Source of the DNA: a virus
IMG/VR virus record: IMGVR_UViG_3300025096_000006
Coordinates: 44,231-108,230 of that record
DNA length: 64,000 nt
Reading direction: 5' to 3' (one strand)
Shown: positions 1-64,000 of the stretch, in pieces
How positions within the stretch are numbered: position 1 is the stretch's first letter
Layout of the letters: every line of letters begins with the position of its first letter
The notes under the pieces: model-generated
The model's input: the letters and a program-made list of their open reading frames with translations, nothing else
The model's database searches: none
What the model was told of the DNA's origin: nothing
Program-made: the position numbers and the translations under genes

Positions 1-327
1 TTTTAGCAGATGCAGAGCTGGCAAGTTTAGCGCATCTACAATCGGCGTAAGCGCATCTTGGCGGCTGCTGTTTTTTAGATTGCCGTCATGGTTGCCCAAG
101 ATAATATATGTGGGCGCAATCGTCGCTAAGTTACGGAAGAAGTCAGAACACATCTCCACAAACTCTGGTGAGATTTGTGTTTTGGTGTGCGCGATGTCGC
201 CGCAGTGAACAATGTAGTCGACTTCTTGTTCTCGTAATGTTTCGTATAATTGCTCAAAAACAATTCTATACTCGTAATGATACTTCAAATTTTTGATATG
301 AGTATCGCTTATGTGTGCAAACTTCAA
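1..327 (-). CDS. sbcD: SbcD/Mre11-like metallophosphoesterase nuclease (5' part; runs off the window; not in the ORF track)
   Basis: Manual translation from TTG at 327 (GGAGG RBS upstream): MKFAHISDTHIKN...VHCGDIAH...ILGNHDGNL, with the DxH, GD and GNHD calcineurin-like phosphoesterase motifs. Confidence 0.85.
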   Translation of the reverse strand, partial: MKFAHISDTHIKNLKYHYEYRIVFEQLYETLREQEVDYIVHCGDIAHTKTQISPEFVEMCSDFFRNLATIAPTYIILGNHDGNLKNSSRQDALTPIVDALNLPALHLLK

Positions 328-360
328 GTTCCCTCCAGACGTAGTTATGCCGTTAGTATT

Positions 361-389
361 ATAATACCCTATGCGGGATCTGTTGTCAA
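361..389 (-). promoter_or_regulatory. sigma70-type promoter for the SbcD-like gene
   Basis: TTGACA-N17-TATTAT on the minus strand. Confidence 0.75.
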
Positions 390-396
390 GACTTTT

Positions 397-537
397 TTAT
401 AGAAAGAGTGCCCCGATCGCTCCATAAAGCATCATTCCCATAACAAACGCGCCCATTCCAAGAATCCCCAATATCTTTAAAAGCTCTAAATCGCTTATGC
501 CTTTCTTAAAAAGATATCGTGAGAGTTTTCTTAACAT
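397..537 (-). CDS. 46-aa predicted membrane protein (not in the ORF track)
   Basis: MLRKLSRYLFKKGISDLELLKILGILGMGAFVMGMMLYGAIGALFL; hydrophobic C-terminal half; ATG starts 2 nt after the upstream stop codon. Confidence 0.55.
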   Translation of the reverse strand: MLRKLSRYLFKKGISDLELLKILGILGMGAFVMGMMLYGAIGALFL

Positions 538-539
538 TA

Positions 540-1055
540 TTATCTTCTTGACATACTCTTGCTATAGCCGCTACGGGCTGGTGCGCCTTCATATCCGCCG
601 GCGCGTTGACCAGATGGGGCAAGATTCCCTATTGCGTCAATCACCAGGGCGACTTTCTTGTCTATCCATTTGGGAGCGGTGACCATTAGATTTCCAATAG
701 TTTGAGTAATTGTGTTGGTGACTCCTTCAGCTTCGAGTGCATCACCTTTACTATCCCAGTAATCCTCAATATCTCCCATATTCATAGCTTGTTTCAGAGC
801 ATGTCCCATATTAGAATCCAGAAGCTCCGCAAAATCCGTTCCTTCTAAAGATGATGGTGTATAATTACCGTCTCTTATATCTGCCATATAGTGCTGAAGA
901 AATTTCATACCATCTCCACCCATCTCAAAATTGGTCCGATCGTCTCCTCTTGGTTTTCCCACCATGGTGCGCATCGTATCCATAAAACCTTCGTCTAGGC
1001 TTTTTTCAATCTCTTCTTTGATGATCTGCTTAAGTTGTTTCTTTGTGATTTTCAC
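540..1055 (-). CDS. hypothetical protein with MKITKxQLKQIIKEE leader (possible internal head protein)
   Basis: Start revised to GTG at 1055 (AAGGA RBS); N-terminus nearly identical to that of the adjacent 93-aa ORF. Confidence 0.7.
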   Translation of the reverse strand: MKITKKQLKQIIKEEIEKSLDEGFMDTMRTMVGKPRGDDRTNFEMGGDGMKFLQHYMADIRDGNYTPSSLEGTDFAELLDSNMGHALKQAMNMGDIEDYWDSKGDALEAEGVTNTITQTIGNLMVTAPKWIDKKVALVIDAIGNLAPSGQRAGGYEGAPARSGYSKSMSRR

Positions 1056-1089
1056 TTCATTATTCCTTATGTCGCTAATCCATTCATAC

Positions 1090-1371
1090 TTAGTACTCTT
1101 CTTCTTCTCGATACAGAAGGGGTCCCTGCGGACTAAGCATCGTATCCCAGAATTGAGCCACATCACCGCGGTCTCCCTTGGTGTTAATAGCGTCCACTAT
1201 CATGTCATAAGCTTCTTTGCCTGAGAGCGCACCGGGGCCCATTGAATTCATGATCTCGCTGACTTCCTGCGCCATTTCCATAGCATCGCCACGTTCGCGG
1301 ATGCTTTCAATGCTGTAGGCATCATACTCTTCCTTGATAATCTGTTTAAGTTGTGATTTTGTGATTTTCAT
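1090..1371 (-). CDS. hypothetical protein with MKITKSQLKQIIKEE leader
   Basis: ORF track; AGGAG RBS; shared leader peptide. Confidence 0.7.
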   Translation of the reverse strand: MKITKSQLKQIIKEEYDAYSIESIRERGDAMEMAQEVSEIMNSMGPGALSGKEAYDMIVDAINTKGDRGDVAQFWDTMLSPQGPLLYREEEEY

Positions 1372-1390
1372 TCAGTTACTCCTGGGTCGA

Positions 1391-1801
1391 TTACCTGCGC
1401 TGAGTTTGTCGCACTTGTTTAACTGTGCCGCGTTCATCTTTAGGAACTCTCGGATTAACGAGCGCCACGAGGACTTTTCCCAAGGCGCGCATGTCTACTC
1501 CCATCGAAGTATCCATACCGGCTTTTTTTAAAATCTCGGATGTAACCTGCACGAAGGTGCCACCTTCCAGTTGAGCATTTTGACCAGATGCGTGCTGTAG
1601 AAAAACTTGAAATGGCTTTTGTGCTATGATTAGCTTCTGTACATTTTTAGGAACCATGAGGTTCGCCCGCTCCCCGTCAATAAACCAGACATTATTGGTA
1701 AATTTGGTGTATGCGTCCGCTCGGACCTCATCTAATCTTTCCTGTTTCTCGTCCATAAAATAACGAGGATCAATAAATTTTGTGTTTTTTCTTCTAGCCA
1801 T
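1391..1801 (-). CDS. hypothetical protein (putative late gene)
   Basis: AAGGAG RBS; preceded by the ACTATTTAT motif at 1838-1846. Confidence 0.65.
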   Translation of the reverse strand: MARRKNTKFIDPRYFMDEKQERLDEVRADAYTKFTNNVWFIDGERANLMVPKNVQKLIIAQKPFQVFLQHASGQNAQLEGGTFVQVTSEILKKAGMDTSMGVDMRALGKVLVALVNPRVPKDERGTVKQVRQTQRR

Positions 1802-1811
1802 GGTGTTCTCC

Positions 1812-2750
1812 TTAGATAGCCGATAGCAAATCTAACAATAAATAGTTGTCTCTGTCGATAAAGGTTGCTTTTTGCTTTCTTTCCTCAAACACATCTTTTG
1901 GCATAGAGCCTACGTCTTCATAACCGCTTACATCTATCTTGTATAATTCCACATCATACTTTAACAAAGTCTTGATTATTTTCCGTTCTTTTTCTGCTGC
2001 ATCAGGATCCAAGGCGACATAGACTGGCGTGTCGTTGAAAACAATTTTTTTGATGAGCGAAGAATCAGTGCGTAACGTCGAACCCAATATTGGGACAGAA
2101 TTTCCTGCGTTGATTGCATCGAATACCCCCTCTACAAGAATCAGGTCTTCGTTCCAATTAACATACAATTCGTTAAACACGATGTTTTTGGAGGCACGTG
2201 GATTCTTGTATTTGTAAGTATCACCATTGTAACTTCTTGCCACAAAATAACTAACATTTCCGTCATCATTGAAAGAAGGCACAACAATTCTGTTACGGTA
2301 TTCTCCGCTAAAGCAGTATCCTATCTTCCATTTTAGAATCTCAGAATTAGTAATTCCGCGTGATTTCAAATAGTTGCGAGCATATATACCGGTCTTCGGT
2401 ATGTTGTCGTGGCAGAGACTTACGAATTCTTCCGGTAAATCAACTGTCTGTTCGTCTCTCTCCACGCTTCTCTCAGCAAAGAGATCATCAAATCTTTCCA
2501 GATCTTCCCTACCGAATATCGCGTCCCATTTCTGTAATTGAGTATAGGAACCAAAAGACCTAATAACACGCCTAACAGAGCGGCCCCGATAATCACAAAT
2601 CCAACACTTAAATACATTTTTATCAATGTTAACAGAAAGCTTAGATTTGTGGTGATTGCACTTCGGGCATTTGAAAAGAATTTCCGAACCATGATCATAG
2701 CCGCGCCCAAGCGCTTCATTCAGTATCTTCTTCGCTGCTACTTTGTTCAA
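1812..2750 (-). CDS. dnaG: DNA primase (zinc finger + TOPRIM)
   Basis: CPKC...CWIC zinc finger; RIVVP, YKNP, LVEGVFDA and LDPDA TOPRIM motifs. Confidence 0.88.
   Translation of the reverse strand: MNKVAAKKILNEALGRGYDHGSEILFKCPKCNHHKSKLSVNIDKNVFKCWICDYRGRSVRRVIRSFGSYTQLQKWDAIFGREDLERFDDLFAERSVERDEQTVDLPEEFVSLCHDNIPKTGIYARNYLKSRGITNSEILKWKIGYCFSGEYRNRIVVPSFNDDGNVSYFVARSYNGDTYKYKNPRASKNIVFNELYVNWNEDLILVEGVFDAINAGNSVPILGSTLRTDSSLIKKIVFNDTPVYVALDPDAAEKERKIIKTLLKYDVELYKIDVSGYEDVGSMPKDVFEERKQKATFIDRDNYLLLDLLSAI
1838..1846 (-). promoter_or_regulatory. putative late promoter motif ACTATTTAT
   Basis: Same 9-mer as upstream of structural genes at 7784 and 12798; lies in the primase 3' end just ahead of the small-gene block. 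Confidence 0.4.
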
Positions 2751-3300
2751 TCGCCCACCCGGCTTTTGCTACCACAATTGCGTCAGCGCGGTCATACGAT
2801 TCAGGTTTCGGATTTCCATGCTTTGTATATTCTATCTTGAAAGCAGGTTCGTTGTCAAGTAAATATTGTAAAACAACCTGTTTTGCTTTTTGCCCTCTCG
2901 GAACTTTAATGCCGGCGTGCTTGCGTGCGGATGTGGCGGCGATATATTTCGGCTCCATCTCAAACATCTCATAGATTAGCCACGAAACAATACCGTTAAA
3001 GCGAGTAAGAGTTGAAAGTGTTTTGGCTGACGATTTACCGCCCATAAACATATGAAGAGATTGTTCAATATAAATATGGTTTATCTTGTTTTCTCTATCT
3101 TGATCTACTTCCATCCAGTGATCTTCTCTATCAAACTGATAGTTATCAAAGATTTTAAAAATTGCTTCTTTTATTCTTTCTGCTTTTTCAAATAAGTTTT
3201 TGTACTTGCGAAGATCTACTGAGTCGTAAAATACGATTTCGTCTTCGGCCACAACAGCAAAACCAGTTATACTGGTTGAAATATCTATTCCAAGAATCAT
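2716..3300 (-). CDS. ruvC: RuvC-like Holliday junction resolvase
   Basis: MILGIDIS..TGFAV, IYIEQ and DRADAIVVA acidic catalytic motifs. Confidence 0.8.
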   Translation of the reverse strand: MILGIDISTSITGFAVVAEDEIVFYDSVDLRKYKNLFEKAERIKEAIFKIFDNYQFDREDHWMEVDQDRENKINHIYIEQSLHMFMGGKSSAKTLSTLTRFNGIVSWLIYEMFEMEPKYIAATSARKHAGIKVPRGQKAKQVVLQYLLDNEPAFKIEYTKHGNPKPESYDRADAIVVAKAGWAIEQSSSEEDTE

Positions 3301-3312
3301 ATTGTTATTATA

Positions 3313-5646
3313 CTATATGTCTAGTTTTAACTTAAATGTTAAATCTTGATCTTCTTTCTTGAGAATTGGGTTGGATAATGACGCAACACCAATTAAGTTC
3401 TTATTTTCATCATATATTCCAATTTTAGAAATATATACTTGCCTGTTAAAAGAAGCCGAATGCCCCTCAAAGCTAGAGCTAACAATATTTTTTATTCTTA
3501 ATTTAGGATTTTCCTGATATATGACTGACGAAGTTAGCTGCAAGCGATCTTGACCATATTCTATAGAAGTAACATTATTAGAATAATTGGTTTCGCCGCG
3601 ACGAGCATGCGCATGCATGGTCATAACCTGTGTCTCAGTTGTCCCTTCAAAAGATAAATCAAAGGACATAGATATGAATCTAGTGCCAGTGTTAGAGGTG
3701 CCTCCTCCTACTGTGCTTTGGGTTAGACCATCTTCTGCGCCGGCTCCAAAATATTTCCACTTTGGATAATCCCACTCTTCAGTATCTTTAATTAATGGCA
3801 TTGAACCGGTTGCTCCTAGCTGCCAATTGCCAGTCAATAGCAATATTCCTTCTTCATACAAAGCAACACCAGCCACACTACCGGAGCCCGTTTGAGCATC
3901 TGGTCCATCCATGGCTCCAGATACCTGAATAAGCTCTCCATTTTGTTTAAGATCTCTAAGTTCACCTATTAAAGTTCCAGTCACAAACATTTTTAATGAA
4001 AGCGATCCTGGTTTGATTTCCGAACCATAAAAGATAGACGGAATCATTATTGCATTAATTTGTTGGCGATCCTTGTCCCAACCAACATCTGTCCCTCCAT
4101 CTGCATATGCTGCTAAACTTGAACTAACTGCGTAATGCTCACTTCTTGTTCTATAAAGCTCCAATGAGTTTCGAAGCGCATGGTAGTGAGGGTGCACTGC
4201 GGTGCCTTTTGCGCACTCTACAGAAGTATCATCGCGGTATACCGTTTTGGCATCGTGAGCATCGCCATCGTCTTCATCGTGCGTTGGCAAGCGCTGTGCC
4301 GCATAATGTCCGCATTTTCCATCGGTAAAGGTAGAGCTTCCAGTCCAATATTCTCTGCTAATAGAAGCAGACATAGGATAGTTTCCATAAAATATGGTAC
4401 CATCTTCTATGGCGCGCCAGTTATCTAGTTGGCTACCAGTAAAAGCGCTTCTGAATATAGCTCTATCGCTGCTTTTTACTAGAAAAGGATAAATAAATTC
4501 ATTTGTAGTTTCGGCGTTAGCATCGGTAGTAGTAGCACCGGCAAAGGCAGTAGCAGTAATCCCTCCATTAACTCTTATATCCGATAAATTTCCATTTGTG
4601 ATAGCTGCGATCGTAGTATTGCCTGCAATGCCAGGAGTGACTTGAGTAACAGTCAATGTATCATTTGTAGCGGTATGTGTGCTAAGTACGGCAGTCAATT
4701 TTCCGCTGTGCCCGGCAGAACCCTCAATGGCTTCCTTAAACTTAGTCGCAATCTCTCCTTGATCACTGCATGCAGCAATATTAACGCGGATTGTTGTGCC
4801 GCTAACCACGGCACCATTTGCATAAGAGCCGCCATTTTGGAACGCATAAGTTCTTTCCGTTCCATCGCTAGAAGTTAGCGTAATTGAAGGAGGCGAGCCG
4901 TCATCAATACCACCAGAGCCGCCAACTGCATGATTTACAACTCTGATAGTGGCTGTGGAGCCTCCACCGGCGCCTTCAGCGGCTCCTCCAGTAAAAGCAG
5001 TAGCAGTAATGCCGGCATTTACCGTTATATCCGACGTATCACCGTTTGTCACAGCCGCAATTTCGGTGTTGCCAGCAATACCATCTGTTGCCTGAGTTAA
5101 GGTCATTGTATCATTTGTGGCAGTGACCGTACTTAAAACAACAGTAATCTTTCCATTATGCCCAGCGCTGCCTTCAATAGCTTCTTTAAATTTAGCTGCA
5201 ATTTCTCCTTGATCGCTGCATGCAGCAATATTGACACGAATTGTTGTACCGCTAACCACGGCGCCATTTGCATAAGAACCACCATTCTGAAATGCATAGG
5301 TTCTCTCTGTTCCGTCACTAGAAGTTAGTACGATAGAGGGCGGCGAACCATCATCAATACCGCCGGATCCTCCGACTGCATGATTTACAATTTTAATTGT
5401 AGCTGTTGCGCCCCCTGCATCAATATTGGCAGCATGTCGAACATAGCCAGTTCCTTTATCTATATTGTATTCATATAGACTAATATGTCCTGGACCTACA
5501 TTTCTAACATTGTGACTAAAGGCGCCAGACTGTTCAGCTCTCTGGTTGTAGTAAACAGTTCCGTCATAAATGAAAAACTCACTTTTTGGGTGAGCTTTCA
5601 TTGTGTTAATCAGAAGATCGTTTTCTCCAAACTTTTTAATAGACAT
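3313..5646 (-). CDS. virion structural protein (baseplate/fibre-collar-like) with a duplicated 150-aa insert
   Basis: C-terminal YISKIGIYDENKNLIGVASLSNP motif; IKPGS motif shared with the adjacent paralog; location in the tail module. Confidence 0.65.
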   Translation of the reverse strand: MSIKKFGENDLLINTMKAHPKSEFFIYDGTVYYNQRAEQSGAFSHNVRNVGPGHISLYEYNIDKGTGYVRHAANIDAGGATATIKIVNHAVGGSGGIDDGSPPSIVLTSSDGTERTYAFQNGGSYANGAVVSGTTIRVNIAACSDQGEIAAKFKEAIEGSAGHNGKITVVLSTVTATNDTMTLTQATDGIAGNTEIAAVTNGDTSDITVNAGITATAFTGGAAEGAGGGSTATIRVVNHAVGGSGGIDDGSPPSITLTSSDGTERTYAFQNGGSYANGAVVSGTTIRVNIAACSDQGEIATKFKEAIEGSAGHSGKLTAVLSTHTATNDTLTVTQVTPGIAGNTTIAAITNGNLSDIRVNGGITATAFAGATTTDANAETTNEFIYPFLVKSSDRAIFRSAFTGSQLDNWRAIEDGTIFYGNYPMSASISREYWTGSSTFTDGKCGHYAAQRLPTHDEDDGDAHDAKTVYRDDTSVECAKGTAVHPHYHALRNSLELYRTRSEHYAVSSSLAAYADGGTDVGWDKDRQQINAIMIPSIFYGSEIKPGSLSLKMFVTGTLIGELRDLKQNGELIQVSGAMDGPDAQTGSGSVAGVALYEEGILLLTGNWQLGATGSMPLIKDTEEWDYPKWKYFGAGAEDGLTQSTVGGGTSNTGTRFISMSFDLSFEGTTETQVMTMHAHARRGETNYSNNVTSIEYGQDRLQLTSSVIYQENPKLRIKNIVSSSFEGHSASFNRQVYISKIGIYDENKNLIGVASLSNPILKKEDQDLTFKLKLDI
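4534..5415 (-). repeat. intragenic diverged tandem duplication, 450-nt period
   Basis: Two near-identical units (TATI..VNHAVGGSGGIDDGSPPSI.LTSSDGTERTYAFQNGG...ITATAF.G); e.g. tgatttacaa at 4931 and 5381. Confidence 0.95.
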
Positions 5647-5661
5647 AGTTAGTGCATTTTT

Positions 5662-6756
5662 TTAGTAGTCTAATCTAACGCGAATTGTCATATCAACTTC
5701 AGGAGTTTTCTTGAGAGGTTCTGACAATTTCGCAACCGCTAGCAATTCGTTAGCAGCGCTATACAAGCCGACTGTTGTGATATACGATATCGGCGGATCA
5801 GAAGCCACACTTTTAACTCTCATTTTGCTGGCGGACACATATGTTGGATTAGTGCTGTAATTAAATTTATTGTGCGGAACTCTACAGAAATAAATTGTTG
5901 AGTTAATCTCAGTAGTATTCTGAAAAGAAACATTTACAAATCTAGCTCTGATGGCATCGCAGTTACCGGAAATAGAAGAGCCGGTAAATGAAGCGGATAC
6001 GCCATCAAGCTGTTTTCCATTGGTGGCGAGACTGCCACTAACAAACCTGGGGTTTCCATCCCATATTGACGAAGTAAGCGCCACCACACCAGCTTCATAA
6101 AAGATCACGCCATAACCTGTGCCATCTTTTGCAACATCGTTATATAAGACAGCCATCTTGCCGCCTTGAGTAGCAAGTGTTCCTTCTCCAGAAACAGTTC
6201 CGGACGGATCTGATAAGACAATCTTGCTTCCATTGGGGTATGCTGCGCCGGCATCACTATCAGAATTAGAGATCGGCCAAGAACCAGAGAACATCGTAAG
6301 ACTAAACGATCCAGGTTTGATCTGGTCTTTGTAAAGCAGACGACTAAAATTCAAGAAAACGCACGAATCCATAGATCCGGTGCCATCTAGTTTAAGATCG
6401 CTTTCAAATTTTCTAATTACACCAGAGCCGGTAACTCCAAGAAGCACCAAAGCTTCTTGATCGTACATATTTCGTTTCTTTGCATTTTGTGTGCTACTAG
6501 AAGCCGAAAAAGCTGAATCAACAGAATACCCAATAGATATATCAAGGATATGGTTTGCAGATGAGCTTAGATACGGATAGTCGTACACTGACTGAAACAT
6601 TCCGTGTGAATAATCCTTAATATTGAAGGACGTACCATCTGGACTATCATATGTTCCAGACACAATCGTACCGCTTAGAGGCAGAGACTCATGAAGTAAA
6701 GTTTTTGTAGTTGTAACATCCGTGCTAGGATTTAAAGGTTCATAATTTCGTGGCAT
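5662..6756 (-). CDS. virion structural protein (baseplate/fibre-collar-like), paralog of the 777-aa protein
   Basis: IKPGSFSL and C-terminal YITTVGLY..NELLAVAKLSEPLKK..RVRLDY motifs. Confidence 0.65.
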   Translation of the reverse strand: MPRNYEPLNPSTDVTTTKTLLHESLPLSGTIVSGTYDSPDGTSFNIKDYSHGMFQSVYDYPYLSSSANHILDISIGYSVDSAFSASSSTQNAKKRNMYDQEALVLLGVTGSGVIRKFESDLKLDGTGSMDSCVFLNFSRLLYKDQIKPGSFSLTMFSGSWPISNSDSDAGAAYPNGSKIVLSDPSGTVSGEGTLATQGGKMAVLYNDVAKDGTGYGVIFYEAGVVALTSSIWDGNPRFVSGSLATNGKQLDGVSASFTGSSISGNCDAIRARFVNVSFQNTTEINSTIYFCRVPHNKFNYSTNPTYVSASKMRVKSVASDPPISYITTVGLYSAANELLAVAKLSEPLKKTPEVDMTIRVRLDY

Positions 6757-6778
6757 TTATTTTCTCCATGTCCATAAT

Positions 6779-7765
6779 TTAAGTACCGGCATATCTAATA
6801 ATTCTTACTGGTATTTGAATGCGTGCGGAAGTTGTAGTTCCCTCGCAATAAACCGTTGAATCGATATAATCATATTTTTTGCTTCCACCAAATAACGCTT
6901 CAGACTGAACTCCATAAAGCGCATATTTAGTGTCAGAAACTCCGGTTGAGGTTGATGTTAGTTCTTGTGGAATGTTAAGGTTTAGTGCAGTGGCTGAAGA
7001 TTTGCATCCTCGAATAGCCGTATACGAAGAAACATCAACTGACGCATGTTCTGTTATGTTATTTGGCACACAGTTAATTACGTGGGCACTATAATTTTTA
7101 ACTGCGAACGAAACAGATGTTGTTGATGACTGCATGAGGCTTCCAAAATTTACTTTAACTTTACCGGCATTAGTATTTGTAAATATTGCAGTCTTAGGTG
7201 GACCCATAACAGTATTTATAAAACGATGATCAGTAAAAACATACATACTCTTATCAAGCAAATTTGTATTAGCAAGATAAGTTCTTGAGTTTTCTAAAGT
7301 CTGTGCAATATCTGGACTGTCAATACCCATTTCAAGAATAACTTTTGTCGAGGTGGGTGAGCCAGCATTTAAGAAATAGTTGTCCGAACCAAAAGTCGAT
7401 TTAAGCTCATCAGCTGTTTCTTGATTAGCAGCAAGATAGTGAACGCTACCAGTCACTAGACTAGATTCATTTAGGTGCGGGTTTACTTTAACCTCTGGCA
7501 TATATAATAAATCGGTTCGTGCGTATGATGAAAGCCCATACGCGATACCAAGATCTGATGCCTCTTTGATTGGCGTCTGCAGAATCTCTAAGTCAAAGTA
7601 GGGACTGCCTGAAACGTGTGTTAGGTTGTATAGCTCATAATTTATCTCATCGTCTCCAAGTGCAAACTTAGTAACTCTAAATCTGCCTTGAGCCATCCTT
7701 TTTCTACCAGCGCTAGTTAGGATAGCATCTAAAATTATGTCGCCTGAATTGTCTAAAAAAGCCAT
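6779..7765 (-). CDS. virion structural protein (fibre-collar-like N-terminus)
   Basis: N-terminal DAILTSAGRKRMAQG..VTKFALGDDEINY; GAGGAG RBS; late motif upstream. Confidence 0.6.
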   Translation of the reverse strand: MAFLDNSGDIILDAILTSAGRKRMAQGRFRVTKFALGDDEINYELYNLTHVSGSPYFDLEILQTPIKEASDLGIAYGLSSYARTDLLYMPEVKVNPHLNESSLVTGSVHYLAANQETADELKSTFGSDNYFLNAGSPTSTKVILEMGIDSPDIAQTLENSRTYLANTNLLDKSMYVFTDHRFINTVMGPPKTAIFTNTNAGKVKVNFGSLMQSSTTSVSFAVKNYSAHVINCVPNNITEHASVDVSSYTAIRGCKSSATALNLNIPQELTSTSTGVSDTKYALYGVQSEALFGGSKKYDYIDSTVYCEGTTTSARIQIPVRIIRYAGT

Positions 7766-7783
7766 TTATTAACTCCTCTCTTG

Positions 7784-7792
7784 ATAAATAGT
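7784..7792 (-). promoter_or_regulatory. putative late promoter motif ACTATTTAT
   Basis: Intergenic, ~20 nt upstream of a structural gene start; recurs at 12798 and 1838. Confidence 0.5.
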
Positions 7793-7811
7793 TGTATTTT
7801 TTTATCTTTCA

Positions 7812-10712
7812 CTATTGATTTACATTTTTATAAGTAATATTAATATCCATTTTTTTACCGGTTTTCTTTGATGTCAATCTTAGTTTAAAAGTATTTCCCC
7901 AAATTGTCTCCTCAAGATTGTCTGCTCCAATCGTCACATTTTGCATTTCTTCATGTGATTCGTTTGAAATATCAGCATCTGTATCATCTATTATTGTTTG
8001 GTTTATGTTGGGTTTTATCATAAATAGTTTTTTAAATGATTTTGAGGGTTCTGTGTAATGAGTGAGAGTCGGATCTAAATCTTCCTCACAATAAGCTTCA
8101 AAGATAGAATATTTGAAAGCTCCATCATCAACTAATTCAGCTTCGTATATTTCAGATTCAAAGCCGGGTATTCCGGCCTCATTTACGGCTCTAAATAAAT
8201 AATAATATTTTCTATTAGTTGCAATCTTATCATAAAATATTGTTTGCGATAAGGTATTTTTTGAATTTTCTATTTTTAAGTCTATTCTTGAGATAATTTG
8301 ATTATCAAAATCCGCAATAGATCGTGGTTTTTCGGACACTCTATACACTTCAATAGCAGCTTGTCTAGACACGGATATTCGATTGACCTGATCTTCAACA
8401 GCATTATCTATATCAATCATATCAAGAGAATGAATATAAGAACCTCTAATATCATAATCATCATCCATAATGGGAGAAGGGGGCAAATAATGCGTAGTAA
8501 AGTCATCATATTTAATATCAAATCCAATTATTTGCGAATTATCCATCAGTTGGAACGGCGAAACATCAACTATGTTTGGGGGGTTATCTAACGCTTTTAA
8601 AACTTTAGTAGCAATTGGTATTTCTATTATTTTAGCAGAGGCTTCAAAATTTAAATAAAAATCTGCTAGGTATTGGTAGTTTTTAGATATACTCTGAGTG
8701 CTATCGATAAAAGTATTAATTCCTAGCAAGGCGTTATCTTCGTCTGTTTCATATAATTGCGTTTCTGGTCCTGCAGTTAAAGGGTCATACCACTGAATAC
8801 AATACCACCCTTCGTAATCAGCAGCTTCTTCCCCAACTATTCCGGAAGGTCTGCCTAAACGAACAGTATCTACTGAATATTTGCTGCCACACACAAGGAC
8901 ATAAGCATAAACATTATACGTATAATCTTGATCATATTTTATTTGGCTATCATATAATAAAATATCATCTCCCTCTTTGCCTTCAGCGATCCAAAAATCT
9001 TGTAATACGCCCAATGATCCACCGGTAGCAACATTGCCACCTATTTTTTCAACCCTGTAGGCTATTGTTTCTAAATATTTATGCTGATCACCTCCTACAG
9101 ATACGGGACCGGCATAATAAGAAGTTGGATTAACTATAGCATCTAAAATTAATTCTTCAGAGGCGCCTGTGCCGGCGCGGCTGTATGTTGAAAGAGCAGC
9201 TTTATCTAAAGAATAAGCTAGTGTAGTATTAGATAATTCTTCAAAATCTTTTACAAAATGAGCTATATTAATTGAATTATAGTGAGCGTATAAAAGAGTT
9301 GATTCCTTTGCAGACAGTCGATCAATATTTGGAGCACCTATAAAATAACAATCAGACGATGGGTTCACTGCTGCTTCGCTAGCCTGCTGAGAAGAGATAT
9401 TATTAATTGCAGAATAGTTAATGAATTCCGCAAAATCCAGCGTTCTGTACGTTTCACTGTTTGTTTCAGTTAGATCCTCTGAGCCCTCTAGCGAAGCGGA
9501 TGTATACATTTTTTCGACCATGAAGGTCATATCCTCCAGCCGACTAGGTTCTGCAGAAATTTGTCCAAATAAATCTTTTAAATCTTTCATAAACTTGCTA
9601 CTAAGATTGTGCTCAGTTATTAAATCTCTTACATAGCTCAAGCCTGCAAAAGATTCACTTCCAAAATTAGACAGATATGCTGAATTTAATGATTGGAAAT
9701 CAATTTTAATATAAAAAGGTATTTTACTAATGTTGTCAACAATAGATTTACATTCTTCAGATACTGCATTTTGATCAAATATCACATTGCGCATAGCCGA
9801 ATCAATACTGTTTATTGTACTTTGCGAGAGAGGATACCTTAATAAAGATGCAGAATAATAATTTCTCAAGTTTAAATCAATATCTTCAAATTGAGGAGTA
9901 GGAAATCCAGCGCCGGCGCCGGCATCCGCAGTTTCATCCCACGAATCTGCAGAATAAAATGGCGGCAAATAAGTGCTAATTAAGACAGGATCTAACAAGC
10001 TATCTGGCTCTACTGATGTTAAGTCTGGATATGCATTTTCTAATGTTATAAATCTAAGTATTGCGTCTGCGTATCCGTATGTCGGCTCTGGAGTATCTTC
10101 AATTGTCTGAAATAAATATGCATTTGGAAGAACGCGCTCTGACGCAACCCCATTAGTATAGTCTAAATACTCCGAATAATGTCTGTTATAGCTAGGGGTT
10201 ATCGATATTGTATTGTTTCCCTGAGCGGCGGCGGCATTATGATCTATTATATTAGAGTCATATTTGTGATATGGCAATTGCAAATACCTAATGGAGTGGT
10301 CTCCGAATACCGTATTGTGTTGAGACAGCGGTCCTACATATGATTTATCTGAATATTCTCCACCCATTATATAGGCTTCCCACCATAGATAATTGTCAAA
10401 CCCAAAACTAGTATCTTCATAAATTCGACAAGGCACTCTATAGCTATTAAAAAAAGATAAATTATTTATTTCTTCCATAAGATCAAAATTTGGAATAATC
10501 GCATGCATTCCTTCTTGCTCTGGAACATATTGAACTCCTAATTCATCAAATGTATACTCAGTTCCAAACAAGGAGTAAGAGAAGTACTCTTCATCATCCG
10601 AAATTTCTTCAACTGATATAAAGGCGCCCATGGCTGTTCTGAAAGGATCAGAACCGCTTATAATATCTAAATTTGCTAAGCTTAATGCAATGGCGGGGTA
10701 TTCAGTACTCAT
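7812..10712 (-). CDS. large acidic virion structural protein
   Basis: 966 aa, D/E/Y-rich; FN3-like YYYLFRAVN segment near the C-terminus; tail module context. Confidence 0.55.
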   Translation of the reverse strand: MSTEYPAIALSLANLDIISGSDPFRTAMGAFISVEEISDDEEYFSYSLFGTEYTFDELGVQYVPEQEGMHAIIPNFDLMEEINNLSFFNSYRVPCRIYEDTSFGFDNYLWWEAYIMGGEYSDKSYVGPLSQHNTVFGDHSIRYLQLPYHKYDSNIIDHNAAAAQGNNTISITPSYNRHYSEYLDYTNGVASERVLPNAYLFQTIEDTPEPTYGYADAILRFITLENAYPDLTSVEPDSLLDPVLISTYLPPFYSADSWDETADAGAGAGFPTPQFEDIDLNLRNYYSASLLRYPLSQSTINSIDSAMRNVIFDQNAVSEECKSIVDNISKIPFYIKIDFQSLNSAYLSNFGSESFAGLSYVRDLITEHNLSSKFMKDLKDLFGQISAEPSRLEDMTFMVEKMYTSASLEGSEDLTETNSETYRTLDFAEFINYSAINNISSQQASEAAVNPSSDCYFIGAPNIDRLSAKESTLLYAHYNSINIAHFVKDFEELSNTTLAYSLDKAALSTYSRAGTGASEELILDAIVNPTSYYAGPVSVGGDQHKYLETIAYRVEKIGGNVATGGSLGVLQDFWIAEGKEGDDILLYDSQIKYDQDYTYNVYAYVLVCGSKYSVDTVRLGRPSGIVGEEAADYEGWYCIQWYDPLTAGPETQLYETDEDNALLGINTFIDSTQSISKNYQYLADFYLNFEASAKIIEIPIATKVLKALDNPPNIVDVSPFQLMDNSQIIGFDIKYDDFTTHYLPPSPIMDDDYDIRGSYIHSLDMIDIDNAVEDQVNRISVSRQAAIEVYRVSEKPRSIADFDNQIISRIDLKIENSKNTLSQTIFYDKIATNRKYYYLFRAVNEAGIPGFESEIYEAELVDDGAFKYSIFEAYCEEDLDPTLTHYTEPSKSFKKLFMIKPNINQTIIDDTDADISNESHEEMQNVTIGADNLEETIWGNTFKLRLTSKKTGKKMDINITYKNVNQ

Positions 10713-10724
10713 ATTGCGCTCTCT

Positions 10725-12032
10725 TTAGTAAGTAGTAGAAGTGCCGGATGGGTTTCCTGCAAATATCATTAGATCAGATTCTTCGGTTGCTATTTCGGCG
10801 CCGAGGGCTAAAGAAGTAAAATTACCAAACTTAAATATATCATATTTTCGACTTCTAAACTCGTCACTAGTTTCATAGCTGCGTGCTATTAATTCATCAT
10901 ATAGCGATGAAATGGTATTGTCTAATATTTCTGACCATGTATTATCTGAGCCAAATCTTTCCTTGAGAGCCGCTAGTTCACCCGAATAATATTCAACATA
11001 CGTGGCACCTTCAGCATATTGTTCTTCATCAGTTGGCTCTTCTTCTCCATCATAATACGTATGAGAAAACATCGGCGCATAATCACTACTATTCATAAAA
11101 TCCCAATATATTTGTCGTTCTTCTCCCCACAAATCTTCAAAAGATGTATATGCTATCTCCATAACTTGGCCGGCTTCAAATCTATCAGTATAATTAACGC
11201 TGTCAAAATCAAAATCAGATTCAAATTCAGCAGCAATTGAGCCTAGGGCGGCGCGCATAAGTATGCTTCCTTCTACTTCATTTTCCCAGTCGTCTGTATT
11301 GGGAGCAATGATGTCTATAAGTCCTATTCTGTTCTCACGTTCTTCAAAATCTGATCCCAAAGCCAATTCCGGGAGTCCGTTTTCGCACGGTTTATCTCCG
11401 CTAGTTGAATATTCAGTTTCTTGTTCAGGCGCAGCGTCCTCACCAGTATCGGGATCTGCTGAGTCAGCGGCTTGGCTAGCAACTTGACCGAATGGATCCT
11501 GATCTGCTGCCAGCTCGCCAGCTCCTCCTTGCGGATCTTGTTTAGTGTCAGATACATAGGCTCCACCGCCGCGGGTTCTAGATTGCCATAGGGATCCAAC
11601 TTCTTTTGGTCCACGGGTTCGATCTCCTGCTTCTCCACCGCCGCGGGTTCTAGATTGCCATAGGGATCCAACTTCTTTTGGTCCACGGGTTCGATCTCCT
11701 GCTTCTTCTTCTTCAGGGGTGGGTATGCCGAATTTTGGATCCGAAACTTCTTTTTCAAGCGGAGATCCGTATAAGGTAGCCCAGCTAGACTGGGCGCCGC
11801 CGGCGGATTGAATCATATAGCCTATGCTCATTGTTCCAAGAGATTCGTGAATAATAACATCTTCATCTGGATCGCCATATACTCTGGAACCACCTCCAGA
11901 AAACCAATCATCCTCTTCGTCTGGTGGCTCTTCGATAACGCATTGCCCCAGGTCCCAAGACCACACATAAGGTTCGCCATATAAATCTTTACATTCTTGA
12001 TCTAAGCGTTCAGTTTCTTCATCAGTGGGCAT
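10725..12032 (-). CDS. very acidic hypothetical protein with an internal 24-aa duplication
   Basis: ORF track; AAGGA RBS; co-oriented and tightly packed. Confidence 0.6.
   Translation of the reverse strand: MPTDEETERLDQECKDLYGEPYVWSWDLGQCVIEEPPDEEDDWFSGGGSRVYGDPDEDVIIHESLGTMSIGYMIQSAGGAQSSWATLYGSPLEKEVSDPKFGIPTPEEEEAGDRTRGPKEVGSLWQSRTRGGGEAGDRTRGPKEVGSLWQSRTRGGGAYVSDTKQDPQGGAGELAADQDPFGQVASQAADSADPDTGEDAAPEQETEYSTSGDKPCENGLPELALGSDFEERENRIGLIDIIAPNTDDWENEVEGSILMRAALGSIAAEFESDFDFDSVNYTDRFEAGQVMEIAYTSFEDLWGEERQIYWDFMNSSDYAPMFSHTYYDGEEEPTDEEQYAEGATYVEYYSGELAALKERFGSDNTWSEILDNTISSLYDELIARSYETSDEFRSRKYDIFKFGNFTSLALGAEIATEESDLMIFAGNPSGTSTTY
11561..11706. repeat. perfect 72-nt tandem duplication
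   Basis: ctccaccgccgcgggttcta...gatctcctgctt starts at 11561 and again at 11633. Confidence 0.97.
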
Positions 12033-12054
12033 AAAAATATATTTCCTTAATTAT

Positions 12055-12765
12055 TTAAGTAAGTTGTTTTAATGGAGTGCTAGGCATTTCGCGTAAAATT
12101 TGAGCTGATTTATTAGCGTCAACGGCGCCAGCATCCATGCTAAACACTACCTGATCGCCATTGGGGCTATTCGTATTGTTGCCGCGATTATTGTTTTTAT
12201 TAACGGCTCTATTAGTATTATTATTAGAGCTGCCAATATCACTCATCAGGACGCTAATATTTTTATTCTGTTGTATTTGTTTTGAGCTATTGCGTTTTCG
12301 CTTGTCATTTTCGTTTCGTTTATTTTGAGGAATATCATCATCCAAACAGTAAAATGGATCATTTGGATTAGCAAAATTCTTTTTTGCATCTCTTTGTTTG
12401 TTTTTCATATTTTTTGTCGATTGTTCATCAATTATATTTGGGTTATCTACAGTTTCTTTATCGGTTTGCTGTAGTAATAGCGAATAATCATATTTTTCAT
12501 CACTAATGTCACAGCCCAGTGAAAATAACAATTTAGTAGAGATTTCTGCGGTGTTGCCGTTCGACTCATAGGCGCCTGCAATTCTTTTTGCTTTCATGAT
12601 GGCTAAAGATTTTTGAATATTGGCTACTCTTGTTCTTCTTTTGTCAGTAACTTTGCCGTTTATTAAAAACTTATTTTTTGTTGCAATAATTCGGTTTAAA
12701 GCTCTATCTTCGACTATTTCTCTAGTTAGCATTCGACTGCTTGCGCCGCGTTTACGTTTTGCCAA
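12055..12765 (-). CDS. basic, Asn/Lys-rich hypothetical protein
   Basis: TTG start with GGAG RBS; late motif upstream; low-complexity Asn-rich tail. Confidence 0.55.
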   Translation of the reverse strand: MAKRKRGASSRMLTREIVEDRALNRIIATKNKFLINGKVTDKRRTRVANIQKSLAIMKAKRIAGAYESNGNTAEISTKLLFSLGCDISDEKYDYSLLLQQTDKETVDNPNIIDEQSTKNMKNKQRDAKKNFANPNDPFYCLDDDIPQNKRNENDKRKRNSSKQIQQNKNISVLMSDIGSSNNNTNRAVNKNNNRGNNTNSPNGDQVVFSMDAGAVDANKSAQILREMPSTPLKQLT

Positions 12766-12797
12766 AATAATTCTCCATTTTTTAATATAATCTCATG

Positions 12798-12806
12798 ATA
12801 AATAGT
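12798..12806 (-). promoter_or_regulatory. putative late promoter motif ACTATTTAT
   Basis: Intergenic; ACTATTTATCA is identical to the copy at 7782-7792. Confidence 0.5.
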
Positions 12807-12818
12807 GCACATATGATT

Positions 12819-15644
12819 TTAAAACCCGCCGGGAAGTTCGGAGGGGTCGCCGCCCTCGTCATCGGTTTCGAGTTCTGGATCCTCGCGTCCATAGTCTCGC
12901 TCGAATTTATCCATAATCTCCACTATATCAAAAAGCTCATCGTCTCCAAGTTTATCCGTACCGCCAAAGCCTCCGCGCCTCCAGCCGCCACCGGATCCTT
13001 CTTCAGCTGGCGGGTCTTCTTCAACAGTCGGCTCACCGCCCAATGTTGTAACAATGTCTGCTGTATAAACAATAGGAGGAAAACATTCTAAAACGCCTTC
13101 GAACTGCATATCTATTGGATCTGTGCCCCATTCATTTATAAAAGCGGCGAAAGGCTTCAGGTCCCGGTGAACGGTGTCTCGAGCGTGGACGTAGACCGCA
13201 GCTTCATCTAGTGAATCAACGCCGGCATAAAGTTCAGCGATTGCTTGAATTCCTTCCAATAAAAACACAACAGAATCTAGCGTTCCGGTTTCAGGATGCA
13301 CCATTGTCATTAGTGAGTTTGTATTAAGAACAAGATCTACCCTGCTTCCTTGAAATGTAAAATATAGCATTTCTCTATGAATATTAAAAATTAATGGCGC
13401 CAAAATCCATGGCTCAGAGCCGGGTGTATAACGCTCAACCATAGCTTGTGCAAAAAAAGAATTAAACTTATCATCAATAGCGTTATATGAGCAAGCTTCT
13501 TTAGCATATTCGCCGTATTCTACAAAATCGTCAACGATTTTTAAAAAGGATTCTATTAGTTTAACAACGGCAGCTAACGAATGATCTTCAATATGAAAAA
13601 CGGTATGATAATATTCAGTAGAAATTTCTTCATCTATTTGAAAATATCCTCCTTCTTTTTCTCGACCAACGTCGGTTGCCCACTCCCACGAATAATAATC
13701 TTCAAACGACATGCACAGTAATCTATAATTATCGTAAGCATTATAAAAAGTTGATGTATTTAAGACGTCAAAATTTCTTGGTATTACGTAAGAATATACC
13801 ATATTGTCATCTTCTGATAGTTCTTCAATGTAATATCCATCACTTTCTGAGTCTATTGAAAATCTATAATCGGTTTCCAGCACAGCATGTCCAGAAGGAG
13901 ATTCATAATCTGTGTAAGCTAAATTTTGATGAGTCATATACTTTACTTTTGGATACGAGTAATCTTCATCAAAGGCGATCCAAAACTCTTTGATTGGCTT
14001 ATCAAAGATTGGGGCGCCGTCCAGCTGGACTTCTTCTAATTCTATTTTTGAATTATATCTGGTTAACGAAAGTGTTTTTTCCTTAATCAAAGAGTTGGTA
14101 AATTCTTTTCCGAAAACAGCTTCAACACCTTTCACATGATAAACCCTAGACATTAGCAAATAATCATTAACTATTCTTTCATAATCGATAAAATAATATC
14201 CTTTGTTTAAGATATCCTCAAATCCAGACTCAATTACATCAGATACATCATCAACTTCAATTGGATTAAGATTTACACCAACTCGATGCATAAAATAGTT
14301 GTTATAAATTACATAATGTTCGTACTCTGTATCCACATAGAAGCCTGTGTAAGGATACTCAGCACCATCTCCAGTGTAAAATGCGCGCTCCTCGGCTGTT
14401 GGTACGTTAGCAGAACCAAAAAAGCTTGAGTTTACTTCTGACCAAGTTGCCGCGTCCATGGAAGCATTTGATCTTCTATCTAAAATTTTATTATTATATA
14501 TTAGTCTTTTATGAAGAAGATGTTCGTCGATTAATGAATTATTAAACTTGTGAATCATATTTCTATATCCACGATAAAAACGACCCATAGATGTTCCTGG
14601 AGTTTTTATTGGCCAAGTCCTTCTTAATTGATTAAGTTGAACAAGTAACTCTGGTTTTCTACCATAAACCGATTGAATGTATTTAATACTATTTATAATT
14701 TCTAATAATTCTTCTGATATCCTACCTGTGTCTATAGAATCTTGATACTGTTCATAAAAAACTTCTAATGCAATATGAATTTCATCATGAGTTACAGCCT
14801 CTTGTGTATAATATCTGCCATTGATACCTTGTATGGGGACATCATTATATGTTGATTCTGTAGTTTTTGATCCGCCTACAAACTGCTCTTGCGGTTCGTC
14901 ATTTAAAATTCCATCTTTAAAAACATGCTCATATGAGGCGTCTGATACTGTAATCTCTGATATTGTTTGATCAAAGTATATTCTATTATATCGGTCTTCT
15001 GGGCTATCTACATATTCCGCCGTGTCCTTATCGACCGTAGTGCTAAACGCATATAAAAATAAGTTGCTATAGTCGTCAGACATCATAGTAAAAATATGAA
15101 ACGGGTCTTCAAATGGGTCGTTTTCGCTAAAGCTCCATATATGAACACCCACGGACTCTTCGGCGCCGTAGAAGTCTTCAACACCATAATTATACCACGA
15201 CAAGTCTATATCAACTTCAGTAGTCAGCTTATAGTGTAAAGTTGTAGTATCATACCAGTCCTCTACTGGTTCCGAGTCGCTAAAATCTGCATACCAAAAA
15301 TTTCCATGATGACCGCCTAAAGTAGACATTACATTAGCGCCGAAGAAATCAATCGTGCTATTTTCACGCAATTCTGCAGAGCTTGACATCATAGTCAACA
15401 CATTAATATCATTATTTAGAAATCTTTCATGGTATTTTTGTGAAAGCCCACACATCACATAAAAGTTTAAGTTATCCACCATATATTCAATAAGTTCAGT
15501 GGGCGCATTATAATCGTAATCGCCGCCTACCTTAATAGACACTTGAGCTGTAATTTTTTCATCATATACTGTAATTTTTTCTATGAATGGTGTTGGAAGC
15601 CATCTGCCATAGCGATTTAATTTATCTAGGTTTGCTATTGACAT
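12819..15644 (-). CDS. large acidic virion structural protein with a GC-rich C-terminal region
   Basis: 941 aa; overlaps the stop of the upstream gene; tail module context. Confidence 0.55.
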   Translation of the reverse strand: MSIANLDKLNRYGRWLPTPFIEKITVYDEKITAQVSIKVGGDYDYNAPTELIEYMVDNLNFYVMCGLSQKYHERFLNNDINVLTMMSSSAELRENSTIDFFGANVMSTLGGHHGNFWYADFSDSEPVEDWYDTTTLHYKLTTEVDIDLSWYNYGVEDFYGAEESVGVHIWSFSENDPFEDPFHIFTMMSDDYSNLFLYAFSTTVDKDTAEYVDSPEDRYNRIYFDQTISEITVSDASYEHVFKDGILNDEPQEQFVGGSKTTESTYNDVPIQGINGRYYTQEAVTHDEIHIALEVFYEQYQDSIDTGRISEELLEIINSIKYIQSVYGRKPELLVQLNQLRRTWPIKTPGTSMGRFYRGYRNMIHKFNNSLIDEHLLHKRLIYNNKILDRRSNASMDAATWSEVNSSFFGSANVPTAEERAFYTGDGAEYPYTGFYVDTEYEHYVIYNNYFMHRVGVNLNPIEVDDVSDVIESGFEDILNKGYYFIDYERIVNDYLLMSRVYHVKGVEAVFGKEFTNSLIKEKTLSLTRYNSKIELEEVQLDGAPIFDKPIKEFWIAFDEDYSYPKVKYMTHQNLAYTDYESPSGHAVLETDYRFSIDSESDGYYIEELSEDDNMVYSYVIPRNFDVLNTSTFYNAYDNYRLLCMSFEDYYSWEWATDVGREKEGGYFQIDEEISTEYYHTVFHIEDHSLAAVVKLIESFLKIVDDFVEYGEYAKEACSYNAIDDKFNSFFAQAMVERYTPGSEPWILAPLIFNIHREMLYFTFQGSRVDLVLNTNSLMTMVHPETGTLDSVVFLLEGIQAIAELYAGVDSLDEAAVYVHARDTVHRDLKPFAAFINEWGTDPIDMQFEGVLECFPPIVYTADIVTTLGGEPTVEEDPPAEEGSGGGWRRGGFGGTDKLGDDELFDIVEIMDKFERDYGREDPELETDDEGGDPSELPGGF

Positions 15645-17164
15645 ATTTCAGGCTCCGTTGCTCTTCCATAAATATCAAAGTAAATAGCCTCTTCTGATTG
15701 AGTTTTGCAATCGAAATCTAAATCAACATAATAGGATTGCTTATTGAATGTTTCTGCGCCTTTACATGCCAATTCATTATCAATTTCATGATCCACCAAT
15801 ATATCAAAATAATATTCGACGCTGGCAGTAGTATAATTTGTCGATGGAATTGTTACTGGCTGATTAGCAACCATATATCCATCTTGAACATTGTTATATT
15901 CTTTTTTGAAATATTTTCTCTTATAGCGAACGTACTCATCCTTACCGCCTGCCCAAGAATCAAGTATCCACGCCGATTCATCATCAACAGTTAAACTAAT
16001 TTCGCCATCATTAGAGCGCTCGCCACAAGTAGCTGAAACCAACACTATACTAAGATCAGATGTTAAGTCATATAAATTTCCTTCCTGCACACCTTCGATA
16101 TCTAATTCAGTTCCAAAGTTATCTATTGCTTCAAGTAAATAAAGCAACAGTTCGGCGCCTCTTGATTGTTCGGTAACTCCAGCAAGCGATTCCTCTTCGG
16201 TATAACTATCCAATAATACCGTTGCGGTTCCGGTGCCGGCACCTCCGTCTGCTATAGTATCTTCTTTTGTGTTTATTACAAAGCCAGATGCAGGACCGCC
16301 AGATGCAGAGTCTTTAATTGTAATAGTTACAGTATAATTATTATGATTAATAGTGAGGATATCGCCGCTTGTGACCCCAGTCCAGCCATGGTTGCCGCCA
16401 AAGTCCTCATAAAGACCAATCCGACCATTGGCCGCAGTGCACGAAGTAACCGTTTCTTTTTGAAACACTTCAATGTCGAAATTTTCTACCAGGAGCGCGG
16501 TATTTACCTCCTCCATGTATATCAAAGCATCGTCAGCCTTTAATCCGACCGTGTGCAAATCGGCAAAAACCCTACTGGAGCCTATTATATCGTTTACAGA
16601 ATCAGGTAGCAGATCCTGATCAAGACGAGCAATTTGTTTTTCATATTCCAAAGTTATATTAATTTGAGGTATGTCCGAAAGGGTTACAGAATCTCTATTC
16701 GCTGATGATGATATTTTATTTTGTAAAGCAACAACCTTCCATGCTGGTGCGTAATTATTTGAATCTGAATCTAAAACCGCATCGCCAATTGACTTTTCAA
16801 ATCTGAACATTTCTGCGCGAGCTATTTGCTGCTGCGGGGTGGCATCAACATATTGAGTTTCGCCAGGATTTTGAATTTGTTCGTCATGGCGCTCAATATC
16901 CGTGAACAAAATTGGGGACTCAAGATATGCAGTGCTCTGCTTAATTCTTTTGTGAATATCATTTTGTGGCTCAGGAAGCGCAGTGGTCTCAACTGTGGTT
17001 CCATGGAGCACATCACCTGTACAGTATCTTTTATCATATAAAATATTATCATCAAAAAATGCATAATAAACAGGCTGCAGCTTTCCAATAGACATTAAAT
17101 ATCTACCATATGTTGTTAACTGGATATCAAAAACTTGCTCTTTTTTGTTTAAAAACTTAGCCAT
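15635..17164 (-). CDS. virion structural protein (fibre-collar-like N-terminus plus inserted domain)
   Basis: N-terminal DIQLTTYGRYLMSIG..YYAFFDDNILYD resembles the 328-aa protein N-terminus. Confidence 0.6.
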   Translation of the reverse strand: MAKFLNKKEQVFDIQLTTYGRYLMSIGKLQPVYYAFFDDNILYDKRYCTGDVLHGTTVETTALPEPQNDIHKRIKQSTAYLESPILFTDIERHDEQIQNPGETQYVDATPQQQIARAEMFRFEKSIGDAVLDSDSNNYAPAWKVVALQNKISSSANRDSVTLSDIPQINITLEYEKQIARLDQDLLPDSVNDIIGSSRVFADLHTVGLKADDALIYMEEVNTALLVENFDIEVFQKETVTSCTAANGRIGLYEDFGGNHGWTGVTSGDILTINHNNYTVTITIKDSASGGPASGFVINTKEDTIADGGAGTGTATVLLDSYTEEESLAGVTEQSRGAELLLYLLEAIDNFGTELDIEGVQEGNLYDLTSDLSIVLVSATCGERSNDGEISLTVDDESAWILDSWAGGKDEYVRYKRKYFKKEYNNVQDGYMVANQPVTIPSTNYTTASVEYYFDILVDHEIDNELACKGAETFNKQSYYVDLDFDCKTQSEEAIYFDIYGRATEPEICQ

Positions 17165-20100
17165 TAATAACCTTTTCCCTTTCTTTTAGGGCTTCGTTTA
17201 ATTTTGGAGTCCAGGTCTGGAGGGTCACCTGCCAGCCCTTCTACGCGGGAGGCAAAATCATTTTTCTTTTCTTGCCATTCGGTATTGCGCTTAGAACCAA
17301 AACTACTTGGCATCCCATTCGTCAGTTCTTCTACGCGGGAGGCAAAATCTAGATCTGTGATTTCTGCTCTAATGGGACCTGACCCCATTATTGGATTTTT
17401 TTCATCAGCGCCAGAAAAAGTTGGACCTATAAGTTCAACAAGCTCAGGATCTCTATATAAAACTTCTGCATCTACTTTAATCAATTCAACAAAAGACAAG
17501 TAATCATAAGGCCAATTATACATTATCTTATATCCTTCAGAATCCTCGTTAAAAGTAAATAGATCTTTTGTTGATTCCCCAAGCTGTGCGGTGATTAAAT
17601 CAGAATAGTCAACTTGAGATTTCTGCTTGACTTTGAACACCATCCATCGCAGATTTTCACTTTCGCAAAGATCATCTGCAGACAATAACTCGTTAATGTC
17701 CAAAGTGTGGGCAATTGATTGATGCTGGCTTGTTATTTTTTTATAATCTCTAGGTGCTAAATTTTGCCACATGTAAGATAAATCGTCTTTATCAAATTCA
17801 TATTCAAATTCAAAAATATACATAACTAAAGGATCAGTATCTGGATTATTTATAAAATCAAATTGTGGCGGTAAAACATAGCGCTGCATTTTTTGAATCA
17901 TTTTTCTTATAGAAACTCCAGCAGCTGATAATGAGTCACCTAAAGCCGTTCCTGATTGTGCCAGCGCTGCCTCAACTCTTATCTGAGGGATTTCAAAAAA
18001 TCTTTTTCTTGTGGTAGCAAATTCGCCGCACTTGTCTTTCTTTGATACATCTACACTTTCTATAGTATATGGAACTGCCACTATCGCCTCTCTAATAATT
18101 AAACTTTCACGCAATTCTCCCAATCTTTTTGTTGTCTCTTTAGTCTCGAATCCCATTAAATCAGTTAAAGATTGCATTGTTCGGTGAAGTTTTAAGCCAG
18201 TATCGGCTGCATCAGAATTATTATAAACAGTATTATTATTGACAACATCATAATGAAACTTTAATGTTTCAATAGGAATATCTCCAATTTCCATAAAAAT
18301 TCCTGTAGAAGAATCTGTTGGCAGCAATCCAAATTGGTGCCACATTCCGCGCGGGACAGACCCTGACGCAAATATTGGTAGTGTTGGGTCGACAGCTCGA
18401 ACTGTATTGTCCGCAAAATTCATCATTGGAGTTTCAAATTTAGGTTGAATGACCCAGCGCTGTCCTGCGGTTGTATTTTCAATCATTTCTGGGTTGCCTA
18501 GCTCGTCTTTTCTTTGTGTCAATATTCTTTCAACGCCTAATAAGTTTAAGCTAGCGCTAATTTGCATTGCATTGCTGTTAATATTATAGCCAGAATAAGG
18601 ACGTGTTTTACTCTGGGCGTCTGCCGCATATGGAAGCGCGGAAATTAATATTGGTCCGTGAGAGTTTGGAGCTGTTGATGCTGTTATAAATCCGGGATCA
18701 GCTCTCCAATAAACCATATTTATTTCTGATAATATGGTTTCTAGATCGTAGCTTCTTGTGTGAGATGGTCTGAAAACAATATCGCACCATGCCTCACCAT
18801 TGGTATATGGAGGAGTATATGCCCAATTAAATCCATTTATACTGTCCATGGGCGCCGTATTTAACGCATAACTAGTAGCTGCAACGCCTTCTGCAGGTCT
18901 TCCTGAAAACGGAGGACCAAATGCGGTTGGTCTTGAATACATTGTAAAGGTTTCTCTAAATCCGTCTTCATTCTGTCTAGGATCTTGTGGTATTGGAAAC
19001 TCTGCTTTTTGAAAAGCCGAAGCACTATAGAGCTGGGCTCCAAATACCCCATACCCAGTATTATCACCCATACTGCTTGATTCATCTTGATAAGTTCGGG
19101 GTCCGGTGTGACTTCTTCTCAATTTAATTCTCGCGCCGTATACACTTCCCGCTTTAAAATTCAAGTCATCGGTAATTATACCTGATTTTAGTTGCGTATA
19201 ATTTGACTCTTTTAAGAAAAAATTACCAACTTCGCCTAAAAAGTTACTAACCATTAGAGAATATGTCTCATCAGCTGGAGCACCACAAGAAGAAGAGGCA
19301 TATAAAGAAGCTGATAAATGTGGCTCCATGTCAATTGGTCGCACCTTGCTAAGATATTTATCAGGCTTAAGGATTGCCTCAAATGGCACTCTTAAATCAA
19401 AAAGTTCGCCACCTTGATAACCAGTAGCAGCCTTGCGATCAACTTGAAAAGTGCCACTAACTGCTGTTAGCATCCAGTTTCCTGGGGTAGCTCCAGGGTT
19501 ATCTACTCCATAAAAAGAAGCACTTAGTTTAAGAGGATCTGTTATTATAGGATAATCAACGGCTAGTCCCGACTTAATAGAGTTAAAAAGAATTCCTGGC
19601 GAGTATAGCGTCTGCATTAAAGGTCTTAATAGTCCACCATGGCTTTCTACAAGAGTTTTTCCATAATATGGGAAAACATTTGCCCCTATAGCCGAAGCGC
19701 CAACCAAGCCATTGCCGTAAGATTTAGAAAATTGACTTACTATATCTATTGTTCGCTGAGCTGGATAGAAACCTTTGTACGGATTAAATCTTATAGCTGC
19801 ACTAACTGTCAATCTTATTTCATGAGGCTGTAGTAAAGTGTCTTCTTTAATGTTCATAAAGTCGCGTAAGAATTCTGAATTTGAATAATCTTTATAGAAA
19901 GATTGAGTGACGCTAGATATGTTAGTACCGGGAATTTCAAATGTATTTTGCTTTCCTCTATTGTTTAATCCAACTTCAATATAGTCTTGAACATGCTCAC
20001 TTATTCTAAATTCTGGCACAATTACATGATCTTTGAATATTTTATTTAGCTCAAATTTAAAATCGTTGTACTCATCAAACCATGGCTCGGATGACTTAGA

Positions 20101-23100
20101 TACGAAAACAATTGTTGAACCAGATTTTTCTAAAATACCGGCTTCAGATCCCGCTTCCCATAAAGCCTCGCCGCCAAATATATCAATTTGAGTTTTTGGA
20201 TGAAATGGCGATACGGGACCATACGGCTTAAGACTTCCAGTAGCCGATATAAGCGGACCAGTTGGCGCCACAACAGAATAAGGCGAACTTAATCCGTGCT
20301 TACGTGAATATAAGCCAGCTGGCACTAGGTTTCGTGGAGCTGCAGCATTTCCTTGCGATACACCATTGTGAAAGTGAAAATAGTTATTTTGAAGCTCGCC
20401 GGCACCACCGGACGCTATTAGATCGTCTAAAGATGTGGCATGAGCTGCTGGTGCTTTCGTTCTTGTTAGAAAATCACATTGTGGATCAAGCACCCAACAA
20501 CTTTGAGAAATTGATCTATTAACATTAAATGAAGTTTTTAGTGCATTTCCTACCGTGCATCTTTCGTCTCTAGAGTCTCTCCAGAACAAATTGTCATAAT
20601 CCGTTCTCGATCGAGATGAAGAAATCATTTCTCTTCGGGCTGACGGGAATATATTTTCCGAGTACACAACCCAGTTTAAGTTATACATGCTATTGTTTTT
20701 AGCTATTGTGGTAATATAATCTAGCGGTGTCGAAATTATAGACAAGTCCATCATAATTTTATTATTTAAAGCGGTTTCATTAAAATAGATTTTTTCATTA
20801 TTATGAGTAACTTGAAGCGTTGTATCGTCCCTATCAACATTAAAATTGATTTTAGCTGGTCGACCTCGAAACGATACTGGGGGTAAATCATATTTTGTAA
20901 TAGTTCTATTACTGTTTACTATAGAAAGCTGATTTTTTTGATGTTCATCGGCTATAATTGGGTGATAAGTTGGATGTAGTCTTCTCCAGTTCCATCCAAA
21001 AACATCTTTTCTTCTTGTTAGCAGCAGATTAAAATAATCTGTACTGCCCGAAATAAATCCACCCATCTGCATTTCACTAAGAATATCATTATTTATGTAA
21101 GAAGTATTCGGTGCATCGAAACTAAATCCAAGAACATTATCCTCACCAGAGCCAGTTAAAGAATCCAACGTTAATGTGTTGAGTCTTTCAGTAGGCTGAT
21201 AAAAACTCCGAGTTAATTCCGGAACAACCGAACTTGCGCTAACCCAAGCGCCATCATAATATGACACGTAGCCGCTAGAGCTTGAAAAAAGACCAACATT
21301 ATGACCATACATGGGGGCGTGTCCATAATATCTAAATTGACTTGATGAAATTAAACTGTTTCCTATCCAGGAATATTGCTTATCTGATCTTGGTATAGGG
21401 TTTCCTATAAAATAATTGTCATGTAGCGATTTAGTAACAACAGCCAGAGTTGAAGGGTCGAATATATCCCCATCGTTAGATATATCTAAAACATATTTTA
21501 CATTTCTTTGATTCTTAAACATGCTCGGAAATTGATCTGTTGAAGCTCCCGGTCCGCCTGCAGTGGTTGCTGGTCCATCAATTTTGGATGTTGTTCCTGT
21601 AATGAATGCAGAATTGCGACCAAATCTAGCAGAATGGCGTGCAAGATGCGATCGCAATCCATAATCTTTACCAACACCAGTAGCCGGATCAATACACACA
21701 TCGGAAACTCTAATTCCTGTTGTGGTTGAGCCAGTAGCTTCCGAAGTGGTACCAGAAGAGCCTTGAGAAGGCTTGATTACTGTAAGGTTTCTATAATTTA
21801 AACTGTTATAGACAGAGTATTCTGAAGCTCTAAAGTCTTGATAGCCATAAGTTTGAGTTTCGATGCCTCCTGGAGCACTAAATCTATTCACAAAAACTGT
21901 TTTGTTTGTAGAGCCGCTTAGAAGATATCCAACACTATACTCTGATACAAGCTGAGTATGACTATCGTCGTCTCTTCGAATATCAAGAATAGAACGGACA
22001 TGTGTTCCTATGGAGCTAGTGGCTGCATCCCAAATTATCTCACTCGGCAAAGAAGGTTGATAATTCATAAATTGTCTTGGGGTCGCAAATGCTCCAAACG
22101 TATTTACCACCTGATAATTTCGTTGATAATTGCCCAGCACAACAAGTCCATCGCCAGTTGAACCGGTATTACATTCTATATTTCTAATATTTACTGGTCG
22201 TTTTGCAACAAAATCTCTATATAGCCAAGCTTTATGCGAGGCTGTCATGGGATATGGAACCACATCCGGCTCATTTGCCTCAGGCCAAGGGTAATCAGCA
22301 GAAGCCATGGCTAAAGCACCGCTATATGCCGGATCTATTACTGGATAATCAGTATAATCGCCCAAAAGAAGTTTCCAAGCCTCTGGACGGTTTGTGTAAT
22401 CGTCACCTCCCGTAAGATTAAATTTAACGTGTCTCGACTGGTGTCCTCCAACCGTCTGATTAGTAAATGGACCCTGCATTGGCTTCTCCATTAGAGAGCC
22501 GTAAGTATCATTATGTAAATTAGTTATCTCAAGGCCATCGCCAATCTGTTGTGTCACGTATCTATTATAGCCAGATTTAACAGAAGAACTCATTAAATTA
22601 AACGGAAAAGCAAAACTTGTTTCTGTGTTGGCATACGTGCCCTCGGCCCAGTTTCGACCTCTGTCGACTCTAAAATATCTTTTTGTTTTTTGCTCTGGCT
22701 TGCTTAAATCATCTAAATGCGTTTCTGCAAGGGCTTCCATTTCAGAAGACCAGCCCACCAAAACATTTTCAGGTATAAATAAACCATCAGATACATCAAC
22801 TGGACCTGCTGGTCTCAAGGCATTATAGGTAAAATCAATATTTTTATTTTGATTAAAGTTAACGCCGCCCTTGACAGAATGAAAACTAGAAGAAAAAACA
22901 GGCTTACTTATACTGACGCTTGCTAACTTTGAAAAATTTCTACGAGCATAAGTTTTAAGTTGATAAGATGCTCCTTCTGATGTATATAATACTGGCAAGC
23001 TTTGACTTAGAGTCGGCGTAGACCATATAATATCTTTAAGCTTTTGCCTCTGTGAATCTAGCGTTGCGTCATCAGATGTTAATTCTGTTGAATTGGCTTT

Positions 23101-26100
23101 CGCTCGCCGACGCCAGAAAAATGAATTAATATTTGTAGCTCTTGGAGAAGATGGCGTTGGAGAATGACCCTTTGGCCAAGGATAGCTGCTTAGCTCTGCG
23201 CCAGCCATGGCTTGGTTTAAGTCAGTTTCCATAAACTCTATAGTTGGAAACTGAGATTGATATTTGTTTCTTTCTAATACATGAGATTCTACAACATTTA
23301 AAATATCCTCAGAAAATCTTGATGAGCCGGGTATTAATTGGGAGATTATTGTTGCTAAAGATTCATCAAACCACTTATAATAATCTAAGAATTTTTCAAC
23401 TTCTTGAACATCAGTAACCTTTCTAAAAAATGTTTCCCTTAGTTTCTCAAGGTCTTTATACCTTGAACGATACCTATGAACTGGGTGCCCTATTGCATTA
23501 TGAAAATCTATAGCACCAGCAAAAAAGTCCAACATTTGCTTGGTGACTGCCCCATAAAAGCTTTTTTCTAAAGACATGTGATAGCTTGGTGCTTCTTCAA
23601 CAATTCCATATACTTTATCGTCGTCTGATAAAATCTTAATCATATCAGAAGAAACCACCTGTTCGGGATGAATAAATTCAAATGTATTAGAATCTTGCTT
23701 AACCTTAACGTTATCAGAGGAAGCTGCAAACCCATAGCCATACCCTGTATGCTGATATCCTCCAATTTTTCCAAGCCAGCCGTAGTTATTTCTTATTTCT
23801 ACAGAGCCGGTGCTGGCATCATTGATATGAAATTGCCCGTCAGCTGCGGAGGCAGTTATGTTTTCAAAATTCCAATTTAAAAATAAATAATTTTGATTAG
23901 TAACATCATATTGAGTATTTGCCTCATCTCTATGTGATGCATTTTCATACGCACCAGATACTCCAATATTATTATAGTCTTTTGCATGAAATAAAATTTC
24001 ACTATCAGTTAAAGATTTACCCCAATATCGCAATCCATTTATTCGAACATCTGAGGAATTTATAAGGGTGCCAGTAATATTTGTTCTTTCTGCTCCAGCA
24101 TATAGTCTTTTAGAGCCTGTTGCAAAATTAATACCAAGACCGGATCCGGTAATTGAAGCAGTCAAAGTAAAAGAATTTAAAACTTCATTAAGCTGTGTAT
24201 TGATTCCCTTAAAAATTAATTTATAATCCAAATCAGGCCCAAAAGAAGAACCTGAAACAAATCCAGTATATGGGTACCCCTTTGGTTCTAATCGAACAGA
24301 AATATTCCACCTATTATTGCCATAAACGTTCTTAAATACACTTGAAGTAAGTTCTGGAAAGGGATAAGGGTGATTTGAAGAAGAGATTCTAAAATATACG
24401 TTTTTGGAATTACTTGACTCCCTTATGGCATGTACTTGGAAATTTGAAGTATCTGGTCCAACTTCTGAATCTCCAAAATTTGTAACCCAAGTAGTTTCAG
24501 TACCAACAAGATGAGCAGAGCTGGCTGTGCCGGCTGTATACATTCCAAAAAGAGAGCAGCTCAAAAAAGAACGATCAATATTACCTATGTTGCGATAAAA
24601 TCTTGGAAACACAATATCTGCTTCAGCGGTAAACCCATATCGATCTTCATATCCGTAGCCATCAAAGCCGGGCTGGACTGAATTAGCAGTCTCTGTCTTT
24701 CCTTCGCCATGGCTTCCAGATATATATCCACGCTGCTCATTGGGACTTGTAGAAACAGCACCATCGACCGCTTGGTATATAACAGCGGAAGTATTATCTT
24801 CATTGTTGAAATTGATTTCTGTTGTTTTTACAAGAGATTGTTTGAGTTTATTAGAAAGAGTATACTCAGTATTTTTTGCATTTGTTCTTAATGAAACTAT
24901 ATCATCGTTCATATAAAAACATCGAAAAACGTTTTTGACCGCTCTTTCTGTGCCCTTCGTTTTGTATATATTTGTTAAGTTATTATATAGATTTACGTAA
25001 ATTAAGTTTTTAATCTCGGTCAAATCTCCTTCAAAAGAGCTTGTTAGTGTTTTATTTAAAAATCTTTCAGTTATTTCAGAATCAACAAGTATTTCAGGAG
25101 TGTATAATCCTAGCGATTGAGGAAGATGTTGCGCAAATGGCATTGGCTTATATGAAGAACTTACATAATTGGCATTTTTAATATTTGACAATTCTGTAAT
25201 TTGTATATGCATTTTGTCAAAATAAGTTCCTACTATGTGCGTCATTTTTCTTAAGTCTGAAAACCACGGATCGGTTTCAGAATTGTTTTCATCCTCTTCG
25301 ATAATCCAAGAGGGCAGCATGCTTAAAATATTTGAATTATTCTGCCTATCGTGATAAGAGCCACTGTTTCGCAAATTGGTTTGTAAAGTGGACACGTCAG
25401 GATGACTAGAATAAATAATTGGATCTAAGTACTCACTTTTAGCATGTCCAGATTCAACCATTGCCGAACCAGTATTCCGAGAAGAGGCGTCATATCCAAC
25501 CCATACGCCATTACAAAGTCTGCCGCCATAGTCTAAAACAGTGTCATCAACAGCCGTATCGCCAGTTATACCCTCATTAAATTTATAATACATGCCAAGG
25601 GTTGTATTAGAAATATCTGTGTTTACACCGCCTCGTATCTGTGTAAACCAATTTAGTCCAATCTCGCGACCAGTTCGGGCGACTTTCCAAAAACGAAATT
25701 CATCAATAGAGGCGCTAAGTTTACCACCACCGGCAATATTGCCTTCTTGTGGCCAAATTTCAGAACTTGGGTTTGGTTGAGACGCAGTTATGAGCGATCC
25801 AAGGCGCCCCATTAAGTCTTTTTGATCTAGCTCATTAAAGTTTTTTGATGATACTTTCTCAATATCATCTAAATGCCCATTAAGGTATAGTTTAATATCA
25901 AAGTCGCTTCCGCTATTCTGTAGAGTAATTGCATAATGATTCCAATCTTGAATACTGGTGAGAGTTGTATTAGTTCCCACTGCTTGCTCATAAACATTAG
26001 TTGAGCCACTCTGAACGGTAACATAAAATGGTGTGGCAGATGAACCCACTGTTCCATCTAAAAATATAGTTATTCTTCCATAATCGTGATCTCCAACTGC

Positions 26101-26802
26101 ACTGTTATTCCATAAGTCAAAAATTACTTCTTTTTCGGTCTGAGTGCTTGTGTTGGCAAAAGCAGCCTTTTTGAGCCAAAACTCAGCTGTAACACCTCTT
26201 TCAAAGTCAGATTTTAAATTTGACTCTCTAGAACCAGATGCCCAATCTGATGGCAAGCCGGCATTGCGATATATATCAGTGTCATAAATATTTGAATATT
26301 GAAACTTGCTACTCATCGGATCAGGGTTTAACGCTGTAAGCGTATCGCCTGATCCAGTTCCAGGTCCGCCTTTAAACTCGATATATTCTTGGCTAGCTGC
26401 ATAGCCATAACCATTGGTTATAGCGCCTGTTTTTGAGCCCCATCCATCAGCGCTAAGCAAGCCGTAGCCATTAGTGCGAGGATAAAGATTATCTAAAATA
26501 TAACGGTCTATGTCTAGTGACTTATTATAGAACTCGTTTATTTCCGCATCAGAACCATCATAAGGATAATAATCGAGAATTCTCTGGACAGCTGAATCAT
26601 AGTACAAATATGCAGAACCAAACTTTGCAAATGTGTTTGGTTTTTTATAATCTATCACTTGAGGAACATGTGTAGATTGCTTTTGTTTTATTGCTCTGAG
26701 ATTTTTAGAAGATTCTATATCCTCAAAAGCATCTTTATTGTTTTTTGGAGACAGGACTTTAGTAGAAGGATCCCGGTTTCCGAAAAGTTTTTTAATACTC
26801 AT
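17164..26802 (-). CDS. giant virion structural protein with LamG/ConA-like domains (baseplate/receptor-binding)
   Basis: 3212 aa; TAEFWLKK, WNHYAIT, LYLNG, SIDEFRFWK and YYKFNEG LamG-type motifs, with a second diverged copy. Confidence 0.75.
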   Translation of the reverse strand: MSIKKLFGNRDPSTKVLSPKNNKDAFEDIESSKNLRAIKQKQSTHVPQVIDYKKPNTFAKFGSAYLYYDSAVQRILDYYPYDGSDAEINEFYNKSLDIDRYILDNLYPRTNGYGLLSADGWGSKTGAITNGYGYAASQEYIEFKGGPGTGSGDTLTALNPDPMSSKFQYSNIYDTDIYRNAGLPSDWASGSRESNLKSDFERGVTAEFWLKKAAFANTSTQTEKEVIFDLWNNSAVGDHDYGRITIFLDGTVGSSATPFYVTVQSGSTNVYEQAVGTNTTLTSIQDWNHYAITLQNSGSDFDIKLYLNGHLDDIEKVSSKNFNELDQKDLMGRLGSLITASQPNPSSEIWPQEGNIAGGGKLSASIDEFRFWKVARTGREIGLNWFTQIRGGVNTDISNTTLGMYYKFNEGITGDTAVDDTVLDYGGRLCNGVWVGYDASSRNTGSAMVESGHAKSEYLDPIIYSSHPDVSTLQTNLRNSGSYHDRQNNSNILSMLPSWIIEEDENNSETDPWFSDLRKMTHIVGTYFDKMHIQITELSNIKNANYVSSSYKPMPFAQHLPQSLGLYTPEILVDSEITERFLNKTLTSSFEGDLTEIKNLIYVNLYNNLTNIYKTKGTERAVKNVFRCFYMNDDIVSLRTNAKNTEYTLSNKLKQSLVKTTEINFNNEDNTSAVIYQAVDGAVSTSPNEQRGYISGSHGEGKTETANSVQPGFDGYGYEDRYGFTAEADIVFPRFYRNIGNIDRSFLSCSLFGMYTAGTASSAHLVGTETTWVTNFGDSEVGPDTSNFQVHAIRESSNSKNVYFRISSSNHPYPFPELTSSVFKNVYGNNRWNISVRLEPKGYPYTGFVSGSSFGPDLDYKLIFKGINTQLNEVLNSFTLTASITGSGLGINFATGSKRLYAGAERTNITGTLINSSDVRINGLRYWGKSLTDSEILFHAKDYNNIGVSGAYENASHRDEANTQYDVTNQNYLFLNWNFENITASAADGQFHINDASTGSVEIRNNYGWLGKIGGYQHTGYGYGFAASSDNVKVKQDSNTFEFIHPEQVVSSDMIKILSDDDKVYGIVEEAPSYHMSLEKSFYGAVTKQMLDFFAGAIDFHNAIGHPVHRYRSRYKDLEKLRETFFRKVTDVQEVEKFLDYYKWFDESLATIISQLIPGSSRFSEDILNVVESHVLERNKYQSQFPTIEFMETDLNQAMAGAELSSYPWPKGHSPTPSSPRATNINSFFWRRRAKANSTELTSDDATLDSQRQKLKDIIWSTPTLSQSLPVLYTSEGASYQLKTYARRNFSKLASVSISKPVFSSSFHSVKGGVNFNQNKNIDFTYNALRPAGPVDVSDGLFIPENVLVGWSSEMEALAETHLDDLSKPEQKTKRYFRVDRGRNWAEGTYANTETSFAFPFNLMSSSVKSGYNRYVTQQIGDGLEITNLHNDTYGSLMEKPMQGPFTNQTVGGHQSRHVKFNLTGGDDYTNRPEAWKLLLGDYTDYPVIDPAYSGALAMASADYPWPEANEPDVVPYPMTASHKAWLYRDFVAKRPVNIRNIECNTGSTGDGLVVLGNYQRNYQVVNTFGAFATPRQFMNYQPSLPSEIIWDAATSSIGTHVRSILDIRRDDDSHTQLVSEYSVGYLLSGSTNKTVFVNRFSAPGGIETQTYGYQDFRASEYSVYNSLNYRNLTVIKPSQGSSGTTSEATGSTTTGIRVSDVCIDPATGVGKDYGLRSHLARHSARFGRNSAFITGTTSKIDGPATTAGGPGASTDQFPSMFKNQRNVKYVLDISNDGDIFDPSTLAVVTKSLHDNYFIGNPIPRSDKQYSWIGNSLISSSQFRYYGHAPMYGHNVGLFSSSSGYVSYYDGAWVSASSVVPELTRSFYQPTERLNTLTLDSLTGSGEDNVLGFSFDAPNTSYINNDILSEMQMGGFISGSTDYFNLLLTRRKDVFGWNWRRLHPTYHPIIADEHQKNQLSIVNSNRTITKYDLPPVSFRGRPAKINFNVDRDDTTLQVTHNNEKIYFNETALNNKIMMDLSIISTPLDYITTIAKNNSMYNLNWVVYSENIFPSARREMISSSRSRTDYDNLFWRDSRDERCTVGNALKTSFNVNRSISQSCWVLDPQCDFLTRTKAPAAHATSLDDLIASGGAGELQNNYFHFHNGVSQGNAAAPRNLVPAGLYSRKHGLSSPYSVVAPTGPLISATGSLKPYGPVSPFHPKTQIDIFGGEALWEAGSEAGILEKSGSTIVFVSKSSEPWFDEYNDFKFELNKIFKDHVIVPEFRISEHVQDYIEVGLNNRGKQNTFEIPGTNISSVTQSFYKDYSNSEFLRDFMNIKEDTLLQPHEIRLTVSAAIRFNPYKGFYPAQRTIDIVSQFSKSYGNGLVGASAIGANVFPYYGKTLVESHGGLLRPLMQTLYSPGILFNSIKSGLAVDYPIITDPLKLSASFYGVDNPGATPGNWMLTAVSGTFQVDRKAATGYQGGELFDLRVPFEAILKPDKYLSKVRPIDMEPHLSASLYASSSCGAPADETYSLMVSNFLGEVGNFFLKESNYTQLKSGIITDDLNFKAGSVYGARIKLRRSHTGPRTYQDESSSMGDNTGYGVFGAQLYSASAFQKAEFPIPQDPRQNEDGFRETFTMYSRPTAFGPPFSGRPAEGVAATSYALNTAPMDSINGFNWAYTPPYTNGEAWCDIVFRPSHTRSYDLETILSEINMVYWRADPGFITASTAPNSHGPILISALPYAADAQSKTRPYSGYNINSNAMQISASLNLLGVERILTQRKDELGNPEMIENTTAGQRWVIQPKFETPMMNFADNTVRAVDPTLPIFASGSVPRGMWHQFGLLPTDSSTGIFMEIGDIPIETLKFHYDVVNNNTVYNNSDAADTGLKLHRTMQSLTDLMGFETKETTKRLGELRESLIIREAIVAVPYTIESVDVSKKDKCGEFATTRKRFFEIPQIRVEAALAQSGTALGDSLSAAGVSIRKMIQKMQRYVLPPQFDFINNPDTDPLVMYIFEFEYEFDKDDLSYMWQNLAPRDYKKITSQHQSIAHTLDINELLSADDLCESENLRWMVFKVKQKSQVDYSDLITAQLGESTKDLFTFNEDSEGYKIMYNWPYDYLSFVELIKVDAEVLYRDPELVELIGPTFSGADEKNPIMGSGPIRAEITDLDFASRVEELTNGMPSSFGSKRNTEWQEKKNDFASRVEGLAGDPPDLDSKIKRSPKRKGKGY
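17238..17349. repeat. 22-nt direct repeat, 90-nt period (DFASRVE x2)
   Basis: cttctacgcgggaggcaaaatc at 17238-17259 and 17328-17349. Confidence 0.9.
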
Positions 26803-28915
26803 AATCCTCTACTCTAAATTTAAAGACATACGGCTGCTCTTTCCAGCTGCTTAATGTATTATCGTAAAAGGCAAACTTAAAACCATATTCATATCCAGCT
26901 TCTAACAGACTCATATCAAAATCAAAATAATTGCCAGAAACATCATACGAAAGAGCCGTATACATATCACTACCGGTGCCATATGGTACACACTCATATC
27001 CATCAAGTACTCTAAAAACACGATAAGATGCACTTTGTATGCTTGTAGTTTCAACCTCTTTGGTTGCTTTACTATAAATAGTTGGCGACCAGCCTTTTTC
27101 TCTAACATATAGTTCGAATCGAGACGTCTCATCATTTCTATATTTGTCTTGTAAGTTTGTAATATTCATATAATATGTTGGTCTTGATTTAATTTGACTA
27201 GCAACTAAAGTTTCTGGAATTATTGAGCCAGTGTGAAACCTAGTTGCGCTATCAGAAAACGAAGCTAAAGTTTGTAATGAGCCTGTAAACCAAACATCAT
27301 ACAACCTTGTAAGATCAGCAGAGCCCGTAAAGGCAAAGGAACAAGAATAAACACCTGTGGAGACAATTCCGCCAGTTGCAACTAGTCTATTAGCAGAATT
27401 AACATATGGTCCCTGACCGTCGACGGACAGCGTTTGACACGCGCCCGAAGCGTATCCAAGACCAGCATCTCCAGATGCAGAAATAGCATTATTATCTAAG
27501 TTTCCGGAAAATATACTAACATAAATTTCTTTTTTATATCCAGCAGAAGGTCCAAAGTTCGGAAGATCTTTTAATTCGCCACGAACATAATTGTAAAAAT
27601 AAATTGTATTCATATTGTCATATCGATCAGCAAGAGAGCTACTATAGAAGAAATTACCTCTATTGTCTCTTTTTGAATCATCCCAGCGCGCTTCGATAGT
27701 TGGTCTTTTAAAGAAATATTGACTTCCTCTTCCGAAAAATCTCTTAATATAATATGACACAGTAGATCCGCTAGGATTATAGATTACACCACCATCGCCC
27801 TCAGTATCTGATGAAACAGGATACACTTCCCCTGGAGATCTTGGGTGAGAGCCATCTGCTGAAGCTGAGGAATATGCTTCATAGCTAGCGCTTAACATAA
27901 CCCCAACACCATAATTTGAATATGTTCCCGCCATCCATTGCTCAACAAGTGGCGTAATATCAACTTCTAAGTCTTCTAATCCAGTTGAAAAATCTTTAGT
28001 AAAAATATGCTGTTCTTGATCAAAACTGTTAGGATCTGCTGCTTTGATGCTTGATGTATGATAAGAGCCACCAGCCAAAACAGTTCCATGAATATCTGAC
28101 CAATAACCAACAGTTGGAGTCGATGCCGACCATTGAGAGGTGGCTGTAATTATACTATCTGTAATTGCGGTACCCGCTATATCTGTAACACGATTTCCTG
28201 CAATGCTAGTAGAAGTCATAGTAAGAGCAACAGTTGCAGAGGAGGCTGTAGCTGTAATATTTAACGTTCCAGCGGTGCTGGCAGCGTTAACTGCAGCCGC
28301 AATGTTAGTAGCAAACTGTGCTGCATTACTGCTTGCATTTCCAAAAGCTATTTTTGTAGCAGTTGAGGTAGTAAGGATATTATCAATAGTAAATGTAACT
28401 GCATTGCCTTCCACATCAGTAATAATAAGAGTTCTTGTATTCGCTTGTCCTGCTGTTTTGCTGAGAGCAGTTAACGTTGCGGTGGCGCCGACATTCTCAG
28501 TATTAGAAGCAGACATCCAATGAGAGCCAACGTTTCCATATGTCTCATCCTTATATCCCTCTAAATCTATTCCATATCCTTCTTGCCAAGATTGTGAAAC
28601 AGCCATAATTGTCATTGTATAATCGCCCGGTACAGTTTTAGAGTGTGGTGCGTTATACATTTTTAGATAAAAACTAACACTGCCGCTAGCGGGAACAGTT
28701 CCGTTAGTTCGATCGGTAGATATATCAGTTATTGGAAACTTTATTAATGTACGAGCTAATTCAGCCGAACTTGTACTTTGGCGGCCATAGATAGAGAAAA
28801 CATCCAATATGTCTGCAGAGCCGGCATTTGATCCAGTAGCCCGAGTTTCTAAGTCGCTTTGATACACATTAGTTATTGTGTTATCTGCGTCTGCTATATA
28901 TTTTTTAATAGCCAT
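26792..28915 (-). CDS. virion structural protein (DNRLRE-like beta domain with an Ala/Thr-rich insert)
   Basis: ADADNTI, RTLIKF, VSQSWQEG, VDITPLVEQW, NYGVGV and RPTIEARWDD pattern; follows the baseplate wedge gene. Confidence 0.6.
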   Translation of the reverse strand: MAIKKYIADADNTITNVYQSDLETRATGSNAGSADILDVFSIYGRQSTSSAELARTLIKFPITDISTDRTNGTVPASGSVSFYLKMYNAPHSKTVPGDYTMTIMAVSQSWQEGYGIDLEGYKDETYGNVGSHWMSASNTENVGATATLTALSKTAGQANTRTLIITDVEGNAVTFTIDNILTTSTATKIAFGNASSNAAQFATNIAAAVNAASTAGTLNITATASSATVALTMTSTSIAGNRVTDIAGTAITDSIITATSQWSASTPTVGYWSDIHGTVLAGGSYHTSSIKAADPNSFDQEQHIFTKDFSTGLEDLEVDITPLVEQWMAGTYSNYGVGVMLSASYEAYSSASADGSHPRSPGEVYPVSSDTEGDGGVIYNPSGSTVSYYIKRFFGRGSQYFFKRPTIEARWDDSKRDNRGNFFYSSSLADRYDNMNTIYFYNYVRGELKDLPNFGPSAGYKKEIYVSIFSGNLDNNAISASGDAGLGYASGACQTLSVDGQGPYVNSANRLVATGGIVSTGVYSCSFAFTGSADLTRLYDVWFTGSLQTLASFSDSATRFHTGSIIPETLVASQIKSRPTYYMNITNLQDKYRNDETSRFELYVREKGWSPTIYSKATKEVETTSIQSASYRVFRVLDGYECVPYGTGSDMYTALSYDVSGNYFDFDMSLLEAGYEYGFKFAFYDNTLSSWKEQPYVFKFRVEDYEY

Positions 28916-30711
28916 TATACAATTTTACCTGATATATCGCCGGCTGGAAATTTAAGTTCAAATATTGCATTCTTTGGGCAAACAACATAAGCGCCGTCCG
29001 GAGAAAGATTTTTGTTTATATCAAACGTAACGCTGGAGTAATCGCTCCCACTTTTATTGGTTATTTTAACCTTTAGAACATCTAGCACTCCAGTAACTTC
29101 TTTTAGTGACTGATAAATATTGCTTATAATAAGGTGTTCTCCTATAAAAAACTTTTCTGAGTATAAATCAGATAATTCTGTTATACATGAATCTAATACA
29201 TCGTATGGATCTGCTGCAGCCTTTTTCTTTACAACAAACTCAATTCCTACATTGATGATATAAGGATCCAATATATCAATTGTATCATTTATCATTTTAT
29301 AATGAGTTAACCAAGTTTTTAAATTATTTTTAATTGTAGAGTTTGTAGCTATAAGATATCCAACATCATCTTCAGACATTACGTATAAATTAAGATTTCT
29401 TTTAATTGAGCTAGGATCTCTTTGTACGCTGCAGCGCAAAATTTGTCCAAACTTCTTAGGCATCCTATAAACTAAATTTTCATAATCAGCCTGCGTAACA
29501 GCGCGGTCCTGTGTTGGAAAAGTGTCATAAATTCTTCGTTTAACTTCTGCAGCACTTAAAGAAGAAACACTTCCCATAATCGGCGCCTCGTTCATAACTT
29601 CTATTGATGAATTGATATCAACTATCGTACTGCCAGCCAGCAAGGTTTCATCTTTAAATTCTAAAGCTGCCGAATTAACGCTGCTTAAGGCTCCTGCTCT
29701 TACATTAGAATTAGTAGGATCTGTCGATCTATAAACAATTGTCAGTGTAGTATTTACCGGCACAATACCCAAAGTTTGTGCTCGCGATAATCTAGTTGGA
29801 TCAAATGTAGTATCTGTAATATATGCCTTGCCGAAAGAATTTAACGCTACGTTTTGCGGATTTGCAACAGTGTCTGACGATGCAGATTCACCACTTCCAA
29901 ATTGAAGAGTTGTAGATGTTAGGGTTTGTTCCGCAACAAACTTTCTGGATACCAGCATAGGCTTTAAGATTGAAGCAACATTGTCATCTCTAAAGTCTCT
30001 GTTGGCGACCTCTCTATAAATCATGTCTTGAGAAAGATGTTCGACTTGGTAGTATTCATTTCCTTCGGAGTCAATAACAGAAATAATTTCTGAAACATTT
30101 TGTTTGGACATTTGTACTCTTAAAAATCTTTGGTACGATCCTATCTCGATTGCTTCTGAATTGAATTGTCCAGATACAACATTACCGTATGCTTTGACTG
30201 CATAATGAGTTGGGGCGCCCGTAGATTCATCTACTCGCGAAACTACTATGCGATTTGTTGGAACTGAGAAGTCAACATTTTCAGTTAACATGAAAATCGT
30301 ACCATTTTGGGTAGAGAATTGAGAACCTCTTTTTAAAACAGGAAGATATGCTTTGTCGGGTCCGACAGCAGTGCTGGATGCCGGTATCTGAAGGTATAAA
30401 GCTACCTCACCATATAACGATGGCCTTCCGGTATACTTGTAGCCCATAATTCTACCGTGCCTAATAATGTTTGAAAATTGATATGCAGTATCTAAAAACA
30501 TTTCATTTACATTATAGTCTAAATAAAATGAAAGTTGATCGCCCACATAAGCAATTGTGTCAACCATTAAGGCACCAAAAGAGCCTTCACTAAAGTCTCT
30601 AAAAGTGTCAGGATAGTATCTTTCTGCTATTCCAACTAGCTCATCGCGAATAGTCTCATAGTCTCTGGCAGTGTAGTCAATTGAAACTGATTTATTATCT
30701 TTTTTGGGCAT
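28915..30711 (-). CDS. baseplate wedge subunit (T4 gp6 / baseplate J-like)
   Basis: IDYTARDYETIRDEL, FRDFSEGS.G, FLDTA and QDRAVTQADY motifs. Confidence 0.88.
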   Translation of the reverse strand: MPKKDNKSVSIDYTARDYETIRDELVGIAERYYPDTFRDFSEGSFGALMVDTIAYVGDQLSFYLDYNVNEMFLDTAYQFSNIIRHGRIMGYKYTGRPSLYGEVALYLQIPASSTAVGPDKAYLPVLKRGSQFSTQNGTIFMLTENVDFSVPTNRIVVSRVDESTGAPTHYAVKAYGNVVSGQFNSEAIEIGSYQRFLRVQMSKQNVSEIISVIDSEGNEYYQVEHLSQDMIYREVANRDFRDDNVASILKPMLVSRKFVAEQTLTSTTLQFGSGESASSDTVANPQNVALNSFGKAYITDTTFDPTRLSRAQTLGIVPVNTTLTIVYRSTDPTNSNVRAGALSSVNSAALEFKDETLLAGSTIVDINSSIEVMNEAPIMGSVSSLSAAEVKRRIYDTFPTQDRAVTQADYENLVYRMPKKFGQILRCSVQRDPSSIKRNLNLYVMSEDDVGYLIATNSTIKNNLKTWLTHYKMINDTIDILDPYIINVGIEFVVKKKAAADPYDVLDSCITELSDLYSEKFFIGEHLIISNIYQSLKEVTGVLDVLKVKITNKSGSDYSSVTFDINKNLSPDGAYVVCPKNAIFELKFPAGDISGKIV

Positions 30712-30725
30712 CTAAAAAACCTCTT

Positions 30726-31094
30726 TTATATATCTAATGCTAATCGTTCTGTGATACCCACGCCAGGTATTGAATATGTTAACACTACTCCTAAATAATT
30801 ATGATCTGGATCTGCATATGGAAATTCTATGTTAAGTATTTGAATTCCTGGCATCCATTTACCAACTTGAGTACGAATTCGATCTTGAATGGCAGCATAA
30901 CTAGTTTGATTAAAATTAGAAAAGAAAAATTGTTTTAAACCAACGCCGTAATCCGGCACCATGACTCGTTCGCCGGGAGTTGTTAACATTAACATCTTTA
31001 AATTTTGTTTTGTTTGCGTTACAAAATCTTTTATCATTGTAAAGCCGTCCACTGAATCTGTGGATAATGGTAATAATACTGCTATGGAAGACAC
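30726..31094 (-). CDS. baseplate wedge protein gp25 / GPW-like
   Basis: QNLKMLMLTTPGERVMVPDYGVGL signature; adjacent to the gp6-like gene. Confidence 0.9.
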   Translation of the reverse strand: MSSIAVLLPLSTDSVDGFTMIKDFVTQTKQNLKMLMLTTPGERVMVPDYGVGLKQFFFSNFNQTSYAAIQDRIRTQVGKWMPGIQILNIEFPYADPDHNYLGVVLTYSIPGVGITERLALDI

Positions 31095-31110
31095 GTTATA
31101 TTTCCTTTAC

Positions 31111-31119
31111 TATAAATAT
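31111..31119 (-). promoter_or_regulatory. putative late promoter variant ATATTTATA
   Basis: Intergenic, upstream of the gp25-like gene; shares the TATTTAT core. Confidence 0.4.
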
Positions 31120-31121
31120 GC

Positions 31122-34100
31122 CTATTCATCACTTTTTTCACATAATTGACCGTTCAAATCATAAGGATTATCTCTTAATCTCCTTTTCTTCCATCTCGGC
31201 AAAAGTCTTTCGCCCGGTTTTGGTCGCATTGCATCTCTCAAATTTTTCATTACAATCTCTCCAGGACGGGGCTTTGACCAGCCATCAAAACTCCAATCTC
31301 TAAAATGATAATACTTTTTAAATCTTCTTTTTAGTTTAAGTTTTGTTCTTTTTAATAAGACCTTATCCCAATCATCCCACTCTCTAACATACAAAGTACC
31401 AATACTAGCAGCCTGTCTCTCCGCGGCGCTTGCCCAGCCGGCATTTCCACTAGTTTCTATGGATGCTATTTTACCGGCGCCATCTTTTGTTATCTCAGCA
31501 AAAACTCCCGGCTTTGTATCTTGGCTAGCATCGATTCCTATGGTATCGCCGGTGCTAACCGTCCATTCTCCAATTGAAGGAAGAAAAGCCATATCGCAAT
31601 ATATTGCTATTGTAGACAATATTTTATTTAACGGAAAAATATATTTGGTAAATAATTTAAAATTATCATCTTCTTTTAACATATTAACCAGACATAAAAG
31701 CAGTTTACTATTATCTTCTAAGGGTGCTACATTGTTTATTTTATAGTCCAAAGCATCAACCTCTACGGTTGTTAATGTAATTTTCTGATCGTTAATCATT
31801 ATAGAAAATTCTAAACCATGCCTAATTCCCAACTCACCAGTTAATCCGATAACCTGACCACTACCATAAGGATCTAAAACCTGCTCAAGCGATCCTGGAT
31901 ATAAATCAGATATATTAGGCATAGTTTCAGTACTGTAGGTTGAAGCTATTGTAGACAATTCATCCATAGCTGTGCTAACAGAATACTTGATACCATCAAT
32001 ACTCATGTATTTTTCTACCATAAATATTTTTGTAATATCGTAAGTTGTAGCTGTACCATAGTCACTTATGCTCCCAATTGGCACTATTACCTTACTAGCT
32101 GTAGGCTGTAAAATGTCGTGTGCTTCCTCTGTGTGAAACTCGCCAGCCATATAGATCATTGCTCCATCAGTGTCTTCGTGAATGTGATAATATCCTACAT
32201 AATCTTCTCCAGAAGACGAAGCTAGTTCTCCGCCAGATGAATAATATGGACCTGGATATTCATAACCTTGCTCACCTGGATCGGGCTCATCTTTGGTTGG
32301 TAATCCTACAATTTCTTCTTTAATTTTCTTATTTAATTCTAAGTTCGATCCGTGTGTTAATTTCATAAGAACATAATCTGCTAAATCAGAATAATATTCT
32401 CCCTCTTCAGGACCCATTTCGACTAATGACAAGTTATTTGTTAGTTTTTCCCCCATCTTATTTAATTCTTCAACAATTAAATGTCTTAATACCACTTTAG
32501 CGTCATCTGAAGAAGCCTGAACAGCTTCAAGATTTTCATTATATCGGTATGTTTTTATTGAACGTACCCGAGGCTCTTGTTTTAAATCTTTAGCAACTTG
32601 TAAACTATTGGCGTTGGGTCCCTCTGGGGATTTAGCGTTTGGAGATAGAGAAGGCTCTTTCATAGGATACATGCTTTTGTATGTTTCTTGAAAATTATTT
32701 AGGTTTGACATTGCAGTCAAAACGTTTTGAGGAGGTTCTAAAGTTGTTCCCTCGTCAAGCTTTCTACCATACATTTGAACCACTTGTTCTAAAAATGAAA
32801 ACCAAAATTCGTCATCTTTAAAAGGATTAAGCGCTTCGGATCCGGGGCCCTGTGCATCTCTAAAAGACTGTTCCATTTCTTCAACAATATATGCTGCATA
32901 TGCAGAACTAAACACCTCTGAAACTAATGGTTTAAATTTAGAAATTACGGGAATTATTTTTATTAAATGAGTGCATGCATAAATTCTACATGCTGCGGTG
33001 ATAAGCCCTTCTATTCCAGAAGCCGAAGCTCTTTCTAAAATTCTATTGTAAGGCAGCTCATAAACACAATCTGGATCTGCTTTTAATCTTTGGTCCTCGG
33101 GAATTGATGGATAAGACTCCTTCACCTGATCTTCAATTTCTTCAAAATCTACAAGATCTGTTCTGTTTGGTTTACACGGACTTAAATCGGGAAACAACAC
33201 ATCAATAAGACCAAGCCAGCCTTTATTAGGCATTGGCTTTATATAAAGAGGCGGATTCTTATAGCTACCTCCAAATTCCATAGGATCTAAATAAAATACT
33301 CTAGTTTTTTCAGGAGTTCCGGCCTCGATATTATCCCACATATCTCGACTTATTCCTAAAATTGCATCACTGTTTCTAATTTTACGCTGTCCGCCTGATG
33401 CATCTTCATCTTCAATTTCGCCTTTAGAATATAGCTCACCTTCATTAATGTATCCTTGCGGAACAAGGTAATCTATACCTGCCCTTGTTAAATCATCATA
33501 TTTGGCGCCATATTGAAAGGCTATATTGGGATTATCAGAATCTCCAGCAATATCAGAGACCAACATCTTAAATAAAGTTTGCATTTTCTCGTTATAAAAA
33601 CTTTTTGCTGTTGTTGTATCTACGCCTGTAATTTCAGACAACAGCACCACTTGAGGAGCATATTCAGAAATAGGTTCATCGGCATCTTCAGATCCTTCAA
33701 ATAGCACATTATAATTAGGATATTGTGTAAAGTTTAAATCAAGCCCCGAATACCATCCGTCATCAGATACAAATTCATATAATAATTCTTCACCAACTGA
33801 ATCAGAATCTCCGGATCCGTCCGGTTCAGCGCCGCCCTCTTCAATATCTAAATGTGCAGCTATAGATGGAACCATCGCATCAGGATTTTTTAGTTCAGTA
33901 ATCATAATTCTCATATTATCACTGCGGCGATTTGTTATTGTACCAGTTACTCCATTTTTCTCTAGATCGGACAAAAACATCTCTATTCTAAACCCTTCAG
34001 AAAAACTAGTTCCATACAGGGCTCTAAATCCTCTACCGTTATCTCTAAAGTCCAACGCAATATCGGGAGTGGCTTTCCTGCCCACTCTTCTAAAAACAAT

Positions 34101-37100
34101 TTTTTCATTTTGATAGTCAGTAAACATAGAAGTATTGTATTCAACGTTAGGTACTCTAATAAGTTTAACTTTTGTTACACCAAAAATATTTTCACTAAAT
34201 TTAAAATTCTCAAATGGCATTGAATAATATTCTGTATCTATCCAATCATTATTTGAATTAAACCCTGCATCTAAACTATTTGCCAAGTCTGTTGCATTGC
34301 CTCCAATTGGATCGTCTCCTTGAAGCTGATACTGCAGCCATTCAGCCATATATAGCGGGAAGGCACCTCTTTGAATTTGCATTGGCACATTTAAAAGCGC
34401 GCTACCATCGCTTCCAAAAAGAGGTTCTGCCTTGGTATAAAAATCAACATAAGAGGGATCATTGTAAGATTTTCTATAATGAGCGGTTAATGGCTTCCCC
34501 ATTGTGTCCGACATGATCATATTAATCATCCCCCATCTAGATTCGCCAGGGCCGTTTCCTAGCATATCAATTGAAAATGCTGTTTTTAAATCCTCCATAT
34601 CTCCTGCAAGAATTGCTACGGTGGCAGCAGCAACTGCAGGAGAATCATGAGGCAGCAGTCCATTGTCGCACCCAGGATCGGAAATTACAGGAGGTAGGTT
34701 CTTCTGTATGTATTCTGGCAAGCCTTGCAATACATCGGATAAATCTCCTAAATCATTTAGAAAGTCAGAATTATCACACAAAGCTAAAGCCTGAGCTGGA
34801 GTGGCTCTACCGCTATCTACCAGAAGTGCGGTTCTTAATTCGCAAAAATCTTCTATTTCTTCTGGAGATGCACAAATTGATGGGTTTGACGGAAGACCAT
34901 CATCTGGTAGATTTTTTAAAAAGTTTTCCAAATCATTTTTAAAGTTTGCTGGAAAAACATTTCCACAATTTTTAAAGAATGCGCCAACATCATTCTTGTT
35001 TGATATGCCATCTCTAAAGTCTGGATATTTATTCTCAAGCAAATTATCTACAACTAATAAAAATTCGCTTGAAGGACCGCCTAAAAATGCATTAATCAAT
35101 TCTGTAGCCGTAGTTGCCGATGAAACATCTGCAGCAAAATTAGAAACCTGTTGCTGATCTGATAGCGCAGCCGTTCCTACTCCCAGAGCAGCCAGCATTT
35201 CAGCAATAGTATCTTCAACTTGTTCGTCGTCTGCGTCACTGCCGCAGATAGCCTCTTTAACTATATCATTAAAAGTAGTTCTTCCGGTGACGAGATCTGG
35301 CAACCCAGCTGCTAAAGCACCAACAGTTTCTAGTGCTTTACAAACTGCTTTTCCTAGCAATTCGCATAATTTTGCCATTATCTTAAACAATATAGAGACA
35401 ATAATATCTTTTAATGCTTCAATTGCAGCATCAATAAGTGCTTTTGTAAGATCCTTCAGTTCTGGAATCCAAGCAAATGGATTGTCTAATCTTGGAATTA
35501 CCAGATCGCCAGTGGAGCGACAAAATGGAAGCTCTATACTTTTAATAAAATCCATTATTGTAGGATCAAACTGGGGAGGCCCTGGACAGTCAGCAGCTAC
35601 AATAATTTTTGTTATAAGGGCTACTCCGGGAAATTTATTTAAATGGTCCACAAGGCTTAGTAAATCTCCTTTGTATACTTCGATCATTGCAAGAATATAA
35701 GCTTGAAGTACAATATCAGGACTTAATTGATTTGAGGCTTTTCGATTGTCGTATGTCTGCGCTAAAGTTCTTTCTACTCGTTGACCATCAATTTCCTCTG
35801 GCTCATCATCATCAGCGCCGTAAACGTCCTCAGCTAATCTTCTATTTTTCCAGGGAGCAGCCCATTTTACTTTTCCTTGTGCTTCTTCTTTCAAGCGCAC
35901 ATTAAAGCTTTCCAAGTCTCCGTTTATAGCATCTGACATTTGCTGGGGATTTGAGTCGGAAGCAAAGAGATTTCCACTTTCAATCTTTTGCGCAACAAGA
36001 TTCGAAATCTTTTCTTGTTTTTCTGGTGGTAGTCCGACAAATAACTTTTCAAAATTATCTATTTCTAATGCGCGCATAGCCGACATTAAAATTTTAGACA
36101 AGCCAGCTTCTAAAGTCAGCCCTCCAAATAAACACTTTATTCCGTCCATGAGCATATCGGTTAAACCACAAATTTTAATTTGCTCAAAAGAGTCGCGCCA
36201 GACAGATCTTAAATCCTTACCGCCGTGCTCACCCTTGCCTTTTGGCGCCAGCGCCATGCACATCATACCAAAAGGATCGCCTTCCTCTTCTAATTGTTTA
36301 TATGCCTGTACTGCTGCTATTTTGGTTATGTGTTCCGACTGTCTGTAATTTGCATCATAATCAAATCCAAGTCTTCGATCAAACTCAACATTTTCATCCG
36401 GCTCCATGCACAATCGTTTATTAAATTCCCAAGCTAAAATATCAGCTAACCCAAAAACATCGTCCATGATATCTTGACCTAGTTGCTTAGCCTCTTGTTC
36501 TAATCGTCCAGCGATACAAGAGCCGACTGTAGCAGCTGGATCAGATTGATTTGCGGGATATCCAAATGTCTCCGTAATCAAAGGGTAGGTATGTTCTACC
36601 AAAAATTCTATCCACGGCTTTGGTTCTCTAGCTGTTAGATCGGTTACCATGTCATCTAATTTGGTTAAGTAAGCCATGGCTGTTTTGTCTTTAAAACTGT
36701 CACTATTATTGAGAGACTCTATCTGATCTTTTTTGAAGACAGTTGGATTTTCACCACAAGCAATAGTCCAAATTTTAAGTTTTTTTAACGTATATTCAGA
36801 GTCAAATCTTAATAGAAATTTAGTTATTCTATCTTTAAGAAAAGCCGGTCGAGAGCCGATGCCGGCTATATTATATCCTTTAGTGTTTAAAAACCTATCT
36901 AAATCTCTTATGGTATCACCTAAAGTAGAATTTCGACCACCATAATTCTCTAAATTAAAGATATTTCCGCCTTCTTCAAAAACTAAATTTCCATTTTCAA
37001 GACCTCTAAAAACTTTTAAATATCTGTTGTAGAGCTTTAGTCCTTTTCGTACTTGTATAAGCTTTTCTGTGAAGTCTTCAGGCTCATAAACTACAGTTAT

Positions 37101-37613
37101 ATCGGAAGATTCTTCATCTTCGTTATCATCAGGCTCAGGCGGTGCTGGATCTAATTCGTCTATAACACTATAATCTATAGAAAATAATAACTTTAATCTA
37201 CTAGTAGGTCTTACGTCAAGGTAGTAGCTTGTTTTTTCAAGAGCCGATCGAACTGCTTGCACAGAATCAGCTGAGCCGTCTTTAGAAAATCCTTTTATTA
37301 AGCTTTCAGCAGCTGTTTGCATATATTCAGAAAAAACACTTTGAAGAGCCTCTTCAGCTTCTTCTTCTGTTGCATTTTCAGGCGCATTTGTACTTTCGTA
37401 TGAGGTAACAACTGTTATTTGATATTTGCAAAGCTTTCCATTAAAATAAGGATCATCTTGTGTAAGTTCTTTCCAAGAAGGAACCATAGCAAACGGATTT
37501 GGTCTGCATTCCGGACAATATTTGGTTTCTTCAACATCAATTATTTCTTCACAAACATCAATTAATGAATCACCATTTTTGTCCTGATACTGTAAAAATT
37601 TAGATTCTGCCAT
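31122..37613 (-). CDS. very large acidic, largely helical virion-associated protein
   Basis: 2163 aa between spike and gp25 genes; scattered Cys pairs; YVGYYHIH motif. Confidence 0.55.
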   Translation of the reverse strand: MAESKFLQYQDKNGDSLIDVCEEIIDVEETKYCPECRPNPFAMVPSWKELTQDDPYFNGKLCKYQITVVTSYESTNAPENATEEEAEEALQSVFSEYMQTAAESLIKGFSKDGSADSVQAVRSALEKTSYYLDVRPTSRLKLLFSIDYSVIDELDPAPPEPDDNEDEESSDITVVYEPEDFTEKLIQVRKGLKLYNRYLKVFRGLENGNLVFEEGGNIFNLENYGGRNSTLGDTIRDLDRFLNTKGYNIAGIGSRPAFLKDRITKFLLRFDSEYTLKKLKIWTIACGENPTVFKKDQIESLNNSDSFKDKTAMAYLTKLDDMVTDLTAREPKPWIEFLVEHTYPLITETFGYPANQSDPAATVGSCIAGRLEQEAKQLGQDIMDDVFGLADILAWEFNKRLCMEPDENVEFDRRLGFDYDANYRQSEHITKIAAVQAYKQLEEEGDPFGMMCMALAPKGKGEHGGKDLRSVWRDSFEQIKICGLTDMLMDGIKCLFGGLTLEAGLSKILMSAMRALEIDNFEKLFVGLPPEKQEKISNLVAQKIESGNLFASDSNPQQMSDAINGDLESFNVRLKEEAQGKVKWAAPWKNRRLAEDVYGADDDEPEEIDGQRVERTLAQTYDNRKASNQLSPDIVLQAYILAMIEVYKGDLLSLVDHLNKFPGVALITKIIVAADCPGPPQFDPTIMDFIKSIELPFCRSTGDLVIPRLDNPFAWIPELKDLTKALIDAAIEALKDIIVSILFKIMAKLCELLGKAVCKALETVGALAAGLPDLVTGRTTFNDIVKEAICGSDADDEQVEDTIAEMLAALGVGTAALSDQQQVSNFAADVSSATTATELINAFLGGPSSEFLLVVDNLLENKYPDFRDGISNKNDVGAFFKNCGNVFPANFKNDLENFLKNLPDDGLPSNPSICASPEEIEDFCELRTALLVDSGRATPAQALALCDNSDFLNDLGDLSDVLQGLPEYIQKNLPPVISDPGCDNGLLPHDSPAVAAATVAILAGDMEDLKTAFSIDMLGNGPGESRWGMINMIMSDTMGKPLTAHYRKSYNDPSYVDFYTKAEPLFGSDGSALLNVPMQIQRGAFPLYMAEWLQYQLQGDDPIGGNATDLANSLDAGFNSNNDWIDTEYYSMPFENFKFSENIFGVTKVKLIRVPNVEYNTSMFTDYQNEKIVFRRVGRKATPDIALDFRDNGRGFRALYGTSFSEGFRIEMFLSDLEKNGVTGTITNRRSDNMRIMITELKNPDAMVPSIAAHLDIEEGGAEPDGSGDSDSVGEELLYEFVSDDGWYSGLDLNFTQYPNYNVLFEGSEDADEPISEYAPQVVLLSEITGVDTTTAKSFYNEKMQTLFKMLVSDIAGDSDNPNIAFQYGAKYDDLTRAGIDYLVPQGYINEGELYSKGEIEDEDASGGQRKIRNSDAILGISRDMWDNIEAGTPEKTRVFYLDPMEFGGSYKNPPLYIKPMPNKGWLGLIDVLFPDLSPCKPNRTDLVDFEEIEDQVKESYPSIPEDQRLKADPDCVYELPYNRILERASASGIEGLITAACRIYACTHLIKIIPVISKFKPLVSEVFSSAYAAYIVEEMEQSFRDAQGPGSEALNPFKDDEFWFSFLEQVVQMYGRKLDEGTTLEPPQNVLTAMSNLNNFQETYKSMYPMKEPSLSPNAKSPEGPNANSLQVAKDLKQEPRVRSIKTYRYNENLEAVQASSDDAKVVLRHLIVEELNKMGEKLTNNLSLVEMGPEEGEYYSDLADYVLMKLTHGSNLELNKKIKEEIVGLPTKDEPDPGEQGYEYPGPYYSSGGELASSSGEDYVGYYHIHEDTDGAMIYMAGEFHTEEAHDILQPTASKVIVPIGSISDYGTATTYDITKIFMVEKYMSIDGIKYSVSTAMDELSTIASTYSTETMPNISDLYPGSLEQVLDPYGSGQVIGLTGELGIRHGLEFSIMINDQKITLTTVEVDALDYKINNVAPLEDNSKLLLCLVNMLKEDDNFKLFTKYIFPLNKILSTIAIYCDMAFLPSIGEWTVSTGDTIGIDASQDTKPGVFAEITKDGAGKIASIETSGNAGWASAAERQAASIGTLYVREWDDWDKVLLKRTKLKLKRRFKKYYHFRDWSFDGWSKPRPGEIVMKNLRDAMRPKPGERLLPRWKKRRLRDNPYDLNGQLCEKSDE

Positions 37614-37622
37614 TTATAAGTC

Positions 37623-38669
37623 CTATGTTATGCTAACATTTGAGCTGCATATTCTCTTGTGTGAAAATGGTTGCTGATAGTTCATTTGCCACATAAATAA
37701 ATTAATTTTTGTCTGCCATACATTATTAATTACCTTATCCACTAATTGTGGGCACGTTTGAGAGGTGGCAGCTGCCACCCATGGACGCAACGGGTCTATC
37801 CCAATAATTACATTATGAATTGTTTGTATAGCCGACATCATCAGCAGGGCGCCGGCGATAGCATCTACTGAGGCTACTAATTCTTGAAGCGCATCTAAAA
37901 GATTGTCTCCCAGCACTGCTGGTTGTAGTGTTTCAATCTTCATTGTTTGTGTTTTCCTTTTGCCGGACTTGGCATCGGTGTAGCTGTAGCTTATAACCTT
38001 GGGCTCTGTATTGTTGCCGGCAATCAGTTCAATTTTTCCAGCTACTGGAAGCTTTCCGCCGCGAGAATTTAGCTCGCCATCTTTTCCAAAGCCTCTAAAT
38101 TGTCCTTTTCCGGTGACTATTTTAATGCCCTCTCTTCCAATAACGCGAACGTGATCCGCTTTTATTCCTATTCCTGAACGCGCCATACTGGCGTTTTTTA
38201 AATCTCTATCGGCTCTTCCTTTGGCTATGGAAAAGTTTTTATCTATATTTGTTAATTGGCTAATGTGTATTCTGGCGGCGTCTGCTCCAAAATGATTATG
38301 AATCATTTTTCTGGGTTTTGGTCCCTTTCCTTTTCTTGCAGAAGCCATGCGACCCACAACTAAATCAATTGATGCCGCTTTTTGTGCACCAATGCCACCA
38401 TAACCTGAAAGGCAGTGGGTCGGGCGGTCTCTTCCCAATACAATAGAGGCGCCACCGATTGTTATTGGCGGCTTCTCACCTTTGCATTCTTTAAATCGTG
38501 GAAGAGACTCTTCAACATGAGTTCCAAAAAGACCACTGTGTCCCGGCGTAAAATTAATATTATAGCCCTGATCTAAAATGGTTTTAGTAGATTTTATACG
38601 ACTTTTAAGTTGTGGGTCAAACTGACTGTTTTCGCCGCCTTCAAATATATATCCTTTTTTTATGGACAT
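37623..38669 (-). CDS. putative baseplate central spike (gp5 C-terminal-like)
   Basis: Repeating short beta strands (IVLGRDR, IDLVVGR, GIGIKADHVRVIGREGIKIVT, IELIAGN); position between hub and wedge genes. Confidence 0.5.
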   Translation of the reverse strand: MSIKKGYIFEGGENSQFDPQLKSRIKSTKTILDQGYNINFTPGHSGLFGTHVEESLPRFKECKGEKPPITIGGASIVLGRDRPTHCLSGYGGIGAQKAASIDLVVGRMASARKGKGPKPRKMIHNHFGADAARIHISQLTNIDKNFSIAKGRADRDLKNASMARSGIGIKADHVRVIGREGIKIVTGKGQFRGFGKDGELNSRGGKLPVAGKIELIAGNNTEPKVISYSYTDAKSGKRKTQTMKIETLQPAVLGDNLLDALQELVASVDAIAGALLMMSAIQTIHNVIIGIDPLRPWVAAATSQTCPQLVDKVINNVWQTKINLFMWQMNYQQPFSHKRICSSNVSIT

Positions 38670-38697
38670 AGTTTTACCTTATTTCCTTGTTATTAAA

Positions 38698-40059
38698 TTA
38701 TCGCGCCCACTCAAGATATTTTTTGTACTTAGCTAAACTTTTTGATGGAAGTTTGCAGATGGGCGCACTATCTGTACCGGCGCTAGCTCGTCGACCAAGC
38801 CAATGCAGACTGCCATATACATTGCACATGCCAAATTTATTTCCTTCATTTTGAATGCCTAATGACTGAATTGGATCGCAGTTTGATCCATATTGATTGT
38901 AAACTTCAAAATGCAAATGATTACCGGTAGAACATCCGGTGGTTCCCATAATAGCAATATTTTGACCCATTTTTACTGAGTCTCCTTTTTTAAGATCAGG
39001 GTGTACTTTGTGTATGTGCATATACTTTGTGCGTTTAATATTTTTGAGACCTGGGTGACTTATTGATATAATAGTGCCGCCTCCGCCGGGTTTTGGTTTA
39101 CAGCCTCCGTTTGGATTTAAATTGATGGACTCAACCACGCCATCTGCGATTGCATAGATGCCTGTTCCCTTAGTACTATTGGCCATATCTATGCCGGCAT
39201 GCTTGCTGATTGTTCCCTTTTTTGGGTGTACACGGGCAGGGCTCCATGCGGAGGTAAACCTTCCCTCGCAAGGTACAACGATAGATTCGCCGGGCCCCAG
39301 GAGGAGTGGAAAATAAGGAGTCGGCGCGGAGCCGGCTGGGGCTGGGGAGCCAGAACCATAATGTATATTGATACTATCTCCTTCAAAAATCATATTGTCT
39401 AAGCAGTCTTTATAATCATCTTTGCATTTTTTCTCTTGAACATCAAAAAGATTACTTAAAACAACACACTCGCTTCGAGAGCGATCTTCTACATGAACAA
39501 CGTTTCCGCTGGAGTCGGTAGTTCGCTTACCGGAGATTGTAGAGTCAGATACAACTTCTAAAAAAGTCCCTACTTGTAAATTGTACGAAAATACATTTCC
39601 TTGCAATTCAACACGTACCTTGTCACCTACTTTTGGCTTTGTATACTCTCCACCTGAAGTAAGTTCTTGCTGAGTAGATGATACAAATGTTGTATGAAGC
39701 GCAATAATTTCCATGGCTGCAGTTATTTGCTCATCGTCATTCGTATTAATTTCCAAATCACAAGGATCTGGTATAAATTCATGTGGAGTGGGCATGCCGG
39801 GTTCGTCTAATATTCGACCCTTAAACATAAATCTTGAGATTCTATCTGCGCCGGTCTTGGCAACTGGACCTTTATAGTTTAAATCTAACTCAGACAACAC
39901 CACAGGCGTGGTCAACACCACGGCATTAAAAATAGTTTTACCCTCATATGCGTTGTAAATAAGGCTTTGACGAACAGCATTAGATAACAAATCGAAAGCA
40001 TTCTTAGATGTTGAATAGACTGTAGGATCAATATATTGTCGATGTTTGTTAGAACCCAT
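38698..40059 (-). CDS. baseplate hub-like protein fused to an M23 peptidoglycan peptidase
   Basis: HAGID, YMH and GTTGCSTGNHLHFEV M23 motifs; N-terminal OB-like PKVGDKVRV. Confidence 0.8.
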   Translation of the reverse strand: MGSNKHRQYIDPTVYSTSKNAFDLLSNAVRQSLIYNAYEGKTIFNAVVLTTPVVLSELDLNYKGPVAKTGADRISRFMFKGRILDEPGMPTPHEFIPDPCDLEINTNDDEQITAAMEIIALHTTFVSSTQQELTSGGEYTKPKVGDKVRVELQGNVFSYNLQVGTFLEVVSDSTISGKRTTDSSGNVVHVEDRSRSECVVLSNLFDVQEKKCKDDYKDCLDNMIFEGDSINIHYGSGSPAPAGSAPTPYFPLLLGPGESIVVPCEGRFTSAWSPARVHPKKGTISKHAGIDMANSTKGTGIYAIADGVVESINLNPNGGCKPKPGGGGTIISISHPGLKNIKRTKYMHIHKVHPDLKKGDSVKMGQNIAIMGTTGCSTGNHLHFEVYNQYGSNCDPIQSLGIQNEGNKFGMCNVYGSLHWLGRRASAGTDSAPICKLPSKSLAKYKKYLEWAR

Positions 40060-40060
40060 T

Positions 40061-40348
40061 TTATTTCTCCTGAATTAAATCAAATAAATTATTTTTATCT
40101 TCTTCGGAAAGCTCAACTGAATTTGATTGACCTTTTTGGCGAAGTCCTATTAATTTAACTAGTTGTTCATTAGATCTTTGAAGAGTCTCTATATGTTTGG
40201 CAGCAACTGGACTTAGGTACTTATTTTGTTCAGCATCTGTGGCTATTTGGTTGGCGATTTCATTTAAAAATTCACGAGCTACTTTTCTATCGCTACGTAT
40301 ATTGCCGAGCGCCTCTTCAATTAAAGATTCTAAGTCTTTTTTGCTCAT
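40061..40348 (-). CDS. helical hypothetical protein
   Basis: Start revised to ATG 40348 (ATGA overlap with the sigma gene stop). Confidence 0.6.
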   Translation of the reverse strand: MSKKDLESLIEEALGNIRSDRKVAREFLNEIANQIATDAEQNKYLSPVAAKHIETLQRSNEQLVKLIGLRQKGQSNSVELSEEDKNNLFDLIQEK

Positions 40349-41061
40349 AAATCGCCACTTTCCCAATCTTGTTTAAATAAATAATATTTCTTGCGAAATT
40401 TCTTTAGTGAGTTGACAATCTGTTTTGTATTCAATCCGGTAATTTCGCGAAGATATAAGTAAATAGCTTTTTTATTAAAAATATCTATGTCTTCTTTTGA
40501 CTCAAAAAGTATTATAATTGCTTTATAAACCCGAAGATCGTTGTCTTTCATTGGCGACGTGTCCCAAGATTTTAATTCAGTATAAAATGAACTCCAAAAT
40601 TCATCTTGTTCTCGTTGTGTCAAATATGATTCATTGGTTGATAAATATTCTTCTTCGAATTTTTTAGATATATTATCGTAATCAATTTCGCGCTTATTCT
40701 TCTTTTGTTGTCTTTTGACTTTGTGAATAAACCAGTTTTTTGTAATCACTGAAAAATAAGAAAAGGCTTTGGAGCCTTTTGTGGGATCATATTTGTCTAA
40801 GATAGTCATTAGCCAAATCTTACATTCATCTCGCAGAACATCACAATTTGGCAAATTTGTAAATTTATAAGTAAAAACAATTTTATCAACCATTTCATCA
40901 AATGCTGGTTGAATCCATTTTACATAAAGTTCTGTTCGTTCTCTTATACAGTTTGTATTGCTGTATCGTATAATCGCGTCTTCATGTTCGTGTGTAAAAT
41001 AATGATTTTTTTTACGGGCTCGTCGTCTCTTCTTCGGCTTCGGGATATTCTCCGTCGTCAT
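40345..41061 (-). CDS. phage sigma factor (T4 gp55-like late sigma)
   Basis: Region-2-like LDKYDPTKGSKAFSYFSVITKN; directly upstream of the structural module. Confidence 0.7.
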   Translation of the reverse strand: MTTENIPKPKKRRRARKKNHYFTHEHEDAIIRYSNTNCIRERTELYVKWIQPAFDEMVDKIVFTYKFTNLPNCDVLRDECKIWLMTILDKYDPTKGSKAFSYFSVITKNWFIHKVKRQQKKNKREIDYDNISKKFEEEYLSTNESYLTQREQDEFWSSFYTELKSWDTSPMKDNDLRVYKAIIILFESKEDIDIFNKKAIYLYLREITGLNTKQIVNSLKKFRKKYYLFKQDWESGDL

Positions 41062-41359
41062 CTATGCGGTCTCCTTCTTCAGTTAGTGAATATATAAATT
41101 CAAATGTGTCCAATTGTTCATTAAAGGATATCGCATGTTGCAATAATGCATTTAAAGTTTCATCGCCATAAAAAGATTCTAATTCATATACAGTCTTTAG
41201 GTGACCAGCAAAAGAATTTATCATATTTTGCAAATCTCCTAACTCCTCTGATACAAATAAAAGACGAGATACTACAGCACGAGCATAAATAAACACTCCA
41301 ATATTGAACAAGATTGAAACAAACAAAATTGCAAACAATATTATTTCAAGTCGATTCAT
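41012..41359 (-). CDS. membrane-anchored hypothetical protein
   Basis: N-terminal hydrophobic helix IILFAILFVSILFNIGVFIY. Confidence 0.6.
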   Translation of the reverse strand: MNRLEIILFAILFVSILFNIGVFIYARAVVSRLLFVSEELGDLQNMINSFAGHLKTVYELESFYGDETLNALLQHAISFNEQLDTFEFIYSLTEEGDRIDDDGEYPEAEEETTSP

Positions 41360-41606
41360 CTTCTTTTAAATCCTTTTTAAATTGTTTTAAAATCTCGCGG
41401 TTTTCTTCTATATATTCTTTTGTTAATTCACCTATTTTGTCTTGCTTAATTTCGATGTCGTCTTTTATTATTATAGGCGTTGACAACAACTTTCGCATGC
41501 TCTGAGATGCTCCGCACTCCTGACAATCTACTAGCACCTCATTGATGCTGTGAATTGTTGTAAAGGTGAGAGTGCACTCTTCGCACATATATCTATATCT
41601 AGGCAT
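41346..41606 (-). CDS. FmdB-family zinc ribbon protein
   Basis: MPRYRYMCEEC...CQECG. Confidence 0.8.
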   Translation of the reverse strand: MPRYRYMCEECTLTFTTIHSINEVLVDCQECGASQSMRKLLSTPIIIKDDIEIKQDKIGELTKEYIEENREILKQFKKDLKEDEST

Positions 41607-41814
41607 CCTGTGATTTAGCCATGTTTCCTAAATCATCGTCTGTAATTTCACTATTGTCGGTAAATCTTACAGTGGGAGGATTGAGAACGACTAGACCGTC
41701 CGCGGAGTTTTCTAACTTCCATCCTTGAATTACTGGCACTATGTCTGTTTGGTGCAGCAACGATTCTTGAAGGGCCATCATAATAGCTCCGATTGCTTGG
41801 TTTGATAATTGCAT
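41599..41814 (-). CDS. hypothetical protein
   Basis: AAGGAG RBS; tight packing. Confidence 0.6.
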   Translation of the reverse strand: MQLSNQAIGAIMMALQESLLHQTDIVPVIQGWKLENSADGLVVLNPPTVRFTDNSEITDDDLGNMAKSQDA

Positions 41815-41823
41815 TTTTTCTCC

Positions 41824-42774
41824 TTACCATTTAAAATTATGCTTATAGTATTGAACTATTGATCCGATCTCTACATCGAATTCCTTTTCTGGCTTCCATC
41901 CTAAAGATCGCAATTTATCGTCATTCAGAGCATAACGAATATCTTGCCCCTCTCTTACGTGAGTAAGATCGAGAAAACGACTCCAGTCTCTTTGTTCACC
42001 AAAATATTTTCTTAAAATTTTGTTTACTGTTACGATATTCTTTTGTTCAAAGCCGCCGGCAACATTATAAATTTCATTATAGGTTCCGGACTCAACTAAT
42101 GCAATAACTGCAGAAGCTGTATCGTCTGCATGTAGCCAATTTCTAATCGGCTCTCCTTTGTTGTGAAGTTTAATTTTTTTATTTCGTTTTAAAAGCTTAA
42201 CAGTAACTGGAATTAGCTTTTCTGGGTACTGTCCAATTCCATAATTGTTGGTCGGACGTAAAATCAAATATTTAATTCCATAAGTCCTAGCCCACGCAAG
42301 AACCAACATATCGGCTGCTGCCTTAGATGCAGAATATGGATTGCTTGGCTTTAAGATATCAGTCTCAATATGTTCGCCTTCGGTAATATCTCCATATACT
42401 TCATCCGTACTAAAGTGAAAAAAGATTGGGCGATCGCTAACATTTTCCTGTTTGTTGCGAATAAGATCTAAAAGATTTTTGACGCCAACAATGTTAGATT
42501 CAATAAAATCTGTACTGTCAACAATACTATTCCCAACATGAGACTCTGCCGCTATATTAATAACATAATCGCAGTCTGGTAAGTACTTTAGCGTTGCTAT
42601 ATTTTCTTTTACAAAGGTAAAATTTTTATAGCGACCAAACTCATCTAAAAATTGCATGTTTGCTGCATAAGTGCAACAATCAATTCCGTATACTTTCCAG
42701 CCTAGTGTCAAGCATTGTCGAGTTACATGAGAACCAATTAGCCCCAGGCACCCAGTTATTGTTACTAGTTTCAT
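41824..42774 (-). CDS. rmlB: dTDP-glucose 4,6-dehydratase
   Basis: TGxxGxIG, AAESHV, STDEVYG, PYSASKAA, NNYG.GQYPEKLIP; start revised to ATG 42774. Confidence 0.9.
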   Translation of the reverse strand: MKLVTITGCLGLIGSHVTRQCLTLGWKVYGIDCCTYAANMQFLDEFGRYKNFTFVKENIATLKYLPDCDYVINIAAESHVGNSIVDSTDFIESNIVGVKNLLDLIRNKQENVSDRPIFFHFSTDEVYGDITEGEHIETDILKPSNPYSASKAAADMLVLAWARTYGIKYLILRPTNNYGIGQYPEKLIPVTVKLLKRNKKIKLHNKGEPIRNWLHADDTASAVIALVESGTYNEIYNVAGGFEQKNIVTVNKILRKYFGEQRDWSRFLDLTHVREGQDIRYALNDDKLRSLGWKPEKEFDVEIGSIVQYYKHNFKW

Positions 42775-43826
42775 AGCGTGCCCCACTTAACACTGGGCAA
42801 GCCAATACTGTCTTCCTCGCCTGCTTCTTTTCTTTTTACTCTTTCAGCAATCCACGAATATGTTTTTTGCATGCCATCTATAAGAGGCTGCGAGACTGAC
42901 CATCCAATTTCTTCCTTATATAAAGTATTGTCAGAATTTCTTCCGTTTACTCCAACAGGGCAACGATGTCCATATTTGGCTTTAAACTCTTCTCCATCAA
43001 TATTGTGGATTTTTAAATCTTTTTCTGAAATGCCTATTACCATTTGCGCAAAATCATTCATTGAAATCATCTCTTCAGATCCAATATTAACAGGACCAGC
43101 AAAATCTGATTGCATTAGACGATAGGTAGCCTCAACACATTCATCTACATATAAAAATGATCTAGTCTGGGTACCTGGACCCCAAATTTCAACAGTGCCG
43201 CCTTCAGGTGCCTCCGCTACCTTGCGACAAAACGCAGCAGGAGCTTTTTCTCTGCCGCCGGTCCATGTGCCATATGGTCCAAAAATATTATGATAGCGCC
43301 CAATACAGACTTCTAAACCCTTATTTCTCATAAAAGATAAAAACATGCGTTCAGAAAAAAGCTTTTCCCAGCCATATTCTGAGTCTGGATTTGCAGGATA
43401 CGCAGAATCTTCTACGCAATTAGGGTTGTTAGGATCCAGTTGGTTGTGCTCAGGATACATGCACGCCGACGATGAGTAGAAAACTTTTCCTACATTTTTT
43501 TTAACTGCTTCATGTGCAATATTTAAATTAATTAACGCAGAATTATGCATAATATCAGCATCATTCTCACCCGTAAATACAAACCCGGCGCCGCCCATAT
43601 CAGCAGCTAGTTGATAAATCTCATCCATTTCATCATCGATAACGGACGCAACCACTAAAGGATCGCGAAGATCGCCAATTACAAAATTATCTGCCGCTTT
43701 GTGGACGGCATGAAACTCGTTATACTTTAAATCAACGCCGCGGACCCAATATCCGCGAGCCTTCAAAAACTTTACAAGGTGGCCACCAATAAACCCACCC
43801 GCACCACAAACCAGCGCTTTTTTCAT
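42771..43826 (-). CDS. GDP-mannose 3,5-epimerase-like SDR
   Basis: LAADMGGAGF, YSSSACMYP, YGWEKL, HNIFGPYGTW.GGREKAPAAFCRK and GRNSDN motifs. Confidence 0.88.
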   Translation of the reverse strand: MKKALVCGAGGFIGGHLVKFLKARGYWVRGVDLKYNEFHAVHKAADNFVIGDLRDPLVVASVIDDEMDEIYQLAADMGGAGFVFTGENDADIMHNSALINLNIAHEAVKKNVGKVFYSSSACMYPEHNQLDPNNPNCVEDSAYPANPDSEYGWEKLFSERMFLSFMRNKGLEVCIGRYHNIFGPYGTWTGGREKAPAAFCRKVAEAPEGGTVEIWGPGTQTRSFLYVDECVEATYRLMQSDFAGPVNIGSEEMISMNDFAQMVIGISEKDLKIHNIDGEEFKAKYGHRCPVGVNGRNSDNTLYKEEIGWSVSQPLIDGMQKTYSWIAERVKRKEAGEEDSIGLPSVKWGTL

Positions 43827-44938
43827 TATTCTCTACTCCTATATTCAAAAATATCACCATACATTTCTTTTACCTGCTCAATTACCGAATCTCTTTCTTT
43901 TATAATAACTCTGTATCCTGCGTCTGCTAAACTTTTAGCAAATAAAAGCTGTTGGGATTCAACAAGCATAGTAGATTGTGGCTTGTATGAGATATAATCA
44001 AATTCTACTGCATCGGCAACAGAATTGTTTAGTTTAAATAATTGTACCTGATATTCGAGATGTTGTTCATTACTTTTATCTGAAGCCTTGCTTATGAGCG
44101 CATTTACACCAATATCATTTGCGTAAATAGCCAAAGCCCTGTTATCTCTTGGAAAACATGGTCCGCCATATCCATAACCATAGCCTAAATATTTTGAACC
44201 AATTCTAGAATCAGAACCAATCGCAGACAGTACCTTGTGCGGATCTCCACCAACAAAAGAAACTATATCGCCAATCATATTTGCAAAAGAAATCTTTGTG
44301 GTTAAAAAACAATTTAAACTTATTTTTGCTATTTCTGCTTCTATTCTAGACATCCTGTGAATTTTTGGCTCGTTAGAGGTCATCTTTTCATACATCTGCT
44401 GCAAAATATCTCCACACGCAGTAGAGCCTTCACCAATGAGCACTAAATTTGGATTAGCTTGGTCTTTTAATATTGTTCCTTGAGCTATAAATTCTGGGTT
44501 ATAGCTGACTGTAAAGTTGTACTTATATTCTTCAAGAACTTGTTGTAGGTGATCACAATATCCCGGCATTGTTGTAGAGCAGATAACAAGATCTTTATTT
44601 TCCTCCATGCCAAGGTTATAACTAATCATAGTATTGATAACAAAATCAATTTGCGAATGATCGTATCTACCATTTTGCAGCGATGGAGTTGCTACGACTA
44701 TAAATAATATATCAGAAAACTCAACTGCTTTACGCAAATCAGTAGTTGCTCTAAAATTTTTAGATTGCTGTAAGTAATTTTCTACGTTTTCTTCGTCGCT
44801 CTTAAAAGTTTTATTGTTAATTTGTTCAACGTAATCTGGAAACAGATCTACTCCTAGTACATCATAGCCGGCCCTTTCTAAAGTTAATGCAAAACAAAGT
44901 CCAAGTTTTCCAATGCCAATAACAGATACTTTTTTCAT
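43826..44938 (-). CDS. ugd: UDP-glucose/GDP-mannose dehydrogenase family protein
   Basis: GIGKLG, VATPS, YNPEFIAQG and GYGGPCFPRD; shortened C-terminal domain. Confidence 0.88.
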   Translation of the reverse strand: MKKVSVIGIGKLGLCFALTLERAGYDVLGVDLFPDYVEQINNKTFKSDEENVENYLQQSKNFRATTDLRKAVEFSDILFIVVATPSLQNGRYDHSQIDFVINTMISYNLGMEENKDLVICSTTMPGYCDHLQQVLEEYKYNFTVSYNPEFIAQGTILKDQANPNLVLIGEGSTACGDILQQMYEKMTSNEPKIHRMSRIEAEIAKISLNCFLTTKISFANMIGDIVSFVGGDPHKVLSAIGSDSRIGSKYLGYGYGYGGPCFPRDNRALAIYANDIGVNALISKASDKSNEQHLEYQVQLFKLNNSVADAVEFDYISYKPQSTMLVESQQLLFAKSLADAGYRVIIKERDSVIEQVKEMYGDIFEYRSRE

Positions 44939-44972
44939 TTTTTACTCCCTAATATAATATTTCTAAACTCTT

Positions 44973-45848
44973 TCATACTATCTTCCAGTCATTTGGATAA
45001 AATCCATATTTAACTCTTCCATCATCAGGTACTGTATAATTTTTAGGAGCGATGACAATCTTATTTGGATTTTCATTAAGAAACGCAGCCCACCATCCAA
45101 AAGAAGTCATATGTGTTGTAAGGTTGTGATCGCAATTTTTCATTATAGCAAAGTCTTGTATATCTGAATTTCCTTCGCAAAATACAAATCTATCGCCATC
45201 TAAATTATTTTTACACCAATCAATATCTGATTGATTATGGCTCATTCCTTTTCTAGTTCCGCCAGAAAAAACCAAAAATTTATATTTTTTATCATTAAAA
45301 TTCTCCATGGCTTTAAAAAAATACTGACCAAAGATGCTGTCTCTAGACAATGTATCTTCTCTACCATAGTAATTGCTATATTCAGATGATGTTCCATCGG
45401 TATTATCGCCTCTTCTAAAATGTAAGCTTACTATTTCTTCATTTCCTGATTTAATATCGCTAATATATTTTTCTGCATATTCTTTTAAAGAATCATTAAG
45501 TCTAAAATCAGCACGTATTTCTTTCTCGTATTTAGAAAAATATTGATAATTCTGAAAAAAGCCGTACAAATCAGTATTATCTGATACTTCAAATACATTC
45601 TTGTGAAAAAGCGTATGGTCAGATTCAATATATCTGTTTGCTATTTTATAGTAATCTTTATGATCTAAAAAATCACACTCAATACTAAATTTATTTAACA
45701 AACATTGTTGGTTGTGCCAGACAACCCCATCAAAATTTGGTATTTTTAGCTCATATCCCGTTTCAAGAGATACCGCGCGAACAACTGCATATTGAAACAA
45801 TTGATTTCCCAATCTTCCTAGTTTTCCCAGCTGGGTGAACGTAATCAT
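44973..45848 (-). CDS. GT11 (alpha-1,2-fucosyltransferase family) glycosyltransferase
   Basis: GRLGNQLFQYA, HFRRGD and SFGWWAAFL motifs. Confidence 0.88.
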   Translation of the reverse strand: MITFTQLGKLGRLGNQLFQYAVVRAVSLETGYELKIPNFDGVVWHNQQCLLNKFSIECDFLDHKDYYKIANRYIESDHTLFHKNVFEVSDNTDLYGFFQNYQYFSKYEKEIRADFRLNDSLKEYAEKYISDIKSGNEEIVSLHFRRGDNTDGTSSEYSNYYGREDTLSRDSIFGQYFFKAMENFNDKKYKFLVFSGGTRKGMSHNQSDIDWCKNNLDGDRFVFCEGNSDIQDFAIMKNCDHNLTTHMTSFGWWAAFLNENPNKIVIAPKNYTVPDDGRVKYGFYPNDWKIV

Positions 45849-46459
45849 TTTGCCATCTCCACATCTTTAAACAAATCAAATTCTCTCAAATCTCTATAAA
45901 ACGGCTCTTCTGGAATATCTTCCATATAATCTGGATAATTCTGCATAAGCATTAATCCTCTGGCTGCTTGCTCAGGGCTCATATATGCATTCCAGCCATT
46001 AATGCTAATATTATCTTCGTGATACATTACTTCGCCGCGGCCTTCATAGCGACCTTTTCTAAACCACTTAGCAGCCTCTTCATTGTCAGTTAAAATCATA
46101 CCCCCCTTACCTATCTTCAAATGTTTTTTGATGTGGAAGGAAAGGCACATAAAGCTTCCTGGGATATACATATTGCTTGTTAGGCGCTTGGCTGCGTCAT
46201 AAATCGGATAAGGCTCAAGTTGATAGACGCCTTTCCATCTATAATCGCGAAACTTAAGTGTTCCGCCGGCATGCAAAATTGATTGTGGAACCGACAAGTA
46301 TGTGCGTGCTGGAATTATAACTTCATCAACATTTAGATATTGACAACACAACAATAATGCATCTGTGCAATTATCAGTCGACACAGCATACTTTGAGCCG
46401 CAATAATCGGCTACAGTCTCTTCGAACATTTTTACGATTTTATATGGGTTATGTCTCAT
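45845..46459 (-). CDS. DegT/DnrJ/EryC1/StrS-family sugar aminotransferase, unusually short
   Basis: FE..VA.Y.G.KYAV..NCT.AL, EVIIPA.TY, DAA and SFHIKKHL.IGKGGMILTD (PLP Lys). Confidence 0.8.
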   Translation of the reverse strand: MRHNPYKIVKMFEETVADYCGSKYAVSTDNCTDALLLCCQYLNVDEVIIPARTYLSVPQSILHAGGTLKFRDYRWKGVYQLEPYPIYDAAKRLTSNMYIPGSFMCLSFHIKKHLKIGKGGMILTDNEEAAKWFRKGRYEGRGEVMYHEDNISINGWNAYMSPEQAARGLMLMQNYPDYMEDIPEEPFYRDLREFDLFKDVEMAK

Positions 46460-47408
46460 TAATATTCTCTTTAAAATAATCCATTGTAAAAGGATTCATA
46501 ATTCTTTCAAAATTATCATAATAATATGCGTATGTAAGCATTTCGGGCTCTGCGGGAAGCTCCTGCATATGAATTACCTCATTATGTTCAAAAGCTATTA
46601 TTCTTTTTTTTGAAATTATTGTAACGCATGCGTTGGGAATTGAAAATACAGCATTTATTGGGGACCGACCGGTCATTGCTCTAAGATATGGCAGCAATTT
46701 CCATGCATCTCCATTGTATCCAATCATATCTGTTTCAGGTAATCTGGAATCATGATGATTCCATGAGATTTCATGCCAGTGGAGGCGTTTTTTTTCAGCT
46801 GGCGATATCACTGTATTTAAGATTTTTTTGTACTCTTCTTCTAAAACTAATTGTGACGGCTCCCAACGTGGACAAGTATCATGTAAAATTATAAACCCAT
46901 CATCATTTAAAATTTTCAAACTTTCAATAACCTCATTCCATATAAACTCAGATAAATGCATGCCATCAATAAAAATAATATCATATTTTTGGTTAAAAAA
47001 TCTTTTATTCATTACAAAAAATAATTGCGATGTCATTTTATGTGTAATATTTTTACAAGCGCCATATGGGTCAACGCCATGTTTTAAACTAACATTTTCA
47101 ACATTATTAAATGTATTTCCTTGATCCACTCCAATTTCCAAATAATGTATATTTTTTTTACCACTGGTTAAAATATTTATAACATCGACTGGTTCGTAAT
47201 CATAATGACATCCATGAGAAATAAAAGCCGGACCAGTTAATAAAGCTTCATCTAGGTGAGCTGGTATGGGAATCTCAGGGTCTGGAGTTCCCTGGTTTTT
47301 ACTAAAAACAAACCCCGGAAGGTGTGGCGGTAAATTAGGATTTTTAAATGGCGTTGGGTAAAACGCATATTTAAGTTTAAATTCTAAGTTTGGTTCATTT
47401 TCATTCAT
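46449..47408 (-). CDS. class I SAM-dependent methyltransferase (Methyltransf_24-like)
   Basis: YLEIGV..G, YDIIFIDGMH and ILHD motifs. Confidence 0.8.
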   Translation of the reverse strand: MNENEPNLEFKLKYAFYPTPFKNPNLPPHLPGFVFSKNQGTPDPEIPIPAHLDEALLTGPAFISHGCHYDYEPVDVINILTSGKKNIHYLEIGVDQGNTFNNVENVSLKHGVDPYGACKNITHKMTSQLFFVMNKRFFNQKYDIIFIDGMHLSEFIWNEVIESLKILNDDGFIILHDTCPRWEPSQLVLEEEYKKILNTVISPAEKKRLHWHEISWNHHDSRLPETDMIGYNGDAWKLLPYLRAMTGRSPINAVFSIPNACVTIISKKRIIAFEHNEVIHMQELPAEPEMLTYAYYYDNFERIMNPFTMDYFKENINET

Positions 47409-48155
47409 TTAATAAATTTTCTCCAGATCTGAATGTATGCCGGTACTTGGATCAAAATGCTTAATTGTATTTTCAGATACAAGCTTATAACTTTTATTAA
47501 CACAAACCATACTGGATTCGCTTAATGGATATCGCCATACGTGCATATATTGACCAATATGTTTTTGTAAATTTTTTATTGCGTTTGAATCGCTAGGATG
47601 ATTATGAATTTCCATCGCAATTATTCCAATATTAGACAAATCTTTTCCATTCATAAATGAATATTCCGAGCCTTCTATATCCATCTTCATATAATCAATA
47701 TAATCATAGTCAATAAGTTTAAAAATATCTTCTAATGAGATGGTTAAACAATTATCATATTCTAAAAGATTCATATCATTTGTTTCAAGCAAAGAGTTGT
47801 CTCCGGGATGCCCACTTTTTGATTTATAAATTTTTGTTATTTGCCCAGTTTTATCTGAGGCTGCTAACCTATTAATGATTACATTTTCAAGCCCAAGCGC
47901 GCTTATTTTATGACTAGCAATTGAAGATAAAAAGGGTACCGGCTCAAAAGCATGCACATGTTTAAAAGATTTGGCTACTTTTATAGAAAACAATCCTATA
48001 TTTGCACCAAGATCTACGGCTACATTTCTTTTAAAGTCAGGAATCAAGTTTTCTATATTGTCAATAGGATATGAATCATTAACCTCTATAGAAAGTTTGT
48101 CTATCCATTTTTTAATAGATTCTTGAGTGTTATATAGATCTTTATAAGATATCAC
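47409..48155 (-). CDS. FkbM-family methyltransferase
   Basis: VDLGANIG.FS, AFEP and KMDIEGSEY motifs. Confidence 0.85.
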   Translation of the reverse strand: MISYKDLYNTQESIKKWIDKLSIEVNDSYPIDNIENLIPDFKRNVAVDLGANIGLFSIKVAKSFKHVHAFEPVPFLSSIASHKISALGLENVIINRLAASDKTGQITKIYKSKSGHPGDNSLLETNDMNLLEYDNCLTISLEDIFKLIDYDYIDYMKMDIEGSEYSFMNGKDLSNIGIIAMEIHNHPSDSNAIKNLQKHIGQYMHVWRYPLSESSMVCVNKSYKLVSENTIKHFDPSTGIHSDLEKIY

Positions 48156-49500
48156 TTTGGATAACCTTTTTTATGTTTAAATCGTAATCTTGAATAAGTT
48201 CACTGATAACAGTGTCCCACTTCTTAGTAATTCTATCAAAGTTGTGGTGTTTTTCAACACCAGCAGGGCATTTTTTTGAAATTTCTTCAAGATTGGAACT
48301 TCTTAATAGTTCTAAGGCGCGGTCTGCCATCTCTACAGTATTGATTCCATTTATAATGTATCCATTTTCTCCATTAGTAATAATATCTAATGCTACCGAT
48401 CTATCAAATGCAACTACTGGACACTCATTGCGCATGCTTTCAGATACCATCATTGGACCAGCATCGGATATTGTTGTACATAAAGCAATATCAGACATTT
48501 TGTAAATCTGGGCCATACCCTGACGACTTTGTACATAGTCTGTTCTTATTGTATTAAAGCGCTGGGTGTTCTGTAGTGGGATTGGTGGACGAGGGCCTAC
48601 ATTTAAAACAGCTATATTCTTTTTTTCTTCTGTGGTGCACCGGTGCCAGATATGATTTAACGCTTCATTGGCAAGATACAATCCCTTTCTAAGGTTATGG
48701 GGTTGCGTGGTTCCCCATAAAATTATTTTTAAATCAGTAGGGAACCCGTACTGCTCTCTTAATTCTTGTTTTGAAGAAGAACAATATGGAATATCGTTTG
48801 GAATTGGAAGTAATTTTGTTTTTTTATCTTTAAATAATGAACTATTTTTTACAATAGATAAACTAAAATTAGAAACTCCAGCAACTATTATTGGCAAGTC
48901 AGACAAATACTTTTTCTTTGCTTCAAAAATTTGTCTTGATTTATCATTTTCAATGTTGCTATTTAACTGTGGGCAATTACCGCAATTTTTAATATATCCA
49001 TCGCATGCAATATTTCTAGGATCTAAATACATTTCTTTTGGTAACTTAATGCTTCCATCTAAAAACCAAGAATTTCCACTATATGTACCGTCTGGATGAC
49101 GCGGATCATATTTAACCTTAACCAAGTCTGGAGCAGCTGGGTAAGCACACCCGCCAGATAGAAAATCATGAGTCATTAATACTCTAATAATGTTGCATTT
49201 GTGTTTGTTATAAATTGCTTTTATTTGTTCTGGAGTGTAGTCTTCTCCATACATAATTAATACTTTATGATTTGGCAACTCGTTAGCAATCTGTTCTGGA
49301 CTTTTATTTCTTATATCAAGTATAAAAGTCTTATCATCTTTAAATGATTTACCCTGATGAATAACCATGTGCGAATCATGATTTAGATTTCTCAAAGCAT
49401 TAAAAACAATATAATTTCCACTTTCATGCGTGCGATCGTATGCATCGTAACCTGCAACATGCAGCACATCTGTTTTTTCTGGTATATTATTAATTGTCAT
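48142..49500 (-). CDS. GT4 glycosyltransferase (WcaC-like)
   Basis: THD..GGC.YP, CGNCPQL, RKG and ESM...PVVAF motifs. Confidence 0.8.
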   Translation of the reverse strand: MTINNIPEKTDVLHVAGYDAYDRTHESGNYIVFNALRNLNHDSHMVIHQGKSFKDDKTFILDIRNKSPEQIANELPNHKVLIMYGEDYTPEQIKAIYNKHKCNIIRVLMTHDFLSGGCAYPAAPDLVKVKYDPRHPDGTYSGNSWFLDGSIKLPKEMYLDPRNIACDGYIKNCGNCPQLNSNIENDKSRQIFEAKKKYLSDLPIIVAGVSNFSLSIVKNSSLFKDKKTKLLPIPNDIPYCSSSKQELREQYGFPTDLKIILWGTTQPHNLRKGLYLANEALNHIWHRCTTEEKKNIAVLNVGPRPPIPLQNTQRFNTIRTDYVQSRQGMAQIYKMSDIALCTTISDAGPMMVSESMRNECPVVAFDRSVALDIITNGENGYIINGINTVEMADRALELLRSSNLEEISKKCPAGVEKHHNFDRITKKWDTVISELIQDYDLNIKKVIQSDIL

Positions 49501-50378
49501 CAGGCAAATCTTGTTCTGAATTTTCTAAGCGGCAACAGTTCTTCTTTAGTTTCATTATCAAGTAAAGAAGTGACTTTTATCAATCCAGTTCCGCAAATTA
49601 CAATAGGAAAAATTCCTTCTTTATATAAAACTTTTCCGGGAGTTCTATTTTCAATTTTTTGATCTTTTACAATTTCAACTTCTGGCAGTCTTGCAAGCCG
49701 ATTATTTACTAATGAACTTGCATTATTATAAGGAAATCCTAAAGAATCTACAAATCTTTTTATATAACTTGAGCTTTTGGACCAATCAATTCTGTAATCT
49801 TCGCCATCTCTCCAAACACTATAAGTGGCATCCTCATCATTTTGAGGGATGCCTTTTATAGGTTTATTGTTTTGAATATTGTTTACAATATTACTTACTA
49901 ATTGTACATAACATTGTGCTATTTTGTCAATAGCTTTTTGTAATTTTATTGGATATTTTATCTCGATGGGCTTTTGATCAATAATATCTCCGCAATCAAA
50001 TTTTTCAGAAGCAAATAAAGCAGTAACTCCTATAATTTTTTCTTCATTAAGTAAACAAGAGACCAAGGGATTAAAGCCTCTATATTTTGGCAACAGCGAA
50101 TCATGAAAAATTATAACCTTCACGTCTTCTAAGAACAGTAGCCATCTCCAAGCAATAGCAAAAGCATATTTCGTCTGTATAGAGTACTCTTGTTTTCTGT
50201 TAAAAAACGGTATTTCATTGTCAATACATAGTTGTTTTATCTCGTCATAATAGTCTTCTTGAATACTTTTGTCTTCTGCAGATACAACTGTTCCAATTAG
50301 ATTCTTATGTTTTTGAATCATAAATTTTAATACTTCGCAGCCCTTTTGTCCCATGATAAGAAAAGAAATTTTATTCAT
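49500..50378 (-). CDS. sugar N-formyltransferase (Fmt-like)
   Basis: FHDSLLPKYRG.NP, GVT, DCGDII and YRIDWS motifs. Confidence 0.85.
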   Translation of the reverse strand: MNKISFLIMGQKGCEVLKFMIQKHKNLIGTVVSAEDKSIQEDYYDEIKQLCIDNEIPFFNRKQEYSIQTKYAFAIAWRWLLFLEDVKVIIFHDSLLPKYRGFNPLVSCLLNEEKIIGVTALFASEKFDCGDIIDQKPIEIKYPIKLQKAIDKIAQCYVQLVSNIVNNIQNNKPIKGIPQNDEDATYSVWRDGEDYRIDWSKSSSYIKRFVDSLGFPYNNASSLVNNRLARLPEVEIVKDQKIENRTPGKVLYKEGIFPIVICGTGLIKVTSLLDNETKEELLPLRKFRTRFA

Positions 50379-50769
50379 ACTGTTTCTCTAGCAAATAAAA
50401 CTTTTTCTTAAATCCACATTTTTCAAATAGTTTTAGGCTAGCCTCGTTATCTATCTTAACTTTGGCGTGTGCAAAAGGATTTATCTTAGTTATTTCAGTA
50501 ATCATAAAAGCTCCAACACCTTTACCTTGGAAATCGGGATGTGTGGCCACACGAATATCGTTATCTATAACTCCTACATAACCGACAGGTGTTTCATCTA
50601 TAAGACAAACCCAATAATCATTATTATGCTTAAGCATGTATCTTGCTTGTTCTATTGGATCTATTTCTTGTTGATTTACAAATCCTTGACGAACTCCATC
50701 CATATTTCTTAATTTTCTAATAAATTCCCAGTATTGAGGATCATTTTTTACGAGAGTTGGCTTTACCAT
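50371..50769 (-). CDS. GNAT acetyltransferase (PseH-like)
   Basis: HPDFQGKGVG and NEASLKLFEKCGF motifs. Confidence 0.85.
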   Translation of the reverse strand: MVKPTLVKNDPQYWEFIRKLRNMDGVRQGFVNQQEIDPIEQARYMLKHNNDYWVCLIDETPVGYVGVIDNDIRVATHPDFQGKGVGAFMITEITKINPFAHAKVKIDNEASLKLFEKCGFKKKFYLLEKQYE

Positions 50770-51557
50770 TCGTCCACCTGAGAACCAAAATGATTACCAC
50801 TGTTAAGCCAATAATGTGTAAGATAGCCTCTGGTATATTTCCATCCTTCTAGATTAAGGAGAGGATTAAGGCAGCTGCCAATATCCATATAAGTATTGCT
50901 TGGTGCCTCTTTATAATTTTCATAAATTACAAAGTTACTTAATGACGCTGCAGAACACAAAATCAAATGATCATTAACGTTATTTTTTGCAATATATTCT
51001 TTTACTTCTTCAACAATGTGATAATCATTCACCATGCAATCAGAGCCTATTTCAAAGGCTTTTTTTACTTTAAACGGAAGGCGAGATATATCGGCTAATT
51101 TATTAACAACATATATTATTTCTCTATCAACGAACAGAGGAACCATTTCTTCTATGAATCTACGATAATTTGCATTAATTAAAAGATTTGAAAAAGTAAG
51201 ATTTTCCTCTTCTTCTCCCAACAAGTTAATCTGCCAATCAAAGTTCTGTCTTCCTAAGTGTGGATCTGTTCCAGTACAAATACCTTTAAAATAATTGTGT
51301 TGCTTGTGTTTAAAGCACTCTATTACTTTCTGTCTGTAAAATTGATGCTTTTCGGGTATGAATTGCTTCTGCTCTTCTTCAGTATAAATATTAGGACCTT
51401 TTATATCGCCCGTTACATAGTGATTATCTGCAAGTATAATAGTTTTATTCTGCATGATGAAAAGTTCACCATCAGAAAATCGAGAAAATGCAAAATTTTC
51501 TTTTCTTTTTAGCATTGCTAATATTTTATCAAATTCTTCTTTGAAATTTTTAGACAT
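50763..51557 (-). CDS. GT-D fold (DUF1792-like) glycosyltransferase
   Basis: FSRFSDGE near the N-terminus and DIGS near the C-terminus, matching the R.GDGE...DIG pattern. Confidence 0.55.
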   Translation of the reverse strand: MSKNFKEEFDKILAMLKRKENFAFSRFSDGELFIMQNKTIILADNHYVTGDIKGPNIYTEEEQKQFIPEKHQFYRQKVIECFKHKQHNYFKGICTGTDPHLGRQNFDWQINLLGEEEENLTFSNLLINANYRRFIEEMVPLFVDREIIYVVNKLADISRLPFKVKKAFEIGSDCMVNDYHIVEEVKEYIAKNNVNDHLILCSAASLSNFVIYENYKEAPSNTYMDIGSCLNPLLNLEGWKYTRGYLTHYWLNSGNHFGSQVDEW

Positions 51558-52333
51558 TATTCACTCCATTTTGGATAAGGGCTATCATTTGCTATTTTAA
51601 ACGCTTTTATAAATTTATCAGGCCAATGTTCTTTTACAATGCCATCAATAGGAGTACGAGGAGGAAGATAGACGCATAGATCATTTGCCAAACAATATCT
51701 TAAAATTTCAATCGTCTTATAAGAATCTGTATGCTTAGAGATTCTAATATCCCATTTGGTATTTTCTTTAGCTTCGTAGTCTCCGTTTAAAACTTCCATA
51801 AGCAATTCAACGGTTAAGCTATCTGCTTTGGTGGTAAATTCTTCTTCAGTGGTATTGCTATCGTATGTGAAAATTTCAGTTTTCAAAATATCCCCACCAT
51901 CAACTCGCTCGCCGATGCGCATCATTGAAACGCCCCATACTCCAGAATTTAAAATTCTACCCCACACTAAAGAAGCGCCTCCCTGCACATATGGCAGTAT
52001 AGCACCATGGTTTCCTATTACTTCGAAAGAATTTATTACTTTTTTCGGAATTATCCTAGAGTCTCCTAATGTTACAATTAAGTCAATATTGTTCTTTTTA
52101 CAAAAATTATAACAATTATCCCAATTTTCAGACTTATCTAAAGTAATTTTGTTATCATTACAAAACTCGTCTAGTGAGATAGAGTTGACTTTTGAAGGTA
52201 AATTTTCATCTTTTAGACCAAATACATAGGAAATCTTTTTGTTGTCCAATTCTAAGATACCTTTCATGCCTTCTAGTGTGAGTTTTGTGTTTCCTACTAC
52301 AGCTAGCTTAGTGATAGAATCGATTTTGTCCAT
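51557..52333 (-). CDS. second, divergent formyltransferase-like protein
   Basis: GNHGAILPYVQGGASLVW, WGVS and VDGGDIL motifs. Confidence 0.7.
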   Translation of the reverse strand: MDKIDSITKLAVVGNTKLTLEGMKGILELDNKKISYVFGLKDENLPSKVNSISLDEFCNDNKITLDKSENWDNCYNFCKKNNIDLIVTLGDSRIIPKKVINSFEVIGNHGAILPYVQGGASLVWGRILNSGVWGVSMMRIGERVDGGDILKTEIFTYDSNTTEEEFTTKADSLTVELLMEVLNGDYEAKENTKWDIRISKHTDSYKTIEILRYCLANDLCVYLPPRTPIDGIVKEHWPDKFIKAFKIANDSPYPKWSE

Positions 52334-52857
52334 CTTTTTGCAACCTCATTATATCCTTCGTGTGTGAAATGTACCCCATCGATCAAATGCTCTCCAAGAC
52401 CGCCCATGGAACAAATCATAAAATTTATTTTTTTAGACAAATCGATGATGCATTGATTATATTTATCAATATATTCTCTGTTGAACATGTAATAGGGACT
52501 AAACTTCAGTGCCGGCAAAGTAGCAACAATTGGCACTTTTCCATTAGCCTTAATTGAATTAATTATTTGTCGTAGATTATCTTCATAAATATCAATCGGA
52601 GTAGGTATTTTAGTATCATTAGTTCCGATCATTAACAAACATATGCGAGCGCTGGCGTTTGATTTTAAAATATGCCAGCTTCTTCTTAGTAAATCAGAAC
52701 TAGTTTCTCCATTAATGCCATAATTGTGACAAATATAAAACTCTCCTGTTTTTTCGCTCAAAATTTTACCTAGCTCAGCTGGATAGGATCTTCCATATCT
52801 GTCACGAGCGCCGTATGTTAGTGAATCTCCCAAGCATACAATTTCATTCCAAATCAT
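52303..52857 (-). CDS. SGNH/GDSL hydrolase (O-acetylesterase or transferase-like)
   Basis: GDSLT, NYGINGETS, GTND and DGVH blocks. Confidence 0.88.
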   Translation of the reverse strand: MIWNEIVCLGDSLTYGARDRYGRSYPAELGKILSEKTGEFYICHNYGINGETSSDLLRRSWHILKSNASARICLLMIGTNDTKIPTPIDIYEDNLRQIINSIKANGKVPIVATLPALKFSPYYMFNREYIDKYNQCIIDLSKKINFMICSMGGLGEHLIDGVHFTHEGYNEVAKRWTKSILSLS

Positions 52858-52869
52858 TATAAATTTCCT

Positions 52870-54495
52870 TTAAATTTTTATCTTATTAACAGTATCCCAG
52901 CTGCCATCTAAGCAATTTTTAATACACATGTCTCGTTCTGTAAAAAACTGCGCGTGAGATACTGCTTGATTATTAGATGTGGCTTTAGAATCTACGCCCA
53001 ACTCATATCCGAGCAGAGAGCTGTGTAATTCTTTTTCATCAGGAGGATGTGGCGGGCAATAAGTCTGTATGTTGCCAAATTTTTGCGCAGTATAAGAAAA
53101 ATGCATATCCTCTCCATTATCCCAAGTAGGCGGCATCTCTTGCCATAAATACGGCAACCACTCGCGTTTAAAAAACCATGCATGACCAACATAGTCTACT
53201 CTTTCTATTTCAATATTTTGAGATGGCCATCCATGACGATAATATTGCATTGCTTTATGACCAGTCTGCACATATCCGGCGCCTCCCATAATTCCTTCTT
53301 TGATTTGCATTGAATTTAAACAATTTTGATGCCATTGAGTACCTGGAATGGTATCGTCATCGTAAACGGAAATATACTCGGTATCCGCCAATAAACCAGC
53401 CGCAAACCTTCCGTAAAATTTCCAGTTAAAGTCATTGTGAAATATTCTATCTACACCGAGAGATTCAAAGTCAAAATCCTTATTATCTTCGTGCGCGTTA
53501 ACCCAAAGCCAAATTTGTTTTGGGGGAGCTGTTTGATTTCTTAACGCATCTACTTGCATTTTAAGATTATAGGGTCTACGATATGCATTTAAGATAACAG
53601 TAATATCTGCATTAGAAGTATTTTGAGTTACTTTGTGTTCTTCAAAAACAGCAGATTTAATATCTTCATACACTCTTTGTCTTTGAGAGCGAACAAATTC
53701 AATAAGTTCTTTTCCTTTATATTGTTTAAACCAATCTTCTGAGATGCAACCATTTTTAACTGTGGTTATTAAAAGACAGTCTACCATTCGTGCTTCGATT
53801 AATACTCTATTGAATGTTTCTAATACTTTTGGAAAATACACATAAGTTTTATGAGAAGATAGCTGTTTAATAAATTCTTCATAATCGGGAGAGCCAATTA
53901 GAGTAAATTTTAATGAATTTTCTTTACAATATCGAATACACTCTTGAGTATTTTTTGTGGGATTTGAGCTATTGACAATGGAGTAATCTTCTTGCTTGGT
54001 ATTGTTAATATTTTTTTCTATTATCGCAAGCTGTTTATCCGTCCACAGACTCATACCAAGATTAATTACGTTATTAATATTTAAATTCTTTTCTATTACT
54101 TCTTTGTGTATTTTTGATTGCGCAAAAATAGCTTTTGCATTAGCATAAAAAGCTCTATTAATGATATATTGAGAAGGAGCTAAATAGTCCTCAAACACAG
54201 ACGGATCTCGCGTGCTTAGATACTTATGATCGTGCTCCATTATACAGTAAGAGCCTGGGTGCTTTATTAGTTCTTGTTTTGTTTGTTCACTAAGATTACA
54301 AAAATTTGATATTATAAATTTAAATCCGCAATTTCGATAAAGCTTAATATGCTTGTCAATTATTAAATTAGAATTAAACTTAACAATTTTTATATCATCT
54401 TGTTTGAGAAGAGATATAAGAATATCGTCACAAATTTCTCCACCGCCGGCGACTTGATTGACAAAAAAGTCCGATATAAAAACTATTTTCTTCAT
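52870..54495 (-). CDS. two-domain glycosyltransferase (GT-B-like plus GT-A/GT2-like fusion)
   Basis: N-half GGGE...ETFNRVLIEAR; C-half ITVILNAYRR...YDDDTIPG...GEDMH. Confidence 0.75.
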   Translation of the reverse strand: MKKIVFISDFFVNQVAGGGEICDDILISLLKQDDIKIVKFNSNLIIDKHIKLYRNCGFKFIISNFCNLSEQTKQELIKHPGSYCIMEHDHKYLSTRDPSVFEDYLAPSQYIINRAFYANAKAIFAQSKIHKEVIEKNLNINNVINLGMSLWTDKQLAIIEKNINNTKQEDYSIVNSSNPTKNTQECIRYCKENSLKFTLIGSPDYEEFIKQLSSHKTYVYFPKVLETFNRVLIEARMVDCLLITTVKNGCISEDWFKQYKGKELIEFVRSQRQRVYEDIKSAVFEEHKVTQNTSNADITVILNAYRRPYNLKMQVDALRNQTAPPKQIWLWVNAHEDNKDFDFESLGVDRIFHNDFNWKFYGRFAAGLLADTEYISVYDDDTIPGTQWHQNCLNSMQIKEGIMGGAGYVQTGHKAMQYYRHGWPSQNIEIERVDYVGHAWFFKREWLPYLWQEMPPTWDNGEDMHFSYTAQKFGNIQTYCPPHPPDEKELHSSLLGYELGVDSKATSNNQAVSHAQFFTERDMCIKNCLDGSWDTVNKIKI

Positions 54496-54500
54496 ATTGC

Positions 54501-55760
54501 TTAAAACGATAAAACTGCATCTTTTGAAGATAAAGAGTGTTCTGAATTAATTCCCAGCCCACGACACACAGATTCAACCATTTCGCTATATTGCTTTTCA
54601 GTTGAAAAGTTTTTCTTAACTTTTTCAGAATATTCAACACATCTTTTAGTCGTGTTTTCAGCACTTTTTCCAGTTAAAGATTCGTAACATCTTCTCATTT
54701 GATACCGAACAGATTTTTCTCTTGGAAATGCCCACATAGACTCTTTAATCAAAACTCCATTCCAGACAGCTTCTTGTTGAATAGGCTGTATATCATACGC
54801 AACATTAAAAAACATATCTTCGCCAGTTTCACTATCAACCAAAAAATCTAACTGGCCAGACCAGCCGGTTGTAACAACAGGAAGTCCACTATATATTGCT
54901 TCAAAGGTTGGAAGACCAAATCCTTCTCCGTGAGTTAAAAGCAAAAATGATTTAATTTTAGGATGTACGTATAGAGAGTGCATCTCTTCGTCAGACATGT
55001 CTCCGTGAAGAAGATAAATTTTACACTTATGATCTCCAAGGCTAGAAAGATATGCTTTAAAATGTGCTATTTGCATTTCTCTGTCTGAAATACAATTTCT
55101 AGCAAAGTTAGACTTCAATACTAACCCAACCTCTTCGTCTCTAAACTCTTCGATAAACCATTTAATTGTATTTAAAATGTTTTTTCGAGGACCCATTTGT
55201 GCAACAGTCAAAAAATTAAAATCATATTCTAAGTTTAATGACAATTCTGTATAATTTTCGTATGTTTTTACAGGATAGTTGACAACATCAATTGGCGTCT
55301 CTATGGCTATATCCATCGTTTGTCCGGTAGTATTATTTGTGGCCGCGTACTGAGTCTCTGTAAATCCTCGCTTTGCGTGTTCTGATATGACTATAACTCT
55401 GTCCATATCATTTGCCTTTATCAGCCATTCATGAGCCACTCTTGTGCTTTCAATACCTGCTGTATATCCAATGTTAATAGGAGCAATTGGTTGCCATTCA
55501 TTTGGAATGGTCACTTGTATCGATGCATCAAATTGAAGATTTTGTTGAGCATGTGCGATTGCTTTTTCAACCATTGAATCAATCCATTGACGCTCCTCGT
55601 TATTTTCGCACATCCATGATGTTTTGCCCCATTCTAGAGGGTGTATATAAATGTCAAACAGATCCGATCTAGAGCGCAAAGCTCTAGCCAAAAATCTAGT
55701 TTGCTCTCCATATCCAGAACGAGTCAAAATAGGACCCTTAATTAAAACTTTCTTTTTCAT
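54501..55760 (-). CDS. GT4 glycosyltransferase
   Basis: RSGYG, RKN and HGEGFGLPTFEA..GLPV motifs; start revised to ATG 55760. Confidence 0.85.
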   Translation of the reverse strand: MKKKVLIKGPILTRSGYGEQTRFLARALRSRSDLFDIYIHPLEWGKTSWMCENNEERQWIDSMVEKAIAHAQQNLQFDASIQVTIPNEWQPIAPINIGYTAGIESTRVAHEWLIKANDMDRVIVISEHAKRGFTETQYAATNNTTGQTMDIAIETPIDVVNYPVKTYENYTELSLNLEYDFNFLTVAQMGPRKNILNTIKWFIEEFRDEEVGLVLKSNFARNCISDREMQIAHFKAYLSSLGDHKCKIYLLHGDMSDEEMHSLYVHPKIKSFLLLTHGEGFGLPTFEAIYSGLPVVTTGWSGQLDFLVDSETGEDMFFNVAYDIQPIQQEAVWNGVLIKESMWAFPREKSVRYQMRRCYESLTGKSAENTTKRCVEYSEKVKKNFSTEKQYSEMVESVCRGLGINSEHSLSSKDAVLSF

Positions 55761-57043
55761 GCTACCTCCAACAAGTGCCAACGTTTATAGCCTTTTCTCG
55801 TTTCCCAAGAACCGTGCTTTTCAATAATATTATCTATTGTTTCTATCCAGCTCTTATTGAATTTTTCAAAACTATAATTATTTGCAACATGGTTTAAGCC
55901 CTGTGTCGACATTTTTTTATAAGACTTGTTAGAAACATTTAATGCTTTTTGTAAAGTATTGTGAAAATCTTCACGACTTATTCTATCTTCATAAATATAA
56001 GGCACCTGCAAAGAACCAATGACTGCTTTTGATGCCGGCTGGATTCCCCACCCAAACCAATTAGTACCATCGGTTACTTGCTCTTGCAAGCCTCCGGTCA
56101 TATTAACGATAATAGGAGTTCCACAAGCTAAGGACTCAAGAGTTGCCAGCCCAAATCCTTCAGCATCTGAAATATTTATAGTAAAATCAGCTGCATTATA
56201 CATGTGGGCTAGCTCTGGCGGCGGAATCTTTTTTGTGGACAGCATTACCTGTCCATCATCAACTCCCAAATGTTGAATAAGGTGTGGAAGATCTTGCCCG
56301 TGGGGATCTCGGGCATCTGTGTGCATCAACAACATTGCTTTGTCGTGACCAACCTTATCTAAAAATTCTTTAAACCACCAAACTAATGTGCCGCTCTGCT
56401 TACGGCGAGCATTTCTATTATTCCAGAAAAAGATTTTTTTATTAGCATTCTTAAGATTAATTGATGATTCGTTTACAAGTTTATTTCTAATAATATTAAT
56501 TTTATTTTTGTCTTCTTGGGTCTTGTATTTATAAAAATGTTCTGAATTAACTGCATGTGAAATATGATGAGTGCTAACTTCGGGCACTACATCGTTTAAT
56601 ATATTATAAGTAACTTTAGAAATTGCTACTACCTCGTCTGTTGAACGATAGTATACTCCATTAAATACAGGAGCCGGATAGTTATCCCATACGTGATAAT
56701 AGACCATAGGAACATTTGCTCTAACTTCATTTTCCATTTCCCACAGCCAACCATAAAATCGCGGGTCGGTCATGAACCATAAAAGATCTGGTCTTTCTTT
56801 TTGAAGAATAGAGCGAATCATTTCAGGAGTTCCGTATCCATCAACAGGATAAATAATCCAATCGTTTTCCCATCCTTCAACTTGTTTTGGAGTATAGTCT
56901 TCGTGTTTCATTGCCCCGCCTAAACAGATAAACTTGTATCTTCCTGTTTTCAGTAGGGCTTCAATAAAATATCTTGTTTGTGTGCCAACGCCTGATGGTG
57001 ATAATGGATGGTCAGATAAGACCAAAATTTTCTTTTTTGTCAT
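55757..57043 (-). CDS. GT4 glycosyltransferase
   Basis: SGVG, NRNARRKQ and EGFGLATLESLACGTPII motifs. Confidence 0.88.
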   Translation of the reverse strand: MTKKKILVLSDHPLSPSGVGTQTRYFIEALLKTGRYKFICLGGAMKHEDYTPKQVEGWENDWIIYPVDGYGTPEMIRSILQKERPDLLWFMTDPRFYGWLWEMENEVRANVPMVYYHVWDNYPAPVFNGVYYRSTDEVVAISKVTYNILNDVVPEVSTHHISHAVNSEHFYKYKTQEDKNKINIIRNKLVNESSINLKNANKKIFFWNNRNARRKQSGTLVWWFKEFLDKVGHDKAMLLMHTDARDPHGQDLPHLIQHLGVDDGQVMLSTKKIPPPELAHMYNAADFTINISDAEGFGLATLESLACGTPIIVNMTGGLQEQVTDGTNWFGWGIQPASKAVIGSLQVPYIYEDRISREDFHNTLQKALNVSNKSYKKMSTQGLNHVANNYSFEKFNKSWIETIDNIIEKHGSWETRKGYKRWHLLEVA

Positions 57044-57050
57044 TTATTCC

Positions 57051-57815
57051 TCATGGACATTCTTTTGTGTGTCTAAACGTACACCGCTCACACGAGAGCC
57101 TATTCTTAATGTACCGTTTATTTTTAATATTGTATAATGCTTTGTGCAATAATTTAAGAGCGTTTTCAGTTTTTCTTGGACCGCTCGTCACCCTAAATAG
57201 TTCAACTCTATTTTTCTTTGCGGTTCTCTTAAGAAGTGCAAAGTGTGTTTCTACATTAGCGGGATCAATTTCCATCTTTTGTGCAAAGAAGTGCTTATAA
57301 AGCGTAAGCTGATAAGTGGTCATCTTCTCACTACGGCGGCGAGAGTCCCAGCCCCAAGAGCAAGTCTTCCAATCAAAAATATGAACCTTTCCATCTGGTG
57401 TAGAGACAATCGCATCAATATATCCCTTGAACATATAATCGTCTTCGCCAGAAATAGGCTCGTAAAGCTTTAGCTCTACTGCTTCGACGTTGTATTCTCC
57501 GAAGTAGTCTGAGACTGCTTCTTCGATCTCTGGAAGTAAAGCTTTCCCTTGTCCCACCATTTGATCAACCAATCCGCTATCCACAGGCACATCGTCTCCG
57601 AGGTCAGTAATATGATCATTAAAGCTACGAACAAAAAATCCTTCATCGTCGATCTCTTCCTTTAATAGTTTTTTCTCGCATACAGCGTGGATAGCTGATC
57701 CGAATGCGGTGAACTCATTCCCCTTGAATCCTTTGAGCTTATCAATACGTGTAAGTTTATGATAAAACGCGCAAGTTACCCAATCTTTGAGTTCAGAATA
57801 TGAAATATGTGGCAA
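57051..57815 (-). CDS. PD-(D/E)XK nuclease (Cas4/AddB-like, 4-Cys Fe-S staple)
   Basis: GSAIH, E, GYID, DWKT and QL.LY motifs; N-terminal Cys plus C-terminal CERC..C. Confidence 0.85.
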   Translation of the reverse strand: MPHISYSELKDWVTCAFYHKLTRIDKLKGFKGNEFTAFGSAIHAVCEKKLLKEEIDDEGFFVRSFNDHITDLGDDVPVDSGLVDQMVGQGKALLPEIEEAVSDYFGEYNVEAVELKLYEPISGEDDYMFKGYIDAIVSTPDGKVHIFDWKTCSWGWDSRRRSEKMTTYQLTLYKHFFAQKMEIDPANVETHFALLKRTAKKNRVELFRVTSGPRKTENALKLLHKALYNIKNKRYIKNRLSCERCTFRHTKECP

Positions 57816-57837
57816 AATCCCTCCAGATTTATATTAT

Positions 57838-57866
57838 ATTATAACCACTTATTTACTAGTTGTCAA
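57838..57866 (-). promoter_or_regulatory. consensus sigma70 promoter
   Basis: TTGACA-N17-TATAAT followed by GGAGG RBS and TTG start. Confidence 0.85.
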
Positions 57867-58554
57867 GCTTTTCTGGGCTTTGTAATAGAATTAATTTTTT
57901 ATAGAGTTCTGGACTAACTTTTTGTAAAAATCCATGTCCATCTGGATTAATATAAAATTCAGTAAACCCTGTTGCGTAATACTCTCTTAAAGATGTTGCA
58001 GCGTATGGTGATATAAAGATTCCTTCTACTAATGTGGATAGTTTGTTATATCCCACTTTTTCATATAAAAACATATCAAACTCTTTATTATATTCAAGCT
58101 CCATAAAAACCGATATTGGAGCCTTAAAGCCTTTCTCCCATAAAATATCATGAAGAAACTTTCTTTTTCTTAAAAACTCAAGTTCAATTTTTTTATCGCC
58201 ATATAAAAAATAGCCGTGAGGCTCTTCTAAAGAGTGTGATATTTCATGTATGATGTCATCGTACATATCCATAAAATCATTTTGAATATTAGATACATAT
58301 ATTGTTCCCCCATCATAGAATGCATTTATACTGCGCTCTTCAAACTCGTCAAACCATCCAACAATTATCATTTCTACTTCTGATAATAGATGATCGGGAA
58401 CTACAGATTCAATATCGCCTACAACTGTCTCAACATTGATGTCTTCGTTTTCAACAGGATCTTTAAAATATACATGAATCCCTGTTGGGGTATAAAAGTC
58501 AGTCTGTTGTTCTATTAGTCGCTTCTGTTTCTGTTGTATATAATCCTTTAGCAT
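57856..58554 (-). CDS. zincin-like metallopeptidase
   Basis: IIHEISH plus downstream PYAATSLREYYA. Confidence 0.65.
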   Translation of the reverse strand: MLKDYIQQKQKRLIEQQTDFYTPTGIHVYFKDPVENEDINVETVVGDIESVVPDHLLSEVEMIIVGWFDEFEERSINAFYDGGTIYVSNIQNDFMDMYDDIIHEISHSLEEPHGYFLYGDKKIELEFLRKRKFLHDILWEKGFKAPISVFMELEYNKEFDMFLYEKVGYNKLSTLVEGIFISPYAATSLREYYATGFTEFYINPDGHGFLQKVSPELYKKLILLQSPEKLDN

Positions 58555-58792
58555 CTTCTAATCCCAATTTATATCCGCGAAGAAAATTTTCTTCAGCATA
58601 CGCAAACGCAAATTCAGGAAAATCAGTTGCAAGAACTTCTGCTATCATATTAACGGTTACTTCTTCGTTATTAAGCTTTGTTCCAACATATTCAACAAGA
58701 TATTGTTGTAATTCTGAATTTGGCGTAACGGCCAAGCCCAGCAGAGGGTTTGTGTGTGCTTCTTCTTCTGTAATAACTTTTTCTTCTGACAT
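58499..58792 (-). CDS. hypothetical protein
   Basis: AAGGAG RBS; co-oriented. Confidence 0.6.
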   Translation of the reverse strand: MSEEKVITEEEAHTNPLLGLAVTPNSELQQYLVEYVGTKLNNEEVTVNMIAEVLATDFPEFAFAYAEENFLRGYKLGLEDAKGLYTTETEATNRTTD

Positions 58793-58820
58793 TTATAACT
58801 CCTTAATCAGTATATCATAA

Positions 58821-60149
58821 TCATAAGACTTTTGAAGCGAGTGTGGCTAATTCGCTTCTTTCGCCTTTTTTAAACGTCACATGTCCAGCAATTGGATATT
58901 GTTTAAAACTTTCAATTGCATGCGCTAAACCATTAGACGTTTCATTAACATAAATATTATCAATTTGTTCAATATCGCCTGTTAATATAATTTTAGTACC
59001 ATCACCAATGCGGGTAATAATAGTTTTAATCTCATGTTTTGTTAAATTTTGTGCTTCATCAATAATAACATATGCATTTGCTATTGAGCGACCACGAATG
59101 TATGTTAATGCTTCGATCTCTATTTTACCTTTCTCGACATACATTTGTAAGGCATTTCTATCTCCAATAAGATATTGTAAATTATCTTGAATCGGCATTA
59201 GCCATGGTAACATTTTTTCGTGCATTGTTCCCGGCAAGAATCCAATATCTTTCCCTAGCGGTTGGACTGGTCTTGACACTATTAGTCTATCATAATGATT
59301 GTCGCCGGTACCGAGTGTTTGTTGAAGACCGGATGCTATAGCACATAGAGTTTTTCCAGAGCCGGCGCGCCCAATTAAAGAAACTATTTTAATATCTGGA
59401 TCCATTAAAAGATCCATAGCAAACGCCTGTTCCTTGTTTCTAGCAGAAATATTCCAATCAGGCAGCTTATCGTGAATAATCTTTTTTAAAGGAGCGTGGT
59501 GACTTTTAAAGCGCGCTAATGCTGTCTTTTTTTCATTAGCGTTAGAGACCATCATAACAAATTGATTTGGATACCATGAATCTCCTACTTCATCCGATTC
59601 GATAAGAATATCTTCTCCATCGTAAAATCTATCAATAACCTGATCGTCAACAAGATGCTCAATAAATCCATTATAAAGCTGATCAGATGATTCGGCCGCT
59701 TTTTCAGTAACATAATCTTCAGCTATCATCCCAATAGAATCACATATCACTCGCATATTAATATCGCGTGATACTACAATCATCTTTCTATTTGGCTGCT
59801 TCTGCTGTACAGCTTTTGCTGTAGCGAGAATGACATGATCTGGTATTCCAATATCTAAATCTGGCGGGAATACAGAATCTGCCAAGCAGGAATATGACAT
59901 TACTTTAACAAGACCCTTGCCCTTGCCAAGGCGGACGCCTTTTTGTAAATCGCCGGTGATCCTTAGCTCATCAAGAGTTCTGATTATTTTTCTAGCGTTT
60001 GCTCCTGCGGAGTCCTGGCGCTTTTTGTGTTTATCGACTTCTTCAAGTACTTTAAGAGGAATAAAGATATCATTATTGCCAAACTCAAATATTGAATTAG
60101 CATCTGTTAAATAAACGCTGGTGTCCAGCACATAATTCTTTTTAGCCAT
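58821..60149 (-). CDS. phoH: PIN-domain PhoH ATPase
   Basis: VLDTSV/EEVD PIN domain; GRAGSGKT, IGFLPG, RGRS, DEAQN and GDIEQID motifs. Confidence 0.92.
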   Translation of the reverse strand: MAKKNYVLDTSVYLTDANSIFEFGNNDIFIPLKVLEEVDKHKKRQDSAGANARKIIRTLDELRITGDLQKGVRLGKGKGLVKVMSYSCLADSVFPPDLDIGIPDHVILATAKAVQQKQPNRKMIVVSRDINMRVICDSIGMIAEDYVTEKAAESSDQLYNGFIEHLVDDQVIDRFYDGEDILIESDEVGDSWYPNQFVMMVSNANEKKTALARFKSHHAPLKKIIHDKLPDWNISARNKEQAFAMDLLMDPDIKIVSLIGRAGSGKTLCAIASGLQQTLGTGDNHYDRLIVSRPVQPLGKDIGFLPGTMHEKMLPWLMPIQDNLQYLIGDRNALQMYVEKGKIEIEALTYIRGRSIANAYVIIDEAQNLTKHEIKTIITRIGDGTKIILTGDIEQIDNIYVNETSNGLAHAIESFKQYPIAGHVTFKKGERSELATLASKVL

Positions 60150-60405
60150 TTGTTTTAATTAGTTCGATTATATTTGTTTGATAAACAAACGTCTCTATTT
60201 GATCTGGAAATTTAAATGGGATTTGCCATTCCTTACGTAGTATATCCGCTTCACGCTGTCGTGTCAAGTGGGCGCGCCAAATAACATAGCTAGGATCTTT
60301 AGGAGGATTGCTAACAATACGCTCAACAAGTTTAACGTGAAATTTAGGTATCACTTCACCAGCGCTGGATCTTACCAGCACTATATCACCCACTTTGTAT
60401 TTCAT
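60142..60405 (-). CDS. small SH3-like hypothetical protein
   Basis: Start revised to MKYKVGDIVLV at 60405. Confidence 0.55.
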   Translation of the reverse strand: MKYKVGDIVLVRSSAGEVIPKFHVKLVERIVSNPPKDPSYVIWRAHLTRQREADILRKEWQIPFKFPDQIETFVYQTNIIELIKTNG

Positions 60406-60946
60406 TAAAGTAACTATGGTGCTTCCAACAGCGAGGCTCATAAAGTTCGGCGCCTCCAACTGTTATTTCAGCAATATCTTCTACTTTTTTATGCGTGTAG
60501 TAAGCATCTTGTCCACAAACTGTACATACCGCAGGACATTTTTCAATGCGTGTTGCCCACGGAAACATAGCTTCAACCTCCTCAAATGCCTTTCCAGTCG
60601 CAGATAAATCTAAAGACGATACTACAATCGTTTTACCTTTTTTAAACAGGTCAATGAGCGCCCAGGACGTCCCAGGTATCATAAACGCTTCATCCACAGC
60701 AATAACATCGTATTCATTGTGGTGGCTTATATATTGATGTATCTCCATTCCGCTATTAACTACACGTGCCGGCATAGATGCTCCTGAATGCGTAACGATA
60801 CTGGTTTCACAATAGCGATCGTCGATACCGGGCTTAAATGCAATGATGTTACGCTTCTGGTATTTATAGCGATCTAAAGCCGCAAACAAACGGGTAGTCT
60901 TTGATCCAAACATTGGTCCAGTGAAAATGGTGAACTTTGGATTCAT
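60386..60946 (-). CDS. tdk: thymidine kinase
   Basis: GPMFGSKT, DEAFM, CTVCG and GGAELYEPRC motifs; start revised to ATG 60946 because the longer ORF overlaps a tRNA. Confidence 0.93.
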   Translation of the reverse strand: MNPKFTIFTGPMFGSKTTRLFAALDRYKYQKRNIIAFKPGIDDRYCETSIVTHSGASMPARVVNSGMEIHQYISHHNEYDVIAVDEAFMIPGTSWALIDLFKKGKTIVVSSLDLSATGKAFEEVEAMFPWATRIEKCPAVCTVCGQDAYYTHKKVEDIAEITVGGAELYEPRCWKHHSYFNEIQSG

Positions 60947-60960
60947 AATACCCTCAAATG

Positions 60961-61035
60961 TGGAGCGAGTGACTGGGTTCGAACCAGCGACAGCCACGTT
61001 GGCAACGTGGGGCTCTACCACTGAGCTACACTCGC
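60961..61035 (-). tRNA. tRNA-Gly(GCC)
   Basis: GCGAGTG acceptor stem, AGCTCAGTGGTAGAGC D arm, CCACG-TTGCCAA-CGTGG anticodon arm, GGTTCGAACC T arm, encoded CCA. Confidence 0.96.
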
Positions 61036-61036
61036 C

Positions 61037-61112
61037 TGGAGCCACTTATAGGAGTCGAACCTACGACCTGCTGATTACAAATCAGCTGCTCTGCCAACTG
61101 AGCTAAAGTGGC
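61037..61112 (-). tRNA. tRNA-Thr(TGT)
   Basis: GCCACTT/AAGTGGC acceptor stem, CTGAT-TTGTAAT-CAG anticodon region, GGTTCGACTCC T arm, encoded CCA. Confidence 0.96.
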
Positions 61113-61113
61113 G

Positions 61114-61149
61114 AAAAAACCGGTTTTTTAGCGTCCATGGAAAACCGGC
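61114..61149 (-). terminator. terminator-like hairpin with U-tract directly upstream of tRNA-Thr
   Basis: GCCGGTTTT-N13-AAAACCGG followed by TTTTTT. Confidence 0.45.
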
Positions 61150-61191
61150 AAACCCCTGCCTACATAAGGATCAGGCAGCCACCTATCGTTA

Positions 61192-61413
61192 TTAGTCCGA
61201 CGATACAGCGGATTCGCCACTTGGGGTAGTGGTCTTGGCGGGGGCTTCAGTAGTTTCAGTACTAAAATTTTCCTCAACTCGATCGGCTACATCTTCAAAG
61301 GTTTCGCTTGTAGTCTGTTCAGTTGTCTCTGTTTCTGTGGTTGTCTCTGCTTCTTCAGTTGTCTCTGTCTCGGCACAACCAACCAACACAGCCAACGCAA
61401 TAATCGCTCTCAT
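61192..61413 (-). CDS. small acidic Thr/Glu-rich lipoprotein
   Basis: MRAIIALAVLVGC lipobox; GAGGAG RBS; start revised to 61413. Confidence 0.7.
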   Translation of the reverse strand: MRAIIALAVLVGCAETETTEEAETTTETETTEQTTSETFEDVADRVEENFSTETTEAPAKTTTPSGESAVSSD

Positions 61414-61423
61414 AATTTCTCCT

Positions 61424-61897
61424 CTAGTTAAGCGTAATAGTTCCATTTTCGGTAGGAACAGATACCGTCCAACCGCCTGTATAGGGCGATTCCATAATCA
61501 AATCTTCCACGGGGATCTTCACTGTCGCTGACAGTGTGCAAAATCCGCGCTTATAATCATACTTTGTAATTGAAGACTCAATAAAATCCAAATCATAAAA
61601 GTTTTCACGAATAGTCTCTCCGATGAACTCGGAAAAACTAAAGCTTCCTCGCTCGTATTCATCAAGAAATCCGCCGTCACGAAGCGAATCCATGTAATTC
61701 GTTCCATACATACTACTAACACGAATTCCACGTGTAGCAATAAGTTCAGCAAACTGCTCAACCACATCAGTGTTTGATAAAGCTGTATCAACTTCATCTT
61801 CATTCATAAGAAACACATCGGTTCCTTCGCTATATGTAAGTGTTGCCATGGCGTTTGGTGCCGTGCGCAAGCTCTTCAGCTTTTCAGTAAATGACAT
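61424..61897 (-). CDS. hypothetical protein
   Basis: AGGAGG RBS; co-oriented. Confidence 0.65.
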   Translation of the reverse strand: MSFTEKLKSLRTAPNAMATLTYSEGTDVFLMNEDEVDTALSNTDVVEQFAELIATRGIRVSSMYGTNYMDSLRDGGFLDEYERGSFSFSEFIGETIRENFYDLDFIESSITKYDYKRGFCTLSATVKIPVEDLIMESPYTGGWTVSVPTENGTITLN

Positions 61898-61914
61898 TAA
61901 TCCTCCTTTTGTAT

Positions 61915-62136
61915 TTACTTATTTTTTTCAGTATAATGTTTTTGAATCTCTGATGCAAGACCTTGCATATCTTTAGAGACTGCATTTTTAAAAGCTGATA
62001 CCTCGCTTTTAATAATAAAGAGATCGTCTACCAATCCGCTAATTCTCATATTAAGTCTTGAAATTTCGGCGGACTGTTGGGTAACCGTCTTCTTTAGTTG
62101 TTTAGTTGTTCTATTATCCGTAGTTGTTTCTGCCAT
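61915..62136 (-). CDS. coiled-coil hypothetical protein
   Basis: Start revised to MAETT at 62136 (AAGGAG RBS). Confidence 0.6.
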   Translation of the reverse strand: MAETTTDNRTTKQLKKTVTQQSAEISRLNMRISGLVDDLFIIKSEVSAFKNAVSKDMQGLASEIQKHYTEKNK

Positions 62137-62176
62137 CGTGTTCTCCTTTTTAGGTAGAAAAAATTGTTTTATTTTT

Positions 62177-62437
62177 TCAAACATTATTCTCAATCCAAAC
62201 AATTATAAAATCGTTTTTGCTTGGAGGAGAAGTATTGTTTGCTGTGCTTTCTGTTATGTGCAGTGGGACGATACAAGACTTTAATATTTTCACTGCAATT
62301 TTATTACCGCCGCCAATCCAAGATAATCTTTCGGCGTTGCAACCTTGTTTTATCATAGCTTTATCAGAAGTAGGATACCAAAAATTATTATGTCCGATTT
62401 CAGATGTATAACATATAGTATTTTCTTGTATTTTCAT
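62177..62437 (-). CDS. hypothetical protein
   Basis: Start revised to ATG 62437, downstream of the promoter. Confidence 0.55.
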   Translation of the reverse strand: MKIQENTICYTSEIGHNNFWYPTSDKAMIKQGCNAERLSWIGGGNKIAVKILKSCIVPLHITESTANNTSPPSKNDFIIVWIENNV

Positions 62438-62460
62438 TTTGTATTCCCTAAGCCCTCTAT

Positions 62461-62489
62461 AATATAACAATTTTATAAGCAGTTGTCAA
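62461..62489 (-). promoter_or_regulatory. sigma70-type promoter
   Basis: TTGACA-N17-TATATT with TG extension. Confidence 0.7.
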
Positions 62490-62492
62490 GCA

Positions 62493-62993
62493 TTATCTAT
62501 CAGAGTGTTTCGCTTTAGCTCTAATTGGTGGCGATAGTGACTGATCAAAATTTCTAGAATTTTTTACTAAATCAGAAGAACTAGCTAGCTTTTTGTCTCC
62601 ACCCACTCCCCACAATAACTTAACATTTAATTCTTCACAAACTGATTGCTCAGGAGTATTCGACCTTCCGCGATCGCCACCATTCGCAAAGAAATCAGGC
62701 TTAAGTCTACGAATAGCTTCACATACAGTACCATCTGAATCATCCACAGAGTCTACCAAGATTACCCCCTTAATGGCGTTAAGAATCTCAGCACGTTGTT
62801 CAAAAGTCATAAAAACAAACCCTTTCTTGCGAAATAACCAATCATCAGAATTTGCTATAACGACAACATCTCCAAAATTAGCAGCATCTCTAATCATGCG
62901 AATATGTCCCGCATGAACAGGATCAAAACCTCCTGAAACCATTACGGTTGGCTTTTTTTCGTCTTTGCCAAACATCTTAGGGTGAACTGTCAT
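62493..62993 (-). CDS. cytidylyltransferase-family nucleotidyltransferase (TagD/RfaE-II-like)
   Basis: SGGFDPVHAGH (HxGH), RKKG, FANGGDR and SSS motifs. Confidence 0.88.
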   Translation of the reverse strand: MTVHPKMFGKDEKKPTVMVSGGFDPVHAGHIRMIRDAANFGDVVVIANSDDWLFRKKGFVFMTFEQRAEILNAIKGVILVDSVDDSDGTVCEAIRRLKPDFFANGGDRGRSNTPEQSVCEELNVKLLWGVGGDKKLASSSDLVKNSRNFDQSLSPPIRAKAKHSDR

Positions 62994-63186
62994 TTTTCTT
63001 TCCTTTCTTCTGTTCCGGGAAATATTTCTTTACTTTAAATTGTGAGCCGTCCGGACCACATCGATGAATTTTTACTTCTAAAAGCCCTGTATCATCATTA
63101 TCCAGCATGGTACATCGTATTTCATTTGCATCATCGTAGCTATTAAAAATTCTGACTTTTTGCCATTTCTTTGATGTTTTTTCCAT
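62977..63186 (-). CDS. hypothetical protein
   Basis: TAATG coupling to the upstream 30-aa ORF. Confidence 0.6.
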   Translation of the reverse strand: MEKTSKKWQKVRIFNSYDDANEIRCTMLDNDDTGLLEVKIHRCGPDGSQFKVKKYFPEQKKGKKNDSSP

Positions 63187-63278
63187 TACTTCTTCTTAGC
63201 CTTCTTTCTATTGGCGCGCTTTTTCGAGCCCACTTTTCGTCGGCGCCGGAACTTGCGGGCTGGTGCTTTTCTACTCAT
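63186..63278 (-). CDS. 30-aa ultra-basic peptide (not in the ORF track)
   Basis: MSRKAPARKFRRRRKVGSKKRANRKKAKKK; AAGGAG RBS; fills the gap exactly, with TAA-ATG and TAATG coupling. Confidence 0.75.
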   Translation of the reverse strand: MSRKAPARKFRRRRKVGSKKRANRKKAKKK

Positions 63279-63626
63279 TTAGTCTCCTTTTGGTGTTGGG
63301 GGTATAACCCACGGTGATGTAAGTTCATCTTGTTTTTGTTCGCAATCGCAACCAAACACAGATACTGAATCCATGCGGTTGCCATTGGAACTACACGATG
63401 TCTCACATTGTTTAATAACCTCTTCGTCTACTTGACAAGAGTTCACAAACACAATTATAATCACCGTCGCACAGATGTAAAGTATTCCCTTAGCAATAAA
63501 TGATAAATCTAAAGATGCTAAAGGATCTGGTGGCTCTGGTGGTCTTCTTCTACTTGATCTGTCGTAGTCTGATGTATCGCCCAGTGGTCTCGTCGTAGAC
63601 GAGTCGTTGTTTGGATATCTCGTCAA
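63279..63626 (-). CDS. membrane-anchored Cys-rich small protein
   Basis: One TM helix followed by C..C...C...CDC. Confidence 0.55.
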   Translation of the reverse strand: MTRYPNNDSSTTRPLGDTSDYDRSSRRRPPEPPDPLASLDLSFIAKGILYICATVIIIVFVNSCQVDEEVIKQCETSCSSNGNRMDSVSVFGCDCEQKQDELTSPWVIPPTPKGD

Positions 63627-63843
63627 TTACGTGCTCTCTAAAAACATTAGTTACAGGCTCTTCGCTCAACTCAGCTTCTCTTTCAGCCTTGTAGTCTCTT
63701 TGTGCCTGATCCAATAAACATTGTACCTTATGATTGAGTTCTTGTGTTCTATATTTTTCGTTTTTTCTAAACTGAATGAAACTATAAGTAAAATATCCGA
63801 AGATACACAAATTCATCAATAAAATAATTCCAAAAATTTCCAT
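63550..63843 (-). CDS. membrane-anchored hypothetical protein
   Basis: AGGAGG RBS; N-terminal TM helix. Confidence 0.6.
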   Translation of the reverse strand: MEIFGIILLMNLCIFGYFTYSFIQFRKNEKYRTQELNHKVQCLLDQAQRDYKAEREAELSEEPVTNVFREHVIDEISKQRLVYDETTGRYIRLRQIK

Positions 63844-63854
63844 ACTGCGCCCTC

Positions 63855-63998
63855 CTATGCAGCGGTATCTAATCCGGTATCACCGGTGTCTCCTCCTTCG
63901 TCAGGAAAATAACGATACCCCACTTCCACTAAATCATTCCCACCCGGGATGACCGTAAAGTAAATAGTATTATCTGTAGAAGAGTAATACCAATCGTA
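63855..63998 (-). CDS. 3' end of an extracellular-type protein (partial; not in the ORF track)
   Basis: YDWYYSSTDNTIYFTVIPGGNDLVEVGYRYFPDEGGDTGDTGLDTAA*. Confidence 0.6.
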   Translation of the reverse strand, partial: YDWYYSSTDNTIYFTVIPGGNDLVEVGYRYFPDEGGDTGDTGLDTAA

Positions 63999-64000
63999 AT

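Follow-up and report, generated by a model that had tools for sequence, protein, structure and literature searches.

A Ser/Thr-Gly/Ala-Ser motif enriched in the outer tail proteins of one clade of aquatic myoviruses, and its association with a conserved pair of GT4 glycosyltransferases

The outer tail proteins of a virus represented by a 64,000-nucleotide stretch of DNA (the window; positions 44,231 to 108,230 of IMG/VR record IMGVR_UViG_3300025096_000006) carry an excess of the pattern Ser/Thr-Gly/Ala-Ser, or [ST][GA]S, and this excess is confirmed as real. The three residues form the centre of a longer conserved motif, namely hydrophobic/aromatic - hydrophobic - [S/T] - [G/A/S] - [S/A/T]. 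The motif is a hallmark of outer baseplate, fibre and neck-type proteins in a single deep clade of aquatic myoviruses, which consists of an abundant marine lineage together with Flavobacterium phage immuto, Microcystis phage Mel-JY01 and Rhodothermus phage RM378. How should such a motif be understood? Most likely as a structural or assembly element, a turn, and we give this reading about an even chance of being correct. A role as a glycosylation sequon, as the original prediction proposed, is unproven, and a sugar-attachment site and a structural turn cannot be told apart from sequence. Coordinates below are those of the window, and all genes given with coordinates lie on the minus strand.

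The hand counts of [ST][GA]S in the original prediction were exact: 7 in a 777-aa protein, 8 in a 364-aa protein (which has 3 SGT besides), 31 in a 3212-aa protein and 14 in a 707-aa protein. Whole-protein shuffles lead one to expect 2.9, 1.6, 7.6 and 3.4, respectively (z = 2.4, 5.1, 8.7 and 5.8). Shuffles confined to 20- or 40-residue blocks have the same outcome, and locally S/G-rich patches are thus not the cause; the four proteins pass the shuffle test that had been called for, at 2.4–8.7 SD above both kinds of control. Among the motif-poor neighbours, the 2163-aa protein has 2 occurrences (2.4 expected by shuffling) and the 941-aa protein has 0. When the four tail proteins are pooled, TGS, SAS and SGS take ranks 1, 2 and 4 among all 8,000 tripeptides, with TGS found 21 times vs 3.6 expected (p=3e-10), and the pattern is directional (SGT 8, SSG 2). 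The sites use all six Ser codons, so no DNA word lies behind the pattern, and they are dispersed, as first described, with a random-like rather than tandem spacing. The 777-aa excess is the weakest of the four (p about 0.01-0.03), and it is not independent of that in the 364-aa protein because the two have a C-terminal domain in common.

The 3212-aa giant baseplate/fibre protein (17164..26802) belongs to a family enriched 4.2-fold when pooled over 59 homologs, with 27 motif columns at an occupancy of at least 30%; the protein has no internal repeats and, by hhalign, no domain common to the other motif families. Directly downstream of the gp6-like gene is the 707-aa outer baseplate protein (26792..28915), which has no match in Pfam or PHROG. 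All 80 of its 80 homologs are enriched (5.5-fold pooled), and 5 motif columns persist in 60 or more of 69 sequences; the C-terminal half of its AF2 model (pLDDT 60.6) is beta-sandwich-like. Residues ~139-364 of the 364-aa distal tail protein (5662..6756; family 5.1-fold pooled) form a clade-specific, multi-copy C-terminal domain limited to GT4-bearing phages, with five copies in Mel-JY01, two in immuto, two in LR756508 and one in RM378; its AF2 model (pLDDT 58) gave no fold match. The 777-aa distal tail protein (3313..5646; family 4.8-fold pooled) is homologous to the 364-aa protein at its C-terminus. All its motifs lie outside a lineage-specific insert of ~320 aa (nt ~4501-5454) in which a tandem duplication has occurred recently (residues 66-200 and 216-350, 86.5% identical over 126 aa); the insert has 0 motifs vs 4.8 expected at flank density, in agreement with what had been said of it. 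Overall, the excess arose in at least three unrelated protein families, between which even profile-profile comparison detects no homology.

Other structural proteins lack the excess. The gp6/J-like baseplate wedge protein (28915..30711; PHROG 6/219, E=2e-16) serves as a motif-poor control, its family standing at 0.26-fold pooled (16 vs 61.6 motifs; 70 homologs). The gp25-like wedge protein (30726..31094; PHROG 261/43) has no motifs, and its 64 homologs have 0 vs 8.1 expected. The 2163-aa inner tail/baseplate protein (31122..37613) is not enriched (family 0.87-fold pooled), and the major capsid protein has 1 motif vs 1.5 expected. Non-tail proteins show no avoidance of the motif (ratios 1.29 and 1.17).

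Beyond the window, the homologs from 80+ marine viral contigs all show the excess, at about 5-fold and for the most part within conserved alignment columns, and it recurs in the three cultured distant relatives immuto, Mel-JY01 and RM378. Short periodic repeats with the motif as their unit occur in immuto gp101, gp102 and gp056, in the forms F-[ST]GS-F-[ST]GS-F-xGDGS and [ST]AS-[YF]-Axx, beside His-box fibre motifs. T4 and the composition-matched giant tail proteins of cyanophage S-CREM1 show no excess, which argues that the motif is not a generic beta-turn preference.

A hydrophobic residue often precedes the motif, as noticed at the outset: position -1 is hydrophobic at 55% of sites vs 31% background and charged at 2% vs 20%, and position -2 is aromatic in 27% of sites. 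Position 0 retains a hydroxyl; when this is lost, K, D, Q, E or N takes its place, almost never A or G, which suggests an exposed residue under selection for the OH group itself. Positions 1 and 2 are small-residue positions (G/S/A/C and S/A/T). In the 707-aa family alignment the excess is concentrated in about 20 fixed columns, the invariant positions include motif residues S77, T647 and G648, and scattered occurrences that are not conserved do not exceed the chance level. The sites are placed at strand ends or in loops in both AF2 models (707-aa and 364-aa; low-confidence, pLDDT 58-61).

The motif travels with two glycosyltransferase genes. GT4 glycosyltransferase A (428 aa, 55757..57043; PF00534 E=7e-13) is a conserved core gene, 70-73% identical in complete relatives, with homologs in immuto, Mel-JY01, LR756508 and RM378 and at least 7,755 in ocean metagenomes. 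GT4 glycosyltransferase B (426 aa, 54501..55781; PF00534 E=3e-6) is its distant paralog (22% identical, E=3e-5); it is 54-57% identical in relatives, is fused to a GT-A-like domain in the complete relative G009, and has p014 as its RM378 homolog. Scores of 48.8 bits (428 aa), 27.1 bits (426 aa) and 46.8 bits (452 aa) against the PF00534 gathering cut-off of 26.4 place all three in Glycos_transf_1. EX7E is intact in both members of the pair, and is kept in the complete marine relatives G003 and G009 and in immuto, so that both enzymes are predicted to be catalytically intact. Upstream of the pair across the clade is a syntenic PD-(D/E)XK nuclease (57051..57815; PF12705 E=2e-16), which likewise adjoins it in immuto and Mel-JY01; in RM378 a gene annotated 'similar to DNA polymerase I' occupies its place.

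Does the motif occur only where the pair does? The expectation that the two co-occur is borne out in every readable case: the pair is present in 13 of 16 long marine relatives, including three of three complete genomes, and the remaining three are fragments that end before the GT4 slot. Pair and motif excess are found together in immuto, Mel-JY01 and RM378, and thus in four deep branches. To our knowledge T4 has no GT4-family enzyme, and S-CREM1 is absent among the phage records that match the 428-aa GT4. No motif excess is seen in two unrelated phages whose structural module contains a distant GT4 homolog, and no GT-lacking relative was found among the clade members examined. All motif-positive cases fall in one clade, however, and therefore represent one evolutionary event and not replicated evidence; the association is a single-clade correlation.

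If the motif is a structural turn, an exposed Ser/Thr would cap the end of a buried beta-strand and lead into a tight Gly/Ser turn, and this unit would be reused across the beta-rich and fibrous modules of these proteins, becoming in immuto an overt periodic fibre repeat. No modification would be required, and the neighbouring GT4/glycan locus, itself real, would be separate from the motif. The fixed columns, the invariant motif residues and the chance-level sporadic occurrences favour such a turn, as do the hydrophobic -1, aromatic -2 and small residues at 1 and 2, the strand-end and loop positions in the predicted models and the immuto repeats. The lack of avoidance in non-tail proteins, the unenriched unrelated phages with a distant GT4 homolog and the motif-free state of the recently acquired, duplicated 777-aa insert point the same way. 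The fixed columns, the hydrophobic -1/-2 and the immuto repeats fit a structural turn at least as well as a sequon. Harder to accommodate is the excess in at least three non-homologous families, as a structural habit common to unrelated folds of one clade needs a clade-specific cause; the lack of excess in T4 and S-CREM1, the hydroxyl kept at position 0 and the co-occurrence with a cytoplasmic GT4 pair in four deep branches also speak against it.

These last points are those that an O-glycosylation acceptor would explain. Here the two soluble GT4s would initiate glycan synthesis at position 0 of Phi-[S/T]-[G/A/S]-[S/A/T], an exposed Ser/Thr, in the cytoplasm, before or during tail assembly, and the acceptor might be a strand-loop 'structural motif', by analogy with that used by bacterial autotransporter heptosyltransferases. 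Of the original sequon proposal, the motif excess and the co-occurrence with the GT4 pair stand, with one correction. A GT that reads the motif would have to be the conserved pair, since the variable GTs of the glycan cluster for the most part lack counterparts even in close relatives and since RM378 has the pair and the motif with no sugar-synthesis genes beside the pair. The clade-specific, convergent excess in outer-virion families supports this acceptor role, together with its absence from capsid, gp6, gp25, inner 2163-aa and non-structural proteins. The pair is universal where its slot is readable, is more conserved (70-73%) than the tail proteins and keeps EX7E in both members, and the best PDB relative of GT4-A is a chlorovirus-encoded GT, B736L (3oy2, E=1e-8). 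GT pairs that act on Ser-rich sites in the bacterial cytoplasm are established (PMC5796085). Nevertheless, the correlation comes from a single clade with no natural GT-minus relative found, the sites are unusually fixed and hydrophobically flanked when many known O-glycosites lie in flexible low-complexity segments, and non-targets do not avoid the motif. The GT4s resemble the known protein O-GTs SdgA/SdgB only in a generic way, with scores far short of the cut-off, and a literature search yielded no glycoprotein evidence for any clade member. We hold O-glycosylation to be possible but less likely than the structural turn. Were it true, the swappable island described below would extend and decorate the glycan, giving a strain-specific sugar coat on outer baseplate, fibres and neck.

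Another trans-acting reader, either a fibre/baseplate assembly chaperone or a different Ser/Thr modification (phosphorylation, acylation), with the glycan locus unrelated, seems improbable. Sites read in trans typically show such a convergent excess of a short linear motif that has little context around it, and the retained hydroxyl would fit, but no candidate presents itself: beside the late module, no clade-wide enzymes other than the GT4 pair and the nuclease were found. An artefact of composition, low-complexity runs, internal repeats or a DNA-level word, for which one can cite that the proteins are somewhat S/T/G-rich, is refuted by the whole-protein and local-block shuffles, the tripeptide ranking and directionality, the random-like spacing, diverse codons and lack of internal repeats, and the replication in 80+ homologs and cultured relatives.

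The 15-gene glycan cluster that was predicted at 41824-57043 is borne out by Pfam and NCBIfam. Next to the GT4 pair it consists of a variable island of 13 soluble enzymes (41824..54495): an RmlB-like dehydratase, an SDR, an NDP-sugar dehydrogenase, a GT11, a short DegT, two methyltransferases and a GT4, as well as two formyltransferases, a GNAT, a GT-D-like protein (weak match), a GDSL esterase and a GT2-like protein. Most of the island genes have no homolog in G003 and G009. On the structural side the island is bounded by a conserved 238-aa protein (40345..41061; 82-86% identical in G003 and G009), initially taken for a putative sigma factor; it has no Pfam or PHROG match, and its best PDB match, RpoS region 2, is weak (E=0.3). 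Pair and island are found immediately upstream of the baseplate module, with which they share a strand, and immuto and Mel-JY01 show this layout as well. The island, which the pair anchors, is swappable; its soluble sugar-nucleotide and tailoring enzymes would, judging from the genes, build a decorated glycan in the cytoplasm.

What does this glycan decorate? The question concerns the acceptor of the island only. During infection the island may alter host surface glycans such as LPS, capsule or S-layer through the host lipid carrier and export, which is compatible with a structural motif. Its content is O-antigen- or capsule-like in combining NDP-sugar synthesis, tailoring enzymes and several GTs, it is hypervariable between relatives, and host-envelope modification is the standard interpretation of 'cell-wall/LPS' clusters in large marine myoviruses (PMC12801897). 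A hydropathy scan of 40-58 kb, however, found no multi-pass membrane protein, and with it no membrane priming transferase, flippase/ABC exporter, polymerase or ligase, which favours a virion acceptor, although host machinery could substitute. In addition, the clade's hosts come, per records, from three phyla with different envelopes, yet its phages keep the same GT4 pair, and RM378 has the pair with no adjacent island; an envelope acceptor is conceivable but rather doubtful. Much less likely is that pair and island glycosylate phage DNA while the linked nuclease degrades unmodified DNA. The conserved nuclease-GT4-GT4 linkage and secondary Pfam matches to GT4-conflict are suggestive, and there are precedents for phage GTs hypermodifying DNA with glycans, as summarized from Pyle et al. 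2024 in PMC12619734. Yet three complete relatives have no hydroxymethyl-acceptor enzyme of T4 hmC or TET/5mC type: no thymidylate-synthase-type hydroxymethylase (PF00303) above cut-off, no C5-cytosine methyltransferase (PF00145) in a search with positive controls, and no TET/JBP match (PF12851) in a search without one. The first two absences also favour O-glycosylation.

Several known systems resemble parts of this arrangement. 'Cell-wall/LPS' glycan clusters occur in the large marine myoviruses P-SSM2, S-SCSM1 and S-SCSM2R (PMC12801897), and the 'moraphages', with predicted Flavobacteriia hosts, have a core of gp6, gp25, PhoH, sigma, peptidase and four GT orthogroups (PMC12619734). Like the present virus, these large aquatic phages combine GTs with NDP-sugar enzymes; unlike here, no acceptor motif has been proposed for them. 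The general O-glycosylation sequon of Bacteroidota, D-(S/T)-(A/I/L/V/M/T) (PMC5796085), also spans three residues centred on Ser/Thr, and Bacteroidota is the host phylum of the nearest cultured relative. The residue before S/T is hydrophobic in the phage proteins, however, and charged in only 2%. Bacteroidota O-glycosylation acts outside the cytoplasm via a membrane oligosaccharyltransferase, and none is encoded in the phage locus at 40-58 kb.

GtfB of the GtfA/GtfB O-GlcNAc transferase pair is non-catalytic, whereas both phage GT4s keep EX7E. GtfA and GtfB are encoded by adjacent GT-B genes and act in the cytoplasm on Ser-rich, S-A-S-type sites of serine-rich repeat adhesins and Lactobacillus Acm2, where further GTs, including GT-D types, elaborate the glycan (PMC5796085, PMC6973325). 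The adjacent GT-B gene pair and the weak GT-D-like match of the phage island are similar, but the phage sites are dispersed and are not dipeptide repeats. By sequence the GT4s fall outside GtfA/SdgA/SdgB (SdgA/SdgB 21-31 bits vs a cut-off of 800; GtfA structure 4pqg, E=0.0065). Autotransporter heptosyltransferases (BAHT; TibC/Aah on TibA/AIDA-I) are soluble cytoplasmic GTs whose Ser/Thr targets sit within the short strand-loop-strand units found in a beta-rich, repetitive surface protein; there, structural repeat and acceptor site coincide. Set against these acceptors, the phage sites lie at strand ends (in low-confidence models), have hydrophobic -1/-2 residues and form repeats in immuto; the enzymes are GT4 by Pfam and not BAHT homologs. 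In mycobacteriophage virion glycosylation (Che8-type), as summarized by papers citing the work, glycans are placed at the C-termini of capsid and tail-tube subunits (Freeman et al. 2023, cited in PMC12619734, PMC12801897). Unlike that system as so described, the capsid is not enriched here, and the candidate sites are internal and dispersed in baseplate/fibre proteins. Like it, again as summarized, phage-encoded GTs adjoin and co-orient with structural genes, and the glycan proposed here from the genes would likewise arise in the cytoplasm and be attached to virion proteins.

Four proteins of the tail, baseplate and fibre module in the window (777, 364, 3212 and 707 aa) are rich in the tripeptide [ST][GA]S. 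The counts reported in the original prediction are borne out exactly (7, 8, 31 and 14, respectively), and they pass the check it proposed, as composition-preserving shuffles give expectations of 2.9, 1.6, 7.6 and 3.4 (z = 2.4, 5.1, 8.7 and 5.8). The neighbouring 2163-aa and 941-aa proteins carry 2 and 0. The outcome is the same when residues are shuffled solely inside blocks of 20 or 40, so local Ser/Gly-rich patches are not the cause; whole-protein and block shuffles together rule out composition and local low complexity. Among the 8,000 possible tripeptides, with the four proteins pooled, TGS ranks first (21 vs 3.6 expected, p=3e-10), SAS second and SGS fourth. Direction matters: TGS occurs 21 times vs 8 for SGT, and SGS 15 times vs 2 for SSG. 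All six Ser codons are in use at the sites, a diversity that rules out a DNA word as driver and indicates selection at the protein level. Tandem or clustered repeats are likewise ruled out as a source of the motif in the window's proteins by the spacing: of the 56 gaps between sites, 6 measure 10 residues or less, with 7.1 expected. The residue before the motif Ser/Thr (position 0) is hydrophobic at 55% of sites vs 31% in the background and charged at 2% vs 20%, and position -2 is aromatic at 27% vs 11%.

Could hidden homology have produced this excess? None of the four proteins has a family match in Pfam or PHROGs. Profile-profile comparison (hhalign) of 26 segments yields two relationships only, a C-terminal domain common to the 364-aa and 777-aa proteins and a duplication inside the latter. 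Shared domains and internal repeats are ruled out as the cause, these two cases aside, and the excess thus originated in no fewer than three unrelated families. The duplication is recent and in tandem (residues 66-200 vs 216-350, 86.5% identity over 126 aa). It lies in a lineage-specific insert of ~320 aa (residues ~65-382, window 4501-5454) that is missing from homologs of 436-475 aa and has no [ST][GA]S, vs 4.8 expected at the density of the remaining protein.

Homolog comparisons indicate that the motif excess is an inherited, family-wide property. Viral metagenome contigs encode 210 relatives of the 707-aa protein, and all 80 homologs fetched (40-63% identity) are enriched, 5.5-fold when pooled; across the four motif-rich families, the pooled excess is 4.2- to 5.5-fold. 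The corresponding ratios are 0.87-fold for the 2163-aa family and 0.40-fold for the 348-aa family. The gp6-like family (window 28915-30711) is strongly depleted (0.26-fold, 16 observed vs 61.6 expected in 70 homologs, loci L002-L081), and the gp25-like family has no motif vs 8.1 expected. Within the 707-aa family, the excess lies in about 20 alignment columns. Of the 69 sequences, at least 60 keep the motif at five of these columns and 30-43 keep it at another seven; outside the columns, sporadic motifs do not exceed chance. At these columns, position 0 is still Ser/Thr in 60% of variant sequences and, when lost, becomes K, D, V, Q, E or N and only very rarely A or G. Small residues occupy positions 1 and 2 (G/S/A/C and S/A/T).

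How far does the excess extend? A generic tail-protein trait is ruled out by T4 and cyanophage S-CREM1, which have no comparable excess: T4 baseplate and fibre proteins carry 11 motifs vs ~15 expected, with TGS ranked 3393rd, and the composition-matched giant tail proteins of S-CREM1 carry 40 vs 32 expected, with TGS 1709th. The nearest cultured relatives, located through the GT4 glycosyltransferases and the gp6-like protein at ~25-30% identity, are Flavobacterium phage immuto, Microcystis phage Mel-JY01 and Rhodothermus phage RM378; the 484-kb uncultured phage LR756508 was located in the same way. The C-terminal domain of the 364-aa protein is found only in these four, and tblastn with the 707-aa protein and with the repeats of immuto gp101 adds no further cultured relatives. 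Enriched immuto genes lie downstream of the gp6-like gene (gp111, 5 vs 0.8; gp109, 8 vs 2.3; gp103, 7 vs 2.2; gp101, 53 vs 12.1), and gp056 is enriched as well (13 vs 1.8). In the distal tail proteins of Mel-JY01, the two highest-ranked tripeptides are SGS (29 vs 3.7, p=9e-17) and TGS, and the RM378 block at 64.8-78.5 kb, which includes one virion structural protein and one neck/adaptor-like protein, is enriched 4- to 10-fold. In these comparisons, the excess is clade-specific. A neck/head-tail-adaptor-like protein (PHROG 211) is also enriched, in genome G000 (C1:11521-12819, L129) and in RM378 (p089), as are proteins of the complete marine relatives G003 (180727-181995) and G009 (136814-138085) assigned to this group by similar size only. 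For the tail sheath, the enrichment is mild (8 vs 3.3).

The window is the final 64 kb of a 108-kb IMG/VR viral contig (completeness ~59%, CheckV), and all its genes are on the minus strand. In the direction of transcription they run from PhoH through a PD-(D/E)XK nuclease, two GT4 genes (428 and 426 aa, window 54501-57043), 13 more glycan genes (41824-54495) and a few small genes to an M23-peptidase protein, the 2163-aa protein, gp25-like and gp6-like baseplate proteins, and then the 707-, 3212-, 509-, 941-, 236-, 435-, 966-, 328-, 364- and 777-aa proteins. Genes for the tail sheath, neck/adaptor-like protein and major capsid protein lie on the contig outside the window. For the 238-aa protein at 40345-41061, which the original prediction labelled a sigma factor, Pfam and PHROGs gave no match and PDB none of significance (RpoS region 2 at E=0.3); its conservation among relatives is 82-86%.

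Pfam and NCBIfam profiles identify sugar-nucleotide enzymes in the glycan island (RmlB-like dehydratase, SDR, NDP-sugar dehydrogenase, a short DegT aminotransferase and two formyltransferases) and tailoring enzymes (GNAT, two methyltransferases and a GDSL esterase). Transferases at the locus are GT11, GT2-like, GT-D-like (a weak match) and three GT4. The DegT/PseC-type aminotransferase (45845-46459) has 204 aa vs ~360-380 profile positions; its counterpart in G003 is similarly short (201 aa, 37% identity), which suggests a conserved short form rather than truncation in the window alone. No multi-pass membrane protein was found at the locus, hence no flippase, polymerase or ligase. Kept with respect to two complete relatives are only the GT4 pair, the nuclease and flanking genes, most of the 13 genes between being unshared; immuto and Mel-JY01 have a matching layout with different island contents.

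Of 16 long relatives, 13 carry the GT4 pair, the three complete genomes among them; the remaining three contigs stop before the slot. Identity to the complete relatives is 70-73% and 54-57% for the two proteins, and the first (428 aa) has at least 7,755 homologs in ocean metagenomes; its closest solved relative is chlorovirus B736L. They are distant paralogs, both with an intact EX7E catalytic signature, which rules out a GtfA/GtfB-like pair with a degenerate partner. In G009 (43808-45751, L114) the second GT4 carries a fused GT-A-like domain of ~220 aa at its C-terminus, which brings it to 647 aa; G001, G009 and G010 also have long forms (656-693 aa). RM378 has the pair without an adjacent sugar-synthesis island: an exonuclease-like gene and both paralogs (p012-p014, L136:8212-11893) are followed directly by ribonucleotide reductase, and a UDP-galactopyranose-mutase-like gene (p124) adjoins tail-type genes elsewhere. 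In Mel-JY01, the annotation splits the counterpart of the 428-aa GT4 into two ORFs that differ in frame (L128:13441-14932, record 83441-84932), through a frameshift or through a sequencing error. Were the frameshift real, Mel-JY01 would represent a natural partial knockout in which the motif excess persists.

What, then, is the motif? The chances are about even that it is a structural turn at strand ends that carries no modification. The sites are unusually fixed and preceded by buried hydrophobics, and they fall at strand ends in both AF2 models, which are of moderate quality only (707-aa, pLDDT 60.6; 364-aa, 58.1). Foldseek finds only generic Ig/FN3-like matches for the 707-aa model and none for the 364-aa model. 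In immuto fibre/spike proteins, the motif forms overt, structural-looking short-period repeats next to His-box fibre motifs.

The original prediction took the motif for an O-glycosylation acceptor, or sequon, a model that sequence can neither confirm nor refute; we consider it possible, though doubtful. In its favour, the enrichment is convergent, clade-specific and restricted to outer virion proteins, the hydroxyl is kept at an apparently exposed position, and a conserved soluble GT4 pair with intact catalytic signature accompanies the motif in four deep branches. The absence of exporter genes also favours it, as does that of DNA-modification precursor genes: the complete relatives have no thymidylate-synthase-type hydroxymethylase above cut-off, no C5-cytosine methyltransferase and no TET/JBP, which weakens DNA glycosylation as the island's role. 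However, every positive case is within one clade, the motif is not depleted in non-tail proteins overall, as avoidance in non-targets would have it, and the GT4s lack specific similarity to known protein O-glycosyltransferases. The phages phiPsal1 and TJE1, which are unrelated and each have a distant GT4 homolog, show no motif excess, but their GT4s are only ~21-22% identical, making them weak as an independent replicate. If a glycosyltransferase reads the motif, the conserved GT4 pair is its reader and not the variable cluster enzymes, most island genes being unshared with the complete relatives. Tentatively, the soluble pair might O-glycosylate Phi-[S/T]-[G/A/S]-[S/A/T] on outer baseplate, fibre and neck proteins of abundant, globally distributed aquatic myoviruses (recorded hosts Bacteroidota, Rhodothermus and cyanobacterial), with the swappable island varying the glycan by strain. 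That some other trans-acting factor reads the motif is improbable.

The analysis defines a deep, very abundant clade in which a swappable cytoplasmic island of glycan genes is anchored by the conserved GT4 pair, and a conserved, clade-specific Ser/Thr motif on its outer tail proteins. If there is no modification, the motif would be a new structural signature for a widespread tail-protein family. The glycosylation reading, if true, would provide the first phage glycosylation sequon (none was found described in the literature), a functional account of strain-level virion glycan diversity and an explanation of the puzzling 'cell-wall/LPS' glycan islands seen in large marine phages. No glycoprotein data were found for immuto or Mel-JY01 in the literature; with these two and RM378 in culture, virion glycoproteomics offers a direct test of the sequon hypothesis.

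A structural role and an acceptor role are not mutually exclusive: in autotransporter heptosylation, a structural repeat doubles as acceptor. Host-surface or DNA modification are the customary guesses for the glycan clusters of large marine myoviruses, and in large marine phages the role of such clusters is unsettled in the field (PMC12801897, PMC12619734). In gene content, this lineage resembles the 'moraphages' (PMC12619734), a group of recent description; the likeness takes in core gp6, gp25, PhoH, a peptidase and several GT orthogroups, the lack of a recognisable tape measure, and a cultured relative infecting Flavobacterium.
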